DNA of 64,000 nucleotides, from positions 1 through 64,000 of the forward strand of contig CBDUQR010000009.1 in assembly GCA_965369655.1 (NCBI GenBank), in the 5' to 3' direction. Both the position numbers and the translations under genes were made by a program. Below, one piece after another: positions 1-64,000 of this stretch (positions are counted from its first letter, which is position 1; each line of letters opens with the position of its first letter). The notes under the pieces are model-generated. The model was not told the origin of the DNA, did not search any database, and worked only from the letters and a program-made list of their open reading frames with translations. This DNA is from an uncultured bacterium. Lineage in GTDB: Bacteria; Zixibacteria; MSB-5A5; JAABVY01; JAHJOQ01.

Positions 1-54
1 CCGTACGCCCGGTGGTGTGACAGGGAAAGCTTGCGAGAGCCTACCTATGTCGAT
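1..54 (+). mobile_element. 3' end (distal domain V and domain VI) of a group II intron, class IIC-like; the rest lies upstream of the window
   Basis: CCGTACGCCCGGTGGTGTGACAGGGAAAGC-TTGCGAGAGC-CTACCTATGTCGAT matches the bacterial class C intron end pattern (..CGTACGnnCGGTGGTGTGnnAGG..CCTAynnyGAT), finishing in AT. Confidence 0.8.
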
Positions 55-229
55 TGAAGCAGCCAGCCGCCGATTGTTGTTGACTTGCACGATACCCGGT
101 CATAATCTTGACAACGCAAAAGGGCTTGTTGAAATAGCCCATGTCGGGCACTTGTCGGTGATGTTGTCATCGCGAGGAGTGGAGCGACTTGGTGAACTAA
201 CTCGTCACCTCGCATAAGGCATCGCGTTC

Positions 230-404
230 GTCACCCCTCCCTCGGGGATCGGGATCGGCGACCGATGCGGAGGCCCTTCGCTTCCACTCAGGATACACAG
301 GGGTCCAGACAAATCTTTCAAGTCTGTTACACTTACGCATTCTGAATCTGGTTCTGGATTCCCGTGATATCCTGAGCACAGCGAAGGGCCTTCGCGGGAA
401 TGAC
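230..404. repeat. REP-like hairpin doublet interrupted by 27/28-bp and 24-bp micro-modules
   Basis: Removing 238-265 and 275-298 restores GTCACCCCTGCGGAGGCAGGGGTCCA. Removing 364-387 restores TGGATTCCCGCCTTCGCGGGAATGAC. Both are perfect hairpins. Confidence 0.8.
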
Positions 405-432
405 GAGGACTGGTAACTGGCCGGTATGTACT

Positions 433-655
433 GTGGGCGGCAGACGTCTTGAGGCTGTCCCATAAGTAGGTCGTGTTCCGAACCTGATGTAATCAGGTGA
501 GAAACGCGACACCTCTATCTTGTTGACTGACAGTCGGGTTTCTTGCAGGCTACGCCTGCTGCGGAACGCCGACCTACAGGAGAACAGAATTTTTGAGGCA
601 GCCTCTCTTCGTCTGCCCCATCCAGCGTTGACATCGGTGGACATCTGCCGGGCAC
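433..655. repeat. REP-like doublet (GTGGGCGGCAGACGTCyTCGTCTGCCCC family) split by a MITE
   Basis: Reverse complement of the intact copies at 24736-24814 and 38992-39066. Confidence 0.75.
451..605. mobile_element. MITE (155 bp) with GAGGCTGTC-type terminal inverted repeats and a TCTT target duplication
   Basis: Left end GAGGCTGTCCCATAAG, right end TTTTGAGGCAGCCTC, TCTT at 447-450 and 606-609; internal GTAG..CTAC REP doublet at 466-577. Confidence 0.8.
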
Positions 656-677
656 GGAATACCATAACAGGAGTAAT

Positions 678-1322
678 ATGAAGAAAGCTTATATTCTTTT
701 CATTGGCCTGCTGATTCTGATTGTCCTTGCGTTCACATACGCTAAGAGCTACCTGTCGAGGCTCGAATCAGACGACCTGCGAATCAAGACCGAGCTTGGT
801 CGCAGGCAGCTCATCGACAGCCTTCAGCAGACATTTGAGATGATGGCCATCGATCGCACGGGTGATATTCAGCACAGATACGACAGTCTGGTACGTGAGA
901 GCGATGCGCTGATATATGCTTTGGAATCGCAACTCGATCTGTATCTGAATCCTGAATATGATCCGGTGGCTTCGGTCGCTGATCCCGATCCTGAGGGACA
1001 GGAGGATGAACCCAACTCGGTTCGAGCAGATAGCAATGTAGTACTTGCGCCGGACACGTCCAAGTCGCTGACAGTGGATTCGGCAGCATCGATCAAAGAT
1101 GCGTGGGAGAGCGAGATCACTCCCCGAGAGTACGAAGTGTACCTTGCATATCTCGAACGTGTTGTCAGCCTGCCGAAGGATATGACCTCGTATGAAAAGA
1201 AGGTGGCGTATGACGAGGCCGAGAGGAATCTCGCCGCTGAATACTCAGTGACCAAAGACGACATCAGGAAAATCCTGAAGAAGCTGCGAAAGAACAGTAT
1301 CAGGGGACGAAGCAAGAACTGA
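678..1322 (+). CDS. Hypothetical protein with an N-terminal membrane anchor
   Basis: 214-aa ORF, CAGGAG RBS, hydrophobic N-terminus; contains the in-frame 27-bp module at 972-998. Confidence 0.75.
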   Translation: MKKAYILFIGLLILIVLAFTYAKSYLSRLESDDLRIKTELGRRQLIDSLQQTFEMMAIDRTGDIQHRYDSLVRESDALIYALESQLDLYLNPEYDPVASVADPDPEGQEDEPNSVRADSNVVLAPDTSKSLTVDSAASIKDAWESEITPREYEVYLAYLERVVSLPKDMTSYEKKVAYDEAERNLAAEYSVTKDDIRKILKKLRKNSIRGRSKN

Positions 1323-1471
1323 GGCGGAGCGTCGTCTTGTGTGGTGTCAGGGTTGCATTCAATCCTGCTCAGATCAAGCTGATAAGCGCAGTGCGTTATG
1401 CCAGCGCGACGTCGATTAGATGCTGTCGTCATGACTCTGGAGCTTGGGTCATGCGTGCAACGGCGATCTTG

Positions 1472-1660
1472 CTAAGTCGACTGCCGCGAGGAACTCTTGT
1501 GATTCTCGCCGCGGTCGTACGGGATAACAATGTGTTCATCACGAAGAATCTTGTTCACCGTTGTGATGAACTCACGCGGCGGCAGGCTTTGGAGGCGGAA
1601 TGGTATCCAACCCTTCTTGCCGAACCACTCTGACAACGATAACTCGCGTTTGGGAGACAT
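1472..1660 (-). CDS. Small hypothetical protein (62 aa), paralog of 2271-2444
   Basis: AAGGAG RBS 8 nt before the ATG at 1660; core KKGWIPFRLQSLPPREFITTVNKIL. Confidence 0.7.
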   Translation of the reverse strand: MSPKRELSLSEWFGKKGWIPFRLQSLPPREFITTVNKILRDEHIVIPYDRGENHKSSSRQST

Positions 1661-1838
1661 GATGCAATCTCCTTCGAGAGAAATTCCGATCTCCCAGATG
1701 CGGCAGCATTCGCAGATATGTTTTATTCGCAGTACCATCTGTTAGTAAACGATTCATCCTGCTCTTGTCAAGGATTTTGCATGACGGTATTGACTCCGGA
1801 ATCCGAATGCGTTATCCATCATCAGAGGATAACTGACA

Positions 1839-2159
1839 ATGAGCAAAAAGAGTGAACATAAGTTCGCCGAAGTTCAGCTTGAGAAATTGCTTCTCGAAAA
1901 CCTGCCGCAGGAGATGTCCGCATATAGCAGCAGTGCGGACACGGATGACTCGACCGGGAGAGCGTCCGAGAAGTTCAAATCAAGACTGCGTTGGCATATA
2001 TCGCGTTCGCTTTCTCCAAGGCAAAGGGAAGTTCTGACCCTTCTGCTCAAAGGAAAGACCGAAAGGCAAATAGGGGTGATTCTCGGAATCACTCAGCAGG
2101 TCGTTCATATCTATAAGTGGCGTGCAATTCGCAAGTTACAGGAGAAGTTGCTCCGGTGA
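1839..2159 (+). CDS. Stand-alone sigma70 region 4 / LuxR-type HTH protein
   Basis: LSPRQREVLTLLLKGKTERQIGVILGITQQVVHIYKWRAIRKL; GAGG RBS. Confidence 0.8.
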   Translation: MSKKSEHKFAEVQLEKLLLENLPQEMSAYSSSADTDDSTGRASEKFKSRLRWHISRSLSPRQREVLTLLLKGKTERQIGVILGITQQVVHIYKWRAIRKLQEKLLR

Positions 2160-2270
2160 GGTGTATGTCAAACGGCTAATAATGGAAAAGGTTGTTGTAA
2201 CCAGCATGAGACAACACCTCCCTCCCCTTGTCCCTCACCGCCGAAAGACAACTTGGTAAGGAGGTGGGTC

Positions 2271-2444
2271 GTGTTTGGTGTTCGTAAAGACCTTGACTAT
2301 ACAAATGTGACAGATAAGAAGATCTGGCACCCTTTTTCTCTTCAATCGCTCGCCACGAAGGATTTCATCCAGATAGTGAACAAGATTCTTGCCGGAAGGC
2401 ATGGTCTACTGACCTATCGTGACAGGGGCGTCAGGATCATGTAG
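2271..2444 (+). CDS. Small hypothetical protein (57 aa), paralog of 1472-1660
   Basis: AAGGAGGTG RBS before the GTG at 2271; core KKIWHPFSLQSLATKDFIQIVNKIL. Confidence 0.7.
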   Translation: MFGVRKDLDYTNVTDKKIWHPFSLQSLATKDFIQIVNKILAGRHGLLTYRDRGVRIM

Positions 2445-2534
2445 TGTGCGTGATTCGCCGCCGGTTTCTTTAGCTGGTGATATTCGCGATCTACAATGAA
2501 TCTGGCTCATTGGGTGTTGTTCGGCAGTATGTGA

Positions 2535-2733
2535 GAGGTTGTCCCATAAGTGCCAATGAACTTGAGCGGGAAGCTGACTCTGTCGCTCCCGCGGAGGCCC
2601 TTCGCTTTGCTCAGGATATCACGGGAGCCTATTTAACGATAACGCATTCAATAGATTCCCGCCTGCGCGGGAATGACATCGCTTTCTTTCGCAAGCATGA
2701 CCACCAACCTATCAGACCTTATGGGACAGCCTC
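2535..2733. mobile_element. MITE (199 bp), same family as 451-605, with a GTGA target duplication
   Basis: TIRs GAGGTTGTCCCATAAG / CTTATGGGACAGCCTC (15 of 16 complementary); GTGA at 2531-2534 and 2734-2737; internal REP doublet carrying a 24-bp module. Confidence 0.85.
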
Positions 2734-2834
2734 GTGAGTGGCGCAGTTCAATATAGGGCGATACCTGCCGAATACGTATGTAGGACCTGCGGTGCGGCAC
2801 AGTTCCTGAACAGTGTTGTAACTCTAAGTTTGAG

Positions 2835-2862
2835 TTGACATTTAAGCAATGTTGGGTATATT
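2835..2862 (+). promoter_or_regulatory. Putative sigma70 promoter
   Basis: TTGACA-N16-TATATT upstream of the 2913 ORF. Confidence 0.5.
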
Positions 2863-2912
2863 AATATCTGAGTCTTGCTTGAGTAGATGTAAGTATTCAC
2901 ATTGGTGCAATC

Positions 2913-4622
2913 GTGATTGATCACGCCCTCAATGAATCTGGCAAATGCCGCGTGGCATGTTTGCTTTGTGTCATTCTGGTTATTGGTCTCCCAGTACACG
3001 CATTGGAGATGGACCAGCCGAGCCTGATCCATGATGCGTATGCGGACGGCAGGCTCGACCGGGAAGGGCATTACCGCTGTCTGATGCAGTCGATTCTCGA
3101 TCCGGAGAACTTACCAGTCGAGTTCGCAACTGATGTTCCGCACAAGTGTGGCACTCATGTTCTGCTTGAGATCGAATCGAATCTTGGTACACTCTCGACC
3201 GAGATGCAGGAGTTGTTTGCAACCCTTGATGTTCGTCCTGAAGCCGAGTGCGAGTATGTATCACCCGACTCATTCTTCAAGCTCCACTATGACACCGCGT
3301 CCGGACAGGCGACGCCGCCTGTGCCGATCGAGGATCTCGATTCGAGCGGGATTCCTGATTTTATCGAGAATATGGCACTCTATGCCGATTCGGCATGGAG
3401 ACAGATCGTGCAGAACTTTGGACATCACAGGCCACCGTCCGACGGCACTCTCGGCGGCGACAGTTTGTACGACATCTACTTCAAGCAGTTCCAGTACTAC
3501 GGTATTACAAATGGAGACAACGAGGGACCGGAGCCGTGGGATGACTACTCATCGCACATAGTTCTTCACAATTCATTTGATATATTTCCACCAAACCAGG
3601 ACCCCGAGGGGAACCAGAAGGGATCGATGAAGGTCGCTATCGCCCATGAGCTATACCATGCCGTACAGTTCTACTATGACGCGTTTATCGATACATGGTG
3701 GATGGAGCAGACCGCTGTCTGGATGGAAGACGAGGTCTACCCGGGGATTCATGATAACTATAACTACTTCGATGATTTCTGGCCGTCACCCGAGATGTCG
3801 CTCTTTGAGGAAGATATTATCAGGCACATGTATGGTTCGTTCGTCTGGCCCAGGCACCTCACTGAAGTCCACGGCGATCTCCTGATCAAGGAGATACTCG
3901 AAGGCATGGCTACGCCGACATCCTCACTGATGAATGTCATTGTAGATGTGTTTGACCTGTACGGGACGACGTTCGATGACGAATTCAGGAGATTTCTGTT
4001 CTGGAATTACATGACCGGCAGTCGAGACGACGGGCATCACTATGTCGATGCCGCAGATTATCCCGAGATCGCGATTGAGCACAGTTATGACAGTCTGCCT
4101 GCGTTGCAGATATCAAGTTTTTCAGCCCCGTACAATCGTGGTTCAAACTACATCGAAGTCTACAACGACTCATCATATATTGGCATTCTCGCGTTTGGCA
4201 TTGATACGGCATACTCGGCTCCCTGGTCGCTGTCGTATATCACAGTAGATACGGCGGGTGTGTATGACTTCTTGTTCAGGAACCTGAGCGGCGGTGGAGA
4301 GGGCAAGACCTACGTCGGACCGTTCCAGGAATACGACAAAGTTGTGTTCATTCCGCACGCTAAAGGTCTGTCGATGAACGGGCCGTATGGATTCGTGTAC
4401 AGCGTCTACTTCAGACCCATCGGCGATGCCGACGCATCTGAGAATATCGACATCGATGATGTCATCTGGATTATCAACTATATCTTCAGCGGCGGACCGC
4501 CTTCGGAACCGTATGTAGCAATGGATGCCGACTGTTCCGGCAATGTCGACATCGATGACGTCGTTTATCTCATATCATATATATTCTCGGCGGGTCCTCA
4601 GCCGTGCGGCGAAGGATTCTGA
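2913..4622 (+). CDS. Secreted zinc metalloprotease (MXAN_6640-like) with C-terminal dockerin repeats
   Basis: Signal peptide, FKLHYD..VP.EDLDSSGIPD, HELYH zinc motif, two EF-hand-like repeats (GDADASENIDIDD / DADCSGNVDIDD). Confidence 0.8.
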   Translation: MIDHALNESGKCRVACLLCVILVIGLPVHALEMDQPSLIHDAYADGRLDREGHYRCLMQSILDPENLPVEFATDVPHKCGTHVLLEIESNLGTLSTEMQELFATLDVRPEAECEYVSPDSFFKLHYDTASGQATPPVPIEDLDSSGIPDFIENMALYADSAWRQIVQNFGHHRPPSDGTLGGDSLYDIYFKQFQYYGITNGDNEGPEPWDDYSSHIVLHNSFDIFPPNQDPEGNQKGSMKVAIAHELYHAVQFYYDAFIDTWWMEQTAVWMEDEVYPGIHDNYNYFDDFWPSPEMSLFEEDIIRHMYGSFVWPRHLTEVHGDLLIKEILEGMATPTSSLMNVIVDVFDLYGTTFDDEFRRFLFWNYMTGSRDDGHHYVDAADYPEIAIEHSYDSLPALQISSFSAPYNRGSNYIEVYNDSSYIGILAFGIDTAYSAPWSLSYITVDTAGVYDFLFRNLSGGGEGKTYVGPFQEYDKVVFIPHAKGLSMNGPYGFVYSVYFRPIGDADASENIDIDDVIWIINYIFSGGPPSEPYVAMDADCSGNVDIDDVVYLISYIFSAGPQPCGEGF

Positions 4623-4673
4623 TCGGAGTTTTCGTCTCAGCAGCCATGCCACCGGAGTTTAGCATAACGCAGT

Positions 4674-5254
4674 GTGGCAATCGGAATAGTGTCTGTCATC
4701 CTGCTCCTCTCGACCATCAGCATGTCTTCAGCAAGTGAACTGAACTCTCTGGATCTGATCGAGTTGGCGTATGAGAGCGGTCGAATTTCAGAGGGTGAGC
4801 GGATCGTCTATCGCCGATGACAGTCCGCGATCTCGACACCCTGCCAGCGCAATACCGCAGCGATACATCTCTGATCGGAAAGTGTGCAACCGAGATATTC
4901 CTTGATGCCGCGGAGAACTTCGAATTGCTTACGCTTGAGCAACAGCGTGTGGCGAAGGACTACATGGCTCGACCATCGCGGGCATACTCACACGATTCCC
5001 CCGACGGGCATTTCAAAATCCACTACGATGAAACCGGCACACACGCCGTGCCGTCGGCAGACGACAACGGCAACGGCGTCCCGGATTTCGTAGAATGGCT
5101 CGCGGATTATGCGGATTCGTCGTGGAGATGTATCCATGATAATCTCAGCTACGATCTGCCGCCCGTGGATGGCGGCGCTGGAGGCGATGACAAGTACGAC
5201 ATAAAAGTACCGTTGGATCGAGATGCCGGGTTGCTCCGGCCTCTTTTTTGTTGA
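4674..5254 (+). pseudogene. Frameshifted and truncated paralog of the 2913-4622 metalloprotease
   Basis: Frame 1 VAIGIVSVILLL..LIELAYESGRISEGERIVYRR* shifts near 4815 to MTVRDLDTLP..HFKIHYDETGTHAVPSADDNGNGVPDF; homology ends at KYDI, before any HEXXH. Confidence 0.75.
5225..5250 (+). terminator. Rho-independent terminator-like hairpin
   Basis: GCCGGG-TTGC-TCCGGC followed by CTCTTTTTTG. Confidence 0.55.
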
Positions 5255-5477
5255 CTGAAGTCTTTGTCGTATTATCAATTACGGCAGGATGGGACCATAG
5301 AAGTTGTCCCATATAGAGAGTTTCGCTGGGTCTTGTCGACGACTGGGTCGGCAGTGTGGCTTGGCGATCACTTTCTAACTGTTGCCTGACACGGATTCCA
5401 TTAGCCGGCAGTTCACACGCCTGCCTTCCGCAGCGCATGAACCGCCGGAACGGATAATTACGGCAGGATGGAACCCT

Positions 5478-7193
5478 ATGACTGACGAACATATCGGCAA
5501 GTACAAGATACTTGAGAAGCGTGGCGAAGGTGGCTTCGGAGTCCTCTACAAGGCTCTCGATGCCATGATTGACCGCGTCGTGGCCCTGAAGGTCCTTCAT
5601 CCCGAATACGCGGCAAGCGAGAGACTGGCGAATTGGTTCAAGCGTGAGGCACGGGCAATGGCGCGTTTGAACCACCCGAACATTGTCACTATCCACAATT
5701 TCGAGGTCGAGGATGACCGGCACTTCATTGTGATGGAGTACGTCGATGGCGTCGACCTCGATTCGGTCATCAAGACTCGTGGCAAGCTCCCGATCGATGA
5801 GATACTCGGGCTGATGTCCCAAATGCTGAGCGCCTTCGGTTACGCACACTCCAGCGGTATCGTCCACAGAGATATCAAACCGTCGAACATCATGATAGAC
5901 ACGTCTGGGCGGGTCAAGATTACCGATTTCGGGATCGCGAAGATACTTGACGACTCGAAAATGACCAAGACAGGCATGGGAGCGGGGAGCCTGCACTACA
6001 TGTCCCCTGAGCAGGTCGAGGGCAAGCTCATCGACACGCGCACCGACATCTACTCGCTCGGAATCACGCTGTATCAGATGATTACCGGCAATGTGCCGTT
6101 CACGGATGATTCGGACTATATCGTCATGCGTGCTCACCTCGATCAGACGCCGGATAAGCCGTCGGATCTCAGGCAGGATGTGCCGCCCGATCTCGAACGC
6201 GTCGTTATGAAAATGCTCGAGAAGAAACCGGAAGATCGTTACGAGAGCATGAGCGCTGTCGCGGATGATCTTGGAGAGCTGGGGGGAAAAGAATTCGTGG
6301 CCTCCGCAGCTGTGAGCGGGAGCCCCGCGGACATTAGGACAAGAACTGTCTCGACTCCCAAGCCTCGCTATACGCCTCCTGATCGTCGTGAATCGAGCGA
6401 TGGAGAGAAAAGCGCTGGGTGGAGACGATTCCTGATTCCGGCCGGCGCAGCGGCAGCGCTGATAGTCACCACAGTCGTGGTGTTACTGTTTGTGTTTGGA
6501 GGGGATTCAACCGAAACAGATGAACCGGTTGTGTCGGATACGACGAGTGTCGCAGTTGTCGACACGATTGAGGTGTTAGCTGAGTCGGACAAACCGTCGG
6601 ACACTGCGATGGTTGCCGTTACCGAACAAGAGCCGATCGATACGGCGGAGGCTCTCACCTCCGTGGACCAGTCATCCGACTCGATTCCGACGACGTCCGA
6701 CATTATCACTCCTTCCGAAGAGGACTTGCCCGGCGGCAGGCTCCTTGTGGAGATAGCTCCGTTTGATTATCGCAATCCGCCCAGGGTTGTGCTCGACGGC
6801 AGGGAATTCAGCGTTGACGACATTCCGTTGGAGATCACCGGTATCAAGACGGGCTGGCATCAACTCTCGGTTCACTTTGCCGGGGAGAGCTTTTTCGAGA
6901 GCGTGTACGTCGACCGTGATATAAAGACGAAGACGTACCGTTTTAACGGACCGGTGGGCAGAGTCTCGATCGGCGCAGAGTTTATCGGTATGCAGCAGAG
7001 GCAGCCATGGGCGAAGATAATTGTCGACGAGAAGCCGATTGAACAGGGCACTCCAACAGCTATTGAGCTTGTCGAGGGGCCGCACAAGATCATGGTGAAG
7101 AAGAAAGATTTCGTGACTGTTGGGAAAGCGAAGTTCATCTACGTTAAAGCAGGCGAGAATACAGTCGTGAATTTCAAGCTGAGAAGGAAGTAA
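5478..7193 (+). CDS. Hanks-type Ser/Thr protein kinase with a TM helix and extracytoplasmic PEGA-like domain(s)
   Basis: GEGGFG, VALK, HRDIKPSN, DFG and YMSPE motifs; TM segment LIPAGAAAALIVTTVVVLLFVF; PEGA-like C-terminus. Confidence 0.9.
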   Translation: MTDEHIGKYKILEKRGEGGFGVLYKALDAMIDRVVALKVLHPEYAASERLANWFKREARAMARLNHPNIVTIHNFEVEDDRHFIVMEYVDGVDLDSVIKTRGKLPIDEILGLMSQMLSAFGYAHSSGIVHRDIKPSNIMIDTSGRVKITDFGIAKILDDSKMTKTGMGAGSLHYMSPEQVEGKLIDTRTDIYSLGITLYQMITGNVPFTDDSDYIVMRAHLDQTPDKPSDLRQDVPPDLERVVMKMLEKKPEDRYESMSAVADDLGELGGKEFVASAAVSGSPADIRTRTVSTPKPRYTPPDRRESSDGEKSAGWRRFLIPAGAAAALIVTTVVVLLFVFGGDSTETDEPVVSDTTSVAVVDTIEVLAESDKPSDTAMVAVTEQEPIDTAEALTSVDQSSDSIPTTSDIITPSEEDLPGGRLLVEIAPFDYRNPPRVVLDGREFSVDDIPLEITGIKTGWHQLSVHFAGESFFESVYVDRDIKTKTYRFNGPVGRVSIGAEFIGMQQRQPWAKIIVDEKPIEQGTPTAIELVEGPHKIMVKKKDFVTVGKAKFIYVKAGENTVVNFKLRRK

Positions 7194-7290
7194 CTGGTGC
7201 TCGGCTCACGGAACCAGGATTTTTATGTTGCTTCGCTGATTGAACATATCTTAAATATTCAGCCAAGGGTTATAGTATGGAGGGTCAACC

Positions 7291-8316
7291 ATGAGAAAGC
7301 TCTATGCAGCGGTTCTCGTCACGCTGGTCTGTATCAGTTGCAGTGCCGTTAATGTCTATGCACAGTCCGGAGTCGATGCCGAACTCGATGATGCGTACAG
7401 GCTATACAGGAAAGCGCAGTTCGAGGACGCCATCATTCTAACGACAGGGTTGCTGACCGGGACGGGCGTTTCCGAGGATCAGGAAGTCAGGGCTCTCCAG
7501 ATTTTGAGTCTTGCGTCGGTCGGTCGCGGTTACGTAGATCAGGCCCGCGACTACCTCGAGCGCCTGGTCACACTCAGCCCCACCATTGAACTTGATCCTG
7601 ATGAGTTTCCGCCCCAGATCATGACACTCTGGTATCGAGTGCGCGAGGGCAATCCGCCGCCCGCTGCCGCATCGGAGCAGAAGGACAAGCTCGAAACCAT
7701 CGCGGTGATGTATTTCGACAACAACTCGATCGTCGATCACGACAAACTGAACGCGCTCTCCAAAGGACTCGCTTCGATGATGATTTATGAAATCAGCAAG
7801 GTTTCGAAGCTGCGTGTGGTCGAACGGGACCGCATCAATTTCCTCGTGGATGAGCTTAAGCTTCAGCAGAGCGACCTTGTCGACAAGAGCACTGCTGTGA
7901 GGATCGGCAAGCTCGTGGGGGCTCACACATTGCTGATGGGCGGATTTATGAAACTGTCGAAGAACCAGTTCCGCATCGATGCGCGACTCGTGAAGGTTGA
8001 GACGGGTGAGATTATCAACGCTGAGTTTGTCGAGGGCAAACCGAGTGACGTAGTCGAACTCGAAAAACAACTTGTGATGAAAATGCTCGAAGGTCTTGAT
8101 GCCGGCGCCACCGAGAGTGAAAAGAAAGACATCATGAGGGGTCGCGACACGAGTTTCGATGCGCTTTATCACTACTCGCGCGGGCTGGCTTTCGAGGACA
8201 AGAAGGAATACACGGCCGCGTTCCAGCAGTATCAGGAGGCGCTCAAGCTGGCGCCCGGATATGTCGAGGCGCAGAAGAAAATGTTTCGCCTGGAACCGCT
8301 GGCCAGCCAGGGATGA
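7291..8316 (+). CDS. Exported TPR + CsgG/HfaB/FlgO-like protein
   Basis: TIAVMYFDN..LRVVERDRINFLVDEL..AVRIGKLVGA..IDARLVKVETGEI; TPR-like helices at both ends. Confidence 0.8.
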   Translation: MRKLYAAVLVTLVCISCSAVNVYAQSGVDAELDDAYRLYRKAQFEDAIILTTGLLTGTGVSEDQEVRALQILSLASVGRGYVDQARDYLERLVTLSPTIELDPDEFPPQIMTLWYRVREGNPPPAAASEQKDKLETIAVMYFDNNSIVDHDKLNALSKGLASMMIYEISKVSKLRVVERDRINFLVDELKLQQSDLVDKSTAVRIGKLVGAHTLLMGGFMKLSKNQFRIDARLVKVETGEIINAEFVEGKPSDVVELEKQLVMKMLEGLDAGATESEKKDIMRGRDTSFDALYHYSRGLAFEDKKEYTAAFQQYQEALKLAPGYVEAQKKMFRLEPLASQG

Positions 8317-8325
8317 GGTAGTCTA

Positions 8326-9636
8326 TTGAGAGTTCCGCTACGGATTCTTGTTACATTGCTACTGCCTGTTCTGATCGGATGCGGTGCGGGCATGTATCAT
8401 CAGGGGAAAAGCGCGCTCGATCGGCAGGACTATGGCGCAGCCATCACTGCCTTCAAGAGTGCACTTGAACGGCAGCCTGACGAGGCGCTGATCTGGCAGC
8501 AACTCGGCATAGCGTATTACAGGACCGACCAGTTTCTGAACGCCGCGAACGCGTTCAAACAGGCGGCGCTTCTCGATTCGGAGGACGACGTCTCCATCCT
8601 GTATCTCGGGTTATCGTATGAGGTTCTCGGCAGGGAAGATGAAGCGCTTCAGGTCTACAGGTCGTATCTGTCGACAATGCCCGAATCGGAGTTGACGAAC
8701 AGGATCAGACGCAGAGTCAGGTATCTTTCCGACTCCATCCTGCGGGATGAGGTGCGCTCGTTGATCGCCGGGGAGGACAGCATTGATGCAGACAGGATCC
8801 CCGGCAATACGATTAGCGTGCTCGGATTCAAGACTGAGAAGATCGATCCTCAATATGCCGCGCTCGGTCGCGGCCTCGCACAGATGTTGATGACCGACCT
8901 TGCCAAAGTCTCCGCGCTGAGAGTGATCGAACGAATGAAGCTGAACGAAATCGCTCGTGAACTCGAACTCTCGTCTTCCGATCTCGCCGACAAGCAGCAT
9001 GCGCCGAGATTGGGCAAACTGCTCGGCGCCGCGACACTTATCACCGGCGACCTGGTGCAGCCTGAGACGGAGGAGTTGTCCGCTGAAGCCGGTGTTATCA
9101 GGACAGCCGAGGGCATCGCGACTTATCCCGAAGGCGCAAGCGGAAAACTCGACCAGTTTTTCGTAATCGAGAAGGAGCTGCTCTACAATATCCTCGATGA
9201 GTTGGGACATACTCCCACCGAAGCCGAGAGGGTGCGTCTCGATTCGATTCCAACTTCATCGTTCCTGTCGTTCCTTGCTTACTCGCGCGGTCTTACATAT
9301 TCGGACGAGGGTATGTACCGGCTGGCAGAGGCGGAATTCAACGCAGCTTTGGCGGAAGACCCCAATTTCAGCGCCGCGGCCAGAGCGAGGGATCAGGTTG
9401 CCGGTCTCGATGGATACACGGGCGAGGTCGAGCCGGGCAGCAGACTTGAAACGGATGTTTACGAGATAGCGCATACCGAAGAGGCAGAACCCGAGAGCGG
9501 GTATGGCCTCGCGGTCACGAGGAGCATACTTGGCTTCCAGCAGGAAGAATCGCTCACGTCGGAGGGCGACAACCCATTCGTATTTCCGAGAGTGAAAGGA
9601 AAGGTTACTGTCAGGGGGACCTTCGATCCCGACTGA
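8326..9636 (+). CDS. TPR lipoprotein with a CsgG/FlgO-like domain
   Basis: Lipobox LIGC, N-terminal TPRs, TISVLGF..LRVIERMKLNEIARELEL..RLGKLLGA. Confidence 0.8.
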   Translation: MRVPLRILVTLLLPVLIGCGAGMYHQGKSALDRQDYGAAITAFKSALERQPDEALIWQQLGIAYYRTDQFLNAANAFKQAALLDSEDDVSILYLGLSYEVLGREDEALQVYRSYLSTMPESELTNRIRRRVRYLSDSILRDEVRSLIAGEDSIDADRIPGNTISVLGFKTEKIDPQYAALGRGLAQMLMTDLAKVSALRVIERMKLNEIARELELSSSDLADKQHAPRLGKLLGAATLITGDLVQPETEELSAEAGVIRTAEGIATYPEGASGKLDQFFVIEKELLYNILDELGHTPTEAERVRLDSIPTSSFLSFLAYSRGLTYSDEGMYRLAEAEFNAALAEDPNFSAAARARDQVAGLDGYTGEVEPGSRLETDVYEIAHTEEAEPESGYGLAVTRSILGFQQEESLTSEGDNPFVFPRVKGKVTVRGTFDPD

Positions 9637-9651
9637 TCGTAGATTTCGATT

Positions 9652-10788
9652 ATGTGTAGCGCTCAAAAACTGATCCTGATGATCGTTCTGGTCTCTTCTA
9701 TACTGACCAGCCACGCCGTATCGCAGGTGAATTACGGCGAACCGCCGTCGATCTCCTCACGGCTGGTCTATCAGACATGGAGCGTGAAGAGCACTTCGGG
9801 CGCGGAGTATGATCTCGTTCAGTGGTACTTCCCGGTTCATGGCTACTTGCCGATCGCAGAGGATTGGGAGATACATGTCACGACTGCGAGTGCGGGAACC
9901 GACAGTGATTCCTCCGGAAACGAAGTTTCTATCACCGGACTCAATGACACTCGAATTTCGGCGCTGCATTCACTGTTCGACAAGTCGCTGCTTGTCGGAA
10001 TTGGGCTGAATCTTCCAACCGGTAAGACAAAACTCGATCCTGAGCAAACGGCTCTTGGGCGATTACTGACTGCTGAGTTTCTCGATCTTCCCGCAAAACG
10101 ATACGGTGAGGGCTTCGGAGTCTATTTCGAAGGGGCCTTCGCACGCCGAATCCATGGTTTTCTGACTGGCGTCGCGATGGGTTACCTTGCGAGCACATCA
10201 TATTCACCGGTGTCGGACGTCGACGACTACAACGCCGGAAACAGACTCACCATATCTGGAAACCTGATGCGCAGTCATTCCTATGGCAGGGCGTACGTGT
10301 ACATCAGACACAACATCTATGGAACCAGTACACAGAACGGTTTTGACGTCCATAAGACAGGTTCGATTACCGAACTCGCGGGTGGTTCGTCGGTGGAAAT
10401 CGACAAGTTCGAGGCAAATGGCGGGCTGCGGCTGCTATTGCGTCGGGCTGATTCAAGGCTTGTTTCCGGCGAACTAAGAAAATTCGAGCAGAATAACTAC
10501 GGCAGCGATTTCCGATTCTTTTCAATTCTCGGTTATCGCATGGAGGATATCGGCAAGGCGTCAATACTGATCGACTACAAGAAAGTCGCGGCGAACCGAT
10601 TCGAGCCGGGCGATGAGGAATACCTGGGCGAATCGAGCCTGTTTGGTATAGGCATTCAGTTTGAGCGCGTGATCGGAGGGCGATACATGCTGGGAGCGAG
10701 CGTCAAGGCGCATTCGGGCTCTGCGGATGACAACAATCTCGATCTTTCCGGCTACGAGGTCTCCCTGATGGCGAGGGCTGCACTATGA
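9652..10788 (+). CDS. Putative outer-membrane beta-barrel protein
   Basis: Signal peptide, alternating amphipathic strands, GIGLNLPTG motif. Confidence 0.65.
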   Translation: MCSAQKLILMIVLVSSILTSHAVSQVNYGEPPSISSRLVYQTWSVKSTSGAEYDLVQWYFPVHGYLPIAEDWEIHVTTASAGTDSDSSGNEVSITGLNDTRISALHSLFDKSLLVGIGLNLPTGKTKLDPEQTALGRLLTAEFLDLPAKRYGEGFGVYFEGAFARRIHGFLTGVAMGYLASTSYSPVSDVDDYNAGNRLTISGNLMRSHSYGRAYVYIRHNIYGTSTQNGFDVHKTGSITELAGGSSVEIDKFEANGGLRLLLRRADSRLVSGELRKFEQNNYGSDFRFFSILGYRMEDIGKASILIDYKKVAANRFEPGDEEYLGESSLFGIGIQFERVIGGRYMLGASVKAHSGSADDNNLDLSGYEVSLMARAAL

Positions 10789-11615
10789 TGTCATCACGCA
10801 AGGTCTTCGCGGTTGTGTTATTGTCAGCGGTATGTTTTCTGTCCTGTTCCAATTCCGTATCCGAGCAGGGATGGACTGTCGAGGTATCGATGAACATATT
10901 TACCCAGAGTTCGTCCATGCTGGTACAGGAGATAGATACTGTCAGACTGCGGGTTTATGCTGCTGATCTGGATACGATTGTGGAGTTTCTGCCGGTGGTA
11001 AAAGGCGTAGTCTCGGCATCTCTCGATATCCCGGCCGGAACCGGCAGGATATTCGAGATGCACGCTTACGATTCTTACGATCCGCCGGGACGGCTGATTT
11101 ATGCCGGTGCCGACACTGTGACGATTGGGCAGGAGATTGGTCAGGAGGTAACGATCGTTCTTCGACCTCAAATACTGCTGATGCGTCTCAGCCCTCGATA
11201 CCAGGAACTTCAGGTCAACGCGAGCGGTGAAATCGATGTCTGGATATTCGAAGTCGATTCGCTGTTTGGTGTTGCGTTCAGGCTAATTTATGATGAAAGC
11301 AATATCCGTATCGACAGTTCGAGAATAGGCAACTTCCTTGGAAATGAAATCACGTCGTATGCTGGGTTCGACGATGAGGAGAACTTGTATGTGGTCAGCA
11401 TGGTGCGCCATGGCCAGGATGGAGTCGGTACCGGCATCTCTGGGGACGGCTGGCTCGCCACGATCTACTTCACGGCGCTTATGCCGGGTGTGGCTGAAAT
11501 CGCACTGGAGATCGCGAGTGACAGGGCGCTGTGCAAACCGGACCTCACGCCTGTAGACCGAATCGAAGATCTCGTCCTCGACGGCGCGACCGTCGAGGTC
11601 AGGGGTGGAGGATGA
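10785..11615 (+). CDS. Lipoprotein with a C-terminal cohesin-like domain
   Basis: Lipobox FLSC; LFGVAFRLIYDE..GNFLG..GISGDGWLATIYFTA..G.AEIAL is cohesin-like. Confidence 0.7.
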   Translation: MMSSRKVFAVVLLSAVCFLSCSNSVSEQGWTVEVSMNIFTQSSSMLVQEIDTVRLRVYAADLDTIVEFLPVVKGVVSASLDIPAGTGRIFEMHAYDSYDPPGRLIYAGADTVTIGQEIGQEVTIVLRPQILLMRLSPRYQELQVNASGEIDVWIFEVDSLFGVAFRLIYDESNIRIDSSRIGNFLGNEITSYAGFDDEENLYVVSMVRHGQDGVGTGISGDGWLATIYFTALMPGVAEIALEIASDRALCKPDLTPVDRIEDLVLDGATVEVRGGG

Positions 11616-14600
11616 TGAGTCGTCTGAGTCAGGATATTCGTGGTGTTATGCGCTGGTATCCCCTGCTTCCCCTTGTCGGGATGCTGCTTCTGCTCGGTTT
11701 CAACACGAGTCGGGGAGCCGAGCCAACTGAAGTCAGTCAGTGGTATGTCTCTGAAAGCGGGTCTGACGATTCGGGTGACGGCTCACAGGGTAATCCGTTC
11801 AAAACTATAATGTACGCAATATCTATGGCTGCGCCGTTCGATACGGTGATCGTGCTGCCCGGCAGATACCTCAGCGACATATACATTGATCACTACAAGT
11901 ACGTCCATCTCAGGAGCGAGAATGGCGCAGAAGTGACGACCATTGACGGAGGCATCTGGTACTATGGAATGTCACCGGACGACAGAGTACTTCTCAGAGG
12001 TTTCAGGATAGTCAACGGTGATCCCGGCATACATGCTACGGATGTCAGTCCTGACATTCTGGAATGCGTAATCGATGGCTGTACCTCTGATGAGTCGAAT
12101 CGGGGAGGCGGCGTAGCGCTCTGGAATTCTTTCGCCACAATCAAAGATTGCTCGATTACCAATTGTACCGCGCTCGGGTTCGGAAGAGGCGGCGGAATAT
12201 ACTTCAATAATTCTGCGCCACGTATCGTCAACTGTCGGATAGTTGGAAACACCGTAATCGCCGGTGATGGTGGAGGGATATACGCGGATTCCACATTCAT
12301 TTCAATTCACAGACCGCTGATAGCCAATTGTGTAATAACCGGGAACGAGTCCACATTGGGCGGAGGAATCTATTCTGTCGGGAATGAACTGATATACAAC
12401 AACCTTGTCGCGGATAACATGGCGTCGGAATCTGGCGCGGGCATATTCATAAAGTATGGTGCGTTTTCTGAGGCTCATAACAATATCATCGCATTCAATC
12501 TCGGCGAAGGCATCGTGTGCGAATCCTCGGTCGATAGCGTGACCGGCTACAACTGTTTCTTTGGAAACGGGGGCGAGGATCTCGGAGGATTATGCCACGA
12601 TCTCGGCGGCAATGTTTTCGCAGACCCGCTCTTTGTCGATTACAGCGCGGGAGACTATCATCTCAAAGCGAACTCTCCCTGCATAAATAGCGGGCTCAAT
12701 CTCGATTCCCTTCCGCCAGTCGACTTCGATGATCAGATCAGGATCATGTGGAATACTGTTGACATTGGACCGGATGAGTACGTCGACTGCACTCTGTCCG
12801 CAGATTTCAGCGCGACTCCGACATCGGGGTGTTCGATGCCGATGACGCAGGTCAAGTTCAATGCTCTGATCGAAGGCTACTACGACAGTCTGTACTGGGA
12901 TTTTGGAGATGGTTCCGATACGGCGGATGTAACTCAGATTTTCCATACATACGATAGCGTCGGCGTCTTCACGGTCAGTTTGCATATTTTCACACCCTGC
13001 ACGACCGCAGTCGTCGTGAAGGAGAACCTGATCGACATCGATGAAGCGCCGACCGCATATTTCTATGTTGACGTCGATTCGGGTTGCGCACCACTCGTCG
13101 TACAGTTCACCGATCTCTCGGACGGCGATCCTAATTCCTGGCACTGGGATTTCGGAGACGAGTATACGTCGGTACTGCCTTCACCGGTACACGAATACAC
13201 GGAAGGCGGAGACTACACAGTGACTCTGACCGTGACAAACAATTGCAACGAAGACATCCTGATTGTCCGGGATCTCATAAAGGTGGGCGGCAACGCCGAA
13301 GTGAACTTCTCGGCGTTGCCGGTTTTCGGAGCCGCCCCACTGACGGTGCAGTTCAGTGACAGCACGGAAAACGATCCGCTCGAATGGATATGGGATTTCG
13401 GTGATGGGTTCACATCGAGCGATCAGAACCCGGTGCATACATATCTGAAACCGGATATCTACGACGTGATGCTCTCCGCTGTAAATACCTGTGGCGTGTA
13501 CGATACGCTGACTCGCGTCGAGTATGTTACCGTTACGGGCTTCGAGGCAGTACTGCTCGACACGACCGACGACAGGTTTATCAAGACTTTCAGTATCCTG
13601 TACGACACCCTCTACGGCTTTTTCAATCGTGATATTCATATCGAGATTGACACAATTGATCTGCCAGAGCGCGGAGGCGTTCACTTCTCGCTCAACAAAC
13701 ATCAGGTCAACGTGTTCGATACTGTTGTCGTAACAGCCTCGCTTTCGGAAGACATGTCTCAAGGTGTTTTTCAGCACTACCTGGTTTCGATCGCTGATGG
13801 CGGCAGACCGGTTGATTCGATGCTGATCGAAATCGAATCGAATCCGATCACGCTCATCTCGGTGAGTGACGACACACTCAGATTCGACTCGACACAGGTG
13901 GGCAACGTATCTGTGGACACTGTCCTGATCCATAACGTGAGTGGTAGTTCGGAGCTGTTCATAAGTTCGATCACGATTCTCGGCTCGGCAGCATTCGATG
14001 TCACATGGTCTCCGGGCACGATATATCACACGTCGTCGATGCTGCTGCCGGTGACATTCACTCCGTCCGATACCGGCGAACATTCGGCCACTATGGAAAT
14101 CGTCTCGGATGATCCGGTAATGCAGGTGATGGAGGTTGCTCTGTCCGGATTGGCTATCCCTGAACGGGTGATGCCCACTGTGATTCACCACGATCCCCCG
14201 AACCTGGCCGTCGATGTACCATTTACCACTGTCGTAGATGTTGATTTCAGCGAGGAGATAGAGTTCGAATCATCGCCTGTTGATCCGCTCGTCATGGTTG
14301 AGAGCGAGATCACCGGTGGTCCTGTTCAGGGCCAACTGGAGTATATCACGAGCGTGCCGGACAGGTGGATACTCAGGTTTATCCCGGACACGCTGTTTAA
14401 GCCGCTTGACCGGATTCGTGTGACGGTGTCCGGGGATGTCATAGACATCGCTGGGAACTCTCTCGACGGCAATCAGAATGGAACGGCAGAGGGATCGCCC
14501 GACGATGACACGACATTTAGTTTCAGAACCGGTCCGGGCGTATATCCGGGAGACGCCAACAACGACGGGGTTGTCAACGAGATCGATGTGCTGCCTATCG

Positions 14601-15214
14601 GTGTGTTCTGGATGATGGAGGGTGCGGAGCGTGAGGGGAACATCTCCGAATGGCGGATGTTCCCAGCCCTGTCGTGGGATTCACTCGGAGCAACTTATGC
14701 CGACTGCGATGGAAATGGAGTCGTCAACGATCTGGATCTGTATCTGATCGGAGTTCACTGGGGACAGACCCATGACCTTGCAAGCCCTGTATTCTCAGAG
14801 GATGGTTACGATCTCAGGAGAAACAGGAGCGCCTTTGAAGCCATGTATCTTTCTATGAGCGGCGCTCCCGACAATGATGTCAACAGGAAAATACGGTCCA
14901 TTCTCAGCAGGTATATCACCGAGGATGTGGAACCGAGCAATTTCATCCTGTCGCAGAATTATCCGAATCCATTCAACCCGACAACCTATATCCAGTACAA
15001 TATGCCGGTCGAATGTCATGTTACGCTGACAATACACAACATACTTGGGCAGACGGTTGCTGTTCTGGTCGATGAATATCAACCGGCAGGATACAAGCGC
15101 GTTTCCTGGAACGGCACGGCGGATTCCGGCGAGAATCTGCCGTCAGGTATCTACTTCTACAGATTGACGGCTGGTGGCTTCTCGCAGGTCGGGAAAATGA
15201 TGATGCTGAGGTAG
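11612..15214 (+). CDS. Large secreted protein: beta-helix, three PKD, Ig-like, dockerin-like and FlgD-Ig/T9SS-type C-terminal domains
   Basis: YVSESGSDDSGDGS..PFKTI, GGGIY repeats, three WDFGD, PGDANNDGVVN..ADCDGNGVVN, QNYPNPFNP..GIYFYRL; ATGA overlap with the upstream gene. Confidence 0.85.
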   Translation: MMSRLSQDIRGVMRWYPLLPLVGMLLLLGFNTSRGAEPTEVSQWYVSESGSDDSGDGSQGNPFKTIMYAISMAAPFDTVIVLPGRYLSDIYIDHYKYVHLRSENGAEVTTIDGGIWYYGMSPDDRVLLRGFRIVNGDPGIHATDVSPDILECVIDGCTSDESNRGGGVALWNSFATIKDCSITNCTALGFGRGGGIYFNNSAPRIVNCRIVGNTVIAGDGGGIYADSTFISIHRPLIANCVITGNESTLGGGIYSVGNELIYNNLVADNMASESGAGIFIKYGAFSEAHNNIIAFNLGEGIVCESSVDSVTGYNCFFGNGGEDLGGLCHDLGGNVFADPLFVDYSAGDYHLKANSPCINSGLNLDSLPPVDFDDQIRIMWNTVDIGPDEYVDCTLSADFSATPTSGCSMPMTQVKFNALIEGYYDSLYWDFGDGSDTADVTQIFHTYDSVGVFTVSLHIFTPCTTAVVVKENLIDIDEAPTAYFYVDVDSGCAPLVVQFTDLSDGDPNSWHWDFGDEYTSVLPSPVHEYTEGGDYTVTLTVTNNCNEDILIVRDLIKVGGNAEVNFSALPVFGAAPLTVQFSDSTENDPLEWIWDFGDGFTSSDQNPVHTYLKPDIYDVMLSAVNTCGVYDTLTRVEYVTVTGFEAVLLDTTDDRFIKTFSILYDTLYGFFNRDIHIEIDTIDLPERGGVHFSLNKHQVNVFDTVVVTASLSEDMSQGVFQHYLVSIADGGRPVDSMLIEIESNPITLISVSDDTLRFDSTQVGNVSVDTVLIHNVSGSSELFISSITILGSAAFDVTWSPGTIYHTSSMLLPVTFTPSDTGEHSATMEIVSDDPVMQVMEVALSGLAIPERVMPTVIHHDPPNLAVDVPFTTVVDVDFSEEIEFESSPVDPLVMVESEITGGPVQGQLEYITSVPDRWILRFIPDTLFKPLDRIRVTVSGDVIDIAGNSLDGNQNGTAEGSPDDDTTFSFRTGPGVYPGDANNDGVVNEIDVLPIGVFWMMEGAEREGNISEWRMFPALSWDSLGATYADCDGNGVVNDLDLYLIGVHWGQTHDLASPVFSEDGYDLRRNRSAFEAMYLSMSGAPDNDVNRKIRSILSRYITEDVEPSNFILSQNYPNPFNPTTYIQYNMPVECHVTLTIHNILGQTVAVLVDEYQPAGYKRVSWNGTADSGENLPSGIYFYRLTAGGFSQVGKMMMLR

Positions 15215-15326
15215 ATTCTGTAGAAACGCACACGATGGAGTATCGTAGATTTGAAGAAGCTTGACGTCACTAGGGAGGTGACCGAAAGAGGTAACGAGAG
15301 TTGAAGTGACTAAAGCGGGGGGATGT

Positions 15327-15581
15327 ATGGACCTCGAACCTCTGCAGGACAAAGTGCTCATTTGCGTCGACTGTAACGAGGAGTTTGTGTTTACGGTTGG
15401 CGCGCAGGAGTACTTCCTTGAGAAAGGGTTCACGGAAGAACCCAAGCGCTGCAAGTCCTGCTACACGCAGCTAAAGAAAGAGAAACGGCAGCAACAGAAG
15501 GTTGCTACACGAAGGACTCACAACGGAAGAAACAGAGTTCCCGTCGCCAATTCTCGCAACGGCAACGCCCGACCTCGGTAG
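15327..15581 (+). CDS. Small zinc-ribbon protein (CxxC..CxxC, zf-trcl-like)
   Basis: DKVLICVDCNEEFVFTVGAQEYFLEKGFTEEPKRCKSC. Confidence 0.85.
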   Translation: MDLEPLQDKVLICVDCNEEFVFTVGAQEYFLEKGFTEEPKRCKSCYTQLKKEKRQQQKVATRRTHNGRNRVPVANSRNGNARPR

Positions 15582-15649
15582 GAAGGGCAAAGCCCGGGCT
15601 TCAGGAAGCAATGCGGACTGAAACCCGGGCTCGTGGCTCGTTGTCTGAT

Positions 15650-17371
15650 TTACTTCAGAAACAACATTTTCTTTGTGCTTGTCTCACCGGTATTGAGCCG
15701 TATCCTGTAGAAGTATATTCCGGCAGGAAGCTCTTCGCCGTTCATGTCTTTGCCGTCCCAGTCGAAGCTATGGAGTCCCGGCGAGTTGATGTGTATTGTT
15801 TCTTCGATGACCTGCTGTCCGAGAATGTTAAGTATCTCGAAAGTTGCGTCGGTCTCCCCATCGACAGAGAAGCCAATAGTTGTCTCGGCGTTGAATGGGT
15901 TCGGGTAATTCTGCGCCAGATCGAACGAATTCTCTGATGGCAGCGACGGTTCATCGTTATCGACGCCTGACGCGAACGAGACAGTGAAGTCAGCGGTCAT
16001 CGTCGGACCTGCCGCTGAGATGTTCGTCACTCCGACAAGTGTGCCCGATCCATTGTATGCGTTCGAGTTCGGATTTGTCAGTGGAGTGAATGTGGTATTG
16101 TTTGAAGTTCCGGGGAACGGATCACCGGCATCGCCCGAACTGGTGTTATTTTCGAGACCCCAGTTGTTGTCGGCTTGCATCAGGGCGACAAGATAGTTGC
16201 CATATCCTGTATGGCCCGGATACCATTCGTTGTCATTAGTCGACTGTGTGTCGTCGATATGCCAGATGAGCAGTCCCTCACCCGGAAGCGCTGTGTCGTA
16301 GCCGGTTTTTCTCCTGTTCTCGACAAGGAAATACTCGTTGCTTGCCCCACCAGACGTCCACAATCTGTAAATTGTTCCTGACGTCTCGACATCGGGAATC
16401 GAAGCGCCGTACATTGTGGATGTCACGTTGGTAGACGTGGCGAATCCGAGTTGTATTCTTGACCAGGCGTCGAAATGTGCCGGGCTGCTGCCGAGGGAGC
16501 CGTTCCACGATCCGCTCGCCATGATGCTCCACTTGCCGACGCCGTTTGACGTATAATCTGTATCGTAGAGGTCCGGCAGCCCGAACACATGACCGAGTTC
16601 GTGGCAGAATACTCCGAGCGTCATATCCGCTGCGACATACCAGTACTCCGGCATCATGCTGTATGTGTAGATATACTTGCCGTCCCTGAGCCTCGGATTG
16701 ATCGACCATTTGTGGGACCAGATGTCATTGACCGAGTGAGTCAGTTCGGCTCCTCTGCCTGTGTGCACTACCATCAGGCCGTCGACATATCCGTCGCTGT
16801 CATTGTCGTAGTTGGAGAAATCGACTACCGCATCGACTGCATCGACAGCGTCCTCGACAAGTTTTTGACAGTTTCGCGGATATGAATAGTAGTTCAGACC
16901 ATGCTCGCCGTTTACGTAGTACGAGTAGGCCTGCGGTGCGAGCGTCCACCCGATTACCGACGGCAGATCGACTGTGACGATATCAAGCTGATTGAACGAC
17001 ACTTCATTGTAGTAGTGCCTTACCGTCCCGACCTGATTGACATAGACGAGTGTGTCGAAATAGGATGCGCCCGTAATGTTCGCCTTGTCTGTGAAACGGA
17101 CGAGAATACAAAGCATGTTCTTTGCCGTAGTTGACGTCGAATGCAGCCACTCCTCGAAGTCGATCTCCGCCGGCTGATTGATGCCGAACTCTCGCCATTG
17201 CTTCTGCAACTCGGCATACTGTTCATTGATCGCAAGGGCGTTCTCCGAGGATGCCTTGTCCGCAGATTCACCCTGGTATGGAGGCATCGAGAGCGCCTCG
17301 CCCGGCAGCAGTGCCCATGTCAGCAGAGCTGCAGACAGGAGCAACAGTGTGACGTGAATGTGATGTTTCAT
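15650..17371 (-). CDS. M6 family (immune inhibitor A-like) metalloprotease with a FlgD-Ig C-terminal domain
   Basis: GVFCHELGHVFGLPDLYD, WSIMASGSW, EYFLVENR, QNYPNPFN. Confidence 0.9.
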   Translation of the reverse strand: MKHHIHVTLLLLSAALLTWALLPGEALSMPPYQGESADKASSENALAINEQYAELQKQWREFGINQPAEIDFEEWLHSTSTTAKNMLCILVRFTDKANITGASYFDTLVYVNQVGTVRHYYNEVSFNQLDIVTVDLPSVIGWTLAPQAYSYYVNGEHGLNYYSYPRNCQKLVEDAVDAVDAVVDFSNYDNDSDGYVDGLMVVHTGRGAELTHSVNDIWSHKWSINPRLRDGKYIYTYSMMPEYWYVAADMTLGVFCHELGHVFGLPDLYDTDYTSNGVGKWSIMASGSWNGSLGSSPAHFDAWSRIQLGFATSTNVTSTMYGASIPDVETSGTIYRLWTSGGASNEYFLVENRRKTGYDTALPGEGLLIWHIDDTQSTNDNEWYPGHTGYGNYLVALMQADNNWGLENNTSSGDAGDPFPGTSNNTTFTPLTNPNSNAYNGSGTLVGVTNISAAGPTMTADFTVSFASGVDNDEPSLPSENSFDLAQNYPNPFNAETTIGFSVDGETDATFEILNILGQQVIEETIHINSPGLHSFDWDGKDMNGEELPAGIYFYRIRLNTGETSTKKMLFLK

Positions 17372-17389
17372 CTCAATTATCCTTCCTGC

Positions 17390-18643
17390 TTAGAATTCTA
17401 TTCCCGATGAGATTGCGAATGAGGCGCCCCTTCCGAGCGAGGGAAGCACCGTTCCCGACGATGCCCACGCGACATCTATGAAGAACGAGGAGAGTCTCAG
17501 GCCGCCGCCGAGAGCCAGCGAAGCGCCGTTGAGTCCTCCGAAGGCCAGCCCCGCTCGCAGCGGCATGAATCCAACGCCTGTATACTCTGTCCCGAACGAG
17601 AGTTCCGGGACCTTGTTGACGCCCGCCTTTTTTGCCAGGCCGATCTTAAGATCAGTTGCGAAGAGGAAATCGCCGCGTGTGTGGGCGGCGCCGAAATTTA
17701 TCTCCGGAGCGAGCGATGTCGAGAACGATCCAATATCACGCTCGATCTCATCAGAGAGCGCTGTGGAGTCGTCGTCCGCGTTTTCGGCGGTCAACGAGAC
17801 AAGTTTGTACGTGTATTCATTTTCTTTGGCGTCGCTATTCCAGTTGATTCTTGAGACCAGGTTTCGGATTCCGGCTGAGAATCTCCAGTCGTTCCGGTAC
17901 GCCGCTGCGGCTCCGACGTCGAGACCGAACCCTGATCCGCCCAGCGCGGACTTGACGATAACTGTGCCGTCACCGTCTATGCCGTCAGCCGCTGTCGTTA
18001 CGTCGCCGGAGGCTTCGGAGACTTCGAAGTAAGCCAGACCTTTGATGTACTTGAAATTGATGCCTGCGGTCATCTCACCCCAGTCAAATTTCTTCAGCTT
18101 GCGACCGTAGGCGAAGTTGATGTCAGCGTGGACGATTCCCTCTGCGTCGGCATCGGTTATCGAGACTGTCTCGCCGATCCGGTTTCCGAAAAATGCCAGT
18201 TCGACAATGTCTTTCGATATGTTTCCCGATCCGGATGCTTCAAGAGTCGTTGACAATGCGAGCGGACCGGCGGAAAACGAGAGCGCCGACACGGCGGAGT
18301 GGCCCCTGAATTCGAGTCCACTCTCCGGTATCTTATCGAGGATATCCGACTTGTCTGATTCCGAAAGGTATGCTCCGTTGTACTTCTTGTAATCGTTTGC
18401 AGAGAATGCGTTGTTGTTGAGCATGGAGCCGAACCCGAAGAGTTGCAGCCTCGGTCCGGGTCTGTTCGACAGAGCAAGGTTCGCGGGATTGATGCCGATC
18501 GCATCATAGCCCTGCGCAACAGCAGAGTAACTGCCGGCCATCCCGATGCCCCTCGCGTCGTCCCAGCCGGTGGCAGAGATGCTGCCAACTGCGACCAGCA
18601 TCATCATGCCTATTGCTCCAACACAGTTCAATATCTTCATCAC
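17390..18643 (-). CDS. Outer-membrane beta-barrel protein (DUF5723 / FadL-TraF-like)
   Basis: DARGIGMAGSY..INPANLA, GFGLDVG, PLRAG, terminal Phe. Confidence 0.75.
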   Translation of the reverse strand: MMKILNCVGAIGMMMLVAVGSISATGWDDARGIGMAGSYSAVAQGYDAIGINPANLALSNRPGPRLQLFGFGSMLNNNAFSANDYKKYNGAYLSESDKSDILDKIPESGLEFRGHSAVSALSFSAGPLALSTTLEASGSGNISKDIVELAFFGNRIGETVSITDADAEGIVHADINFAYGRKLKKFDWGEMTAGINFKYIKGLAYFEVSEASGDVTTAADGIDGDGTVIVKSALGGSGFGLDVGAAAAYRNDWRFSAGIRNLVSRINWNSDAKENEYTYKLVSLTAENADDDSTALSDEIERDIGSFSTSLAPEINFGAAHTRGDFLFATDLKIGLAKKAGVNKVPELSFGTEYTGVGFMPLRAGLAFGGLNGASLALGGGLRLSSFFIDVAWASSGTVLPSLGRGASFAISSGIEF

Positions 18644-18664
18644 AATCCTCCTGACCTCGCAGTA

Positions 18665-20665
18665 CTAAAAGTCTCCGAGCCGCACATTGACGGAAATGTA
18701 TGCCTGAATATCGATGTAATCCGATGAGACGATTCTGACCGTTTGACCATCGGTGCCGGAGAAGGCGATCACCTGGCCGACATAGAGCGTATTGTTGTTG
18801 AGTACCTGAAGCTCTTCGCGGGTCAGCGAGAGCGTGGCGTCCGATCCGATGGAATCGATCACCAGACCCGATTCTCCGACAGTGCCCGAACGAACCTCGA
18901 CCGGACCGAGTATAACTTCGGGATCGTCGAACAGGGTCAGCGAATCTCCCCCGAGATAGACCGTAAGCGTGGCCGCCAGCGGCAGGTGGTTCGTCAGATG
19001 GATGTACGCTATGCCGCTGTTGAGCCGGTCGGTGTCTTCGTCGTCGATGTCGTCGAGATCAGCTTTGTTTATGTCGCTTTCAAATTCGGTCTCTCCGATT
19101 GTCATCTCCAGAGGCGAGGTAATCTCGACTGTCGCCCAGACGAAATCATTCTCGGTCACACTCCCGTGCGTGACGCCGTCACCGACCGTAGCCTGACCCG
19201 ACACGGTTATCTCGGACGGTATCGGATTCAGGAAGTCGGAGAGATCATCGACGACGATTGACGTTATCCCCGGATTCTCGACGGTTCCCAGAGTCAGGGT
19301 GCGGGAAATATCGAGTGTCTGACCGGCATCACCTTCGAGGTGGATTTCTATCTCGCTCGGAAAGTTGACGGCGCTGTGCAGCGTCATTGTCAGGACTGCA
19401 CTGGTAAGACTGAAGCTCTCGAAGCCGTCCGGGATTTCAACGGACTCGGTGATCGGATCGATCTCGACTTCCGTCGGCTGAATAACGCCCGATACCGATC
19501 TGAACGTGACGTTGTCGACCGTGATGTTGACTGCGAAATTATCGCTGGCAGAGACCTGGACCGCATCCTGACCGCTGCCCGGCAGGGAGACATTCATCTC
19601 GACGTTCACTGTCGGATGATCTTCTCCCTCTACCGGAGCGAATGTATATCCGGAGAGATCACGCGTAACGAACTCACTCTGCTGCGGCAGCAGGCTGACA
19701 GTGAAACTGAGCGGAACGCCGCCGAGCGTAAACTGATCGATCAACACATCGAGCTCGGCAGAGAGGTTGGTAACGTTATCTACCTGAATCTCAATCTGCC
19801 CGTCGCCGATTTCCGCAAGAGTGATCACGTTGTTATCCGTGAATGAAACGGACTGGTCATACGATTTTACTTGTGACGGAATGCGGGCAGTCGCCGATGA
19901 GACCGTGATCATATTTGAGAATTCCACCGTGATATTCACGCTGTTTTCTGATAGTATGAACAGTGTGCCGCCCGGAGTGTGGAGATACGCATCGAATGAA
20001 AACGAGTCGGAGATCGTCTTGCCCGACAGGTCGATTACCTCCGACTTCGTTTTACCGTCAGCAATTCCTCCGGCAAACGATGTCACACCGATCTGGCTCG
20101 AAGTCTCATCATCGATAATAGCGATCGTGACTGAGTCGAGCGGGAGACCGAAGTTGTTCTCGACAGTAATGATAAGCACACCGCTCTCGATCGTTGCAGT
20201 CTCGATTTCTGAAATCTGCGGAAGCTGTTTGATTGAGCTTATGCCGGTCGCGGGGACATCGCCGAGAATCAGCGGGATATGATCTTCGAGTAGAATCTGC
20301 TCGGAGACCGGATCCGGCGCCTGCAACTCGATCATGCCGAGTGTCTCGGAGAAACCGGTCGACAGGTCAGCCACAGACAGTCCTGCGTCTACGGCAACGG
20401 TATCGATTTCCTGATTGATCGTGAGTGAGATTTGCCCGGTTGAATCATAGGTGAGCGCATCCTCGGCGATGCGATCAACCAGTTCGAGCATATCGTAATG
20501 ATGATTAACCAACGGGACGACAATCTCGGTGTCCCAGCTCGGCGATTCGGGGCTCTGTAGACTGCACCCGTACAGGACTGTCAGCAGCAGTCCCACAACA
20601 ATCGCCCCGAGAAGGTGCGCACTCATTCGACCCCGACGGGCGTAATATCTTTGCAGCCCAATCAT
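18665..20665 (-). CDS. Hypothetical beta-rich lipoprotein
   Basis: Lipobox LYGC followed by P.SPSWDTEIVVPL; 666-aa ORF co-oriented with the barrel gene. Confidence 0.7.
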   Translation of the reverse strand: MIGLQRYYARRGRMSAHLLGAIVVGLLLTVLYGCSLQSPESPSWDTEIVVPLVNHHYDMLELVDRIAEDALTYDSTGQISLTINQEIDTVAVDAGLSVADLSTGFSETLGMIELQAPDPVSEQILLEDHIPLILGDVPATGISSIKQLPQISEIETATIESGVLIITVENNFGLPLDSVTIAIIDDETSSQIGVTSFAGGIADGKTKSEVIDLSGKTISDSFSFDAYLHTPGGTLFILSENSVNITVEFSNMITVSSATARIPSQVKSYDQSVSFTDNNVITLAEIGDGQIEIQVDNVTNLSAELDVLIDQFTLGGVPLSFTVSLLPQQSEFVTRDLSGYTFAPVEGEDHPTVNVEMNVSLPGSGQDAVQVSASDNFAVNITVDNVTFRSVSGVIQPTEVEIDPITESVEIPDGFESFSLTSAVLTMTLHSAVNFPSEIEIHLEGDAGQTLDISRTLTLGTVENPGITSIVVDDLSDFLNPIPSEITVSGQATVGDGVTHGSVTENDFVWATVEITSPLEMTIGETEFESDINKADLDDIDDEDTDRLNSGIAYIHLTNHLPLAATLTVYLGGDSLTLFDDPEVILGPVEVRSGTVGESGLVIDSIGSDATLSLTREELQVLNNNTLYVGQVIAFSGTDGQTVRIVSSDYIDIQAYISVNVRLGDF

Positions 20666-20714
20666 ATCATCCTCCCAGTCTGCCTGTTATTGCACTTTGA
20701 CCGAAAGCGTTTGA

Positions 20715-20731
20715 TTGCAACTGATATGCCA
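20715..20731 (-). promoter_or_regulatory. Putative sigma54 (-24/-12) promoter for the 20665-15650 operon
   Basis: Minus strand TGGCATATCAGTTGCAA, GG-N10-GC. Confidence 0.65.
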
Positions 20732-20855
20732 TCGTGTGGCGAGCATCCAAGCTGTGGAGCCGCTGGAGCTTAGCCCCACATTTCAGCATGAAACACGTCG
20801 GTTTTGGTGGGAGGACAGGTAGTTATTGTTGGATTGCTCCTACAGGCGGACTTGA

Positions 20856-20883
20856 GCAGGTCGAAACCCTTGTGGTTTCGACA
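20856..20883 (+). repeat. REP-like hairpin, inverted partner of 22306-22333
   Basis: GCAGGTCGAAACCCTTGTGGTTTCGACA; 26 of 28 nt match the reverse complement of the partner. Confidence 0.7.
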
Positions 20884-21126
20884 CCATCTTTGTATGTTCT
20901 CACGGTGATGAATATTCGACGCTATTTTGTGTTCTGGTAGGTTGTACGCCTGAGGCGTGTGACGTGCCGGAGCGCTATGGAAAAAAGAAGATATTGGAAC
21001 AGGTAGGGGAATCAAGGGAGAGGTCAACGAAACGTAGTTGTCAGAAGTCGGTCAAAAGCGCCGTGCGGTGGGCAAAGTCAGTTTCACCAGCACTTTTTCT
21101 GAAGCCATATCGAATGGAGTGTTAGC

Positions 21127-22035
21127 ATGTGTCAACTGTGGCAGGCTCTTAAGAACCGTGTGTTGAGGAGATTATTCAATTTCTTTGAGTCATTTGGCAT
21201 CCATGTTCTTCCGGTTCACTATTACAGTCCGATTCCAGATACAAGAGCACTCAAGCGGAACAAGGATATCTTCGAACGGAGATCAGATCTGCTAGGAGTT
21301 GAATTGAATGATGAAGCACAGGTTAGGCTGTTGAAGGAACTCTGCTCCAAGTACTACGAGGAATACAAACTTCTTCCGCTCGAGTTCACGGGTGATCCGA
21401 CAGATTACTATTTGAGCAATGGTAGCTTCGGGTTTGTAAGCGGCCAGATGCATTACTGTCTCATAAGACATTTCAAGCCAAAGAATGTGATTGAAGTCGG
21501 GTCGGGTGCTTCCACGTTGCTCACCCTGAAAGCGATTCGCCGAAATGATTCTGAGGCTGTATCTGTCACGAGATTTACGGCTGTCGAGCCGTATCCTGAA
21601 AAGTATCTGAATCGTCTGACCGACGACAATTTCACACTGGTCAAGAGTGAAATACAGGAAGTAACTGTCGACATGTTTGCTGACTTGAAAGACCGAGACC
21701 TTCTCTTCATTGATTCTAGTCACGTCTCAAAGTTCAACAGCGATGTCAATTTCCTGATGTTTGAAGCCTTACCCAGAATCGGAAAAGGCGCAATTGTCCA
21801 CATTCATGATATCCAGTTTCCTCTCGATTACTTCGAGTCCTACATCATAAAGGAGCATCACTTCTGGAACGAGCAGTACTTAGTACAGGCGTTTCTTATG
21901 TACAACAAAGAGTTTGAGGTGCTCTGGTGCGGCAGTTACATGACGTGGAAATATCCCGAGTTGTTGTCCGAACATTTCCCTCATTTTGACTTGTCACGCA
22001 TCTCCACGAGTCTCTATATCCGCAAGGTTGTCTAA
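21127..22035 (+). CDS. Class I SAM-dependent methyltransferase (Methyltransf_24-like)
   Basis: HYYSPIPD, VIEVGSGAST, DLLFIDSSH, VHIHDI, WNEQY. Confidence 0.85.
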   Translation: MCQLWQALKNRVLRRLFNFFESFGIHVLPVHYYSPIPDTRALKRNKDIFERRSDLLGVELNDEAQVRLLKELCSKYYEEYKLLPLEFTGDPTDYYLSNGSFGFVSGQMHYCLIRHFKPKNVIEVGSGASTLLTLKAIRRNDSEAVSVTRFTAVEPYPEKYLNRLTDDNFTLVKSEIQEVTVDMFADLKDRDLLFIDSSHVSKFNSDVNFLMFEALPRIGKGAIVHIHDIQFPLDYFESYIIKEHHFWNEQYLVQAFLMYNKEFEVLWCGSYMTWKYPELLSEHFPHFDLSRISTSLYIRKVV

Positions 22036-22164
22036 TATATGCTCCAGAATTATTGTGAATAGTTGAAGACTTAGACTTCTTCTCCCCTGCTGCAGGCGAC
22101 AGCCCGCTTGAGCACAGCAGCTATCGGGATTATCTGAGGGGTTGGAACAATGGCAATTCTCAGG

Positions 22165-22333
22165 TTATTCAAGGGCAGTGACCCGAAGCGAAGCGGTCCT
22201 GCCATTGAATGTGCTCACAGAGGCTGTGCCTCTGCGTCAATCGTCGGGGCATAGCCCCGACGAGCACTGAAATAGTCTTTCTTTCTTTTCGCGCCTTGCG
22301 CGAATTGTCGAAACCACAAGGGCTTCGACCTAC
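22165..22333. repeat. Cluster of REP-like hairpins
   Basis: GTGCTC..GAGCAC doublet (22211-22267) related to 44011-44065, plus TGTCGAAACCACAAGGGCTTCGACCTAC. Confidence 0.6.
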
Positions 22334-22415
22334 CCGACTGACCGTCAAGATCATTGACTTCGATCACGATCTGCGTATATTGCCAATATCACATATCACA
22401 TACAGGTGGCTAACC

Positions 22416-23363
22416 ATGAAGAAGTCGGGCAGGCTAATCTATATCATCAATCTGATTCGTAATAACCGGACATTGAATGCTGAAAAGCTGGCCGAGAGAT
22501 GCAACGTCACGCGTCGGACAATCTATCGCGATATCGTCGATCTCTCAGAAGCCAATATCCCGGTCTACTATGATCGCGGCTACAAAATGGCCACGAATAC
22601 TTTCATGCCGCCGCTCAATTTCGACATCGATGAATTTATCGCAGTTAAACTTGCCCTCGATAGCCATGTGCTCAACGAGAATTCGCCGTATGAGACCAGC
22701 TTGAAAAGAGCGAAGGTAAAGATCGTCACCGCTCTGAATGGAAGCATACCGACCGAACTGAAGACCAGGCCGCTCCGTTCTCGTATCCGTGGGACATCGA
22801 CCGATCGTTTCACGGAAGCACGAATCCTGCTGTTTAATCTTGTCGAAAAAGCAATCATGCAGAGCACAAGAATCGGGATCACCTACGAGGGACTCAAAGG
22901 CGGCAAATCGAACCGTGAAATCGATCCATATTACATCGTGTTCAGGAAACATGCGTTCTACTTGATTGCATTCTGCCATCTGAGGGGAGAATATCGGACG
23001 TTCAGAATAGGCAGGATCAAAGCCGTTACACTGCTCAGTGAGCGATTTGTCCGGGATGGCAGGTTCACTCTTGAATCGTATTTCAAAGATAGCTGGGAAG
23101 TGTTCACAGGGCCGCCGGTAGATGTCGAAATACGCTTCACTGGGCAGGCCGCGAGGATTGTGGCCACCGGCAGGCATCATAAGGGCGAGAAGATACAACA
23201 ACTGCGCAACGGCGATGTGATCTACAAGGTCACGACTGCGGGAACCGAGGAAATCAGCCTGTGGCTCAGGCAATTCGGCGCAGAGGCTAAGGTGGTGAAG
23301 CCCGAAGCTCTCAAATCCAGCCTCGCAGCCTTCTACACCGAAGCCACGAAATTGTACCGGTGA
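22416..23363 (+). CDS. YafY-type HTH + WYL + WCX transcriptional regulator
   Basis: LAERCNVTRRTIYRDI HTH; REIDPY..FYLIAFCHLRGEYRTFRIGRI; WLRQFGAEAKVVKPEAL. Confidence 0.9.
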   Translation: MKKSGRLIYIINLIRNNRTLNAEKLAERCNVTRRTIYRDIVDLSEANIPVYYDRGYKMATNTFMPPLNFDIDEFIAVKLALDSHVLNENSPYETSLKRAKVKIVTALNGSIPTELKTRPLRSRIRGTSTDRFTEARILLFNLVEKAIMQSTRIGITYEGLKGGKSNREIDPYYIVFRKHAFYLIAFCHLRGEYRTFRIGRIKAVTLLSERFVRDGRFTLESYFKDSWEVFTGPPVDVEIRFTGQAARIVATGRHHKGEKIQQLRNGDVIYKVTTAGTEEISLWLRQFGAEAKVVKPEALKSSLAAFYTEATKLYR

Positions 23364-23452
23364 GCATTCTGCTTTTTCCTTGAACTCGACGTATTCCAGT
23401 ATATATTGCAATGTTCTGAGTAGTTTTGTTACTGAGTTTATTGGAGAATCTT

Positions 23453-24010
23453 ATGATTAGCACTTCTGACTTTCGCAAGGGCCTGAGAATCAAAATAGAG
23501 GGACAGCCATACTACGTTGTCGATTTCCAGCATACGAAGGTTGCGCGCGGCGGCGCGACCGTGAAAACAAAACTCAAACACATCAAGACCGGCAATGTGA
23601 TCGACAGGACATTCAACGGCGGTGAGCAGTTCGAGAAGCCTGATTTCGACGACCGTAAGATGCAGTATATGTACAACGACGGCAACGAATGGAATTTCAT
23701 GGATGCCGCCACCTTCGATCAGATCGGGATTCCGAAAGACAAGCTTGGAGACAGTATCTGGTATCTGAAAGAAAACAACGAATACCATATTCTCTTCTTC
23801 GAGGGTGAACCGATATCTCTCGATCTTCCGCCTGCTGTTATCTTTGAGGTCACCGAAGCCGAGCCAGCAATCAAGGGCGACACAGTCAGCAACGTGATGA
23901 AAGGCGCGACTGTCGAGACCGGTCTCCAGGTCAAAGTGCCTATGTTCGTCAAGGTGGGCGACCGGATCAAGATTGACACGCGCGAAGGCAAATATATAGA
24001 GCGGGCGTAG
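23453..24010 (+). CDS. efp: Elongation factor P
   Basis: DFRKGL, GDTVS..KGATVETG..VKVPMFVKVGDRIKIDTR.GKYIERA. Confidence 0.95.
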   Translation: MISTSDFRKGLRIKIEGQPYYVVDFQHTKVARGGATVKTKLKHIKTGNVIDRTFNGGEQFEKPDFDDRKMQYMYNDGNEWNFMDAATFDQIGIPKDKLGDSIWYLKENNEYHILFFEGEPISLDLPPAVIFEVTEAEPAIKGDTVSNVMKGATVETGLQVKVPMFVKVGDRIKIDTREGKYIERA

Positions 24011-24679
24011 GTGAGCGAAACAAGCCAGATTTCCTCAAGCTACATCGGTACTGACGAGTCGGGCAAAGGGGACTATTTCGGGCCGTTGGTCGTTGCCGCC
24101 GTCCTTGTAACCGACGAAACGAAGGATGGACTGCTCGGGCTGGATGTCAAGGACTCGAAACGGACGACTGACAAGAAGGTTTGCAGGATTGCCGCTCGCA
24201 TCGAGGCCGAGTATCCATACTCGGTTGTCGCCGTAGGGGCTGAGAAGTACAACGATCTCTATTCGAAAATCCGCAACCTCAACAGATTACTCGCGTGGGC
24301 TCATGCTAGAGCTATCGAGAACCTGCTCGATAAATGCGACGTCAAGCTCGCTGTGACCGACCAGTTCGGAGATCCGAGATATGTCGAAAGCGCGCTTATG
24401 AAAAAGGGGCGCGAGATCAGGCTCGTGCAGGAAGTGCGAGCCGAGAAGTACATCGGAGTCGCGGCCGCCTCGATAGTCGCCAGAGCCAGGTTTCTCGGCT
24501 ATCTCGACCGATACGGCTCGGAGTACGATCTCAAGTTCCCCAAGGGCGCAGGCACGAATGTCGATGAAGCCGCCGCCGAATTCTGTCGGCGTTACAATCG
24601 CGGAGATCTCGGCAAGGTCGCCAAGCTTCACTTCAAGAACACCTCGAAAGTAGAACGTCTCTTGCAGGTCGGTCGGTAG
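24011..24679 (+). CDS. rnhC: Ribonuclease HIII (short form)
   Basis: IGTDESGKGDYFGPLVVAAV, VKDSK, DQF, VAAASIVAR, KLHFKN. Confidence 0.85.
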   Translation: MSETSQISSSYIGTDESGKGDYFGPLVVAAVLVTDETKDGLLGLDVKDSKRTTDKKVCRIAARIEAEYPYSVVAVGAEKYNDLYSKIRNLNRLLAWAHARAIENLLDKCDVKLAVTDQFGDPRYVESALMKKGREIRLVQEVRAEKYIGVAAASIVARARFLGYLDRYGSEYDLKFPKGAGTNVDEAAAEFCRRYNRGDLGKVAKLHFKNTSKVERLLQVGR

Positions 24680-24735
24680 CCCGGATTTTGTTACAACTGC
24701 CGGTTGACAATCGGCGTTCCAATATCGATTAGTGC

Positions 24736-24814
24736 GTGGCCGGCAGACCTCCCGGTCTGCCGCATTCCAGCGGTTGCCGACCCAACGGGGCAGACGAGGA
24801 CGTTTGCCGCCCAC
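24736..24814. repeat. REP-like doublet
   Basis: GGCAGACCTCCCGGTCTGCC .. GGGGCAGACGAGGACGTTTGCCGCCCAC; near-identical arms at 38992-39066. Confidence 0.8.
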
Positions 24815-24965
24815 AGTAACAGTATACTTCAGGTCTGGCTATGCGGCAGTTTCATGCTGAAACGGTCAGCGTATGGAGCTGCGCGCCAGCCTCTCCTATC
24901 TGCTTAATTGTCAATCGCTAAGTGACGATAAGATATGAGATGAGGTATATCTCTGAAGGGGAAGT

Positions 24966-26588
24966 ATGTCCGAACTAACGGTTGCGCTTGCGTTTGTGAT
25001 GCTGGTCGGCGTTTCTGCCGTCGTGTGGCGACGATATGATGCGTCACGTATTCAACTGCGGGGCTGCATGATGCAACTCAGCCTCGGGTTGACGCTCATC
25101 GCAGTCGGGATGGCTGTCGTACTCGTGGCGTCCACCGGTCAGGTTGATCGTGTTTTCAGCATTCCGCTGCGCACAATCGCAATATCAATTTCGATGATTG
25201 TCGGAGCGCTGATGGTGGTGAGCGCTGTGCTCCAGATACTGACTGTGTCAGCTCGATCATCTGAGCCATCGCTTGAAGCAGTCCGCGACGATGCGATCAG
25301 GCTTGCCATTCTGAAGGATGCGCATTCACAGCTTCTGACACTTGCGACATCAGGCTCCGAAATCTCAGAAACGCTTGCGACGGGTGGCCCGATGCTCAGG
25401 GCGTTTGTGAAGCATGACATGGTTTCCTTAGCAGTAGTCGATGATAAGCTTGCGGATATGAAAAGATATTCTGTCACGGACTCGGGCAATCGGATACTGG
25501 AGAGAGGTCTGTCGTTCCCGGTTTCCGATACCGCCGTCGAGCAGGTGGTCGAATCGCACAAAGCAAGTATCACCGGCGCGCTCAGTGGAGTCCGGTACCG
25601 AGATGATGCCTGGCTGACGAAGTGCGGGTTCAGGTCGCGCATATCCGTGCCTGTTGTTCAGAACGACCGAGTAATGGGCGTGCTGTCGTTCGTCTCAATG
25701 TCTGAGCATGCATACTCCGATGATGATATCTCGCGGGCATCGATGCTGACCGATGTCTTCGCAGTTGCGATAAAGCTGTCCAGCGCAGAGCGCAAACTCA
25801 AGTCTTTCAGATCGCATGTCACTGAGTCCTGGGAGTTGTTGTCGCGGATGGTCGCTTCCGGCGACATCGGCAGCTTCCAGCGCGAACTTGTAAAATACTT
25901 CACCGACACTCTGCCTGCAACATGCTGCCGGCTGTCAGTCTATGAGAAATTCTCCGGCACACTGACATGTTTAGCCGAACATTACAGGCGCAGACATAGC
26001 GCCGGATCAAATAGGATGACGACCCCTGTTCGCATCGACAGAATGCCCTGTCACAGCTCGGCAGTCCGGTCAGAGGAAGTTGTCGTGTTCAATCAATCTG
26101 ACAGAAAGAGAACCATGACCGACGAAGAAGTCGGACTTGGATTCCCGGACAGCATGCATTCAGGGATGATTCTTCCTCTGAAAATAGGCGGCAGAGTTCG
26201 TGGGATCATCTCCGTTGGAGAGATACGCGAGTGGAAACGTCGGTCGTTTTCGTCCGATGACATAGCCTGCGCCGAAATGATGGCAGCCCAGGCGTCACTC
26301 GCAATCGCTATGTCGGAGTCAGATGCTCGAGGTGTCTCGATTCCGGAACCCGGTAACATTTCCATTGATGACGGGTTGCTGTCTCTTGTTAACAGACGCA
26401 TGGTCAGTCCGCTCTCTTCCATACTTGGCGCGACAGAATTGCTCGAAAAAGAAGCAGAGCCTGACAAAGGGAAATCTCAGGAATATGTCGCGATCATCAG
26501 ACGCAATGTCGAGAAGGCGGTGAAGGCGCTCGATGAATTCAGAGAACTGAGAAAGCTGTCAGATACTGGTAATAACGTCTATCGGTAA
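24966..26588 (+). CDS. Membrane protein with two GAF domains and a His-less DHp-like C-terminus
   Basis: Three TM segments, SRISVPVVQNDRVMGVL, MILPLKIGGRVRGII, VNRRMVSPLSSILG. Confidence 0.75.
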   Translation: MSELTVALAFVMLVGVSAVVWRRYDASRIQLRGCMMQLSLGLTLIAVGMAVVLVASTGQVDRVFSIPLRTIAISISMIVGALMVVSAVLQILTVSARSSEPSLEAVRDDAIRLAILKDAHSQLLTLATSGSEISETLATGGPMLRAFVKHDMVSLAVVDDKLADMKRYSVTDSGNRILERGLSFPVSDTAVEQVVESHKASITGALSGVRYRDDAWLTKCGFRSRISVPVVQNDRVMGVLSFVSMSEHAYSDDDISRASMLTDVFAVAIKLSSAERKLKSFRSHVTESWELLSRMVASGDIGSFQRELVKYFTDTLPATCCRLSVYEKFSGTLTCLAEHYRRRHSAGSNRMTTPVRIDRMPCHSSAVRSEEVVVFNQSDRKRTMTDEEVGLGFPDSMHSGMILPLKIGGRVRGIISVGEIREWKRRSFSSDDIACAEMMAAQASLAIAMSESDARGVSIPEPGNISIDDGLLSLVNRRMVSPLSSILGATELLEKEAEPDKGKSQEYVAIIRRNVEKAVKALDEFRELRKLSDTGNNVYR

Positions 26589-26600
26589 GGTTATCCGGCG

Positions 26601-27104
26601 ATGACTGGTCATTCGGATTTCAGAACTGTGCTGAGCGACAAGTATGGATTGGACTTTGACGACTGTCAGGCAGTTACCGAAGCGGCAGAGTTTATCTCTT
26701 TCGCAAAGGATCTGTACGATGCGGAGAGCAGCCGAAAGAACGTGCGCATTCTTGTGGCGACTGAAGTTGTCGGGCAGGATATCGCGGCGGGAATTCCCGA
26801 CGCCAACGTTCGCTACGTGAGAGACGCTGTCTCTGCCGCAGCGGCGTTGATCGAAGAGCCGGTGGATCTTCTTGTGTGCGACCTGACAGTGCTCCTCGAT
26901 CCAGTGGTACGGGATATTTGTCGGAGAGGCGGTGCGCACTGCAGGATTGCGCTCTTGTCGACATGGGGCGGGCAGATACTCAGTCACTCTGATCTGCTCT
27001 CTGAGTCGGACAGGATCATTCCAATGGATCGCGTGGGCGTTGAACTGTCCGAATTTGTTCACGAGATGTCGGCAGAAGGATGGATTGAGCGTCAACATGA
27101 GTGA
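26601..27104 (+). CDS. Degenerate receiver-like protein
   Basis: VRILVA..PVDLLVCDL..IALLSTWG; fills the gap between coupled genes. Confidence 0.55.
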   Translation: MTGHSDFRTVLSDKYGLDFDDCQAVTEAAEFISFAKDLYDAESSRKNVRILVATEVVGQDIAAGIPDANVRYVRDAVSAAAALIEEPVDLLVCDLTVLLDPVVRDICRRGGAHCRIALLSTWGGQILSHSDLLSESDRIIPMDRVGVELSEFVHEMSAEGWIERQHE

Positions 27105-29259
27105 TTCGATTTCAGCAATCTCTGTGCGGAGCAGGGGGAGCGCTCAACAGACGGTATCCGCCCTCAGGCAGTTGCTCAAGCAAATATCTGTGTCGCACAA
27201 CACCGACTACCTGACCATACTCGATGCTGATCAGCTTGGCGTCGATGTCTCGGATGTGACTGTTTTCTCGGGTGCAGTCGGCGATGTGCTCGAACCGTCG
27301 TTCATCGCAACCGTCATGCGCGAAACATGCGAGTGCGGCTATTCTCGACCAATTTACTTCTGTCCTGATTTGCGCAAGAGTGAAAATGATGCGATACAGG
27401 CATCCGGTATCTACTCGGTGGCTGTCATACCGCTTCGCGTCGAATCGATGACGGGATCTTGTCTGGTGATGGTATGGATTCGAGAGAAGCGCTCTTTGTC
27501 GAGTGAAGATCTCGAGAATCTGATATTCTATGGTCGCCTCGTTGCAGTTCTGTGCTGGAATATTCTGAGTGTCCGGACAGTCAGCGAGCAGTCGGAGCGG
27601 CTCTCTGCCCTGATCGATCTCTCTACGACGATATACTCGTCGCTGAACTACCAGGCTGTATTGCAGAAGGTGATCGATTTCGCAAGATCGCTTGCGTCCG
27701 CCACGTATGCGACAATCTATATCCTTGACCATGAACAGAAACGACTTCAGCCGTTCTTGTCCAACTGTGCGGGTGACAAGGTCTGCGTCGCCGGGTCCTC
27801 GATTGATCTGGGGACCGGGGCGGAGGGCGAAGCGGCGTCGAGGGGAGAGGGTGTGATTGTTAACGGTGTTTCCTCCGACCATTCGAAAGGCGGTTCACGC
27901 CTCGCTCTGCCGCTCATCTCCTCGGGTGAGACGACAGGCGTGCTGAGTGTACACAGGGAATCCGGTATGCTCTTTACGCTGGAGGATCTCCAGTTTCTGT
28001 CGATATTCGCTCGTCAGGCCGCCGATGTTATCGAAAACGCTCGAATGTTCCGGGACCTTCAGGACGCCTACGAAAAGCTCTTCGCCACACAGAAACAGAT
28101 GGTAGAAACTGAGAGAATGCGCGTCATGGGTGAGATGGCTTGCGGCGTCGCGCATGATTTCAATAATATCCTCGGGTCGATACTTGGTCGTGCCCAATTG
28201 CTTCAGCGCAAGACCAGCGATGAATGTACTATGGCAGGTCTCGCTGAGATCGAAAAGCTTGCCCTGCAGGGCGCTGATACTGTGAGGCGAACGCAGGAAT
28301 TCGCTCGGGTCCGAAGCAAGGTTGCCAGGCGGCAGGTGATGATAAACGACGTCATCAAACAGGCGGTCCAGACAACCAGGCCGTTGTGGAAGGAACAGGC
28401 TCAGTTCAACCTTGCGGAAATCGACGTTACGACGAATCTCGCAGCCGAGCAGCCCATTGCGGGATCATTCGACGAACTGGTCGACGCCATGACAAGTCTC
28501 ATTCAGAATGCTGTCGAGGCGATGCCGAAAGGCGGCAGGATCGAAATCAGCAGCTATGATCGCGGTGATGAGGTCGTTGTCGAAGTCGTTGACGACGGCG
28601 AGGGCATGTTGGATGAAGTCCGTGAAAAAGCATTCTATCCATTTTTCTCAACCAAAGGCGGAGGCAAGGCCGGTCTGGGGTTGAGTGTCGCATACGGTGT
28701 GCTCAGGAGGCATAAGGCATCGGTAGAAATCGAATCGCAGGAAGGCGAGGGGACCCGTGTTCGTATCGTGTTCCAGGCTCGTCCGGAACTGAGAGAAGCC
28801 GAACCTGTTGCCGTTGTGTCCGCGGATCCGGAAGGTCTCAGCGTGCTTCTCGTTGATGACGATAAATCGTTGCTGGAGGTTACATCGGAACTTCTCGAAG
28901 TCCTCGGGCACAATGTCGTTACGGCTGAGGAGGGAATCGAGGCGCTTTCTCGGTTCGATGCCGGAGAGTTCGATATGGTCGTGACGGATCTCGGTCTGCC
29001 CGGAATGTCGGGATGGGACATTGCGAATGCGGTCAAACTCAGAAAACCGGGCATACCCGTCGTTCTGATTTCGGGATGGGGTGCGCAGATAAGCGAATCA
29101 GAAATCAGGAAACAGAACGTCGATCTCGTCGTCCCGAAACCCTTCACGATGAAACAGCTTGGTGACGCGATCCGGAAAGTGTACTCGTCCGGGCAGACGG
29201 ACAAGAGCATAGCACAGCTCAGTATGTGTGATATCGAGGTGGAGGAGTCTGACAGGTGA
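27097..29259 (+). CDS. GAF-containing hybrid histidine kinase (HisKA-HATPase-REC)
   Basis: GVAHDFNNIL, QNAVEAM, DDGEGM, PFFSTK..GLGL, VLLVDDD..DMVVTDLGLPGMSG..KPF. Confidence 0.92.
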   Translation: MSDSISAISVRSRGSAQQTVSALRQLLKQISVSHNTDYLTILDADQLGVDVSDVTVFSGAVGDVLEPSFIATVMRETCECGYSRPIYFCPDLRKSENDAIQASGIYSVAVIPLRVESMTGSCLVMVWIREKRSLSSEDLENLIFYGRLVAVLCWNILSVRTVSEQSERLSALIDLSTTIYSSLNYQAVLQKVIDFARSLASATYATIYILDHEQKRLQPFLSNCAGDKVCVAGSSIDLGTGAEGEAASRGEGVIVNGVSSDHSKGGSRLALPLISSGETTGVLSVHRESGMLFTLEDLQFLSIFARQAADVIENARMFRDLQDAYEKLFATQKQMVETERMRVMGEMACGVAHDFNNILGSILGRAQLLQRKTSDECTMAGLAEIEKLALQGADTVRRTQEFARVRSKVARRQVMINDVIKQAVQTTRPLWKEQAQFNLAEIDVTTNLAAEQPIAGSFDELVDAMTSLIQNAVEAMPKGGRIEISSYDRGDEVVVEVVDDGEGMLDEVREKAFYPFFSTKGGGKAGLGLSVAYGVLRRHKASVEIESQEGEGTRVRIVFQARPELREAEPVAVVSADPEGLSVLLVDDDKSLLEVTSELLEVLGHNVVTAEEGIEALSRFDAGEFDMVVTDLGLPGMSGWDIANAVKLRKPGIPVVLISGWGAQISESEIRKQNVDLVVPKPFTMKQLGDAIRKVYSSGQTDKSIAQLSMCDIEVEESDR

Positions 29260-31529
29260 CGGATAAGACACCTGCAACACGGGCTGGAGAACCGAAGGTC
29301 GGTCCTGCGGAGTTGATCACGGCGATCGAGGCTTCGGTCAAGCGGCTGCGCATGTATCCATCCGATCATCCAGCGTGCGCCAATGCAGCACAGAGGCCGC
29401 TCGACATCATTCAGAAAATGTTCGGTGACTCAGACGGCGTCGTAATAAGCCTTACCGATGGGAACGTCGCAGTGAACGGCATATCCTCGGGACATGCCTC
29501 GGAGAGCAGCATTGTAGGCGAAGCGCTCAATCAACTCGGCATCCGGAGTATCGTATTCGAGAGAGACCTGACAGTCGAAGAGACTGCCCGTTTCCTGCAG
29601 TTCTTTTCATCGAAGATATCAAAGGCAGATCAGTGGGGAGATCTCAGGGAATACCTTGTCGAGCGTGAGGTAAGTCACATCTCGGTAGATACTCTCAGAT
29701 ACGAACTTGTCGGCGAAGATGAGAAGATCGTGCCATCAGATGCTGTGATCGGTACTGGCGCCCCTGGAGCTGAAGGTGCAGGGGACGGCCTCGTCATAGA
29801 ATTCTCAAGGTTTGTGAAGGAACATCCTGAGTTGCTTCTCGAATTCCTTACGGATCATGACGCTGCACGCGCGAGCGTGTCGGAGTCATACGAGCACGCC
29901 ATCGATTATGGCCGACTTGTGGAAGTCGCTGAAAAAGACGTCGCATCGTTGACCGAGGAGCAGGTAATGCAGGTCATATCTCTCGGTCTCAAGCGAAAAT
30001 CTGCGTCACCTCTTGAAACAGATTCGGTCGACATACAACAAGCCTTGTTTGATGTCCGATCGGTTGTCGAGAAGGTGAAAAACCCGGAGCTTCTGCCCAA
30101 AATCAAACGCCTGATATCCGAGCTGCAACTTATCGACGACAAGTATATCGACATGATCCTCGATGGCAAGTGTTCCAGAAAGCGGCTGGCGTTCGAGGAA
30201 CTCGAAGAGACGATGAGTTCGATAGAATCAAATCAGTTCAGCGATCAGGATATCAGGAGCATTCCGAAGCATCTTGGGGCGCTGGATGATAGCGAGTATG
30301 CCGCCGACCTCGTCGACAGGCTCTTCGAATCGACTCTCGATGCTCAGTCGGGTGATTCATCCTCGGGCATGGTGACCGATCTGGTCGAGGCTGCCGTAGG
30401 GGCGAATTCCGGCATTGCATGTCGCGCCTTAGTCGACAGAATCGAGCGGGAACTGAGCGACACCGGTATATCGCTTGCCAGATTCAGATTCCTTTGTGCT
30501 GAAGCTCTCAAGCTGTGCCGCTGGCTGCTTAGCAAGACCATGCTGACCGAGTTGCTCGATATGCTCAGGTCGTTTCACAGGTTTACATCCACGGAAATAG
30601 TCTACGCAGACGGTATCCAGATCGCTGCGGAGGATTTCATCTTCGAGTTCGGTTCCGGTGAAACGACAGGGCAGCTCATCGCTGTTGCGAAGGCCGATTT
30701 CGAGGAAAACGGTCGAGTAGTCTACGAGATGCTGGCCATGCTTCCGACACAGCCATCCGCCCTTGCGTTGTGCGAAGACATAAGCTGTTCAAATCGCTCT
30801 GTAAGACTGATGATTCTGCGCCTGTTGTCAGACTATGGCGCCGCCGCGATCAGGGCGCTGGATGTTATGTCTGCCGGGATGGAGCTACCGGCGCGGTCTC
30901 CGGCCCAGCCGCTCCTCGCAGATGAACTCTGGTATCGCGTCAGGAACATCCTCTTTGTCACAGGGAACATCGGTTCGCTCGAAGCCGTTGGACTGATTGA
31001 GAGATATGTGAACGATCCTGATCCGCGTATTGCGGGGGAGGTGATAACGGCTCTCGAGAAGACTGGCGGCGACAAATGTTGCAGGCTTCTTGCCGGCTAC
31101 CTGCATTTCAATGATACTGAGGTAAGACGCAAGGCGGCGCTCGTTCTCGGCAATGTCGGAGACGAGAAGAGCCTGCCGTATCTTTCCGAAATGTATGAAT
31201 CTGAACCGGAGATGAGAACTCAACTTGCCCCTCTGATCGCGAACACAGGTGGGAACGCAGCTATTGACTTTCTCTTCAGGGCTTATCACAGAGACGACAG
31301 CTTCCTGAAGTCCATCCTGAGCAAGAGCCTTGAAGTTGAGAGAGTCGCAATCGCAACCGCTCTTTCCCGCATCGAGAGCGAAAAGAGCCTCGAAAAGCTC
31401 AAGGAGCTTCAGAAAGCATCCCGGTCGGGCGTGCGCGGCTTCTTCCGCTCAAACACGCTCGAAAACACCATCTACAATGCGATCGTCAGACTCGAACGCG
31501 AATTATACGCTGGACAGATTCAGGGGTAG
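29256..31529 (+). CDS. HEAT-repeat protein
   Basis: N-terminal RMYPSDHP; WYRVRNI..DPDPRI..EVRRKAALVLG HEAT repeats. Confidence 0.8.
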   Translation: MTDKTPATRAGEPKVGPAELITAIEASVKRLRMYPSDHPACANAAQRPLDIIQKMFGDSDGVVISLTDGNVAVNGISSGHASESSIVGEALNQLGIRSIVFERDLTVEETARFLQFFSSKISKADQWGDLREYLVEREVSHISVDTLRYELVGEDEKIVPSDAVIGTGAPGAEGAGDGLVIEFSRFVKEHPELLLEFLTDHDAARASVSESYEHAIDYGRLVEVAEKDVASLTEEQVMQVISLGLKRKSASPLETDSVDIQQALFDVRSVVEKVKNPELLPKIKRLISELQLIDDKYIDMILDGKCSRKRLAFEELEETMSSIESNQFSDQDIRSIPKHLGALDDSEYAADLVDRLFESTLDAQSGDSSSGMVTDLVEAAVGANSGIACRALVDRIERELSDTGISLARFRFLCAEALKLCRWLLSKTMLTELLDMLRSFHRFTSTEIVYADGIQIAAEDFIFEFGSGETTGQLIAVAKADFEENGRVVYEMLAMLPTQPSALALCEDISCSNRSVRLMILRLLSDYGAAAIRALDVMSAGMELPARSPAQPLLADELWYRVRNILFVTGNIGSLEAVGLIERYVNDPDPRIAGEVITALEKTGGDKCCRLLAGYLHFNDTEVRRKAALVLGNVGDEKSLPYLSEMYESEPEMRTQLAPLIANTGGNAAIDFLFRAYHRDDSFLKSILSKSLEVERVAIATALSRIESEKSLEKLKELQKASRSGVRGFFRSNTLENTIYNAIVRLERELYAGQIQG

Positions 31530-31545
31530 TTGCGTTATTAATATT

Positions 31546-34338
31546 ATGAGGCGTTACTTCGTTCGCTTGAACATATTCGCTCTGCTTGCCTTCCTCGCAC
31601 TGAGTTCGAGCGCTGCCGGGCAATTCTATTTTGGCAAGAACAAGGTCCAGTATTCTCATCTCGACTGGTATGTCCTGCGGACTGAGCACTTCAATATCTA
31701 TTACTACAAAGACGAGAACAATCTGGCGGAGATGGCGGCTCACAGCATCGAGGAGAGCTACAGACTTCTCGAGACCAGGTTCGACATGCCGCTTACGCGA
31801 CGAGTCCCGTTGATTATCTACAGCTCTCCGAACTACTTCGATCAGACCAACGTGATACCGCAGTTGCTGCCGGAAAATGTGGCAGGATTTACGGAGTTCT
31901 TCAAAGGCCGGATGGTAGTTCCTTTCGATGGATCGTACCACGAGTTCGACAGAGTGTTAAGACATGAGTTGGTGCATGTGTTCATGTACGCAAAGATGTC
32001 CCGGATCGCCAGGGATCACAAGAAGATCAAGCAGTATTCGCCACCGCTTTGGTTCACCGAGGGTATCGCAGAGTACTGGTCAGGCGAATGGAATTCCAGT
32101 GGAGATATGGTCGTCTCGGATGCCGTTCTTTCCGGCAGAATGTTCGACGAGATCAGCATCCACAGCATATCAGGCAGTTACCTGATGTACAAGCTGGGGG
32201 AGTCGATGCTTCATTACATGTCCGAGGAGTATGGCGAGGACAAAATACTGATCCTCTTCGAAAACTGGTGGAAATTCGGCTCGTTCAGGGATGTTGTCCA
32301 TTACACATTCGGCGTGCCCCTCAAGGAGATATTTGCGGGCTGGCAGTATAATCTCAGGAAGAAATACTTCCCGACGATTGTCGACACTGAGATGCCGGAT
32401 CGTACCGCAGACGTTCTGACGCAAGAGGGATTCTCGGTTAAGCCGCATCTCGTAAGGCTGAATCTCGACGACGAGTCGGACGAGGACTATCTGATCTATA
32501 AGGCGAACAAGCTCGGGTATTCCGGCATCTATCTGCAGGAAATGAATGGGAGCAATAAGACTCGCGCGCTGATAAAAGGTGAGCGGTCGCCCAAGTTTGA
32601 ATCGCTGCATCTGCTGGAGTCGGATATTTCTGTGAATGGTCGTTCACAGCTTGCGTTTGCTTCTCGGCACTACGAGCGCGATGTACTCTATATCTACGAT
32701 CTAAGAGAAAGAAGAATCGAGAGAAAACTCGATTTCGAGAAGATTGTGGTGCTGCAATCGCCGGCCTGGTCGCCTGACGGCAGTCGAATTGTTTTCACAG
32801 GCGCCAGGAAAGATGGACAGTACGACCTGTATGTATTCAATCTTGCCGAAGACTCGCTGACCCAACTTACTGACGACATATACTGGGATTCCGACGCTGA
32901 ATTCGCTCCCGACGGTCGATCGCTGGTATTTGCATCCGACAGGACAACAGATGGAGACGAAGGCCCCCACAATCTTTTCACGCTCGACCTGAACAGCGGC
33001 GAACTGAACCAGTTGACATGGGGACCGCATCGCGACGGTACGCCATCCTATTCCAGTGATGGGCGATGGATTCTGTTTCGCTCGACACGGCACGGCGTCC
33101 CGAATATGTACGTCCTCGACAGCCTGGGAAATCTCTACAGGGTCGGCAGCTTCTCCGCAGGCATTTTAGATCCGTCATTTGGTCCCGACGACGACAGACT
33201 GATCTTCTCTGCGTACGAGAAGGGCGGGATCAGGGCTTACTCTATCGCGTTCGACGATTCCCTGCTCGTACCGATGGAAAATGAGCCGACCGAACATGTC
33301 GCCTGGGTGCCGCGAATGATCTCTGGCAGAAAGACCGAAGCCAACTACAGCTACAGTAACGAATTCTCGTTTGACGTCGCGCAGTCAGCCGTCGCATACG
33401 ATGCCTTCTATGGTTCCGTCGGTGGGTTCCAGGTGGCATACTCCGATATCCTCGGAAACCATCAGTATTATTTCCTGCTCTACAACAACTCTACCGTCAG
33501 GAGTGACTTTCTGTCGTCGTTCAATGTCGGCCTGACCTACATCAATCGCGAAGGCCGAATAAATGTCGGTGGTGGCGTGTTCCATCTTTTCGACGAGTAC
33601 TACAACAGACAGGATGGGTATTTCGACGAACGACAGTTCGGTGGGTTGTTCCTTGTCAGCTACCCGTTTTCGAGATTCCGGCGAGTAGAACTGACGTCTG
33701 TGTTCAGGAAGTCGGAGCGTAACTTCTTCCTGTTCGATTCCACTCGTCACGCTATTCTCTCGACGAATTTCATATCCTATGTCAAGGATAACAGCCTCTG
33801 GGACATAACAGGTCCGCTCGACGGCACCAGGTACAATGTGACGCTCGGCCTCACTTACGATATCAGGACGGGGCGGAGCTTCGCCCAAATAGCATCTGTC
33901 GATTTTCGCAAATACATACGTCTCGGCCGCTCGTCCGCATTCGCAAGCCGCATTTTCGGATTCGCCTCGACCGGCGAGGAACCGCAACGGCTTTATCTCG
34001 GAGGAAGCTGGTCGATGCGAGGCTACGACCGACGCGAGTTCTACGGTCGCAAGGTCGCCCTCTGGTCGAACGAACTTCGTTTCCCGCTGATAGACAATCT
34101 CTACATAGGTTTCCCGCTTGCGAAGATCGGATTCTCCGGCATCAGGGGAGCGATTTTCTGGGATACGGGGAATGCCTGGGACGATGAATTCGATCGCTTT
34201 TTCGGCTCGGTCGGTTTCGGAGCGAGAGTCGCGCTTGGCTACATGGCTGTGCTCCGTTTCGATCTCGCCAGGCCGACAGACTACCGCAAGTTTGCTGAGA
34301 ACTGGGACTTCGATTTCTTCTTCGGATGGAATTTCTGA
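31546..34338 (+). CDS. Omp85/BamA-TamA family barrel fused to peptidase-MA-like and PD40 propeller domains
   Basis: FGKNKVQY, HELVH..WFTEGIAEY, PAWSPDG repeats, SMRGY, ELRFPL, terminal FFFGWNF. Confidence 0.88.
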   Translation: MRRYFVRLNIFALLAFLALSSSAAGQFYFGKNKVQYSHLDWYVLRTEHFNIYYYKDENNLAEMAAHSIEESYRLLETRFDMPLTRRVPLIIYSSPNYFDQTNVIPQLLPENVAGFTEFFKGRMVVPFDGSYHEFDRVLRHELVHVFMYAKMSRIARDHKKIKQYSPPLWFTEGIAEYWSGEWNSSGDMVVSDAVLSGRMFDEISIHSISGSYLMYKLGESMLHYMSEEYGEDKILILFENWWKFGSFRDVVHYTFGVPLKEIFAGWQYNLRKKYFPTIVDTEMPDRTADVLTQEGFSVKPHLVRLNLDDESDEDYLIYKANKLGYSGIYLQEMNGSNKTRALIKGERSPKFESLHLLESDISVNGRSQLAFASRHYERDVLYIYDLRERRIERKLDFEKIVVLQSPAWSPDGSRIVFTGARKDGQYDLYVFNLAEDSLTQLTDDIYWDSDAEFAPDGRSLVFASDRTTDGDEGPHNLFTLDLNSGELNQLTWGPHRDGTPSYSSDGRWILFRSTRHGVPNMYVLDSLGNLYRVGSFSAGILDPSFGPDDDRLIFSAYEKGGIRAYSIAFDDSLLVPMENEPTEHVAWVPRMISGRKTEANYSYSNEFSFDVAQSAVAYDAFYGSVGGFQVAYSDILGNHQYYFLLYNNSTVRSDFLSSFNVGLTYINREGRINVGGGVFHLFDEYYNRQDGYFDERQFGGLFLVSYPFSRFRRVELTSVFRKSERNFFLFDSTRHAILSTNFISYVKDNSLWDITGPLDGTRYNVTLGLTYDIRTGRSFAQIASVDFRKYIRLGRSSAFASRIFGFASTGEEPQRLYLGGSWSMRGYDRREFYGRKVALWSNELRFPLIDNLYIGFPLAKIGFSGIRGAIFWDTGNAWDDEFDRFFGSVGFGARVALGYMAVLRFDLARPTDYRKFAENWDFDFFFGWNF

Positions 34339-35525
34339 TGCGACCGACTCACAGATACATTTCGCTGGCGCTTGTTGTGATTGGTCTCTTACCTGTCATA
34401 GCAGGTTGTTCCGGCAGACTTGTTCGCGTGAAAGACTTCAAGTACAGCCCTCACGGATGGGATATGTTCCGGAATTCGACCGACGGCTGCGCTGTGAACG
34501 CATCTCTTCGTGATGTAAACACGCTCCTGTGGAGCAGGAAACTGAAAGCTCGCGTCTACGCGACGCCTGTCGTCAACAATGGCCTCGGCGTGATTCCGGG
34601 CCTCGATAAGAAAATCTACCTGTTCAATCCCGATAATGGCAAAGGCATCGGAAGGATCAAGACAAAATCGTCGTCATCGTCATCGCCCGCGATCTGTGAG
34701 AATCTGCTGTACATCGCATCGGAGAAAGACGACGGAAGGCTCAGGTGCATCAATCTGACCAACGGCCTGCTGGTTTGGGAGCGAAAGCTCGGCGATCTCT
34801 CCGCGCCGCTGATTCTCCATGACATGTCGCTGCTGGTCGGAAACTACGAAGGCGAGTTCTACTCGATCAACAGGTTTACCGGCGAAACGGAATGGAGTTA
34901 CTCGACTGACGGTCCCATCAAAGGCGGAGCCGCTGCTCTCGATGGCAAAGTGTTGATCGGGTCAGCCGATGGAAAGCTCTACTGCTTTGACTCCGCGACC
35001 GGTGATCTCTACTGGAGCTTCGAGACCGAGGGCGCAATTTTCTCCTCGCCTGCAATGGATGCCACCGCATGCTACGTGACATCGTTTGGCGGAGTCATGC
35101 ATGCGGTTGACCTCGCATCGGGACAGGAGCTTTGGAGCTATGAGACATCGGCCAATGTCTTCGGCTCTCCCGTTATCGATCAATCAGCAGTCTACTTCGG
35201 CGCCAACGATGGCGGATTCTACGCCCTCTCCAAGCTTGACGGCTCACTGATCTGGACTTATCAGACCGAGACCATAATCAGTTCCACGCCGCTTGTCGGG
35301 CGGGATGCGGTCCTGTTCGGAGCCGGTGATGGTATGGTCTATGTGCTGGATAAAGTCGACGGCAGCAAGCTGTTCGAGTACCAGACCGGCTCGCGCATCA
35401 AGTCTTCGCCTGCCCTTTATGACGGCAAAGTGTATGTCGTCACCACTGAGAAAAAACTCTTTTGCTTTGGAAGTCAACCGAAGGTTGCCGATAACAGAGC
35501 CACTTCTGCCAATTCTGCTGAATAA
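34338..35525 (+). CDS. PQQ-like beta-propeller lipoprotein (BamB-like)
   Basis: Lipobox IAGC; repeated SSP..V..G..DG.LY..D..TG...W motifs. Confidence 0.85.
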   Translation: MRPTHRYISLALVVIGLLPVIAGCSGRLVRVKDFKYSPHGWDMFRNSTDGCAVNASLRDVNTLLWSRKLKARVYATPVVNNGLGVIPGLDKKIYLFNPDNGKGIGRIKTKSSSSSSPAICENLLYIASEKDDGRLRCINLTNGLLVWERKLGDLSAPLILHDMSLLVGNYEGEFYSINRFTGETEWSYSTDGPIKGGAAALDGKVLIGSADGKLYCFDSATGDLYWSFETEGAIFSSPAMDATACYVTSFGGVMHAVDLASGQELWSYETSANVFGSPVIDQSAVYFGANDGGFYALSKLDGSLIWTYQTETIISSTPLVGRDAVLFGAGDGMVYVLDKVDGSKLFEYQTGSRIKSSPALYDGKVYVVTTEKKLFCFGSQPKVADNRATSANSAE

Positions 35526-35661
35526 GCGCCATTCTGACACCTGTTAATGCTATTATAGCGGTATTGCAGCCATAATGGCGCATGTGTCAAGTGATCCATC
35601 GGGACATCAAAAAAGACTTATGTCAGTGTGTTGCAGTGCGTTATGTGTATTATGCGGCTTT

Positions 35662-35677
35662 TGGCACGACTTATGCA
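35662..35677 (+). promoter_or_regulatory. Putative sigma54 promoter upstream of hsp20
   Basis: TGGCACGACTTATGCA, GG-N10-GC. Confidence 0.7.
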
Positions 35678-35742
35678 ATATACCTCCGCGAAATGACGAT
35701 AGAACTCGAAATAAAACGCTTTGATTACAGGAGGTAAGTAAG

Positions 35743-36192
35743 ATGACTTTAACAATCAGCAGACCCAGACGGAGCTTCATCCCGGTACTCGACGAGATGG
35801 ACAAGATGATCGATCGGATGTTCAGGGACAGCTACGACAGCAGGGACGAGAGTTCCAGCTGGATGCCGCCGGTTGACATTGTCGAGAACAAGGACGAGAT
35901 CATGGTCAGGGCCGATGTGCCCGGACTGGAAAAAGACAATTTCAAGGTCTCGGTCGAGGACAGTGTCCTGACGATTTCCGGCGAGAAGAAAGTCGAGTAC
36001 GACGAGAAAGACAAGGAGAACAGTTTCCATCGCAGCGAGCGAGTTTATGGATCTTTCTCTCGGTCGTTCACTTTGCCGAACAATGTAGACACCGGGAGCG
36101 TCAAGGCAAAGTATCGTAACGGCGTGCTCCAGGTGGCGATATCCAAGCTCGAAGAGAGCAAGCCGAAACAGATCGATATCGATGTCAGCTAA
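35743..36192 (+). CDS. Small heat-shock protein (Hsp20/alpha-crystallin)
   Basis: WMPPVDIVE..ADVPG..ERVYGSFSRSFTLP..AKYRNGVL. Confidence 0.95.
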   Translation: MTLTISRPRRSFIPVLDEMDKMIDRMFRDSYDSRDESSSWMPPVDIVENKDEIMVRADVPGLEKDNFKVSVEDSVLTISGEKKVEYDEKDKENSFHRSERVYGSFSRSFTLPNNVDTGSVKAKYRNGVLQVAISKLEESKPKQIDIDVS

Positions 36193-36314
36193 GACAGGCT
36201 GACTCAGGTATGCCCCGAGCGGAAGATCACGAAGCGGCCCGCCCACGAAATCGGGGCGGGCATGCTGTATGTTATTGAAAAAGCGAGCAGTGTTTGCTCG
36301 ATAGGAAGGTGAAT

Positions 36315-36911
36315 ATGATTAATGATGATAATGATCCTACCAACAACAGCGTGCAATATCAAGGATTTCTTGTGACTACTGTAGCTGGTGTTGACATTAG
36401 CACGAAGTACAAAGAGTACGATGGGCGATTTGTGTCCAATGCACAAGGTTTTGACCCAAGTCCACCACATGATGTACAAGAAAGTAGTTCTCATGTTGAA
36501 CCCAGCGACGTATGGAATAGCAGCGTAATAGTGTATCACTACGATACAAGTTCATTTGAACTTCTTGGTGAAAGGGAGTTTGTTACTGCGTTTCAGCAAA
36601 ATCCTTCAATGTTCAATCACGCTGTGGTATCAGGAGTGTATGTAGAAACAACACGTCCACTAATTGACGATGATTCTGAAAAGGGAAGTCAAGTAGGTTT
36701 CGGTTTACTGGATAAGCTTCGCCGTATAGGTGCTTGGATAGCACCAGTAGTTCTGATTCTCGTTGGAGTTGATTTGATTCCCGATCCAAAACACCCTATG
36801 ACATTTCTCGATTATCCTGAGTTTCAAGCAGTACACGAAAGATATGAACTTGATCCACATGTAGAAATATCGTCGGCCAATGGTACATCTGGTCTATCAA
36901 GGGAGACCTGA
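36315..36911 (+). CDS. Hypothetical protein, AT-richer than its neighbours
   Basis: Open 198-aa frame with a GGAAGGTG RBS; no recognisable motif. Confidence 0.5.
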   Translation: MINDDNDPTNNSVQYQGFLVTTVAGVDISTKYKEYDGRFVSNAQGFDPSPPHDVQESSSHVEPSDVWNSSVIVYHYDTSSFELLGEREFVTAFQQNPSMFNHAVVSGVYVETTRPLIDDDSEKGSQVGFGLLDKLRRIGAWIAPVVLILVGVDLIPDPKHPMTFLDYPEFQAVHERYELDPHVEISSANGTSGLSRET

Positions 36912-36947
36912 GAATATTAACCGAAGCTAAAGGATTGGAGGGCAGGC

Positions 36948-38870
36948 ATGTCTAACAAGAATAACATTGTAATCGGCATAGACCTTGGGACGACTAACTC
37001 ATGCGTTGCGGTAATGGAAGGTGGCGATCCGGTCGTGATCCAGAACAGCGAAGGCGCTCGCACCACGCCCTCGGTGGTCGGATTCAGCAAGACCGGCGAA
37101 CGGCTTGTGGGGCAGATCGCCAAGCGGCAAGCTGTCACGAATCCCAGGAACACAGTATCCTCAGTCAAGCGATTCATGGGTCGCAAGTACAACGAGGTGA
37201 CCGAAGAGATCAAGAACTACCCATTCAAGGTCATCGAGGGGAAAAACGGCGCTGTCAGCATCTCGATTGAAGGAAAAGAATACGCGCCGCCCGAAATCTC
37301 CGCGATAGTGCTTCAGAAGATGAAGAAGACCGCTGAGGATTATCTCGGTCACAAGGTAACCGATGCGGTTATCACTGTGCCGGCTTATTTCAACGACTCG
37401 CAGCGTCAGGCGACGAAGGATGCCGGCAGGATTGCCGGTCTCGATGTCAAGCGGATCATCAACGAACCGACCGCTGCCTCGCTTGCATACGGTCTCAACA
37501 AGAAAAAAGAAGGCAGGATCGCGGTCTACGATCTCGGCGGTGGGACATTCGACATTTCGATCCTCGAAATCGGCGATGGCGTGATCGAGGTCCTCTCGAC
37601 CAACGGCGACACGCATCTCGGCGGCGATGATTTTGACAAGAGGATTATCGACTGGCTCGTTGACGAGTTCAGGAAAGAGCAGGGGATCGATCTGTCGAAA
37701 GATCCGATGGCTCTCCAGCGTCTGAAAGAAGCGGCGGAAAAAGCTAAGATGGAACTCTCAACGACGGTCGAGACAAACATCAACCTGCCGTTTGTCACAG
37801 CCGATCAGGGCGGACCGAAACATCTGAATCTGACGCTGACGCGTGCGAGATTCGAGCAGATGGTCGATGACCTTATCGACCGTGCGATCAAACCATGCGA
37901 AAGCGCGCTGAAAGACGCCGGAATCGCTGCGAGCGAAATCGGCGAGGTCGTGCTGGTTGGTGGCATGACTCGTATGCCGAAAGTGGTCGAGTCGGTGAAG
38001 AAGTTCTTCGGCAAGGAGCCGCACAAGGGTGTGAATCCTGATGAAGTTGTCGCTCTCGGCGCGGCGATCCAGGGCGGAGTGATGTCAGGTGACGTCAAAG
38101 ACATCCTGCTGCTCGATGTGACGCCGTTGTCGCTCGGAATCGAGACGCTCGGCAACGTCACTACCAGGTTGATCGAGCGCAACACGACTATCCCGACAAA
38201 GAAGTCGGAGATATTTTCGACCGCGGCTGACAATCAGACGACGGTAGAGGTTCATGTCCTTCAGGGTGAGCGCGAGATGGCTATCGATAACAAGACTATC
38301 GGACGTTTCCATCTTGATGGAATTCCACCTGCACCTCGCGGGATGCCGCAGATCGAGGTCACGTTTGATATCGATGCAAACGGGATTCTGAATGTCTCTG
38401 CGAAGGATCTCGCGACAGGTAAGGAACAGAAGATACGGATCGAGGCGTCGTCCGGAATGTCCGAGCAGGATATCGAGAAGATGGTCAATGACGCGAAAGT
38501 GAACGAAGCTGCGGACAAGAAGCGTCGTCAGGAAGTCGATACTCGAAACCGCGCTGATCAGCTTGTCTTCGAGACCGAGAAAAATCTCGAAAGCTATAAG
38601 GATCAGATCAATCCCGACACGAAAGCGAAGATCGAAGCTGCTGTCGGTCGTGTGAAGCAGGCACTCGAAGGTACGAACACATCAGAGATCGAATCTGCGG
38701 CAGAAGATCTGAAGCAGCAATGGCACGAGGCGTCATCACAGATGTATCAGCAGGCGAACGCCCAGTCGGTCGCCGATCCCGATCTTGAGGGACAGGCATC
38801 TCAGCCGGGCGGCGCAGCCGGTGGTGATGGCGAGACGGTCGATGCCGATTACGAAGTCGTCAACGATTGA
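36948..38870 (+). CDS. dnaK: Chaperone DnaK
   Basis: [25 protein letters not shown], terminal VDADYEVV. Confidence 0.98.
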
Positions 38871-38892
38871 GTAAGATCAGTGGTGTAGTATT

Positions 38893-39151
38893 GGGATGTG
38901 TTGAAAAAAGGTAGTTGACATGGCGTATCGAGCTACTGTTGGAACTCGCTGTCATTGCGAGCGACCGTAGGGAGCGTGGCAATCTCATACTGTGCGCGGC
39001 AGACCTCCCGGTCTGCCCGTTCCGTTGTTTTTTGCGTTGGGGCAGACGAGGACGTCTGCCGCCCACAAGGAGCAGATCACCACGTCGCTATCGCTCCTCG
39101 TGATGACTACAACACAGGTCTGTGCCCGAAATGGATTTTTCAACATGCCCT
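38893..39151. mobile_element. MITE-like element (TGTTGAAAAA / TTTTTCAACA ends) containing nested REP doublets
   Basis: Imperfect terminal inverted repeats; outer REP pair 38951-39107 (GTCATTGCGAG..CTCGTGATGAC); inner doublet 38992-39066; exact ends uncertain. Confidence 0.6.
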
Positions 39152-39226
39152 TTGGATTCCGGTGCGCCCCGTTTGAAAATCAAGCAGCTTGACTCTGTGG
39201 CTTGAAGCGGTTACTTGGGAAATATC

Positions 39227-39529
39227 ATGGCTGAAGAGTTCATCGACTACTTCGAGATGCTCGGCGTCGGTCCGCAGGATGATCCGGACAGAATCGCCGG
39301 TCAATTTCGCAGGAAAGCGAAGGACCTGATACCGCTGGAGTCGACGTGCCATAACTGCAAGGGTATCGGCGCGATTGCGTCGTATATATGTGACGAATGC
39401 GACGGCGCGGGAGTGCTGAAGAAGACGAGCAGCATAAGACTGGAAGTCCCGGCAAGCGCACCGGATGGGACGTTGCTGACAAAGGAACTTGACGATCACA
39501 AGATCGTTATCAGGGTGACATACGAATAG
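39227..39529 (+). CDS. Miniature DnaJ-like protein (partial J domain without HPD, two CxxCxGxG)
   Basis: DYFEMLGV..FRRKAKDLIP, CHNCKGIG, CDECDGAG, IRLEVPASAPDG. Confidence 0.75.
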   Translation: MAEEFIDYFEMLGVGPQDDPDRIAGQFRRKAKDLIPLESTCHNCKGIGAIASYICDECDGAGVLKKTSSIRLEVPASAPDGTLLTKELDDHKIVIRVTYE

Positions 39530-39532
39530 ATC

Positions 39533-40660
39533 ATGCCGAACGATTACTACAAAATACTCGGAGTCGCCGAGAACGCTTCGGATGCAGAGTTGAAAAAGGT
39601 ATACAGGACTCTCGCTAAGAAGTACCATCCCGACCGCAATCAGGGCGACAAGAGTGCCGAGGCGAAGTTCAAGGAGATATCCGAAGCCTACGACGTTCTT
39701 TCCGACAAGCAGAAGCGCGCGCAGTACGATCAAATGCGCAAGTATGGCGCAGGCGGGTTCGGTGGATTCCGTCCCGGCGCGCAGACCGGCGGTTTCCAGG
39801 GATTCAACATGCCGGGCGGGATGAACTTCAGTTTCGAGGACCTCGGCGGATTCGGATCGATTGGCGACATTTTCTCATCGCTGTTTGGCGACAGGGTCAA
39901 CTTTGGACAACGACAGACTCGCAGGAGACAGTCGGGGCCGCGCAAAGGTAACGATCTTTCGATAAAGCTCGATATCGACTTCGCTGAGATGGCTGATGGA
40001 GTAACGAAGACAGTTCGTCTCAAGCGAGATACGAATTGTGAACGTTGCTCAGGATCAGGCGCGGAACCGGGTGTCGGCAAGACTGTCTGTCCGCAGTGCG
40101 GCGGTACGGGAATGATTTCGCAGGTGCAGGGCGCGTTCTCCGTGACACGGCCATGCCCAAGGTGTCTCGGAAGGGGCGAGATAGTCTCCCAGCCATGTAC
40201 AGCATGCGGCGGGACAGGCAGACAGAAGGTATCGCAGAAGGTCAGGATCAAAATCCCGGCAGGAATCGAGGTCGGCTCATCGCTGCGACTGCGCAATCTC
40301 GGGCAGCCCGGATCGCACGGCGGACCGAATGGTGATCTTATTGTGACAGTGCATGTCAAACCAGACCGTTTCTTTGAACGCGCTGGGAATGACATCGTCT
40401 GCAACATACCGCTTACACTCAAGCAGGCTGTCGACGGCACGAAGATCAAGGTGAGGACTGTCAGCGGGCATGCTCAGCTTACAATTCCGCCGCTGACGAA
40501 AAACGGTATGAAATTCAAACTTCGGGGACTCGGGATCGGCAAAGATGGATCGAAAGGCAACCAGTATGTTGTCGTTGAAGTCAGGCTGCCTGACAATCCA
40601 ACACCCGAAGAAAGAAAGTTGATCGACAGGCTGCAATCGACCGAGAACGTGCATTCGTAG
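39533..40660 (+). CDS. dnaJ: Chaperone DnaJ
   Basis: HPD motif, G/F-rich region, four CxxCxGxG repeats. Confidence 0.95.
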
Positions 40661-40720
40661 GTCAAACCCACTTGGGGTTTGACGCTTCAACTTCTCACGC
40701 CCCAAGCGGGCGTGAGCTAC
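40657..40720. repeat. REP-like GTAG..CTAC doublet overlapping the dnaJ stop codon
   Basis: GTAGGTCAAACCCACTTGGGGTTTGAC .. CTCACGCCCCAAGCGGGCGTGAGCTAC. Confidence 0.6.
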
Positions 40721-40848
40721 ACATCTATATAACTCCGTCGCCGCCAAGACCCGTCGAAACAACCTATAATCCGCTTTTTGGCTTGCGATGCCTATCGGGT
40801 TGAGCGATATTCTGAATAGAGCTATGATCCTGAAACGAAGGTGAGGCT

Positions 40849-41547
40849 ATGACAAATATCGAGACCCTGATCGACAGGCAAATAAGAAAATGGGAAGCCG
40901 AAAGAAAGGCAAGTGAAGAGCCTGACACACCTGCTCAGAAAGAAATCCTGCCAATCATCACTGTCTCCCGTCAGCGCGGTTCGAGCGGGAGTTATCTCGC
41001 GAGAAAACTGGCTGAGAAGCTTGGTTACGAGTACGTACATCGACAGGTGATCGATATTATCTGCCGTGACTCCGGGTTTAGGAGGCGCGTCATCGAGTCC
41101 CTCGACGGCAGGACGAAATCCCAGATCGAGCTGTGGATCGAGGGAATGCTGTACGAACAGTATGTTGATGCGTCGGACTATTTCAAGTACCTGTACCATA
41201 CGATAACGGCGCTGGCGCAGCATGGCGGCACTGTGCTTGTCGGGCGCGGAGGGAATTTTGTGCTGACGTTGCAGACCGGTTTCCATCTTCGCGTGATTGC
41301 GCATGAAAGGCGACGGGTCGAGCGGATTATAAAGTTTGCTAATGTGGACGAGAAGACCGCTATAGCTGCTGTCAAAGATTCTGATAGCGAGCGTGAAGAG
41401 TTCATCAGGAGCAATTTCAACAAAGATATAAACGATCCGAACTACTACGATCTTGTCATCAACACCGGTTTTATCGATATCGAAGATGCCCTGGTCGTAG
41501 CTGTCGAGGCGATCAATGCCAAGTTCAATTTGCTCAGGCAGGAATGA
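40849..41547 (+). CDS. Cytidylate kinase-like family protein
   Basis: IITVSRQRGSSG, VLVGRGG, DINDPNYYDLVINT. Confidence 0.85.
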   Translation: MTNIETLIDRQIRKWEAERKASEEPDTPAQKEILPIITVSRQRGSSGSYLARKLAEKLGYEYVHRQVIDIICRDSGFRRRVIESLDGRTKSQIELWIEGMLYEQYVDASDYFKYLYHTITALAQHGGTVLVGRGGNFVLTLQTGFHLRVIAHERRRVERIIKFANVDEKTAIAAVKDSDSEREEFIRSNFNKDINDPNYYDLVINTGFIDIEDALVVAVEAINAKFNLLRQE

Positions 41548-42794
41548 CGCAGGGTCGGCTGTTCGACGAAGAGCTATCTTATATGAAACCGCTTGATTCC
41601 CCCGTATTCACCGTATCACAGCTTACGCGCCGGATAAAGAACCTGCTCGAACCTGAGTTCACCGACGTCTGGGTGTCGGGCGAAATCTCGAATTATACAA
41701 AACACTCATCCGGACATCACTATTTCACGCTGAAAGACGGTAAGGCAGAGCTCTCCTGCACGCTCTGGCGTAGTACCGCTTCGACAATCAGGCTGAAACT
41801 GCAGAGTGGCATGAAAGCTGTGCTCTATGGAGATGTGAACGTCTACGAGTTGCGAGGACGTTATCAGCTCAATGTCAAGTGGATTGTCGAGGAGGGAGTC
41901 GGGCAGCTCGAACTGAAGCTCAGGGAGCTCAGAGAAAGACTCGATAGTGAGGGGTTGTTCGATGAGAGTCATAAGAAGGCGCTTCCCAGATTCCCTGCGA
42001 CTGTCGCACTTGTGACATCGCCAACAGGCGCGGCTGTCAGAGATATGATCAATATCATCAGGCGCAGATCGCCATCCTGCCGAATAATTCTCTGTCCGGT
42101 CGCCGTGCAGGGCCCCGGAGCGGAGCTTAAGATCGCAGAGGGGATTCGCATCGTCAACGAGCATGGACAAGCAGATGTGATGATCGTCGGACGGGGAGGG
42201 GGATCGATCGAGGATCTCTGGTCGTTCAATGAAGAAGTTGTCGCGCGGGCGATATTTGATTCGGAGATACCTGTCATCTCCGCGGTGGGACATCAGATAG
42301 ATTACACGATAGCCGATCTGGTCGCTGACCTTCGCGCGCCGACGCCATCGGCCGCTGCTGAGATCGCTCTGCCCGACCGCGGCGAGATGGAAGAGAAACT
42401 GACGGACCTGCGTACGAGGCTCGCCTCTGCCGCTGTGAGATTGATCGAGTCATCGAAGGCTCGGCTCAGCGCCGCAAGCGAAAGCTATATGCTGCGCAGG
42501 CCGGATGAGTTGCTCAGAACGCCCCGTCTGCGTCTTGATGAAATGCACTCGATAGTTGTCGAGTCGGTCAATCACATCGTGGAATCATGTCGATCAAGGT
42601 TGTCTATTCTGGATGAGAAATCGAAGGCTCTCTCTCCTCGTGCGGTGCTTGGCAGAGGATACGCCGTCTGCAGGCGACTGCCGGGAATGGATGTGGTTCG
42701 AGAATCAAGTGAGGTCAGCAAGGGTGAGAAGATCGAGGTCGAGCTGTCACGAGGAAGGATCACAGGTCAGGTCACCGCGACCCACGACCCGTAG
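41544..42794 (+). CDS. xseA: Exodeoxyribonuclease VII large subunit
   Basis: VWVSGEISN..SGHHYFTLKD, GRGGGSIEDLWSFN, APTPSAAAE. Confidence 0.95.
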   Translation: MTQGRLFDEELSYMKPLDSPVFTVSQLTRRIKNLLEPEFTDVWVSGEISNYTKHSSGHHYFTLKDGKAELSCTLWRSTASTIRLKLQSGMKAVLYGDVNVYELRGRYQLNVKWIVEEGVGQLELKLRELRERLDSEGLFDESHKKALPRFPATVALVTSPTGAAVRDMINIIRRRSPSCRIILCPVAVQGPGAELKIAEGIRIVNEHGQADVMIVGRGGGSIEDLWSFNEEVVARAIFDSEIPVISAVGHQIDYTIADLVADLRAPTPSAAAEIALPDRGEMEEKLTDLRTRLASAAVRLIESSKARLSAASESYMLRRPDELLRTPRLRLDEMHSIVVESVNHIVESCRSRLSILDEKSKALSPRAVLGRGYAVCRRLPGMDVVRESSEVSKGEKIEVELSRGRITGQVTATHDP

Positions 42795-42835
42795 ATTTCT
42801 GTTGATAATCAGCTTCGATCTCATTTCCTTCTGAC

Positions 42836-43096
42836 ATGAACATGACGAAAGGCAAAATGACAGATCAGGAGCCGTTTGAGGCTGTGCTTGCACGACTCGA
42901 ACAGAATGTGCAAACACTCGAATCCGGGGAGGTCGCGCTCGAAAGAGCTCTCGAACTCTTCGAGGAGGGAATCCGTCTCTCTCGTGAATTAAACTCGCGC
43001 CTCGCCGCAGCGGAGGAAAAAATCAAGGAACTCACGAGAGACTCCTCCGGTGATTTGAAGCTTAATGATTTCGAGGAAGCTGAGAATGACGAGTGA
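42836..43096 (+). CDS. xseB: Exodeoxyribonuclease VII small subunit
   Basis: FEAVLARLEQ.V..LESGEVALERALELFEEG; exact start uncertain. Confidence 0.9.
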   Translation: MNMTKGKMTDQEPFEAVLARLEQNVQTLESGEVALERALELFEEGIRLSRELNSRLAAAEEKIKELTRDSSGDLKLNDFEEAENDE

Positions 43097-43979
43097 GACG
43101 TCGCTCAAAACGATGGAGACCTGCAGGGTCGAACTCGAATCGCTGAAGAGCCTTGTCGACGATTACCTTCTGCGCGTGATTCCGGACGACCCTGATATTC
43201 CTGAGTCCCTTCGCTCTGCCATGATGTACAGTCTCAACGCGGGCGGCAAACGTCTCCGTCCTGTTCTTGCACTGCTTGCCTACAAGTCGTTTGGGAAGAA
43301 ACCAGCGGATATTATCGCACCGGTATGCGCGCTCGAATTGATTCACACGTATTCGTTGATACATGATGATCTTCCCTGCATGGATGACGACGATTTCAGG
43401 CGTGGTAAGCCGACCCTGCATAAAAAGTACAGCGAGGCTATCGCAGTGCTGGCAGGTGATGCGCTCCACGCACTCGCATTCGAGTTGCTTGCGACCGCGG
43501 ACAATCATGTGGTCGTGCACGAGGTTGCGAAGGCGATCGGTATCACGGGCATGCTTGCCGGACAGGTGGCAGACGTCGAGGCTGAAGGCACCGATGTGAG
43601 CCGTGAGCGAATCGAGTATATCCATCGCAGGAAAACAGGCGCGCTCATTGCAGTCGCGGCGAGACTGGGCGCGATACTCGCTGGAGCCGATGACCGGCAA
43701 CTGGAGATGTTCTCCGTCTATGGATCGAGAATCGGCCTCGCCTTCCAGATTATCGACGATGTTCTTGATATCACCGGCTCACAGGAGAAACTTGGTAAAG
43801 ACATCGGTTCGGACGAGCGTAATGAGAAGGCGACATACCCACGCGCTGTGGGACTCGATGAATCGAGATCGATTGCTCGGTCCCTGATCGAAGAGGCAAA
43901 GTCAGGGATCGTCGGAATTGGCAGGAGCAGCGAGGTTCTTATCTACCTTGCTGACTATATTATAACCAGGGATCAGTGA
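43086..43979 (+). CDS. ispA: Polyprenyl (farnesyl/geranylgeranyl) diphosphate synthase
   Basis: GGKRLRP, LIHDDLPCMDDDDFRRG, FQIIDDVLD. Confidence 0.92.
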   Translation: MTSETSLKTMETCRVELESLKSLVDDYLLRVIPDDPDIPESLRSAMMYSLNAGGKRLRPVLALLAYKSFGKKPADIIAPVCALELIHTYSLIHDDLPCMDDDDFRRGKPTLHKKYSEAIAVLAGDALHALAFELLATADNHVVVHEVAKAIGITGMLAGQVADVEAEGTDVSRERIEYIHRRKTGALIAVAARLGAILAGADDRQLEMFSVYGSRIGLAFQIIDDVLDITGSQEKLGKDIGSDERNEKATYPRAVGLDESRSIARSLIEEAKSGIVGIGRSSEVLIYLADYIITRDQ

Positions 43980-44010
43980 ATGCCTATGCTATCGGTATTT
44001 GTGGCTCCCC

Positions 44011-44065
44011 GTGCTCGTCGGGGCTATACTCCGACGTTTCGCAGGAGCATAGTTCCTGCGCGCAC
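44011..44065. repeat. REP-like doublet
   Basis: GTGCTCGTCGGGGCTATACTCCGACG, similar to the reverse complement of 22242-22267. Confidence 0.6.
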
Positions 44066-44106
44066 AGAATTCTGATCCGATTTGAGTTGGTGAAAGCTGT
44101 TGTGCC

Positions 44107-44994
44107 ATGAAGAATCTGGGAGTAGTAGCGAATCTTCAGAGGGCCGGAACCGAGGAGATCATCAGACGCATCATCGACTGGTGCGAGCAGAATGATGTCT
44201 CTCTCTTTCTGTGCAATGAGTTGACAGACCTGAACAGGCGTTCCGGATCGGTCGTGTCTGAAGCCGATCTGCCGTCCAAAAGCGATGTGATCATTTCAAT
44301 CGGGGGAGACGGAACTCTTCTGGCTACGGCTCGTCTCATTGGAAAATCGTGTGTGCCGATTTTAGGAATCAACGCCGGTAGTCTGGGGTTTCTCACGGTC
44401 CAGAGGCCTGATGACCTCGAGGATGCTCTCGAGAGAATCCGTCGGTCTGAGTATGACATAGAGAATCGAATGATGCTTGAAGCTCGCGTGCTCGGCGATG
44501 ACCAGCACGATAGTATATTTGCCTTAAACGATGTCGTGGTTGGTCGAAGCGACGTCAGGATGATCAAACTGGCGCTCTATTCTGACGACATCTACACCTG
44601 CTCCTATGCCGCCGACGGACTGATAATCGCTACTCCGACAGGCTCGACGGCATATTCCCTCGCCGTTGGGGGGCCGATATTGAATCCGAGGATGGACGCG
44701 ATGATCGCGTCGCCGATTGCCCCGCATTCGCTGGCGTCGCGGCCTCTTATCTTCAGTTCAGACGAGAAACTAACTCTCGAAATCGCGTCCGACACCGATC
44801 TGGCGATGATGACGGTCGATGGCCAGGTCTCGATCAGCCTCAAGAGGGGCGACAGGATCGGCGTGAAAAAGGCCGATCGCCACGTCAGTCTCATTCGCTT
44901 TGAAGAGAATTCGTTCTACGGGATCCTTCAGTCCAAGCTTCACTGGGGCGTTCTTCCCGTCGGGGAATCTCCACAGGACGAATCCCCTGATTGA
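44107..44994 (+). CDS. nadK: NAD kinase
   Basis: GGDGT, GINAGSLGFL, ALNDVV, ADGLIIATPTGSTAYSL. Confidence 0.95.
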   Translation: MKNLGVVANLQRAGTEEIIRRIIDWCEQNDVSLFLCNELTDLNRRSGSVVSEADLPSKSDVIISIGGDGTLLATARLIGKSCVPILGINAGSLGFLTVQRPDDLEDALERIRRSEYDIENRMMLEARVLGDDQHDSIFALNDVVVGRSDVRMIKLALYSDDIYTCSYAADGLIIATPTGSTAYSLAVGGPILNPRMDAMIASPIAPHSLASRPLIFSSDEKLTLEIASDTDLAMMTVDGQVSISLKRGDRIGVKKADRHVSLIRFEENSFYGILQSKLHWGVLPVGESPQDESPD

Positions 44995-45135
44995 ACAAAG
45001 CCCCACTGAGTCCGTTTATGAAGTAGGGTTCGCAACAGTCGCTCGCTGCCGCACAATTTGTATTGACATATCCGAGCGCTGCGCTTACTTACTGGCAGTA
45101 CCCCACCGCCTCCATAGTGTTGCACACGGGGGATT

Positions 45136-48100
45136 ATGATGAAAAAGAGCATTTCCACAGCAGTGGCCGCCATGATGTTGGTGGCTTTAGCTTTTCTCAA
45201 TGCCACAGCCTTCGGGACGAGTCGTATCATAGTCAAGCTGGCGACCGGTGCGAACGCGGCAACGTCTGCCGGCTATGCGGCTACTGTCGACAGTCTTCAA
45301 AGTGCGGGGAAAGTCGGCCTTGAGAGTTCTCTCTTCGCAGAGAAAGCGCAGGCGGCAAGTCTGTCTTCGTCAGTTGGTGGGGAGTCATTTCCATTTGATA
45401 AGTACCGTATCCTCATGGTTGAAGACGATGTCCAACTGGATGATGTGCTCGCGGTTCTGAACGCAGATCGAGATATCGAGTATGCAGAGCCGGATTATCC
45501 GATCGAGCTTTTCGACATTCCTGACGACCCGCACCTCACGAACCAGTGGGGAGTGAGGAACATGGGACAGCCATATCTTGGAATCGACCGCATTGATGGT
45601 TTCTACAATGACGTTCTGATGCTGAAGCAGGGTGTAATTGGCGCCGACATTCACCTCTCGCCGACCTGGGGTGGCGAGTATTTCCCCGGTTCACCGTTGC
45701 TTTGTATCATAGATACCGGCCTCGATACGGATCATCCCGACATTGCCGACAACCTCTGGGCGAATCCGGGGGAGATTCCTGACAACGGAATCGACGATGA
45801 TCACAATGGCTACATCGATGACGTCCTCGGCTGGGATTTCTCTGGCGACACGAGTTATCTCGGCATAGACATGCCAGAAGACAACGATGTGGGTGATTCC
45901 GTTGGGCATGGTACGCATGTTGCAGGGATTATTGGCGCGACACCCGATAACGGAATCGGCATTGTCGGCGTTTGCGGCAACGCGCGGGTGGTTGGGCTGA
46001 AGATATTTCCGAATGCCCTGATGAGTGTAGCTGCAAAGGCTATTTTCTACGCTACTGAAATTGGCGCTGATGTAATAAACATGAGTTGGGGGAGTCCTTT
46101 TCGGTCGGAGCTGCTCCTCGAAGTGATAAGCTATGCTCGATCTCGCGGAGTGCTGCCAGTGGCTGCCTCCGGTAATTTCGGAGATGAAACTATGCTGTTT
46201 CCCGCATCCTATGATGGTGTGCTGACTGTCGGTGCGAGCAATTCTCTCGACGAAGTGACGTTTTTTTCGTCGTACGGCGACTGGGTTGAACTCGTTGCGC
46301 CGGGGCGAGACATCCTGTCTCTGCGGGCATCCGGTACGGATATGTATGTCGACCTCGGAGAACCGTACATCAGGATAATTGACAATTTCTACTACCTCGC
46401 CGACGGCACCAGCATGGCCGCGCCCCATGTCGCAGGCGCAGCCGGTGTTGTGCTCTCATACTCTCCCGGGCTCTCTCCCGATCAGTTGCAGGACATACTC
46501 ATCGAGAGCGCGGATGATATCATTCATCCTTATGGCGACGCCGATTCGACATTCATCGGATGGGATCGTTATTCGGGATACGGCAGGCTGAATGTCGAAG
46601 CGGCAGTATTGTTGCTTGACGGCGCCAAAGCGAAAATACTCTCGCCTTATCAGAGTGAGATTATCACAGATGACATGGATGTGTCCGGCACGGCATACTC
46701 TGAGTCTGCCGAGAGTTACTCACTCGAAATCAGCAAATCAGATGATCTCGTGGTCTGGGAGGAGATAGCATCGGGTCCAGCCAACATTTCATCGGGCTGG
46801 CTCGGCACTCTCCAGGTAAGCGGCAAGACCGGAGACTATACGCTGAGACTCACAGTCGGTGACGACATAACTGTGTTTGCGAGAGTGACTCTTGCGCCCG
46901 AACAGCGTTTTGAGATTAGTTCGCCACAGGACGGTGAGACTGTAGCATTGTTCCTGACAGTCCGCGGCTCTGTGATAGATCCGGATTTTGACTCGTATGA
47001 TGTCCTCATGAAGTCCGACGAATCGGGTACAGAGTGGGAAGAGGTATATTCATCCACGAGACTCGTGTCTGATTCGGTGCTGTGTGAACTGCAGCTTGGC
47101 CCGTTTCGTCCCGGGGATTACACTCTCAGAGTAGTTATGCACACAACCGGCGACGACTTCTACAACGATGTCAATCTCACTATCCAAGACAGGCTGATCG
47201 GCAATTTCCCTCAGGCCGCACCTTTGGATGGCGCCGTGCATTTCGCTTCGACTGTCAGCGACATCGACGGTGACAACAATCCTGAGATCATCGTTACATC
47301 GAGGAAGGGCGTCAGCGTGTTTAGATCGGATGGTACACCGTTCTGCTGCGGCTGGCCCAATCAGTTCGGCGTCAATTGTCTGGGTGCTCCAGCAGTGTAC
47401 GACGTGAACCAGGACGGCATAGATGAAATCGCTTTTTGCAGTGAATTGGGATTCAATCTGTTTGATGCATACGGCGCGCGAGTCGATAGTTTTCCGAAGT
47501 TGAAACCTACCGGCTTGATGAACGGCTTCTATCCGACCACACTGCTCGCTGACATCGATCTCGATAGCAACTATGAGATGGTGTGGATCGCTGAGGACGG
47601 CAATGTCTACGCTTATCGGTCCAACGGCGAGTCATACTTTGCAAGTCTTCACGGGTGGTTTGCTGATACTCACGCCGGGTATTATTTCGCTGCGTTGCTA
47701 CCATTCCTGTTCTGTGTCGACTTTGGGAACGACGGTCAACTCGAGATCGTCGGCGGTTACAGTTCATTCAGACATGGTGGAATCTATGTGTGGCAGGCTG
47801 CCAATGGTCAACCCCTGCCTGGCAATAATAAATCCCTGATTACCAACGATCTCGGTAAGTTGCGAGGTGGATGTGTGGCCGATTTCAATCTTGACGGTGA
47901 GTATGAGATAGCCGTGGTAGGAAGAACCAGAGTCAACGATACTGTGTTCGCGGCTATTTTGGATGTGCACGGTGAGTTTCTTCCCGGCTGGCCGAGGATC
48001 ATCAGCGATAGATTGAACTACGTCGTGAGTTATCCGGCTGCTGCGGACGTCGATGGCGACGGGTATCCTGATCTGCTGTTTACAATATCATCGCTGTGGG

Positions 48101-48879
48101 GAGACGGGGAGATATATGTCCTCAAATACGACGGTACGCCTTATCGCCCAAATCTGTCGGGGGAGGGCTCCTGGTTTGCATATGCGGATGGTTCTCTCGG
48201 CAGTCCGGTCATCGGAGACGTCTCCGGCGACGGAGAAGTGGATATTGTCGTGAGAGCAGGATCGATACTGCCCGGAACGAAATACGAGAGGATGTTCGCA
48301 TTCAACAGAGATGGTGAAGTCCTGAGCGGCTGGCCGATCTTCTCTTTCGCTTCGCCCGGCGAGGTGTCCGGCGGTGTGCAGCATACGCCCGTTTTGACCG
48401 ACGTCGATCTCGACGGTCTTACGGATCTGGTCTGCACTTCGGACGATGGCCAGGTGTATGTCTGGAGGCTGGAGACGCCATACAACCCGGACAATATCCC
48501 GTGGGGTCAATTTCTCCACGACAGCAGGAATTCGGGCATTCTGCCGAAGGATCGCATCGACACGCCTGCTGAATATCCGGGCGACGGCGGGATCATCCCT
48601 CGGTCGTTCAGTCTCGGACAGAATTACCCCAACCCGTTCAACTCAGGTACGAAGATCGAGTTTGAAATCGATAAAACATCTAAGGTGACGATCGAGATAT
48701 TCAACCTGCTGGGACAGAGGGTTCGGACTCTGTTGAATGACAGGATCGAGTACGGTAAACACGAAATCGGCTGGGATGGAAGAGACGAAGACAAGAACGA
48801 CGTCGCGTCCGGGATATACTTCTATCGGATGAAATCGAGCGACTTCGTTCAAACTCGGAAGATGGTCAAGCTGAACTGA
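45136..48879 (+). CDS. Secreted S8 (subtilisin-like) protease with FG-GAP/VCBS repeats and a FlgD-Ig C-terminal domain
   Basis: IIDTG, HGTHVAG, GTSMAAPHV triad; DxDGDG repeats; QNYPNPFN. Confidence 0.92.
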   Translation: MMKKSISTAVAAMMLVALAFLNATAFGTSRIIVKLATGANAATSAGYAATVDSLQSAGKVGLESSLFAEKAQAASLSSSVGGESFPFDKYRILMVEDDVQLDDVLAVLNADRDIEYAEPDYPIELFDIPDDPHLTNQWGVRNMGQPYLGIDRIDGFYNDVLMLKQGVIGADIHLSPTWGGEYFPGSPLLCIIDTGLDTDHPDIADNLWANPGEIPDNGIDDDHNGYIDDVLGWDFSGDTSYLGIDMPEDNDVGDSVGHGTHVAGIIGATPDNGIGIVGVCGNARVVGLKIFPNALMSVAAKAIFYATEIGADVINMSWGSPFRSELLLEVISYARSRGVLPVAASGNFGDETMLFPASYDGVLTVGASNSLDEVTFFSSYGDWVELVAPGRDILSLRASGTDMYVDLGEPYIRIIDNFYYLADGTSMAAPHVAGAAGVVLSYSPGLSPDQLQDILIESADDIIHPYGDADSTFIGWDRYSGYGRLNVEAAVLLLDGAKAKILSPYQSEIITDDMDVSGTAYSESAESYSLEISKSDDLVVWEEIASGPANISSGWLGTLQVSGKTGDYTLRLTVGDDITVFARVTLAPEQRFEISSPQDGETVALFLTVRGSVIDPDFDSYDVLMKSDESGTEWEEVYSSTRLVSDSVLCELQLGPFRPGDYTLRVVMHTTGDDFYNDVNLTIQDRLIGNFPQAAPLDGAVHFASTVSDIDGDNNPEIIVTSRKGVSVFRSDGTPFCCGWPNQFGVNCLGAPAVYDVNQDGIDEIAFCSELGFNLFDAYGARVDSFPKLKPTGLMNGFYPTTLLADIDLDSNYEMVWIAEDGNVYAYRSNGESYFASLHGWFADTHAGYYFAALLPFLFCVDFGNDGQLEIVGGYSSFRHGGIYVWQAANGQPLPGNNKSLITNDLGKLRGGCVADFNLDGEYEIAVVGRTRVNDTVFAAILDVHGEFLPGWPRIISDRLNYVVSYPAAADVDGDGYPDLLFTISSLWGDGEIYVLKYDGTPYRPNLSGEGSWFAYADGSLGSPVIGDVSGDGEVDIVVRAGSILPGTKYERMFAFNRDGEVLSGWPIFSFASPGEVSGGVQHTPVLTDVDLDGLTDLVCTSDDGQVYVWRLETPYNPDNIPWGQFLHDSRNSGILPKDRIDTPAEYPGDGGIIPRSFSLGQNYPNPFNSGTKIEFEIDKTSKVTIEIFNLLGQRVRTLLNDRIEYGKHEIGWDGRDEDKNDVASGIYFYRMKSSDFVQTRKMVKLN

Positions 48880-48880
48880 C

Positions 48881-51121
48881 ATGCGCACATCGCGGATTAC
48901 ATTGTTATTGCTGACTACGACTCTTGTCGTTGCGATATTTCCCAACCTGTTCGCATCGAATGCCCCGGTGAGCTTCAGCGACAAAATTAGCGTTCACTTC
49001 GAATCGGATCTCCTCTGGAGAACTGTCTATGATGCGAAGCATGATAAGGGGACGATTTTCCTTCTGATGGTTAACGGTCTTCAGGCCTACGATGGCGGCG
49101 TCGATTTCGTGAATCCGTCGTTCGTGTCGCAGTTGAGGCTTGACGAGGCGTACGACCATCTCGAACTGGCTGGCGATCACGGTGCAGTCTATACGAGCGA
49201 TGGTCGGATTGCGTTTGTCGACATTGCCGATCTGCATGATATTCGTCTGAGCGGAACCATTGACGTGAACGACACGCTTTTTGATTATGCGATGTACGAT
49301 TCCGCCGGTTTCGTTGCTTGTGGATTTGAGGGAGTCAGGATCATCGACCAGTCGGACCTGCAGAATGCTGTGGTGACAGGCACGCTGGAGGATGCTGTGC
49401 ATGCCGTCGCCGTCGAGGCTGCGAACGGATATTTATATGTGGTCGACGATTTCAACGGGCTGCTTGTCTACGATCTCGACGACCCGCTTGAGCCGCAGTT
49501 GATCGATTATATTCTGTTCTCATCATCCGTGAGGGATATCTCGGTGACCGGCGACAGGTTGTATCTCGCGTGTGGCGAATCAGGAGTTCACGCCTACAGT
49601 ATCGAGCTCCCATGGCGGATCGTTCCGCGCAGAACGTATGCGACCGATTCGCGGGTTCTGAAAGTCGAATCATTCGATGAGGCGGTGCTGGCCGTCGACC
49701 TGTTCGGAGCAGCTCATGTTTTCGGCACAGGGAGTTCGGAGGCGAGGATGGTCCTCGACAGCCGGGATGCGTCCGACCGTTTCGATTTCGCCAGACGAAA
49801 CGGGCGCGATTACCTGTTTGCACCTGACCGGTCGGGCGATTTCAGGGTGTTGTCGGTCGATAACGGGTCGGAGCCGGATCGAGTCTGGTTATATCCCGGG
49901 TCGTATCGGATTTCGAGTGTCGCTCTGGTCGACAGTCTCCTCCTCGTATCGGGAGCGTCCGATGATCTCGGCATCTGGAAGATCGGCGCCGGTGCGCCGG
50001 AGATGGTATCATCGCTTGAATCATCCAATCAGTTCACGTATGTGACAGCGCTCGATTCGCTGGTGATGGTGGCTGAGAACAGCCTTGCCACCGGTTTCAT
50101 ACATCTGCTGAGCACCGCGGATGCCTGCTGCATGCTAAACATGAAAAAAACCCTGACGTCAGTTCCGGACGTCGCCGACATCAAGGCGGAATACAACGAC
50201 ACGGGAAGCGTTGACTTGGTATCATTCGGCGCCGATGGCACGATGATTATAACCATAGGTTTCCCGGAGGAACCGCCGGAGGATTTCTATGTTGCGACTG
50301 GGTATGCGTTCATCCCATCCGGTTTCCGCGTTGCGGCGGTGGATAGAGCGGGGGGCTACGTTTACACCGTGACCTCCAAGGGGTCTATCGGCACGATCTA
50401 CGATGCGAGGACAGTTGGCCACAGTGATCCCGTGACCGAAATCGGCAGCTTCTCGATACGGGGAAGTGTCAGGAGTATCGAGGTTCTCGACAGTGTTTGC
50501 TATGTTGCCGGGATGTTCGGTCTCAGAGTATTTGAGATGGACGGCCCGCTGATCGGTTCGCTGACCGATGATCGGTATGGCTCGTATGATTTTCTGGACC
50601 TGGTGCTCGATGAAGAATCCGACCTGATGTTTGCAGCGATGGGAGACGATGGCGTCGCGATTTTCGATATCTCCGACCGCACATCTCCAGAGTTGATGTC
50701 GATCATGGATACTCCCGGTTTTGCGCGGCAGCTCGATTTTGCCGATGGCGTTATCGCGGTAGCGGACGAGCATTCCGTTCAGATGTTCAGATACGAACTG
50801 TACCACAGCGAACGCGACCATATTCTTCCGAAGAATTTCTCCCTCTCACAGAATTATCCCAACCCATTCAACGGTCTCACGAGGATCACTGTCTCCGTTC
50901 CAGCTTCCGGGTCGGAGGGAGAACGAGTGACGCTCGAGATAATAAACCTGCTCGGCCAGGTGGTCAGAACGATCGTCGACCAGCCTCTTGACCCGGGGAT
51001 TCACGTTTTCACCTGGGATGCGAGAGAATCATTGGGTGAAGGGGTCGCGAGCGGGATATACTTCTGCAGGCTTTCAGTTGCCGGTTTCTGTGAAATGCGG
51101 AAGATGCTGTATCTGAAATAG
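48881..51121 (+). CDS. Secreted LVIVD-repeat propeller protein with a FlgD-Ig C-terminal domain
   Basis: YLYVVDDFNGLLVYDL, GVAIFDISDRTSP, QNYPNPFN. Confidence 0.8.
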   Translation: MRTSRITLLLLTTTLVVAIFPNLFASNAPVSFSDKISVHFESDLLWRTVYDAKHDKGTIFLLMVNGLQAYDGGVDFVNPSFVSQLRLDEAYDHLELAGDHGAVYTSDGRIAFVDIADLHDIRLSGTIDVNDTLFDYAMYDSAGFVACGFEGVRIIDQSDLQNAVVTGTLEDAVHAVAVEAANGYLYVVDDFNGLLVYDLDDPLEPQLIDYILFSSSVRDISVTGDRLYLACGESGVHAYSIELPWRIVPRRTYATDSRVLKVESFDEAVLAVDLFGAAHVFGTGSSEARMVLDSRDASDRFDFARRNGRDYLFAPDRSGDFRVLSVDNGSEPDRVWLYPGSYRISSVALVDSLLLVSGASDDLGIWKIGAGAPEMVSSLESSNQFTYVTALDSLVMVAENSLATGFIHLLSTADACCMLNMKKTLTSVPDVADIKAEYNDTGSVDLVSFGADGTMIITIGFPEEPPEDFYVATGYAFIPSGFRVAAVDRAGGYVYTVTSKGSIGTIYDARTVGHSDPVTEIGSFSIRGSVRSIEVLDSVCYVAGMFGLRVFEMDGPLIGSLTDDRYGSYDFLDLVLDEESDLMFAAMGDDGVAIFDISDRTSPELMSIMDTPGFARQLDFADGVIAVADEHSVQMFRYELYHSERDHILPKNFSLSQNYPNPFNGLTRITVSVPASGSEGERVTLEIINLLGQVVRTIVDQPLDPGIHVFTWDARESLGEGVASGIYFCRLSVAGFCEMRKMLYLK

Positions 51122-51280
51122 CGATACTGCCAGCTAACTCCGTCATCAATAACTGGAAACACGCTGCCCGCATACGCGTAGAATTCTACGGACAATTGTG
51201 TCGTGTGACAGTAGAACATTGTCTTGACACGATTCACGCGATTTGATAGTTTCTCGTTAGATACAGAAGGGAAGGTGATC

Positions 51281-51988
51281 ATGAAAAATCCTGTTCTGAT
51301 AGCATTACAGTTCCTGCTGGCGATCTGCGTACTTGCGCCGACTATGGCTTTCGGTGGTAAGAAGGATGCTGGCGAGACTATCGGTGATTCAATTTATGTG
51401 GACAACAAGTTCGGGTTCTCGCTGACTAAGATAGATACGTGGAAGTTCCAGATGGTATTCAAGGACAAAGACATAACTCGAATAGTGTTGATCAAGAAAA
51501 GCCCGATAATTCCTGCTCAGTTCACCGACCACAAGGACTATTTCACTCAGCCGCAAGTGACTGTGCTGGCGTATGAAAAGAAAGCCAAACCGAAAGAGTA
51601 CGCTGCATTTCTCATTGATGACAAGGGTAAAGATGACCTGAAGAAGAAAGCGTATCAGAAGTTTATCCTCTTCCAGGCGGAATCGAAGTACAACTTCGAG
51701 CATCAGAAAACCAGATCAACGAAGATCGGTGGTGAGCATGCGGCGAGGATCAAGGGCAGGAAGCAGTACTACTGGGCTTTTGAAGGCAAAGGCGCCCAGG
51801 ATGAGGAGCGGTCCGGATATGCGCGTGGAGAGATTCTTTCCGACTATGTCTCGGGCAGCATATACGTCATCTGTACCGATAAGAATATTGTTCTGGTAGA
51901 GTGTGTTGGAGAGAGGGAAATGATTCGCAAGCTGAGTGAGGATTTCGACGCGATACTCGATGGGTTCGCATTTAGCGATGATGACTGA
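51281..51988 (+). CDS. Exported hypothetical protein
   Basis: Signal peptide, YVDNKFGFSL (loosely PsbP-like). Confidence 0.65.
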   Translation: MKNPVLIALQFLLAICVLAPTMAFGGKKDAGETIGDSIYVDNKFGFSLTKIDTWKFQMVFKDKDITRIVLIKKSPIIPAQFTDHKDYFTQPQVTVLAYEKKAKPKEYAAFLIDDKGKDDLKKKAYQKFILFQAESKYNFEHQKTRSTKIGGEHAARIKGRKQYYWAFEGKGAQDEERSGYARGEILSDYVSGSIYVICTDKNIVLVECVGEREMIRKLSEDFDAILDGFAFSDDD

Positions 51989-52028
51989 GAGCCTGTTCTC
52001 GCTCGTAGACGCTTCTCGTTGTTTTTGT

Positions 52029-52057
52029 TTGACAGTCTTGCTGCGTCCCGGTAATTT
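52029..52057 (+). promoter_or_regulatory. Putative sigma70 promoter of the lapA-mutL-miaA operon
   Basis: TTGACA-N17-TAATTT. Confidence 0.5.
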
Positions 52058-52083
52058 ACTGATGCCTGGCTAAAGGAGGATTC

Positions 52084-52410
52084 ATGTGGGCAATTAGATA
52101 TTTTCTTCTCCTGATCCTGATCGTGGTGATTCTCGGGTTTGCGGTGCTGAACTCCTCCCAGAAAGTGCTGATAAACCTCCCGAACAGGATGATCACTGAT
52201 GTTCCGCTGACCGTGGTGATTCTCTGTGCGTTCTGCGTGGGACTACTGGTAAGCTTTATTCTGACTATCGCTCATACGATGAAGATGTCCGGCCAGGTTC
52301 GGAATGGCCGAAGGAAGGTCACGCAACTGGAAATGGAGCTTGCCGCGCTGAGGAACCGTTCGCTCGAGGACATCGACAATCTCGATGAAAGCGAGGTCAA
52401 GACGGAATGA
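52084..52410 (+). CDS. lapA: LapA family membrane protein
   Basis: FAVLN..V, VPLTVVILCAFCVGLL, C-terminal coiled coil ELAALRN. Confidence 0.8.
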   Translation: MWAIRYFLLLILIVVILGFAVLNSSQKVLINLPNRMITDVPLTVVILCAFCVGLLVSFILTIAHTMKMSGQVRNGRRKVTQLEMELAALRNRSLEDIDNLDESEVKTE

Positions 52411-53471
52411 CCACATTTGGATGGATTGTAGCGGCGGTAGTGGTTGTGGCGGCTGCCGGCGGCGGAGTATACTATTACTATTTTCGCGGGCAGTTGCGCG
52501 ATAGGGTATCTCCGGATGACAGCTATGTGGAAGCGCTCAGGGCGCTTCTGGACGGCAACCATACGCTGGCGTTTCTCAAGCTCAAAGAGACCGTTACTCA
52601 CGATTCGAACAACATCGACGCATATCTTCGCCTCGCGGCTCTGTTGCGCCAGCGCGGTATGCATGCGAAGGCGTTGCAACTCGGAACGGACTTGAGCATC
52701 AGGCAGAATGTCAGCGCCGCCGATCGTGTCAGGATTCTCTACAATCTTGCCGAGGATCATGTGGTCGCAGGCAAGGCTGAATCCGCCGAGGGCATCTACC
52801 GGCAACTTCTCCAGATGAGCGGGCAGAAGCCGACCGTTACGCAGAAACTCGTTGAGTTGTATGAGCGCATGGGAAGGTGGAATGATGCGTTCAGGGCGGG
52901 TCAGAACTACCTCGATCTTACCGGAAATCGCGACAAATCTTCGCTCTCGAAGTATAAGATCAGGATAGCAACGAAGCTTGTATCCGATGGGGAGTTTCAC
53001 AAGGCTCGCGTGGAGTTCAAGGAGGCTTTGAAGCTCGACAAGAAGTGTGCGGAAGCTGTGGTTGGGCTTGGCGACGCCTATGAGAAAGAGAATCGAACCG
53101 AGGATGCAGTCAAAGCCTGGCGGAGGATCATTGATGTTGCACCCGAGAAGGCGGAGCTTGTCTTTGAGCGTCTCAGGAAAGCCCTGTTTGATCTTGGACA
53201 GTTTGGCGAGATCGAGGAATTGTACACCAAAGTGCTGGAGAGGGACAATGACAATGTCGCCGCCCTGACCGGTCTGGCGAATCTCTCAGAGAAGAAAGGC
53301 GACCCGGCGCATGCCGAGGATACATATCATCGCATACTCGAAATAAAGCCCGACTACGCTCCCGCAATCGTAGGACTCCTGAAACTGTACAGGGAAGAAA
53401 AGAGATTCGGCGAAGCCGCCAAGGTCATAGACAAAACGGTTGACTCGATTCTTACTGTCGACAAGTCATAA
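52407..53471 (+). CDS. lapB: LapB-like TPR membrane protein
   Basis: N-terminal TM, YVEALRALL, DAYLRLAALLRQRG; follows lapA. Confidence 0.7.
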   Translation: MTTFGWIVAAVVVVAAAGGGVYYYYFRGQLRDRVSPDDSYVEALRALLDGNHTLAFLKLKETVTHDSNNIDAYLRLAALLRQRGMHAKALQLGTDLSIRQNVSAADRVRILYNLAEDHVVAGKAESAEGIYRQLLQMSGQKPTVTQKLVELYERMGRWNDAFRAGQNYLDLTGNRDKSSLSKYKIRIATKLVSDGEFHKARVEFKEALKLDKKCAEAVVGLGDAYEKENRTEDAVKAWRRIIDVAPEKAELVFERLRKALFDLGQFGEIEELYTKVLERDNDNVAALTGLANLSEKKGDPAHAEDTYHRILEIKPDYAPAIVGLLKLYREEKRFGEAAKVIDKTVDSILTVDKS

Positions 53472-53478
53472 GCCCAAA

Positions 53479-54495
53479 ATGATCTCACATGTTCGAACAA
53501 GCATAGCGCTGGCCGCGGCTGCGGCGGCCTTTTTGTTCTGGAGCAGTTCTGCGTCCGGGGGAAGATACTCGGAGATAGAAGACCTGCTGCGCTCCGGTAA
53601 TTTCCAACTCGCGACAGAGCAACTCGACAGAGTTGTCGGTTCCGATTTCATCGATGCCGAGGGATTCTATCATTATTCGAGGCTCGAAATCAGGGGCGAG
53701 ATCGCGCTGGAGCATCTTCGCAAAAGTCTGAATCTCTGCGACGATACCGACTGCTCCCCCACTCTCGCCGAACTCGCGGACGCGCTATATACAAGCGGAG
53801 AATATGAGAGAGTGATTCAACTCTTCGACAAGTACTCGAAAAAAATCGCGATATCGCATGCAGGTTTTGAATTCTACTGGTTTGCAGCCATGTCGAGAAT
53901 GCGCAACGGTGATTTCAAGGATGCCGAAAAAACATTCAAGAAAATCGAGAAGAAGTTCGACACTGCGCGTTATTCGTCATGGGGCATTCTTGGCAGAGGA
54001 CTCGCAAACGATGGCGCAGGCAAGACGAAAGACGCCTCGTCCCGGTTCCGCTCTCTGACCGCATCGGGCGGAGAGATATCGGCTCTCGCGCTTTACAACG
54101 AATCGATCGTTGCCGCAGAGAGCGGCAGGAGAGAGGATGCTCTTCACGGCTACAATCTTCTGGACATTCGATTCGATGATTTCATTGGAAGCGCCGAGCT
54201 TGCGTATCTGATACTTGACAAGGATCGGCCCCCAGCGTCCGGCGATGCCGAGCAGCTTGCAGATGTTACCTACACAATCGAGATGGGTCTCTTCAGGGAG
54301 AGAGAAGAAGCTGACAAATTGTACGGCAGGCTTAAGGCGGGCAAGTGGTCGGTCAGGCTCGACAGGCGGCGGATCGCCGACAGAAGCTACTGGGCTGTTC
54401 AAGTCGGGATTTTCAGAAGCAGGGAGTCGGCGGATGAAACCAGAAAGAAGCTGGAGAGTCTGATACCGGGCAATTACCGCGTGGTTTTGAGATAG
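53479..54495 (+). CDS. TPR + SPOR domain protein
   Basis: YTIEMGLFREREEA..YWAVQVGIFRSRESA. Confidence 0.75.
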   Translation: MISHVRTSIALAAAAAAFLFWSSSASGGRYSEIEDLLRSGNFQLATEQLDRVVGSDFIDAEGFYHYSRLEIRGEIALEHLRKSLNLCDDTDCSPTLAELADALYTSGEYERVIQLFDKYSKKIAISHAGFEFYWFAAMSRMRNGDFKDAEKTFKKIEKKFDTARYSSWGILGRGLANDGAGKTKDASSRFRSLTASGGEISALALYNESIVAAESGRREDALHGYNLLDIRFDDFIGSAELAYLILDKDRPPASGDAEQLADVTYTIEMGLFREREEADKLYGRLKAGKWSVRLDRRRIADRSYWAVQVGIFRSRESADETRKKLESLIPGNYRVVLR

Positions 54496-54503
54496 TCATT
54501 CCT

Positions 54504-57107
54504 ATGGCCGATAAACCTACACCGTTCATGGAACAGTACAACCGGATCAAGAGCCGGTACCCGGACAAGATACTGTTCTTTCGCATGGGCGACTTCTACG
54601 AGATGTTCGGCGATGACGCCGTGAAGGCGGCGCCTATCCTCGGTATCACTCTCACATCACGCGCGCACGGGAAAAATGGCAACATCCCGCTCGCCGGTGT
54701 GCCGTACCACGCCGCTGAGAAGTACCTGGCGAGGCTGGTCAATGCGGGCGAGAAGGTCGTCATCTGCGAACAGGTCGAGGACCCGAAACTCGCGCGCGGT
54801 CTTGTGAAGCGAGATGTTGTGGAAGTCATCACTCCGGGTACGGTTGCTATCGAGGGTGCGCTGGACCGTGACACGAACAACTATCTCGCCGCACTGTATC
54901 GGGATCGGAACTGCATCGGCATATCATACACAGATATGACGACGGGGGAGTTTTTCGTCGACGAGACTGATGTCGCAAAACTGCCGGATCGACTGCTCAA
55001 TCTCAATGCGGCGGAAATTATTTTGCCTGATGATTCGGACGATCTGGCTGATATGATAAAGGGCGTGATCGTGCAGGCTGCGCTGACTCCGCTCGAAGGC
55101 TGGAAATTCGATCGACAGATGGCTCGCGAGACTCTCTGCGAGCAGTTCGGCGTCGTTTCGCTCGATGGTTTCGGGCTTGATGGTATGACTGCCGGCGTGT
55201 CTGCTGCGGGCGCCGTAATCGCCTACCTCAACGAGACCAGGATGGGTGCGCTGAAACACATCACCAAAATCTCCCGCGTGAGCGACGATCATCTGATGTT
55301 TCTCGATTTCGCAACGCTGACGAATCTCGAAATCGTGACCGCCGCCGACGGCAGCAATTCGCTGTACAATCATATTAACTTTACGAAAACACCGATGGGC
55401 GCGAGGATGCTTCGTCGGTGGCTTGTCAGTCCGCTGAAAAACAGGGATCGGATTCTGCTGCGGCAAAGCGCGGTCGAGGAGCTATCGGATAAGAGATCTG
55501 AGAGGAAAGACGTTATAGAGATATTGGGACGAATCGGCGATATCGAACGCCTGGCCGGGAAAGTCGGCTCGCTGCGAGCATCGCCGAGAGATATCGTCGG
55601 ACTCGGCAAAGCCATGTTGCAAACTGTCGCGCTTCATGCAGTCGTATCTCAACTCTCGTCCGAGCTTTTCAACTCGCTGACTATCAGCCCCGATGAATTG
55701 AATGAAATCGCCGAATTAATCTCGAATGCGATTGTCGAAACTCCCCCAAGTCTGTTGCATGAAGGCGGCATAATGAAGCCGGGTTTCGACGAGTCGCTCG
55801 ACCGGATGAACGAGGAGATCAAGTCCTCCAAAGAGTGGATCGCGTCGTTGCAGGAGCGTGAGCGTGAGAGGACCGGCATCCCGGTTCTCAAGGTCGGTTA
55901 CAACAGGGTTTTCGGATACTACATCGAAGTGACCAGGCCGCATCTTGGCAAAGTGCCGCCGGAATACATTCGCAAGCAGACACTGGTATCGGCGGAGAGA
56001 TTCGTCACTCCGGATCTGAAGGAGAAAGAAGAACTGGTTCTGAAAGCCGAGGAGAAGATCAACGCGCTCGAACAGAAGCTCTTCGAGGATCTTCGTCTCA
56101 AGCTCTCCGACCGCATCGCTCTGTATCAATCGGCAGCGCTCTATGTCGCGATCGTGGATGTAATCACTTCGATGGCGTCGGTCGCCGAAAAGAATCGATA
56201 TGTCAAACCTGAGATAAACGATAGTCCGGACCTCGAAATCATCGGCGGACGGCATCCGGTTCTCGAAGGAGTTCTCCCGTCCGGCAGCTTCGTTCCCAAT
56301 GACACCGAAATCATCGCTGCAAAGTCGCAGATACAGATCATCACAGGTCCCAATATGGCGGGCAAATCGACATACCTGAGACAGGTCGGGCTGATCGTAC
56401 TGCTTGCGCAGATTGGATCGTTTGTGCCAGCCGAGAGCGCTTCGATCGGCCTTGTCGACAGGATATTCACGAGGGTGGGTGCTGCGGACAAACTGACGCT
56501 CGGGCAGTCGACATTCCTCGTGGAGATGAACGAGACGGCGAACATTTTGAACAATGCAACATCGAGAAGTCTGATACTCCTCGACGAAGTTGGCCGAGGC
56601 ACATCGACATATGACGGCCTCTCTATCGCGTGGTCAGTGGCAGAATATCTGCACGAGACGCCGGATCGCCAGGCGCGGACACTGTTCGCCACGCATTATC
56701 ACGAACTGACTCAGCTCGCATCGCGATTCAAACGAGTGCGGAATTTTCAGGTGGCGGTTCGCGAGTGGCAGGATCAGATTGTGTTTCTCAGGAAGATCGT
56801 ACCGGGCGGATGTGACGATTCTTATGGGATCGAGGTTGCGCGGATGGCGGGACTGCCTAATGAAGTTACGAGTCGAGCCAGGATACTGCTCGAATTGATC
56901 GAGTCGGGTAATTTCTTTTCGACCGACGGCGACAAGCCGATAGCCGAAGCCGAGAAAGATCTCTTCTCGTTCAAACATGGCGACTCCAACAAACTGAAGA
57001 AAAAGATATATGATCGGATAAAAGAGTTGCACCCGGAACAGATGACGCCACTCGAAGCGTTGAATCTCATTGCGGAACTCAAACGACTGGTTGACGATGA
57101 CGTGTAG
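54504..57107 (+). CDS. mutS: DNA mismatch repair protein MutS
   Basis: TPFMEQY, FFRMGDFYE, TGPNMAGKST, DEVGRGTST. Confidence 0.98.
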   Translation: MADKPTPFMEQYNRIKSRYPDKILFFRMGDFYEMFGDDAVKAAPILGITLTSRAHGKNGNIPLAGVPYHAAEKYLARLVNAGEKVVICEQVEDPKLARGLVKRDVVEVITPGTVAIEGALDRDTNNYLAALYRDRNCIGISYTDMTTGEFFVDETDVAKLPDRLLNLNAAEIILPDDSDDLADMIKGVIVQAALTPLEGWKFDRQMARETLCEQFGVVSLDGFGLDGMTAGVSAAGAVIAYLNETRMGALKHITKISRVSDDHLMFLDFATLTNLEIVTAADGSNSLYNHINFTKTPMGARMLRRWLVSPLKNRDRILLRQSAVEELSDKRSERKDVIEILGRIGDIERLAGKVGSLRASPRDIVGLGKAMLQTVALHAVVSQLSSELFNSLTISPDELNEIAELISNAIVETPPSLLHEGGIMKPGFDESLDRMNEEIKSSKEWIASLQERERERTGIPVLKVGYNRVFGYYIEVTRPHLGKVPPEYIRKQTLVSAERFVTPDLKEKEELVLKAEEKINALEQKLFEDLRLKLSDRIALYQSAALYVAIVDVITSMASVAEKNRYVKPEINDSPDLEIIGGRHPVLEGVLPSGSFVPNDTEIIAAKSQIQIITGPNMAGKSTYLRQVGLIVLLAQIGSFVPAESASIGLVDRIFTRVGAADKLTLGQSTFLVEMNETANILNNATSRSLILLDEVGRGTSTYDGLSIAWSVAEYLHETPDRQARTLFATHYHELTQLASRFKRVRNFQVAVREWQDQIVFLRKIVPGGCDDSYGIEVARMAGLPNEVTSRARILLELIESGNFFSTDGDKPIAEAEKDLFSFKHGDSNKLKKKIYDRIKELHPEQMTPLEALNLIAELKRLVDDDV

Positions 57108-58926
57108 AATAAAGACACTGCCGGACAATCTGATAAACAAGATCGCCGCGGGCGAAGTAGTCGAACGACCCGCTTCTGTCGTCAAGGAACTGACCGAGAA
57201 CTCGATCGATGCCGAGGCGACTCATATCTCTGTCGAGATCGAGCGGGGTGGAACGAAACTCGTGAAAGTGACGGATGACGGAATCGGCATGACCTCCGAG
57301 GAAGCCGAACTCGCCGTGACACGGCACGCGACAAGCAAAATCGCATCGGTCGAAGATCTCTTTGCGATCTCGACACTCGGTTTCAGGGGCGAGGCGCTGC
57401 CGTCGATCGCGTCAGTTTCGATCTTCTCCATCACGACCCGTCGACGAGACTCTACTGAGGGCGCGCGAATTGTGATCGACGGTGGGCGTACGAAATCATC
57501 GGGACCATCCGGCTCGCCTCCCGGGACTGTCATTGAAGTCAGGGAACTGTTTTTTAATCTTCCCGCACGGCGCAAGTTTCTCAAATCGTTGACTACCGAA
57601 ACCCGTCAGGTGATGCAGGTGGTAACATCGCTCTCGCTTGCGCATCCGTCAGTCGGGTTCAGGCTCGATGCGGATGGCCGCAGTATTTTCGACTATGCGC
57701 CCGCTTCCAGCCCGGCACAGCGAATATCGGACGTCTACGGCGAGAACCTCTCGTCGCGATTCCTGAGTTTCGAGAAAGATACGGGTCAGATCAATGTGAT
57801 CGGCTTTATCTCGAAACCGGAAGACGCCAGGAGGCATCGGATGGAAGCGCGGTTTTTCGTGAACCGTCGTCCGGTATCATCGAGGCTGATCCATGCTGCG
57901 GTGATGTCGGCGTTCGGCGAACTGCTTCCGAAGGGATGTTATCCGCAGGGTGCGCTTTTCGTCGAGATTTCGCCCGATTTGGTCGATGTCAATGTCTCGC
58001 CCTCGAAGAATGAAGTTCGGTTCAAGGATGAACGGTCGGTATATCATGTAGTCTACCACACGGTTTCCGAGGCTGTCTCCAAGTCAGATGTGATTCCCGA
58101 AATTCCACAGGATGCCGGGGATGCCGGATCGGCGGAGTATATCGAGAGGGCGCGGACGGCTGTCGAGTCGTTTATTCGCTCGCATGAGAGCGGACTGGAT
58201 GATCGCTCGCAAGCCTCGTTATCGCTCGACACGAAACCTGAAGTGACCGTGTCTGTTAAATCGCCGATGCCAAATACACCCGCATCTGGTCGCGAGCATG
58301 CCGCTGCGAAACCGGGTCCGACTACTCCACCGCAAACTGCGAGGCCGTCTGTTTCGCCGATCAGACCGTATCGACTCGTTGGATTTTCGGACCTGTATAT
58401 CGTCGCGCTTTCTGCCGAAGCGATCTTTATTATCGATCAGCATGCCGCTCATGAGCGTGTGCTGTATGAAAAAGCTCTGGCGTCATTCGGCAAGTCGCAG
58501 ATCGTCGCGCAGAAACTCCTGTTCCCGGTCAATGTCGAACTCGATGCTGCGTCGTTCCAGGCGGCGGAGTCGACGCTTGATCGTTTCGAGAGCCTCGGCT
58601 TCGAGATCAGACCATTCGGCAGCAGGAGTGTGGCGATCTATGCCTCTCCGGCTGTTGCTCGCAATGCCAACCCTGAGATGGTTTTCCGAAACATCCTCGA
58701 TGATATATCGGGTTTCGAGTCGGAAGGCGAAGACATCAACAAGAAGATGGCGCAGAGTTTCGCATGCAGGGCTGCGATCAAGTCGGGGAATCGGCTGACC
58801 GAGGAGGAGATGGCTGGTCTTGTCGAAGATCTGTTTCTGTGCGGTAATCCTTATGTCTGTCCCCATGGCCGTCCCACTCTGATCAAGTTGAACAAGAGCG
58901 AGTTGGAGAAACGATTTGGGCGTTAA
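57097..58926 (+). CDS. mutL: DNA mismatch repair protein MutL (endonuclease motif present)
   Basis: IAAGEVVERP, GFRGEAL, DQHAAHER, CPHGRP. Confidence 0.98.
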   Translation: MTCRIKTLPDNLINKIAAGEVVERPASVVKELTENSIDAEATHISVEIERGGTKLVKVTDDGIGMTSEEAELAVTRHATSKIASVEDLFAISTLGFRGEALPSIASVSIFSITTRRRDSTEGARIVIDGGRTKSSGPSGSPPGTVIEVRELFFNLPARRKFLKSLTTETRQVMQVVTSLSLAHPSVGFRLDADGRSIFDYAPASSPAQRISDVYGENLSSRFLSFEKDTGQINVIGFISKPEDARRHRMEARFFVNRRPVSSRLIHAAVMSAFGELLPKGCYPQGALFVEISPDLVDVNVSPSKNEVRFKDERSVYHVVYHTVSEAVSKSDVIPEIPQDAGDAGSAEYIERARTAVESFIRSHESGLDDRSQASLSLDTKPEVTVSVKSPMPNTPASGREHAAAKPGPTTPPQTARPSVSPIRPYRLVGFSDLYIVALSAEAIFIIDQHAAHERVLYEKALASFGKSQIVAQKLLFPVNVELDAASFQAAESTLDRFESLGFEIRPFGSRSVAIYASPAVARNANPEMVFRNILDDISGFESEGEDINKKMAQSFACRAAIKSGNRLTEEEMAGLVEDLFLCGNPYVCPHGRPTLIKLNKSELEKRFGR

Positions 58927-59851
58927 GCGTCTCTCTGTTGTCACCGTCATCTACGGACCTACGGCTGTGGGCAAGACGACCGTTGCAATCGAGATCGCCG
59001 AGAAACTGGGTGGCGAGATTGTTTCCTGCGATTCGAGGCAGATATTCAAACATCTTGACATTGGCACTGCAAAGCCGACCGAAGATGAGAGGCGACGGGC
59101 ACGGTTTCATCTGATCGATGTGATTTCCCCGGATCGATTCATAAGCGCATTCGAGTTCAGGCAGATGGCTGAACAGGCGATTGACGAAATTCTGGCTCGC
59201 GGTAGCGTACCGATAATGACGGTCGGGACCGGGTTTTATCTCAAAGCCATGACTGATGGTATCTTCGAGGCGCCATCGGATGAACAGATTCGAGCGAAGC
59301 TCAAAGACGAGGCCAAAACTGACGGCAGCGCTTCACTATACGAACGGCTGAAGGAAATCGACCCGCAGACAGCCTCGGGACTCTCTGAGAACGACTCTTT
59401 AAGGATCATCCGGGCGCTTGAGTTGTATGAACTTACAGGCATGACGCGAAGCGACTTAGCTGAGAGGAATCAGCCTGGACCATCGCCATATCGCTTTGTA
59501 TTCGCAGGGCTTACGCTGGAAAGGTCGTTGCTGTACGAAAAAATCGACAGACGCTGCGAGGCGATGATCGAGACCGGTCTAATCGATGAGGCGAGGACAT
59601 TGCGGGAGAACGGGATACTGCCCGATGAGATCGCTGCGAAGATTGTCGGGTACGCCGAGGTCATCAGATATCTGGACGGACTCTGTGATAGCGATACTAT
59701 GCTTTCCGATTTCCAGCAGGCAACGCGGAATTATGCGAAACGTCAGGTTACATGGTTCAGAAAACACCCTGGAGGCAGGCAGTTCGGGGTCGAGAGTAAT
59801 TCAGTGGCAGACAATGTCTTACGGGTATTTGAAGCCGAATTGGAGCATTAG
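58916..59851 (+). CDS. miaA: tRNA dimethylallyltransferase
   Basis: GPTAVGKT, DSRQIF..LDIGTAKP, YAKRQVTWF. Confidence 0.95.
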   Translation: MGVKRLSVVTVIYGPTAVGKTTVAIEIAEKLGGEIVSCDSRQIFKHLDIGTAKPTEDERRRARFHLIDVISPDRFISAFEFRQMAEQAIDEILARGSVPIMTVGTGFYLKAMTDGIFEAPSDEQIRAKLKDEAKTDGSASLYERLKEIDPQTASGLSENDSLRIIRALELYELTGMTRSDLAERNQPGPSPYRFVFAGLTLERSLLYEKIDRRCEAMIETGLIDEARTLRENGILPDEIAAKIVGYAEVIRYLDGLCDSDTMLSDFQQATRNYAKRQVTWFRKHPGGRQFGVESNSVADNVLRVFEAELEH

Positions 59852-59926
59852 CGGATATTTTTTCGCGATTATTCCTGTCAAGTTGCTGAACGATAACCGA
59901 TAATGAGAGATAGAAAGAAAAATGCC

Positions 59927-59956
59927 TTGACAAAATCCAACACGTAAGAGTATTAT
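59927..59956 (+). promoter_or_regulatory. Putative sigma70 promoter
   Basis: TTGACA-N18-TATTAT. Confidence 0.45.
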
Positions 59957-60060
59957 GGCGTTGGCAGTCAAGGAGTTGTAACTCAGATCCGCCAGTGGAT
60001 GGCGGACACACTGGGATTCATCACATGTTCAGATGCAGATGCTCTGATTGAGGGGATGAT

Positions 60061-62295
60061 ATGCACAGATTTCATCGCTTGTCTCCAAAGCTGCTAATTA
60101 CGCTGGTTGTCCTGACCACTGTTTCCTGCACCAGCAGCAGTATTCGGTTTAGCGAGGAGCCGCAGACAAGCTTTCAACTGGCCGAAGACACCATGTCAGT
60201 CGCACAGACCGCAGTGCCCGACGAAGTCGCAACTGACACCATCTACGCCGACTCATCCCTGCTGGAATACTCCTACGTTGATGAAGAGCTTCAGTATCAA
60301 CTGGATCTCGCTGAAGAGAATTACATAATGGGGTATGCGGCCACACTCGACTCAAGCTGGCTGGAAGCGCAGTTCTATTTCGAGAGCGCGCTGGAGATTC
60401 TCGCTGGCCTCGATCTCGATCCGGAAGAGCCGACAGTTGCGGCAGAGTTGTACAACCGCCTTATCAACGAAGTAATTTCTGACTATAAGAGAACATTACT
60501 CCATATCGCTACTCTTCCGGGGGAGAGTTCGCCATCGGCGGTCATTGCCCGCTATGAAGAACTCGACTCGCTGGTGAATGGTGAGCAATTTGTAGCGGAG
60601 CCGCCGGAGCCGGATACGGTTGTTTTCGATATCCCGATAACATGGAATCAGAGAGTTGAGAATTGTATCAACTATTTCCAGAATGCCAGTCGGAAGCCGA
60701 TGGAAGCTGCTTTGAAACGATCAGGCAAGTACCTTCCGATGATGGAGAAGATAATTGCCGAGGAAGGACTCCCACATGATCTCGTGTACCTGCCGCTGAT
60801 CGAGAGCGGTTTCAAGACGACAGCTTACTCCTGGGCGCATGCCGTCGGGCAATGGCAGTTCATTTCGAGCACCGGCAGAATATACGGTCTGCATCGGAGC
60901 TGGTGGTATGACGAGCGCAGGGATTTCGAGAAATCCACTCGTGCTGCTGCGCGACACCTAAAAGACCTGTATGCAAAAACGGACGACTGGTATCTCTCCC
61001 TGCTCGGTTATGTTGCCGGCGTGGGGAATGTAAATAAGCTTATCAGGCGCAATAACACGCGTGATTACTTCGAAATGCAAATCAGAAACAGGGACATGCG
61101 AAACTATGTGCCCCTTTATTTGGCTGCGTTGATTATTGCCAAGCAACCTGAGCAATATGGATTCCATATCGAATACGACGACCCGATTGTCTTTGACACG
61201 GTAACTGTCGGCAGGTGCCTCGCACTCGAGGATATCGCAAAGGCGGTCGGATGTTCGCAAAGTGAACTCAAGGAGTTGAATCCCGAACTGCTCCGCAAGT
61301 ATACGCCTCCCGACAAGAAAAGCTATACGCTGCGCATTCCTCTGAAGAAAAGAGGCAGCTTCTGGGCAGCGTATCCGAAGATGAAATCGCCGAAAGAGAC
61401 AAGCTGGGTTCAGCACAAGGTGAGAAAGGGCGAGACAGTCTCGGGTATTGCGCGCAAGTATGGCGTCTCGCAATGGGCGGTCATTGACGCAAACGGCATG
61501 AGGAGACCCTACCGTATCAGCATAGGTCAGAAAGTCATTGTCCCGGTTCCACTCGATGGTTCGGGCACGCAGTATTCCTCCAAGCGCGAATCACGCGACT
61601 ACAATCTGACAAGCGGCGCCTATGTAGTCAAACGCGGCGATACGCTGTGGGACCTCGCGAGGGCGTTCGGCACCACGACCAAGGCGCTTCGACAACTCAA
61701 TCGTATAGCTCGCAACGGCAGGATTTACGTTGGACAGAAACTGAAGATACCGGGTGGTGCGACAGGATCAACCATGGCATCGACAGGTGGTTCTTCGACA
61801 TACTCCGGCTCGACCTTCACTTACAGTGTTCGCAAGGGCGACAATCTCTGGGACCTGGCAGAGAAGCACGGAACGACTGTATCGACCCTCAGGAAACTGA
61901 ACGGGCTGAATCGTTCCAGCAAGCTCGCGGTTGGGCAGAAGCTGAAGATTCCCGGCTCGGTGAAATCATCGTCGGGAAATCAGTACACATACACGGTCAG
62001 AAAAGGCGACAATCTCTGGAAGCTGGCGAACCGTAACGGCACGACAATATCGAAACTTCGCAGGATGAACAGTCTTCCCAAAGGTGCGACGCTGAAGATC
62101 GGTCAGAAGTTGAAAATTCCCGGGTCGGGCAAAGTATCGAAGGGGTCTGATTACTATATCGTTCGACGGGGAGACACTCTTTCATCGATAGCCAAACGTC
62201 ATGGCTTAAACATGAACACACTCATGGCCTGGAATAGCATTTCGCACCCGGACAGGCTTTCTGTCGGCAGGAAGCTGAGGGTGTCAACGGACTAA
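60061..62295 (+). CDS. MltD-like lytic transglycosylase lipoprotein with five C-terminal LysM domains
   Basis: Lipobox TVSC, LPLIES, GQWQFI, DERRD, five VRxGD/E..LA LysM units. Confidence 0.92.
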   Translation: MHRFHRLSPKLLITLVVLTTVSCTSSSIRFSEEPQTSFQLAEDTMSVAQTAVPDEVATDTIYADSSLLEYSYVDEELQYQLDLAEENYIMGYAATLDSSWLEAQFYFESALEILAGLDLDPEEPTVAAELYNRLINEVISDYKRTLLHIATLPGESSPSAVIARYEELDSLVNGEQFVAEPPEPDTVVFDIPITWNQRVENCINYFQNASRKPMEAALKRSGKYLPMMEKIIAEEGLPHDLVYLPLIESGFKTTAYSWAHAVGQWQFISSTGRIYGLHRSWWYDERRDFEKSTRAAARHLKDLYAKTDDWYLSLLGYVAGVGNVNKLIRRNNTRDYFEMQIRNRDMRNYVPLYLAALIIAKQPEQYGFHIEYDDPIVFDTVTVGRCLALEDIAKAVGCSQSELKELNPELLRKYTPPDKKSYTLRIPLKKRGSFWAAYPKMKSPKETSWVQHKVRKGETVSGIARKYGVSQWAVIDANGMRRPYRISIGQKVIVPVPLDGSGTQYSSKRESRDYNLTSGAYVVKRGDTLWDLARAFGTTTKALRQLNRIARNGRIYVGQKLKIPGGATGSTMASTGGSSTYSGSTFTYSVRKGDNLWDLAEKHGTTVSTLRKLNGLNRSSKLAVGQKLKIPGSVKSSSGNQYTYTVRKGDNLWKLANRNGTTISKLRRMNSLPKGATLKIGQKLKIPGSGKVSKGSDYYIVRRGDTLSSIAKRHGLNMNTLMAWNSISHPDRLSVGRKLRVSTD

Positions 62296-62305
62296 GAGGT
62301 TACTC

Positions 62306-63199
62306 ATGGCGCGTAAGCGCGACGTTATTGTCGGTCTCATAATCGCTTTCTGTTTTGTGGTCTTTGTCGGGATCATGGCTGTCGGTCTCATGGAGATGTA
62401 CGACGGCGGGCAGGACTTCCTGGCATTCGGCGATCGGATTGCTATCGTCGACATCTTCGGAACGATAGAGTCATCTAAAGATGCAGTCCGGCAGATCAAG
62501 AAGTATGGCGATGATGGGTCTGTTGCGGCTATTCTGATTCATCTCGATTCGCCCGGCGGGGGAGTTGCTGCGACTCAGGAAATATATGACGAGATCTATC
62601 GCGTGCGCGTGGAAGAGGAGAAACTCGTGGTTGCATCGATGACGTCGGTCGCAGCTTCGGGAGCGTATTACATCGCCTGCGCTACGGATATGATTATCGC
62701 CAACCCGGGCACGCTTGTTGGATCTATCGGGGTCATCATGCAGTACCCAGTAGTGGGCGAACTGATCAGCAAACTTGGAGTCAAGTTCGAGACCGTCAAA
62801 TCGGGCGAGATCAAGGATGTCGGTTCACCTTGGAGAGAGCCTACTGAACGAGACAGGGAGATGCTACAGGCAGCCATTGATGACGTATATGAGCAGTTCG
62901 TCGAAGCAGTGATGGATGGTCGTGATCTGACGCGTGAAGAGGTCATTGAAGTTGCGGACGGCTCGATATTTACAGGCAGGCAGGGCGTCGATCTCGGTTT
63001 GGTCGACAAGCTCGGGTCATTCGAAGAAGCTATCAGAATCACCGCTGAACTTGCAGGTATCGAGGGTGAGCCGAGGACAGTCAAGGAAAGGCCGAAAAGG
63101 CGAATGAGCATTTTCGATCTGCTGCAGGGCGGGATTGCCGATGTGCTCGAATCGAGCTTTCCAGACACTGGACCTGAGCTGATGTATCTGTACAAATAG
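62306..63199 (+). CDS. sppA: Signal peptide peptidase SppA (36K type)
   Basis: DSPGG, AASGAYYIA, GSIGV, GSIFTGRQ. Confidence 0.93.
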   Translation: MARKRDVIVGLIIAFCFVVFVGIMAVGLMEMYDGGQDFLAFGDRIAIVDIFGTIESSKDAVRQIKKYGDDGSVAAILIHLDSPGGGVAATQEIYDEIYRVRVEEEKLVVASMTSVAASGAYYIACATDMIIANPGTLVGSIGVIMQYPVVGELISKLGVKFETVKSGEIKDVGSPWREPTERDREMLQAAIDDVYEQFVEAVMDGRDLTREEVIEVADGSIFTGRQGVDLGLVDKLGSFEEAIRITAELAGIEGEPRTVKERPKRRMSIFDLLQGGIADVLESSFPDTGPELMYLYK

Positions 63200-63275
63200 A
63201 ACGTGTATGCCGATTTGCGAGGAATGCAAATAGAGGATTCAAGATAACAGCCCATGCCATTGAAGGAGGAGGGAG

Positions 63276-63566
63276 ATGACTAAGGCCGATCTGGTCGAAC
63301 AAGTTGCCGAGAAGACAGGGCTGACTCGTACCGACGTTGCTGTGGTTGTCGATTCGTTTCTCGATACGATCAAGCGAGCGATGGAAGAAGGTCACAACAT
63401 CGAGATTCGCGGTTTCGGTACGTTCAAGATCAAGCTCCGTAAGGCAAGGAAGGCGAGGAATCCACGCACCGGCGAAGTGGTCCCCGTTCCGGACAGGAAG
63501 GTGCCCGTGTTCAAGCCCTCGAATGAGTTCAAGAACATGATCACCAAGCTGCCGTTGGAGGAATAG
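63276..63566 (+). CDS. HU/IHF family DNA-binding protein
   Basis: MTKADLV, IEIRGFGTF, ARNPRTG, PVFKPS. Confidence 0.95.
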   Translation: MTKADLVEQVAEKTGLTRTDVAVVVDSFLDTIKRAMEEGHNIEIRGFGTFKIKLRKARKARNPRTGEVVPVPDRKVPVFKPSNEFKNMITKLPLEE

Positions 63567-63577
63567 TCAGAAATCGC

Positions 63578-63605
63578 TTGCGTTTTTCTTGGCGGAGAGT
63601 ATAAT
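63578..63605 (+). promoter_or_regulatory. Putative sigma70 promoter for the bS22-like gene
   Basis: TTGCGT-N16-TATAAT. Confidence 0.5.
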
Positions 63606-63658
63606 TACGGATCTGTGACTGGAAAAGGATAGTAGCTTTAAGCTCTTCAGGAGGATAG

Positions 63659-63754
63659 ATGCCTTCAGGCAAGAAACGTAAGAGACTGAAAATCAAGACT
63701 CACAAGAGAAAAAAGAGAAGAAAACGCGACAGGCACAAAAAGAAAATCAGATAG
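63659..63754 (+). CDS. bS22 / AURKAIP1-COX24-like small basic ribosomal protein (31 aa)
   Basis: MPSGKKRKRLKIKTHKRKKRRKRDRHKKKIR with a CAGGAGG RBS; below the ORF-track cutoff. Confidence 0.85.
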   Translation: MPSGKKRKRLKIKTHKRKKRRKRDRHKKKIR

Positions 63755-63784
63755 CATTCATTATGTGAGTGCCGACTCGATATG

Positions 63785-63810
63785 GGCCGCCGTAAGGCGG
63801 CCTTTCTCTC
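63785..63810 (+). terminator. Terminator hairpin between convergent genes
   Basis: GGCCGCC-GTAA-GGCGGCC followed by TTTCTCTC. Confidence 0.65.
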
Positions 63811-63825
63811 TTTGTCTCAGAAGAT

Positions 63826-63999
63826 TCACGCAGAGTACTTGCTCACGATGTAGTCCTTCTTGCCATCATCCATCACCGGCAGGTGACGGAATCGGTTCTC
63901 GACCATCGTGGCAATCATCACGCCTGCATCATCATCAGGTAATGCGACGATAGGATCTGTCGTCATCAGGCTCCTCACCTGAGTCTCAGTCAGCGAGCA
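63826..63999 (-). CDS. C-terminal part of a CBS-domain protein (runs off the window)
   Basis: Manual translation: ..QVRSLMTTDPIVALPDDDAGVMIATMVENRFRHLPVMDDGKKDYIVSKYSA*. Confidence 0.7.
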   Translation of the reverse strand, partial: CSLTETQVRSLMTTDPIVALPDDDAGVMIATMVENRFRHLPVMDDGKKDYIVSKYSA

Positions 64000-64000
64000 C

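Follow-up and report, generated by a model that had tools for sequence, protein, structure and literature searches.

Small dispersed repeats (SDRs), reportedly described from the Nostocaceae by Elhai et al. in 2008, are units of about 21–27 nt, far below the size of a MITE, and their mobility has been inferred from presence and absence and from nesting in other repeats. In the treatment given by PMC5861425, SDRs are reported only in Nostocaceae cyanobacteria and the preferred insertion site of SDR5 is HIP1; passages of PMC2884548 also describe SDRs and name BIME elements. The family considered here, from an uncultured marine-sediment bacterium (Zixibacteria; assembly GCA_965369655.1), most resembles the SDRs, to judge by description and not by sequence. 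Like them, it is a dispersed unit of about 20–30 nt with many copies, no coding capacity and a short preferred insertion site, and its mobility is shown by orthologous sites with and without a copy and by copies nested within other repeats. Unlike the SDRs, it belongs to a host outside the Nostocaceae, has a one-sided NAGG target and modular long forms, and lies in frame in seven intact genes, including dnaK.

As portrayed in PMC3116915 and PMC3733652, REP and REPIN sequences are short (20–40 bp), high-copy and lineage-specific and cause no target duplication; the latter source adds that REPs lie in frame inside ORFs in some species and end in a conserved GTAG or CGTC tetranucleotide. The present element is likewise short, high-copy, lineage-specific and free of target duplication, and RAYT genes occur in its genome, but it has neither a palindrome nor either tag, flanks 0 of 5 RAYT genes and is a guest inside REPs. 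Rickettsia palindromic elements (RPEs) are presented in PMC10969869 as sequences of ~150 bp found in frame in many unrelated genes, with a conserved peptide and without destruction of the protein. Our element similarly adds a conserved peptide in frame to unrelated genes whose proteins survive; RPEs, however, are about 100–150 bp and palindromic by name, whereas the element has 27 nt, is non-palindromic and lies mostly outside genes.

The IS200/IS605 "peel and paste" elements depend on sub-terminal hairpins at either end and measure at least ~100 nt. The element resembles them in its lack of target duplication, its position beside a one-sided tetranucleotide, its strand specificity and the Y1 homologues encoded in its genome, but the 27-mer has no sub-terminal hairpins at both ends and shows no covariation of guide and target. 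The BOX elements of pneumococcus and the BIMEs of E. coli have a constant head and tail around internal modules that vary in number, and they are intergenic and much longer; to our knowledge, neither inserts as a 27-nt unit into genes. The element shares this fixed head and tail with variable internal modules but is far shorter and does enter genes as a 27-nt unit.

Results

The window is a 64,000-nt stretch (positions 1 to 64,000 of contig CBDUQR010000009.1), in which the first-pass annotation had picked out two 27-nt copies and a 28-nt variant on the minus strand. All three are confirmed (Table 1): the 27-mers agree at 25 of 27 positions, with the codon-boundary start, the peptide SVADPD(P/L)EG and the following CAGG as described, and TCGGTCGCCGATCCCGATCCCCGAGGGA is the reverse complement of the window at the variant. 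The element pattern had no match in any of 100 dinucleotide-shuffled versions of the window. The variant had been thought to restore a REP hairpin when excised together with a 24-bp module. Removal of the 28-mer alone restores CCTCCGCA^GGGGTGAC, a junction with 10 uninterrupted (empty) and four filled copies in the genome, but no separate module of that kind was identified there. Nor are these the only copies genome-wide, as the exact 16-nt head of the element occurs 70 times (34 forward, 36 reverse).

Table 1. Copies of the element, their flanks and hosts, and unoccupied sites in the window
Feature	Position	Strand	Remarks
27-nt copy TCGGTCGCTGATCCCGATCCTGAGGGA	972–998	+	In frame in ORF 678–1322; reads SVADPDPEG; starts on codon boundary
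27-nt copy TCGGTCGCCGATCCCGATCTTGAGGGA	38766–38792	+	In frame in dnaK; reads SVADPDLEG; starts on codon boundary
28-nt variant TCGGTCGCCGATCCCGATCCCCGAGGGA (tail ATCCCCGAGGGA)	238–265	−	Nested in repeat of family CCTCCGCA^GGGGTGAC
Host flanks of 28-nt variant	266–273 and 230–237		
CAGG 3′ target flank	999–1002	+	Adjoins 972–998 copy
CAGG 3′ target flank	38793–38796	+	Adjoins dnaK copy; exists already in strain without insert
Host gene 1	678–1322	+	Conserved 214-aa protein; N-terminal membrane helix; no Pfam family
Host gene 2, dnaK (640 aa)	36948–38870	+	67–83% identity to full-length relatives
Unoccupied GTAG-tagged host repeat	486–550	+	Two sites that carry the element elsewhere
First site in 486–550 repeat	between 493 and 494		..GATGTAAT^CAGGTGAG..
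Second site in 486–550 repeat	between 541 and 542		..TCGGGTTT^CTTGCAGGC
Unoccupied host repeat CATTGCGAGCGACCG^TAGGGAGCGTGGCAATCT	38953–38985	+	Site between 38967 and 38968, ~170 nt downstream of dnaK copy

Across the 100-contig draft genome, about 76 non-overlapping copies were found on 40 contigs: 20 of 27 nt, 26 of 28 nt and 30 modular forms of 39–105 nt. The basic unit is the 16-nt head TCGGTCGCYGATCCCG followed by an 11–12-nt tail, ATCC(C)YGAGGGA, and its ends are TCGG... and ...GGGA. Mean pairwise mismatches amount to 1.46 among the 27-mers and 0.95 among the 28-mers. Longer forms, of 46–105 nt, keep both ends of the basic unit; between these lie modules anchored by GATC, duplicates of the tail or a nested further copy, with varying numbers of tails and of the hexamer GATCCC. 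The copies show a weak strand bias with respect to local GC skew (48:26, for copies that are not independent), and the true number of independent insertion events is well below 76.

The head TCGGTCGC is unrelated to the reverse complement of the tail, TCCCTCRG, so that terminal inverted repeats are absent, and neither GTAG nor CGTC tags an end of the element; one host repeat does contain GTAG (window 466–475). The 27- and 28-nt units form no significant hairpin (−2.9 to −4.3 kcal/mol; z −0.37 to +0.52 against 200 shuffles), and the long forms have one moderate hairpin, their folding being only slightly more stable than that of shuffles (z −0.6 to −1.4). Rfam gave no match to the window. Because the element is non-palindromic and has no inverted repeats at its termini, it belongs neither to the REPs nor to the MITEs; the lack of target-site duplication also speaks against a MITE, and the missing tag and the absence of flanked RAYT genes against a REP or REPIN. 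Its original placement "in a REP" holds insofar as the element is a guest in several older REP families, where most copies sit at fixed points inside the repeats, but not as a description of the element itself.

The 3′ flank has a one-sided consensus, CAGG, with C at +1 in 32, A at +2 in 34, G at +3 in 35 and G at +4 in 49 of 50 unique sites; G stands at −2 in one of the 50. The element is thus pasted directly 5′ of an NAGG tetranucleotide, mostly CAGG. The variable bases of the tail show no covariation with the target flank (permutation p = 0.31), which leaves a guide-pairing model without support.

Insertion is exact and without target-site duplication: empty sites are precise joins of the two flanks at many host-repeat sites, in dnaK and in four other genes. 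Such joins were counted 22 times for GTCGGGTTT^CTTGCAGGC, the second site of the 486–550 repeat, 13 for CGTCATCAC^GAGGAGCGA, 11 for TGAGCTTCG^AAGGATCTG, nine for GCCTCCGCA^GGGGTGACG and 29 for ATTCCCGCG^AAGGCGGGA. Host repeats of the 486–550 type with an empty site occur 32 times in this genome, where filled counterparts include those at C53 11115 and C6 34190 and on contigs C41 and C31, and 23 times in a relative of the same genus (G001). All 23 copies in the relative are empty, so the host repeat predates its guest. Some of the copies arose by riding along with these REP-type repeats. Self-nesting and chimeric flanks (C15 10082–10159, C9 73019–73115, C7 68605 and C2 39226) show that insertion and recombination are continuing.

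The dnaK region was compared in independent assemblies from four runs and two studies. Contigs of runs X1, X2 and X4, the last from another study, keep the insert. In run X3, which is from another sample, a contig omits exactly the 27 nt that follow 38765; it has five mismatches to the window over 38604–38900, and over 38597–38804 the 27-nt omission is the sole difference. This empty allele already contains CAGG, and the flank is therefore target sequence and was not imported. No copy of the element head was found in 40 relatives, including G001, whose genome is 94% complete. The family is a recently expanded, strain- or species-specific set of non-autonomous micro mobile elements, and its 27–28-base unit is among the smallest mobile DNA elements described.

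Copies could also spread without a transposase, by short-patch gene conversion within a REP family, with rare new sites arising when a single-stranded copy and its CAGG anneal by microhomology at a replication gap and are then sealed; the apparent target preference would be the donor's own flank. Several features fit this. The CAGG consensus is identical to the flank of the commonest donors, chimeric flanks attest to recombination among copies, and no cognate transposase was found. The CATTGCGAGCGACCG^TAGGGAGCGTGGCAATCT family has eight empty and eight element-filled copies, and a ninth with an unrelated 21-nt insert. At CATTGCGAGCGACCG^NAGGGAGCG, the +1 base is C in all eight filled copies and A, G or T in the eight empty ones, and filled copies occur in at least two downstream sub-contexts; here hitch-hiking or gene conversion fits better than repeated independent insertion. 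However, microhomology alone does not explain an exact 5′ boundary at every site, the CAGG of the X3 allele was present beforehand, and host families flanked by GGGG, CTTG or AAGG retain their own flank. As an account of the whole family, spread without a transposase is possible but rather unlikely.

Five genes in the genome exceed the NCBIfam cut-off for REP-associated tyrosine transposases (RAYT, Y1), as the first-pass annotation had suggested looking for. The element lies near none of them; the 200–250 nt on each side hold other hairpin repeats. RAYT-like genes are found in 13 of 13 genomes searched, namely this one and 12 relatives, all 12 of which lack the element. Because no RAYT is flanked by the element and RAYTs occur in all 13 genomes, a link between the two is hypothetical. 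Neither an autonomous copy nor a gene flanked by the element was found in the genome.

The source of transposase might instead be a larger, autonomous insertion sequence that has these termini, missing from the fragmented assembly, of which the 27–28-mers would be internal-deletion derivatives. The longer forms do share head and tail, as when MITEs derive from insertion sequences, and for 14 of the 76 elements a contig end is no more than 400 nt away, which indicates that repeats break the assembly and that such a sequence could be unassembled. We consider this origin doubtful. A tail or one of two short modules follows every head within 105 nt and none leads into coding sequence; the internal modules never occur outside elements, the ends carry no terminal inverted repeats and the sites no target-site duplication, and two scans of metagenomes and one of a genome collection returned no related longer element.

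Seven intact genes carry copies, all of 27 nt and all in the orientation of the gene. Alignment with relatives gave a clean nine-codon gap, and not a diverged SVADPD-like stretch, in all six genes tested (encoding a protein of unknown function, DnaK, a DinG-like helicase, an AIRC/LarB-like protein, a DUF6504-like protein and a 758-aa membrane protein), each copy being missing from four or five relatives. At the DNA level, four of these, including both copies in the window, align to G001 with a single 27-nt gap. Homologues of the 678–1322 protein are present in 5 of 5 family genomes, and G001, G002, G003 and G005 show the 9-aa gap; in DnaK all 4 aligned relatives have it. The proposal of an ultra-short mobile unit that sits in frame in flexible regions or at the ends of unrelated proteins is borne out: insertions fall at termini or in variable linkers, the copies in the window lying in a variable linker of the 678–1322 protein and in the disordered C-terminal tail of DnaK.

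Other parts of that proposal need amendment. A length divisible by three characterizes 7 of 7 copies in intact genes versus 25 of 65 elsewhere (Fisher p = 0.002), and it therefore reflects a selection filter on the variants that survive in genes, not a design feature; the family is not intrinsically so built, 26 of its 46 short copies having 28 nt and its modular forms 46–105 nt. The shared nine-residue tag holds for six genes, which read SVADPDPEG-like, but not for the seventh, which reads RSRIPIPRE in another frame. Overall, the earlier interpretation is partly supported. The rare insertions into genes last only if they have 27 nt, lie in a linker or terminus and run in the orientation of the gene, and they add nine residues, usually SVADPDPEG.

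That the nine residues are themselves a selected peptide, a tag or motif to which nucleotide identity is secondary, is very improbable. Frame and orientation are the same in six of the seven gene copies, even though only 34% of the occurrences of the target motif [ACG]AGG in coding sequence have that frame and strand. Yet about 65 of the 76 copies are non-coding, many with 28 nt, the frame differs in one gene, identity includes synonymous positions, one strain does without the dnaK copy, and insertions are confined to termini or variable linkers. An ancestral sequence that the relatives have lost, or an artefact of assembly, is a formal possibility for a 100-contig draft that can practically be dismissed, given the same 27 nt in six unrelated genes, each missing from four or five relatives, and a dnaK region with and without the insert that independent assemblies (four runs, two studies) reproduce.

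Discussion

The sequence is very probably a mobile insertion element. At a rough probability of 80%, a figure that does not cover the enzyme, we read it more specifically as a mobile micro-element that inserts precisely 5′ of NAGG and is filtered by selection in genes. The copies in genes would be passengers that selection tolerates and not functional tags.

The combination of no duplication with a one-sided tetranucleotide target is the known signature of HUH single-strand transposition (IS200/IS605, IS91). Against such a route, known Y1 substrates require hairpins. By analogy, a trans-acting enzyme of HUH/Y1 type might move the unit as a single strand, and one of the five RAYT genes of the genome would be the likeliest candidate. 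Single-strand mobilization by a Y1/RAYT route is our leading guess, tentative and unproven. More speculatively, the 27–28-nt unit may be a complete, self-sufficient and non-palindromic insertion substrate, pasted as a single strand 5′ of NAGG either by a RAYT-type Y1 enzyme acting on non-REP cargo or by enzyme-independent incorporation of an oligonucleotide at the replication fork; we regard this as unlikely.

Were the unit such a self-sufficient substrate, it would be the smallest mobile DNA known, and either agent, RAYT on non-REP cargo or incorporation at the fork, would represent a mode of DNA mobility without earlier demonstration. Essential bacterial proteins, DnaK among them, would then be able to gain the same nine-residue insert within strain-level time.

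The repeat and its relatives

The window spans positions 1–64000 of contig C9 of the source genome. This genome is a 2.99-Mb draft in 100 contigs with 51.8% G+C, labeled in its run records as marine sediment metagenome, and it carries a 27–28-nt repeat that we take, with a probability of about 0.9, to be a mobile micro-element. The first-pass annotation had described two 27-mers in the window, one in an ORF near the start and one in the C-terminal tail of dnaK, and had interpreted them as an ultra-short mobile unit. Both were found at their given positions; they are identical at 25 of 27 positions, start at a codon boundary, are followed directly by CAGG, and encode the two peptides it had read. 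The observation stands, and the interpretation is right for the most part. None of 100 shuffled windows matched the 27-mer pattern.

The genome-wide search that the annotation proposed extended the family far beyond the window. The 16-nt head, TCGGTCGCYGATCCCG, has 70 exact matches in the genome (34 forward and 36 reverse) and none in each of 40 relatives searched, including one of the same genus (G001) that is 94% complete. Head-to-tail parsing gave 76 non-overlapping elements on 40 of the 100 contigs, about 25 per Mb, a lower bound because 14 of them lie less than 400 nt from a contig end. A 20-mer scan of a collection with one genome per species found no multi-copy genome; its 18 single matches, in unrelated GC-rich taxa, we read as chance. 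Two scans of metagenome collections, with the short form and with the long-form head, gave no match, and Rfam gave none in the window.

Every form has the same head and ends in the tail (G)ATCC(C)YGAGGGA. Lengths of 27 nt (20 copies), 28 nt (26 copies), 46 nt (three), 51 nt (three), 55 nt (two), 72 nt (six), and 73 nt (six) occur alongside single copies of 39, 52, 54, 75, 78, 81, 88, 90, 97, and 105 nt; pairwise mismatches average 1.46 among 27-mers and 0.95 among 28-mers. The longer forms hold internal modules, namely TCATTGACCCCGATCTT (21 occurrences inside elements and none outside in this genome), TCCTYYTGGACCCCGATC (seven and none), and CTCCCTCCGGGATCCCGTGGGAGAG (15 and one, the latter at a contig end). 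Some longer forms have duplicated tails, some have extra GATCCC hexamers (four units, 39 nt, on contig C38; one, 22 nt, on C16), and some hold a complete second element nested within the first (C15 10082–10159, C9 73019–73115, C17, and C67). GATC anchors form the framework of the element and its modules, and GATC is twice as frequent in the genome as expected from base composition (23,045 observed versus ~11,640).

Placement "in a REP" by the annotation stands insofar as the element is a guest inside REPs, but the element itself is no REP. DNA folds of the 27–28-nt unit have energies of −2.9 to −4.3 kcal/mol (z −0.33 to +0.52), and those of long forms reach z of −0.6 to −1.4. The unit is non-palindromic and has neither terminal inverted repeats nor a GTAG or CGTC tag; it therefore lacks the features that define a REP or a MITE. 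At least four repeat families crowd into the first 3 kb of the window.

Insertion sites and target

Most copies lie at fixed points within other, older repeat families, and many of these host sites also occur empty in the genome as an exact join of both flanks. Insertion is precise and leaves no target-site duplication. With the caret marking the insertion point, empty copies number 22 for GTCGGGTTT^CTTGCAGGC, 13 for CGTCATCAC^GAGGAGCGA, 11 for TGAGCTTCG^AAGGATCTG, 29 for ATTCCCGCG^AAGGCGGGA, and 9–10 for GCCTCCGCA^GGGGTGACG, the host of the minus-strand window copy. The host repeat TCGGGTTT^CTTGCARGC has 32 copies in the source genome and 23 in G001; because G001 is without the element, this repeat must be the older of the two. 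REP loops in the source genome seem to be general insertion hot spots.

At C7 68605, on C17, and at C2 39226, the left half of one host family and the right half of another surround the element, and we read these mixed-flank copies as recombination between copies. In the family CATTGCGAGCGACCG^NAGGGAGCG, C is found at +1 in 8/8 filled but 0/8 empty copies, and the filled copies have at least two downstream contexts, suggesting that the element spreads within a host family by hitch-hiking or short-patch gene conversion. In one copy of this family (C8, minus strand, element-oriented position 49720), the loop position that elsewhere receives the element holds 21 nt unrelated to it, ACAAGTCCTGAGCCTCGAAGG, which belong to another repeat family.

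Fifty unique sites were compared over 6+6-nt flanks. The 3′ flank has the consensus C-A-G-G (C at +1 in 32, A at +2 in 34, G at +3 in 35, and G at +4 in 49 of 50), a rule that self-nested copies also follow, and the sole clear feature of the 5′ flank is depletion of G at −2 (one site of 50). Pairing is possible between the CAGG flank and the tail bases that precede AGGGA, over 5 bp at four of the 50 sites (the 972 copy included), and the tail-flank stem has a mean length of 1.16 versus 0.35 for random flanks. Flanks permuted among sites still give 1.09, however, so tail and target do not covary, and such pairing was rejected as evidence for DNA-guided targeting. The strand of insertion relative to GC skew is split 48:26, a weak signal given non-independent copies and noisy skew on these contigs.

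Copies within genes

The seven copies in intact genes are all 27 nt long, lie in gene orientation, and occupy termini or variable linkers. Six of these genes were compared with relatives. The nine residues are absent from 4/4 relatives for DnaK and for the helicase and from 5/5 for the AIR-carboxylase-family, DUF6504-like, and membrane proteins; for the 214-aa protein they are absent from 4/5, the fifth (G004) having unrelated residues in a variable linker. The clean gap that the first-pass annotation expected in its two genes was thus seen. Against G001, four DNA alignments (dnaK, the 214-aa protein, the helicase, and the DUF6504-like gene) show a single 27-nt gap, that of the AIRC-like gene is ambiguous at the stop codon, and the membrane-protein gene is too diverged to align. 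The seventh gene, the 134-aa ORF on C47, matches no Pfam or NCBIfam family; by eye, we take it to resemble an IS3-type OrfA.

A 75-nt form is a probable eighth case. It comes after the final conserved residues of a 275-aa ORF that, judged by sequence, resembles a 2-oxoacid:ferredoxin oxidoreductase beta subunit. The insertion contributes 24 residues and, with GAGGGA changed to GAGTGA, also the stop codon; a contig end truncates the G001 orthologue, which makes that comparison less than clean. Four copies in transposase ORFs were counted apart. At least three of these ORFs (C5, C13, and C2) are remnants of genes and continue into other repeats once past the element, and the copy on C15 lies in an IS1182-like ORF. 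Paralogous empty copies of the transposase-gene sites, a test for imported +1/+2 bases, were not found in the genome, and short "empty" matches for the C47 and C2 39011 sites were rejected as chance.

Contigs of four public sequencing runs were compared over window positions 38000–38900. The insert is present in runs X1 and X2, possibly the source samples themselves, whose contigs match the window. The evidence from the other two runs comes from single low-depth contigs (4.96 for X3 and 3.18 for X4). In X3, another sample of the same study, one 351-nt contig over 38604–38900 has 5 other letters and lacks exactly 27 nt after 38765; because no other letters fall within 38597–38804, its empty allele already reads CCCAG^CAGGC. 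In X4, from a different study, a 296-nt contig over 38526–38818 has 5 other letters and no gap and therefore holds the insert. These alleles agree with the comparison against relatives.

The annotation had treated a length divisible by three as a property of the element. Such lengths are found in 7/7 intact-gene copies and 4/4 transposase-ORF copies versus only 25/65 copies elsewhere (Fisher p = 0.002 and 1e-4), the latter including an 81-nt copy in a broken IS3-type ORF; the 27-nt length is therefore what selection admits and not a family property. Among the [ACG]AGG motifs of 1,467 long ORFs, 63% are sense-strand and only 34% are both sense-strand and in codon phase 0. Target preference alone thus does not yield six of seven copies in one frame and all seven in the sense direction; a further factor is needed, either purifying selection on the encoded peptide or an insertion strand bias. 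The peptide of the favored frame is acidic and proline-rich, and one of the other five frames of the CTGAGGGA variant contains TGA.

Three further loci were recorded. On C46, 6 nt separate the end of a 27-nt copy from the ATG of a lipoprotein gene (MSNKLLAILW...VSFGC), and the GAGGGA tail of the copy is at the position expected for a ribosome-binding site. On C6, an open frame of 616 codons begins with a complete SAM-methyltransferase-like part, continues through a REP and the micro-element, read on the opposite strand as VPRDRDQRPK, and enters a second protein-like part with no intervening stop; gene fusion mediated by repeats or loss of a stop codon could explain it. On C33, a peroxiredoxin gene lies in a 1,083-bp tandem duplication (99% identical), each copy with a 28-nt element ~200 nt upstream and an in-frame TGA at the expected active-site cysteine (FTFV*PTE), which suggests a selenocysteine peroxiredoxin.

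Locations of element copies, empty sites, and associated features (window coordinates or contig of the source genome; slashes in peptides delimit the nine inserted residues)
Feature	Location	Length (nt)	Details
28-nt variant TCGGTCGCCGATCCCGATCCCCGAGGGA	window 238–265, −	28	reverse complement
27-mer TCGGTCGCTGATCCCGATCCTGAGGGA, conserved 214-aa ORF (678–1322), unknown function	window 972–998, +	27	EYDPVA / SVADPDPEG / QEDEPNS
27-mer TCGGTCGCCGATCCCGATCTTGAGGGA, dnaK (36948–38870)	window 38766–38792, +	27	QQANAQ / SVADPDLEG / QASQPGG
919-aa DinG-like helicase	C10 7872–7898	27	IDSIF / SVADPDPEG / QERGP; Pfam DEAD, DEAD_2, Helicase_C_2
AIR-carboxylase-family (LarB-like) protein	C27 26582–26608	27	RILGLL / PVADPDPKG / KERL*
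91-aa DUF6504-like protein	C19 6181–6207	27	MYQEI / SVADPDPEG / EESIDV; sub-threshold match, 20.4 bits (cut-off 24.2)
758-aa membrane protein	C17 52096–52122	27	KLATG / RSRIPIPRE / WKFY; another frame
134-aa ORF	C47 8067–8093	27
275-aa ORF	C10 14642–14716	75
Transposase ORF	C5 87057	72
Transposase ORF	C13 15880	72
Transposase ORF	C2 39011	72
Transposase ORF	C15 10082	78
Broken IS3-type ORF	C49 1224–1304	81
Copy before lipoprotein gene	C46 18516–18542	27
Copy in 616-codon frame	C6 ~42390–42416
Peroxiredoxin duplication	C33 10159–12055
Empty sites	window 493/494, 541/542, 38967/38968
REP-type repeats CCTGAGCACAGCGAAGGGCCTTCGCGGGAATGACG and relatives	window 360–410, 2560–2640
569-aa protein	window 2913–4622		two dockerin-like repeats at end (DADASENIDIDDVIWIINYIFSGGP / DADCSGNVDIDDVVYLISYIFSAGP); seen in ORF listing
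RAYT gene	C9 68523–68822		just outside the window; NCBIfam profile
RAYT genes	C23 (domain at 20496–20732), C31, C37, C76		NCBIfam profile

How the element may move

Exact ends, absence of a duplication, and a tetranucleotide on one side are hallmarks of HUH/Y1 single-strand transposition, as in the IS200/IS605 and IS91 families. The element shows exact ends and no duplication, and its tetranucleotide is recognized on one side only. Our leading guess, a tentative one, is that such transposition would move it. The search for a RAYT or Y1 gene proposed in the annotation returned five proteins above the NCBIfam cut-off for REP-associated tyrosine transposases. Against a route through these enzymes, the five genes have hairpin repeats of their own on their flanks and never the element, RAYT-like genes occur in 13/13 genomes searched, 12 of them without the element, the element has no hairpins, and its tail variants do not co-vary with targets (p = 0.31). 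The RAYT domain on C23 lies within a 1,072-codon open frame, and the sequence on both sides of it looks like translated repeats (GFQ.VNHGQD..TTST).

Movement without a transposase, through microhomology and conversion, is only slightly less probable than the Y1 route; conversion is also one of the two processes suggested for spread within host families. That the elements are solo ends of an unassembled IS is improbable. A tail-to-head junction, the signature of a circle or tandem, gave one match, which lies inside an unrelated gene and is chance.

Relation to known small repeats and implications

The nearest described kind is the "very small mobile repeated elements" (SDRs) of Nostocaceae, reportedly 21–27 nt long. 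One of them, SDR5, is reported to insert at HIP1, and none has been found beyond the Nostocaceae (PMC5861425). Other papers describe small dispersed repeats of some 20 bp that are possibly mobile (PMC2884548), REPs of 20–40 bp inserted in ORFs (PMC3733652), and in-frame RPEs of ~150 bp (PMC10969869). A literature search, which is no proof of absence, found no account of a 27-nt unit that is non-palindromic, has a one-sided NAGG target, and occurs in genes like dnaK.

To our knowledge, hardly any mobile DNA smaller than a MITE has been described outside one family of cyanobacteria, and how it moves has never been worked out. This genome represents an unusually clean case, a recent burst in which the same sites are empty and filled both within the genome and between near-identical strains. 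Combined with the sharply one-sided NAGG target, the modular ladder of variants, and five candidate Y1 transposases, it lets the question of what moves very small repeats be addressed by oligonucleotide biochemistry. Selection acts here as a sieve: in genes, only 27-nt, sense-oriented copies in linkers or termini survive, providing a natural example of near-identical insertions of nine residues into DnaK, a helicase, and other conserved proteins. Annotators are thereby warned that a short "low-complexity" insert in a conserved protein from a metagenome-assembled genome can be an inserted repeat.

Follow-up and report, generated by a model that had tools for sequence, protein, structure and literature searches.

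A microprotein family found throughout the Zixibacteria includes a member linked to a sigma-region-4-like gene

Split sigma factors are among the closest described counterparts of the locus reported here, and phage T4 has such a case in gp55–gp33. Two published accounts describe SigO–RsoA of Bacillus subtilis and Sig7–Sig8 of Tn916 as split sigma factors (PMC7826278; 10.64898/2026.10.01.756105). As in those systems, the present locus places a region-4-only protein beside a small protein that ordinary searches miss, and the two are conserved together. It differs from them in that the small protein has no detectable similarity to sigma region 2 and a much smaller core, that its family lies mostly away from sigma-4-only genes, and that a leader of 75–234 nt separates its gene, B, from the gene for the region-4-like helix-turn-helix (HTH) protein.

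Stand-alone regulators of the GerE/LuxR type offer a second comparison. In GerE/NarL-type four-helix domains, an extra C-terminal helix follows the recognition helix and is used for dimerisation. Among Pfam families, GerE (PF00196) matches the 106-aa protein at the locus best, but in its predicted structure a long helix precedes the HTH and the chain ends just after the recognition helix, which is the layout of sigma regions 4.1/4.2. We know of no GerE-type protein with a fixed microprotein partner. The microproteins themselves recall small winged-helix and ribbon-helix-helix (RHH) binders (excisionase/MerR N-terminal and Arc/CopG types) in their size of 45–65 aa, their basic N-terminal arm and, as far as the model of B indicates, the order of a strand and then two helices with a glycine after the second. 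Unlike those binders, they give no sequence or fold match and have a first helix of 5 residues; the N-terminal strand of B pairs within the chain in a monomer model, whereas the RHH strand pairs across a dimer. In response regulators, the non-receiver part is normally an effector and is most often DNA-binding. Twelve clusters join the microprotein domain directly to a receiver, as in response regulators with small non-canonical output domains, but here the putative output domain is N-terminal and unclassified, and the two microproteins of the locus, A and B, are free-standing.

Microproteins are routinely missed in annotation. Here we examine a locus in which an earlier note, made from the DNA alone, had picked out two paralogous microproteins bracketing a stand-alone HTH regulator; among the papers that a search on Zixibacteria and sigma factors listed, judged by titles and abstract openings, none concerns this topic. 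Our analysis shows a family present across the phylum, one branch of which is fixed in an old operon, and we propose a tentative role for it in transcription.

Genes of the locus

The window, by which we mean the whole stretch of DNA analysed, covers the opening 64 kb of contig C9; the genome, 2.99 Mb in 100 contigs, is 99.5% complete, and all genomes used in this work are uncultured assemblies. Both reading frames claimed in the earlier note were found where it had placed them. Microprotein A (62 aa) is encoded on the minus strand at 1472–1660, with an ATG start at 1660, and microprotein B (57 aa) on the plus strand at 2271–2444, with a GTG start at the position where its orthologs have ATG. 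Each is preceded by a Shine–Dalgarno-like purine run 4–8 nt before the start, in agreement with the strong ribosome-binding sites ascribed to them. BLASTP aligns A and B with 22/49 identities (45%; E 8e-13), and a recount by hand on the translations returned the same 16 identities in 25 residues that had been quoted for their shared motif. The gene between them (1839–2159, plus strand, 106 aa) encodes an HTH protein, with the Pfam families GerE, Sigma70_r4_2 and Sigma70_r4 all above their cut-offs, and is divergent from A and co-oriented with B, as had been described. A and B are thus real genes, paralogs that flank a 106-aa sigma-region-4/GerE-type HTH gene. Their similarity is not due to chance, because a profile of four paralogs retrieves 152 proteins and, in an exhaustive search, 250 clusters, and because their nonsynonymous differences (pN) are far below their synonymous ones (pS), as detailed below.

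On the same strand as the HTH gene and ahead of A lies gene X (678–1322, 214 aa in the list of open reading frames). Between the divergently oriented A and HTH genes, the stretch at 1661–1838 (delimited by the ends of the reading frames) presumably holds both promoters; a consensus scan found no strong sigma-70-type site within it, and a promoter and terminator scan gave nothing exceeding shuffled sequences. Rfam models run on positions 1–6000 returned a single sub-threshold chance match. A dispersed repeat of about 200 bp has copies on both sides of the region. An artefact of the contig start was considered and ruled out, since the identical gene order recurs inside long contigs of other genomes.

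Distribution of the microprotein family

The genome of the window encodes four paralogs, namely A, B, a 46-aa copy (contig C5) and a 58-aa copy (contig C47). The 152 proteins matched by the profile of these four are 25–109 aa long; those with a name are all annotated as hypothetical, and their organism labels are Zixibacteria or GN15 division with one exception, labelled Deferrimicrobium. The 250 clusters of the exhaustive search were defined at 50% identity, and all but 3 of the 150 listed are shorter than 105 aa. Zixibacteria is the sole organism name attached to ten divergent representatives that were looked up, the range beyond the phylum being judged from the few named matches.

A whole-genome search found the family in 280 of 285 Zixibacteria genomes, with 1–6 matches per genome, so that the motif of the earlier note is kept as an open reading frame well outside the window's genome. 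All high-quality genomes (198/198) and all genera of the phylum (130/130) are represented, and the five genomes that gave no match are 52–88% complete. A and B gave chance rows only against Pfam at E values up to 1 and zero matches against NCBIfam and PHROGs, and the family profile found no PDB sequence at E up to 10, in line with the earlier note, which had recognised no family for the peptides; nor did any DNA-binding family in Pfam, NCBIfam or PHROGs match them. Judged by these searches, the microproteins constitute a previously undescribed family that spans the Zixibacteria. Its presence in every high-quality genome, together with the strong conservation of the 46-aa copy, suggests a central role, and its profile should be useful to annotators, as the gene is often skipped by gene callers.

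Predicted fold of the microprotein core

Members are about 46–65 aa long and combine a basic, disordered N-terminal tail with a compact core of about 30 residues. Across 122 diverse members, a Trp, a Leu-Gln pair, a Leu, a Phe and an Ile-Leu pair are invariant or nearly so, and the family signature is approximately WHxYxLQxL-x4-F-x3-VNKIL-xG. An AlphaFold2 (AF2) model of B from 122 sequences has a mean pLDDT of 77, with 30 residues at 90 or above. Residues 17–47, mostly above 90, are predicted to form a strand-helix-helix-strand core in which helices at 21–25 and 29–40 are enclosed by a short strand on either side, whereas residues 1–16 make up a low-confidence tail (pLDDT below 50 at 1–7) that is basic in most orthologs. 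We call this core HTH-like as a reading of its topology and not as a match, given that the first helix has just 5 residues in the model.

Structure comparisons of the B model are little informative at such a small size: the best Foldseek row against the PDB had an E value of 2.0, and a wide VIA-align search gave no Z of 2 or more. A protein language-model atlas returned sub-threshold leads only, the nearest named clusters (0.88) including ribbon-helix-helix families.

The 106-aa HTH protein

The GerE match of the HTH protein (PF00196; E 1e-10) scores 41.3 bits against a cut-off of 23.5 and spans profile positions 2–46 of 57. Other comparisons point towards sigma factors. The protein aligns to C-terminal positions 100–165 of the 165 in the NCBIfam sigma70-ECF superfamily model, below its cut-off, and to the C-terminal 65–100 positions of several NCBIfam sigma models; its PHROG matches are sigma factor families, hhalign pairs it with ECF region 4 at E 6e-5, and Pfam detects no Sigma70_r2 in it. 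In the AF2 model, a conserved N-terminal helix (3–20, low confidence) is followed by a disordered and variable linker and then by helices at 38–56, 60–70, 75–82 and 86–105, and the recognition helix closes the chain. The top of the Foldseek list holds sigma region 4 structures (SigB, SigD, BldN and SigH) among FixJ/LuxR types, at E values of at least 0.019, and the PDB sequence matches are of LuxR/GerE type (EvgA, EsrB, RhlR, SdiA and GerE). From the AF2 layout together with the Foldseek, PDB and NCBIfam matches, we assign it as a sigma region 3.2/4-like protein without region 2.

At a threshold of E 1e-5 the HTH query matched 159 of the 285 genomes, once in each with a single exception, and left 126 without a match. 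By family of genomes, the matches fall in f1–f3 and f7–f10, with one weak match in f14, and the 150 listed share 42–76% identity with the query over almost its full length.

An X–HTH–B operon

To place the HTH gene in context, we sampled 50 HTH loci from 50 of the 159 HTH-positive genomes, taking the 30 best-scoring and 20 lower-scoring ones that cover f2, f9, f10 and the weak f7 matches, and called their features by purpose-built hidden Markov models. A B-type family member lies downstream of the HTH gene, in the same orientation, at 50/50 loci. An X homolog lies directly upstream on the same strand at 37/50; the loci in which X went undetected are six in f2, six in f3 and one at a contig end, and the X profile derives mostly from f1 and f7 sequences, so that divergent forms of X may escape it. 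X is roughly 200 aa long and membrane-anchored. In the window it starts with a hydrophobic anchor, runs through a middle that resembles a coiled coil and ends in a conserved domain of about 60 aa, with no Pfam family above cut-off.

The counts modify the three-gene module proposed in the earlier note, in which the bracketing trio was the basic arrangement. An A-type gene lies divergently upstream of the HTH gene at 12/50 loci, and these coincide exactly with the window's order, which contributes 12 genomes (f1 6/6, f2 6/6); it occurs at 0/38 of the others. From these locus counts (50/50, 37/50 and 12/50), the widespread unit is X–HTH–B, with the bracketing pair an elaboration at the level of one order. 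Outside f1 the gap between X and the HTH gene is 3–53 nt, mostly 14–16 nt; it widens to 508–695 nt in f1 because A occupies it. We regard X–HTH–B as an old and widespread operon, with X as its first gene and B as its fixed third.

Family members away from the HTH gene

Most of the family lies elsewhere. The 46-aa copy, which is universal and very strongly conserved, heads an operon with an M23 peptidase gene next at 21/21 loci, and a divergent ECF sigma gene precedes it at 16/21; in the window's genome, that ECF sigma heads a DUF4097 – bactofilin-domain – LiaF-like cluster. Upstream of the 46-aa type, 23/25 loci carry a GG-N10-GC motif of the sigma-54 type (–24/–12), located 100–183 nt before the conserved core of the protein and expected 0.03 times per region, and sigma-54 is encoded in the window's genome. 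The same motif was found in 0/29 B spacers and 0/18 regions upstream of X, and nowhere in positions 1–3000 of the window. The 58-aa type is convergent to uvrA, with a tandem duplicate in one relative, and further copies in five other genomes adjoin Fur (two copies), histidyl-tRNA synthetase, TonB-type receptors and others.

In one copy, the microprotein domain forms the N terminus of a protein that continues in frame into a receiver domain. The N-terminal part of this fusion, used as a query, retrieved 12 clusters of 168–204 aa, two of them labelled Zixibacteria, in which PF00072 is the only Pfam domain; a search for longer homologues with the family alignment found none, the fusions surfacing only when the fused protein was the query. 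Taken together, the 46-aa, 58-aa and other copies and the receiver fusions suggest that the domain can act alone, without this HTH protein, or as the non-receiver half of a response regulator. The linkage that the earlier note had proposed to test holds for B-type orthologs (50/50 loci) and fails for the 46-aa, 58-aa and other copies, which lie away from the HTH gene. Nor can the peptides be dedicated partners of this HTH protein, as had been supposed, since the family is far broader and includes genomes that the HTH query does not match; with most members not HTH-adjacent, and the family present where the HTH query is blank, the partnership appears specific to the B/A branch.

This distribution also bears on a split sigma factor, an idea likewise raised in the earlier note. 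The 106-aa protein would then supply region 4 (–35, flap) and the microprotein a region-2-like part (–10 or the beta-prime clamp helices), with A as an alternative subunit. RsoA and Sig8, for scale, are nearer 76–79 aa. The gene layout fits: the HTH protein has the sigma 3.2/4 layout with no region 2, a small partner gene adjoins it invariably, at 50/50 loci, and the known cases pair a region-4 protein with a small protein missed as a sigma factor (PMC7826278; 10.64898/2026.10.01.756105). The required similarity of the small protein to region 2 does not appear, either as a Sigma70_r2 match in the microproteins at E up to 1 in Pfam or in an hhalign comparison of the family with the alignment of the genome's ECF sigma (probability 0.13%, E 0.44). 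The structured core of about 30 residues is, moreover, much smaller than a sigma-2 domain, and most family members are without a sigma-4-only neighbour, one form being fused to a receiver. We therefore consider a split sigma factor of this kind unlikely.

Origin of A and selection on the three genes

Two residues conserved in the family, a His following the Trp and a Gly behind the second helix, are missing from A. In a tree of 65 rows, the f1 and f2 A types group together (support 93/85; 92% of bootstrap trees) among the B types, with the 46-aa and 58-aa types separate from them (86/75), a placement that is tentative given an alignment of only 60 columns and the long A branch. The tree fits an A that arose when B was duplicated in the lineage ancestral to the window's order and that then changed fast.

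The earlier note had suggested dN/dS as a check. Among six f1 genomes, each of the three genes (A, B and HTH) had pN far lower than pS in 15/15 pairs; synonymous sites are saturated in most of these pairs, for which we quote no ratios. Against a genome of the same genus, pN and pS were 0.144 and 0.728 for A, 0.147 and 0.558 for B, and 0.132 and 0.524 for the HTH gene, values that indicate purifying selection on A.

The retention of A, minus family-invariant residues yet under selection, fits a competing variant, and in that respect suits a reading in which B and A are protein-binding modulators that attach to the sigma-4-like protein (for example, to its N-terminal helix) or to RNA polymerase, as anti-factor and anti-anti-factor, and make no contact with nucleic acid. 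The strict gene linkage is compatible with it, as is the N-terminal helix of the HTH protein, which is strongly conserved yet of low confidence when modelled alone, as might be expected of a segment that folds on a partner. We nevertheless find it somewhat unlikely. The invariant surface of the microprotein is kept in copies without an HTH neighbour and in genomes without an HTH match, so a shared partner would have to be universal, and A, B and X are devoid of any anti-sigma domain (zf-HC2, RskA or similar) in Pfam and NCBIfam.

The box and leader upstream of B

The spacer between the HTH gene and B, which includes the leader of B, occupies 2160–2270 on the plus strand by the ends of the reading frames. 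A few bases past the HTH stop codon, at 2161–2172 on the same strand, it carries a 12-nt box, GTGTATGTCAAA, recognised by its conservation across loci and found with at most 2 mismatches at 49/50 of them. Exact copies in the 2.99-Mb genome number 2, against 0.36 expected under uniform base composition. The box is a candidate promoter or operator element, or may mark the 5' end of the leader of B. The spacer is 75–121 nt long in f1 and 150–234 nt elsewhere, the longer form implying that B need not be translated together with the HTH protein or made in equimolar amounts.

Further into the spacer lies a conserved motif (2232–2243), and a pyrimidine-rich stretch at 2215–2221 is complementary to the Shine–Dalgarno sequence of B at 2260–2266. 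Other lineages have different complementary pairs at the same place in the leader, and single-sequence folds pair the Shine–Dalgarno sequence with an upstream stretch in most lineages. In a test of this duplex, 8 of 27 distinct leaders, many of those 8 closely related, beat 95% of their shuffles, and RNAalifold on a MAFFT alignment of 13 leaders gave no consensus structure. A leader fold that sequesters the Shine–Dalgarno sequence is, at this point, a lead and not a finding.

Such leaders would be of most consequence if the microproteins bound RNA, either to autoregulate through their own leaders or to act at the ribosome, much as in ribosomal-protein operons; the linkage to the HTH gene would then be co-regulation only. 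The proteins are tiny with basic N-terminal tails, and the 46-aa copy is universal and very strongly conserved. Both it and B have long leaders of conserved length, apparently structured, in which the ribosome-binding site may be sequestered. That structure is weakly supported in the shuffling test and the consensus fold just described, however, no Rfam family occurs at the locus, and the fusion to a receiver domain suits a transcriptional output better than a ribosomal role. We judge an RNA-binding function of this type quite unlikely.

A proposed role in transcription

The reading we favour, though with a confidence slightly short of even, is that the core is a minimal helix-turn-helix-like output domain working in transcription, in the case of B together with the sigma-4-like protein. 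It draws on the HTH-like topology and basic arm, the receiver fusion, the transcription-related neighbours and the strict linkage of B to the HTH gene with a cis element between them. The microprotein core would, on this proposal, control transcription, most likely by binding nucleic acid. B would depend for its expression on a conserved box and long leader of its own and would probably act with the sigma-4-like protein at the same promoter or promoters. A, duplicated from B and placed divergently between X and the HTH gene, would likely serve as a modulating or competing variant, as the loss of its two family-invariant residues suggests. A prediction of the complex of the HTH protein with B from alignments gave no answer (score 0.02, against a mark of 0.32) and counts neither for nor against binding.

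The family could alternatively be a phylum-specific accessory of the transcription machinery, its microprotein docking either on RNA polymerase or on domains of the sigma region 4 type. The 46-aa copy would then serve the housekeeping enzyme, B would complete the region-4-only protein into a working, non-canonical sigma of two subunits, the second of them without kinship to region 2, and A would be a switchable alternative subunit; we hold this to be improbable.

Sigma-like neighbours, a sigma-54-type promoter and receiver fusions all point to the control of transcription. X, the sigma-4-like gene, the box and leader, and B offer a concrete three-part system of a region-4-only protein, a 12-nt site and a microprotein that could be rebuilt in a model host, and that might reveal a new small DNA-binding fold or a new way to complete a truncated sigma.

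Vertical descent and the flanking repeat

The earlier note had also listed a toxin/antidote pair among its suggestions, and small genes adjoining an HTH gene, in a region flanked by the dispersed repeat of about 200 bp, could suggest a toxin–antitoxin or other addiction or defence cassette on a mobile element. The idea is a poor fit with universal, single-locus, vertically conserved genes, and we consider it extremely unlikely: the family is present in 198/198 high-quality genomes, the HTH query hits each of the 159 genomes with a match once, with a single exception, and the trees sort sequences according to paralog type, as is compatible with vertical descent. Pfam, NCBIfam and PHROGs give no match to a toxin or antitoxin family. 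The flanking repeat, for its part, has at least 85 matches on 38 contigs and so is not specific to the locus.

Promoter and leader regions of the X operon and the 46-aa gene

The region about 60–120 nt upstream of X, the gene for the membrane-anchored protein that precedes the HTH gene, carries a conserved TTGAC −35-like element (loci L045, L048–L052, L054, L063, L068 and L069). A perfect 13-nt palindrome overlaps this element in at least 10 of the 18 loci checked and is a candidate operator for the HTH protein or the microprotein.

For the universal 46-aa member of the microprotein family, the comparison covered the upstream region on contig C5 of the window's own genome (L008:1300–1470) and 24 related loci. 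A σ54-type −24/−12 motif (GG-N10-GC) lies 5′ of the gene in 23 of these 25 loci; after it comes a conserved leader containing a stem, the two sides of which vary in step from lineage to lineage. The genome itself encodes σ54.

Genomic neighbourhoods of other family members and a receiver-domain fusion

On contig C5, the 46-aa gene forms an operon with an M23 peptidase gene, divergent from a cluster encoding an ECF sigma factor, a DUF4097 protein, a bactofilin-domain protein and a LiaF-like protein (L070:1–9000). This cluster is adjoined by genes for a group 2/3 sigma factor and an HtrA-type protease and, taken together, the genes of this region resemble a cell-envelope stress island.

The microprotein domain also occurs in in-frame fusion with a receiver domain (L086:1480–2028; proteins P0281–P0292), giving response regulators of around 176 aa that were seen in 12 clusters; at the one locus inspected, the fusion gene is followed by a gene for a PAS-domain protein. 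The 58-aa paralogue type, found on contig C47 of the window's genome (L071:7898–8104) and in a genome of the same family (L074:1129–1665), is convergent with uvrA and is tandemly duplicated in one relative. In two other genomes (L087 and L089), a gene for a Fur-family regulator adjoins a member of the microprotein family.

A dispersed repeat and the genes beyond the module

An intergenic repeat roughly 200 bp long and containing internal palindromes has copies at window positions 246–470 and 2535–2733, on either side of the block comprising X, the two microprotein genes and the HTH gene. The arms at 360–404 and 2582–2626 form one pair with 91% complementarity. Because blastn searches of the whole genome with two repeat queries returned 85 matches on 38 contigs and 96 matches on 43 contigs, the repeat is of a MITE- or REP-like kind, spread across the genome, and does not belong to the module. 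Further along the window are a gene for a secreted-looking 569-aa protein with DUF6055 and a weak dockerin match (2913–4622), an apparent second copy of its N-terminal part, shorter or frame-broken (4674–5254), and, after these two copies, a Ser/Thr kinase gene (5382–7193).
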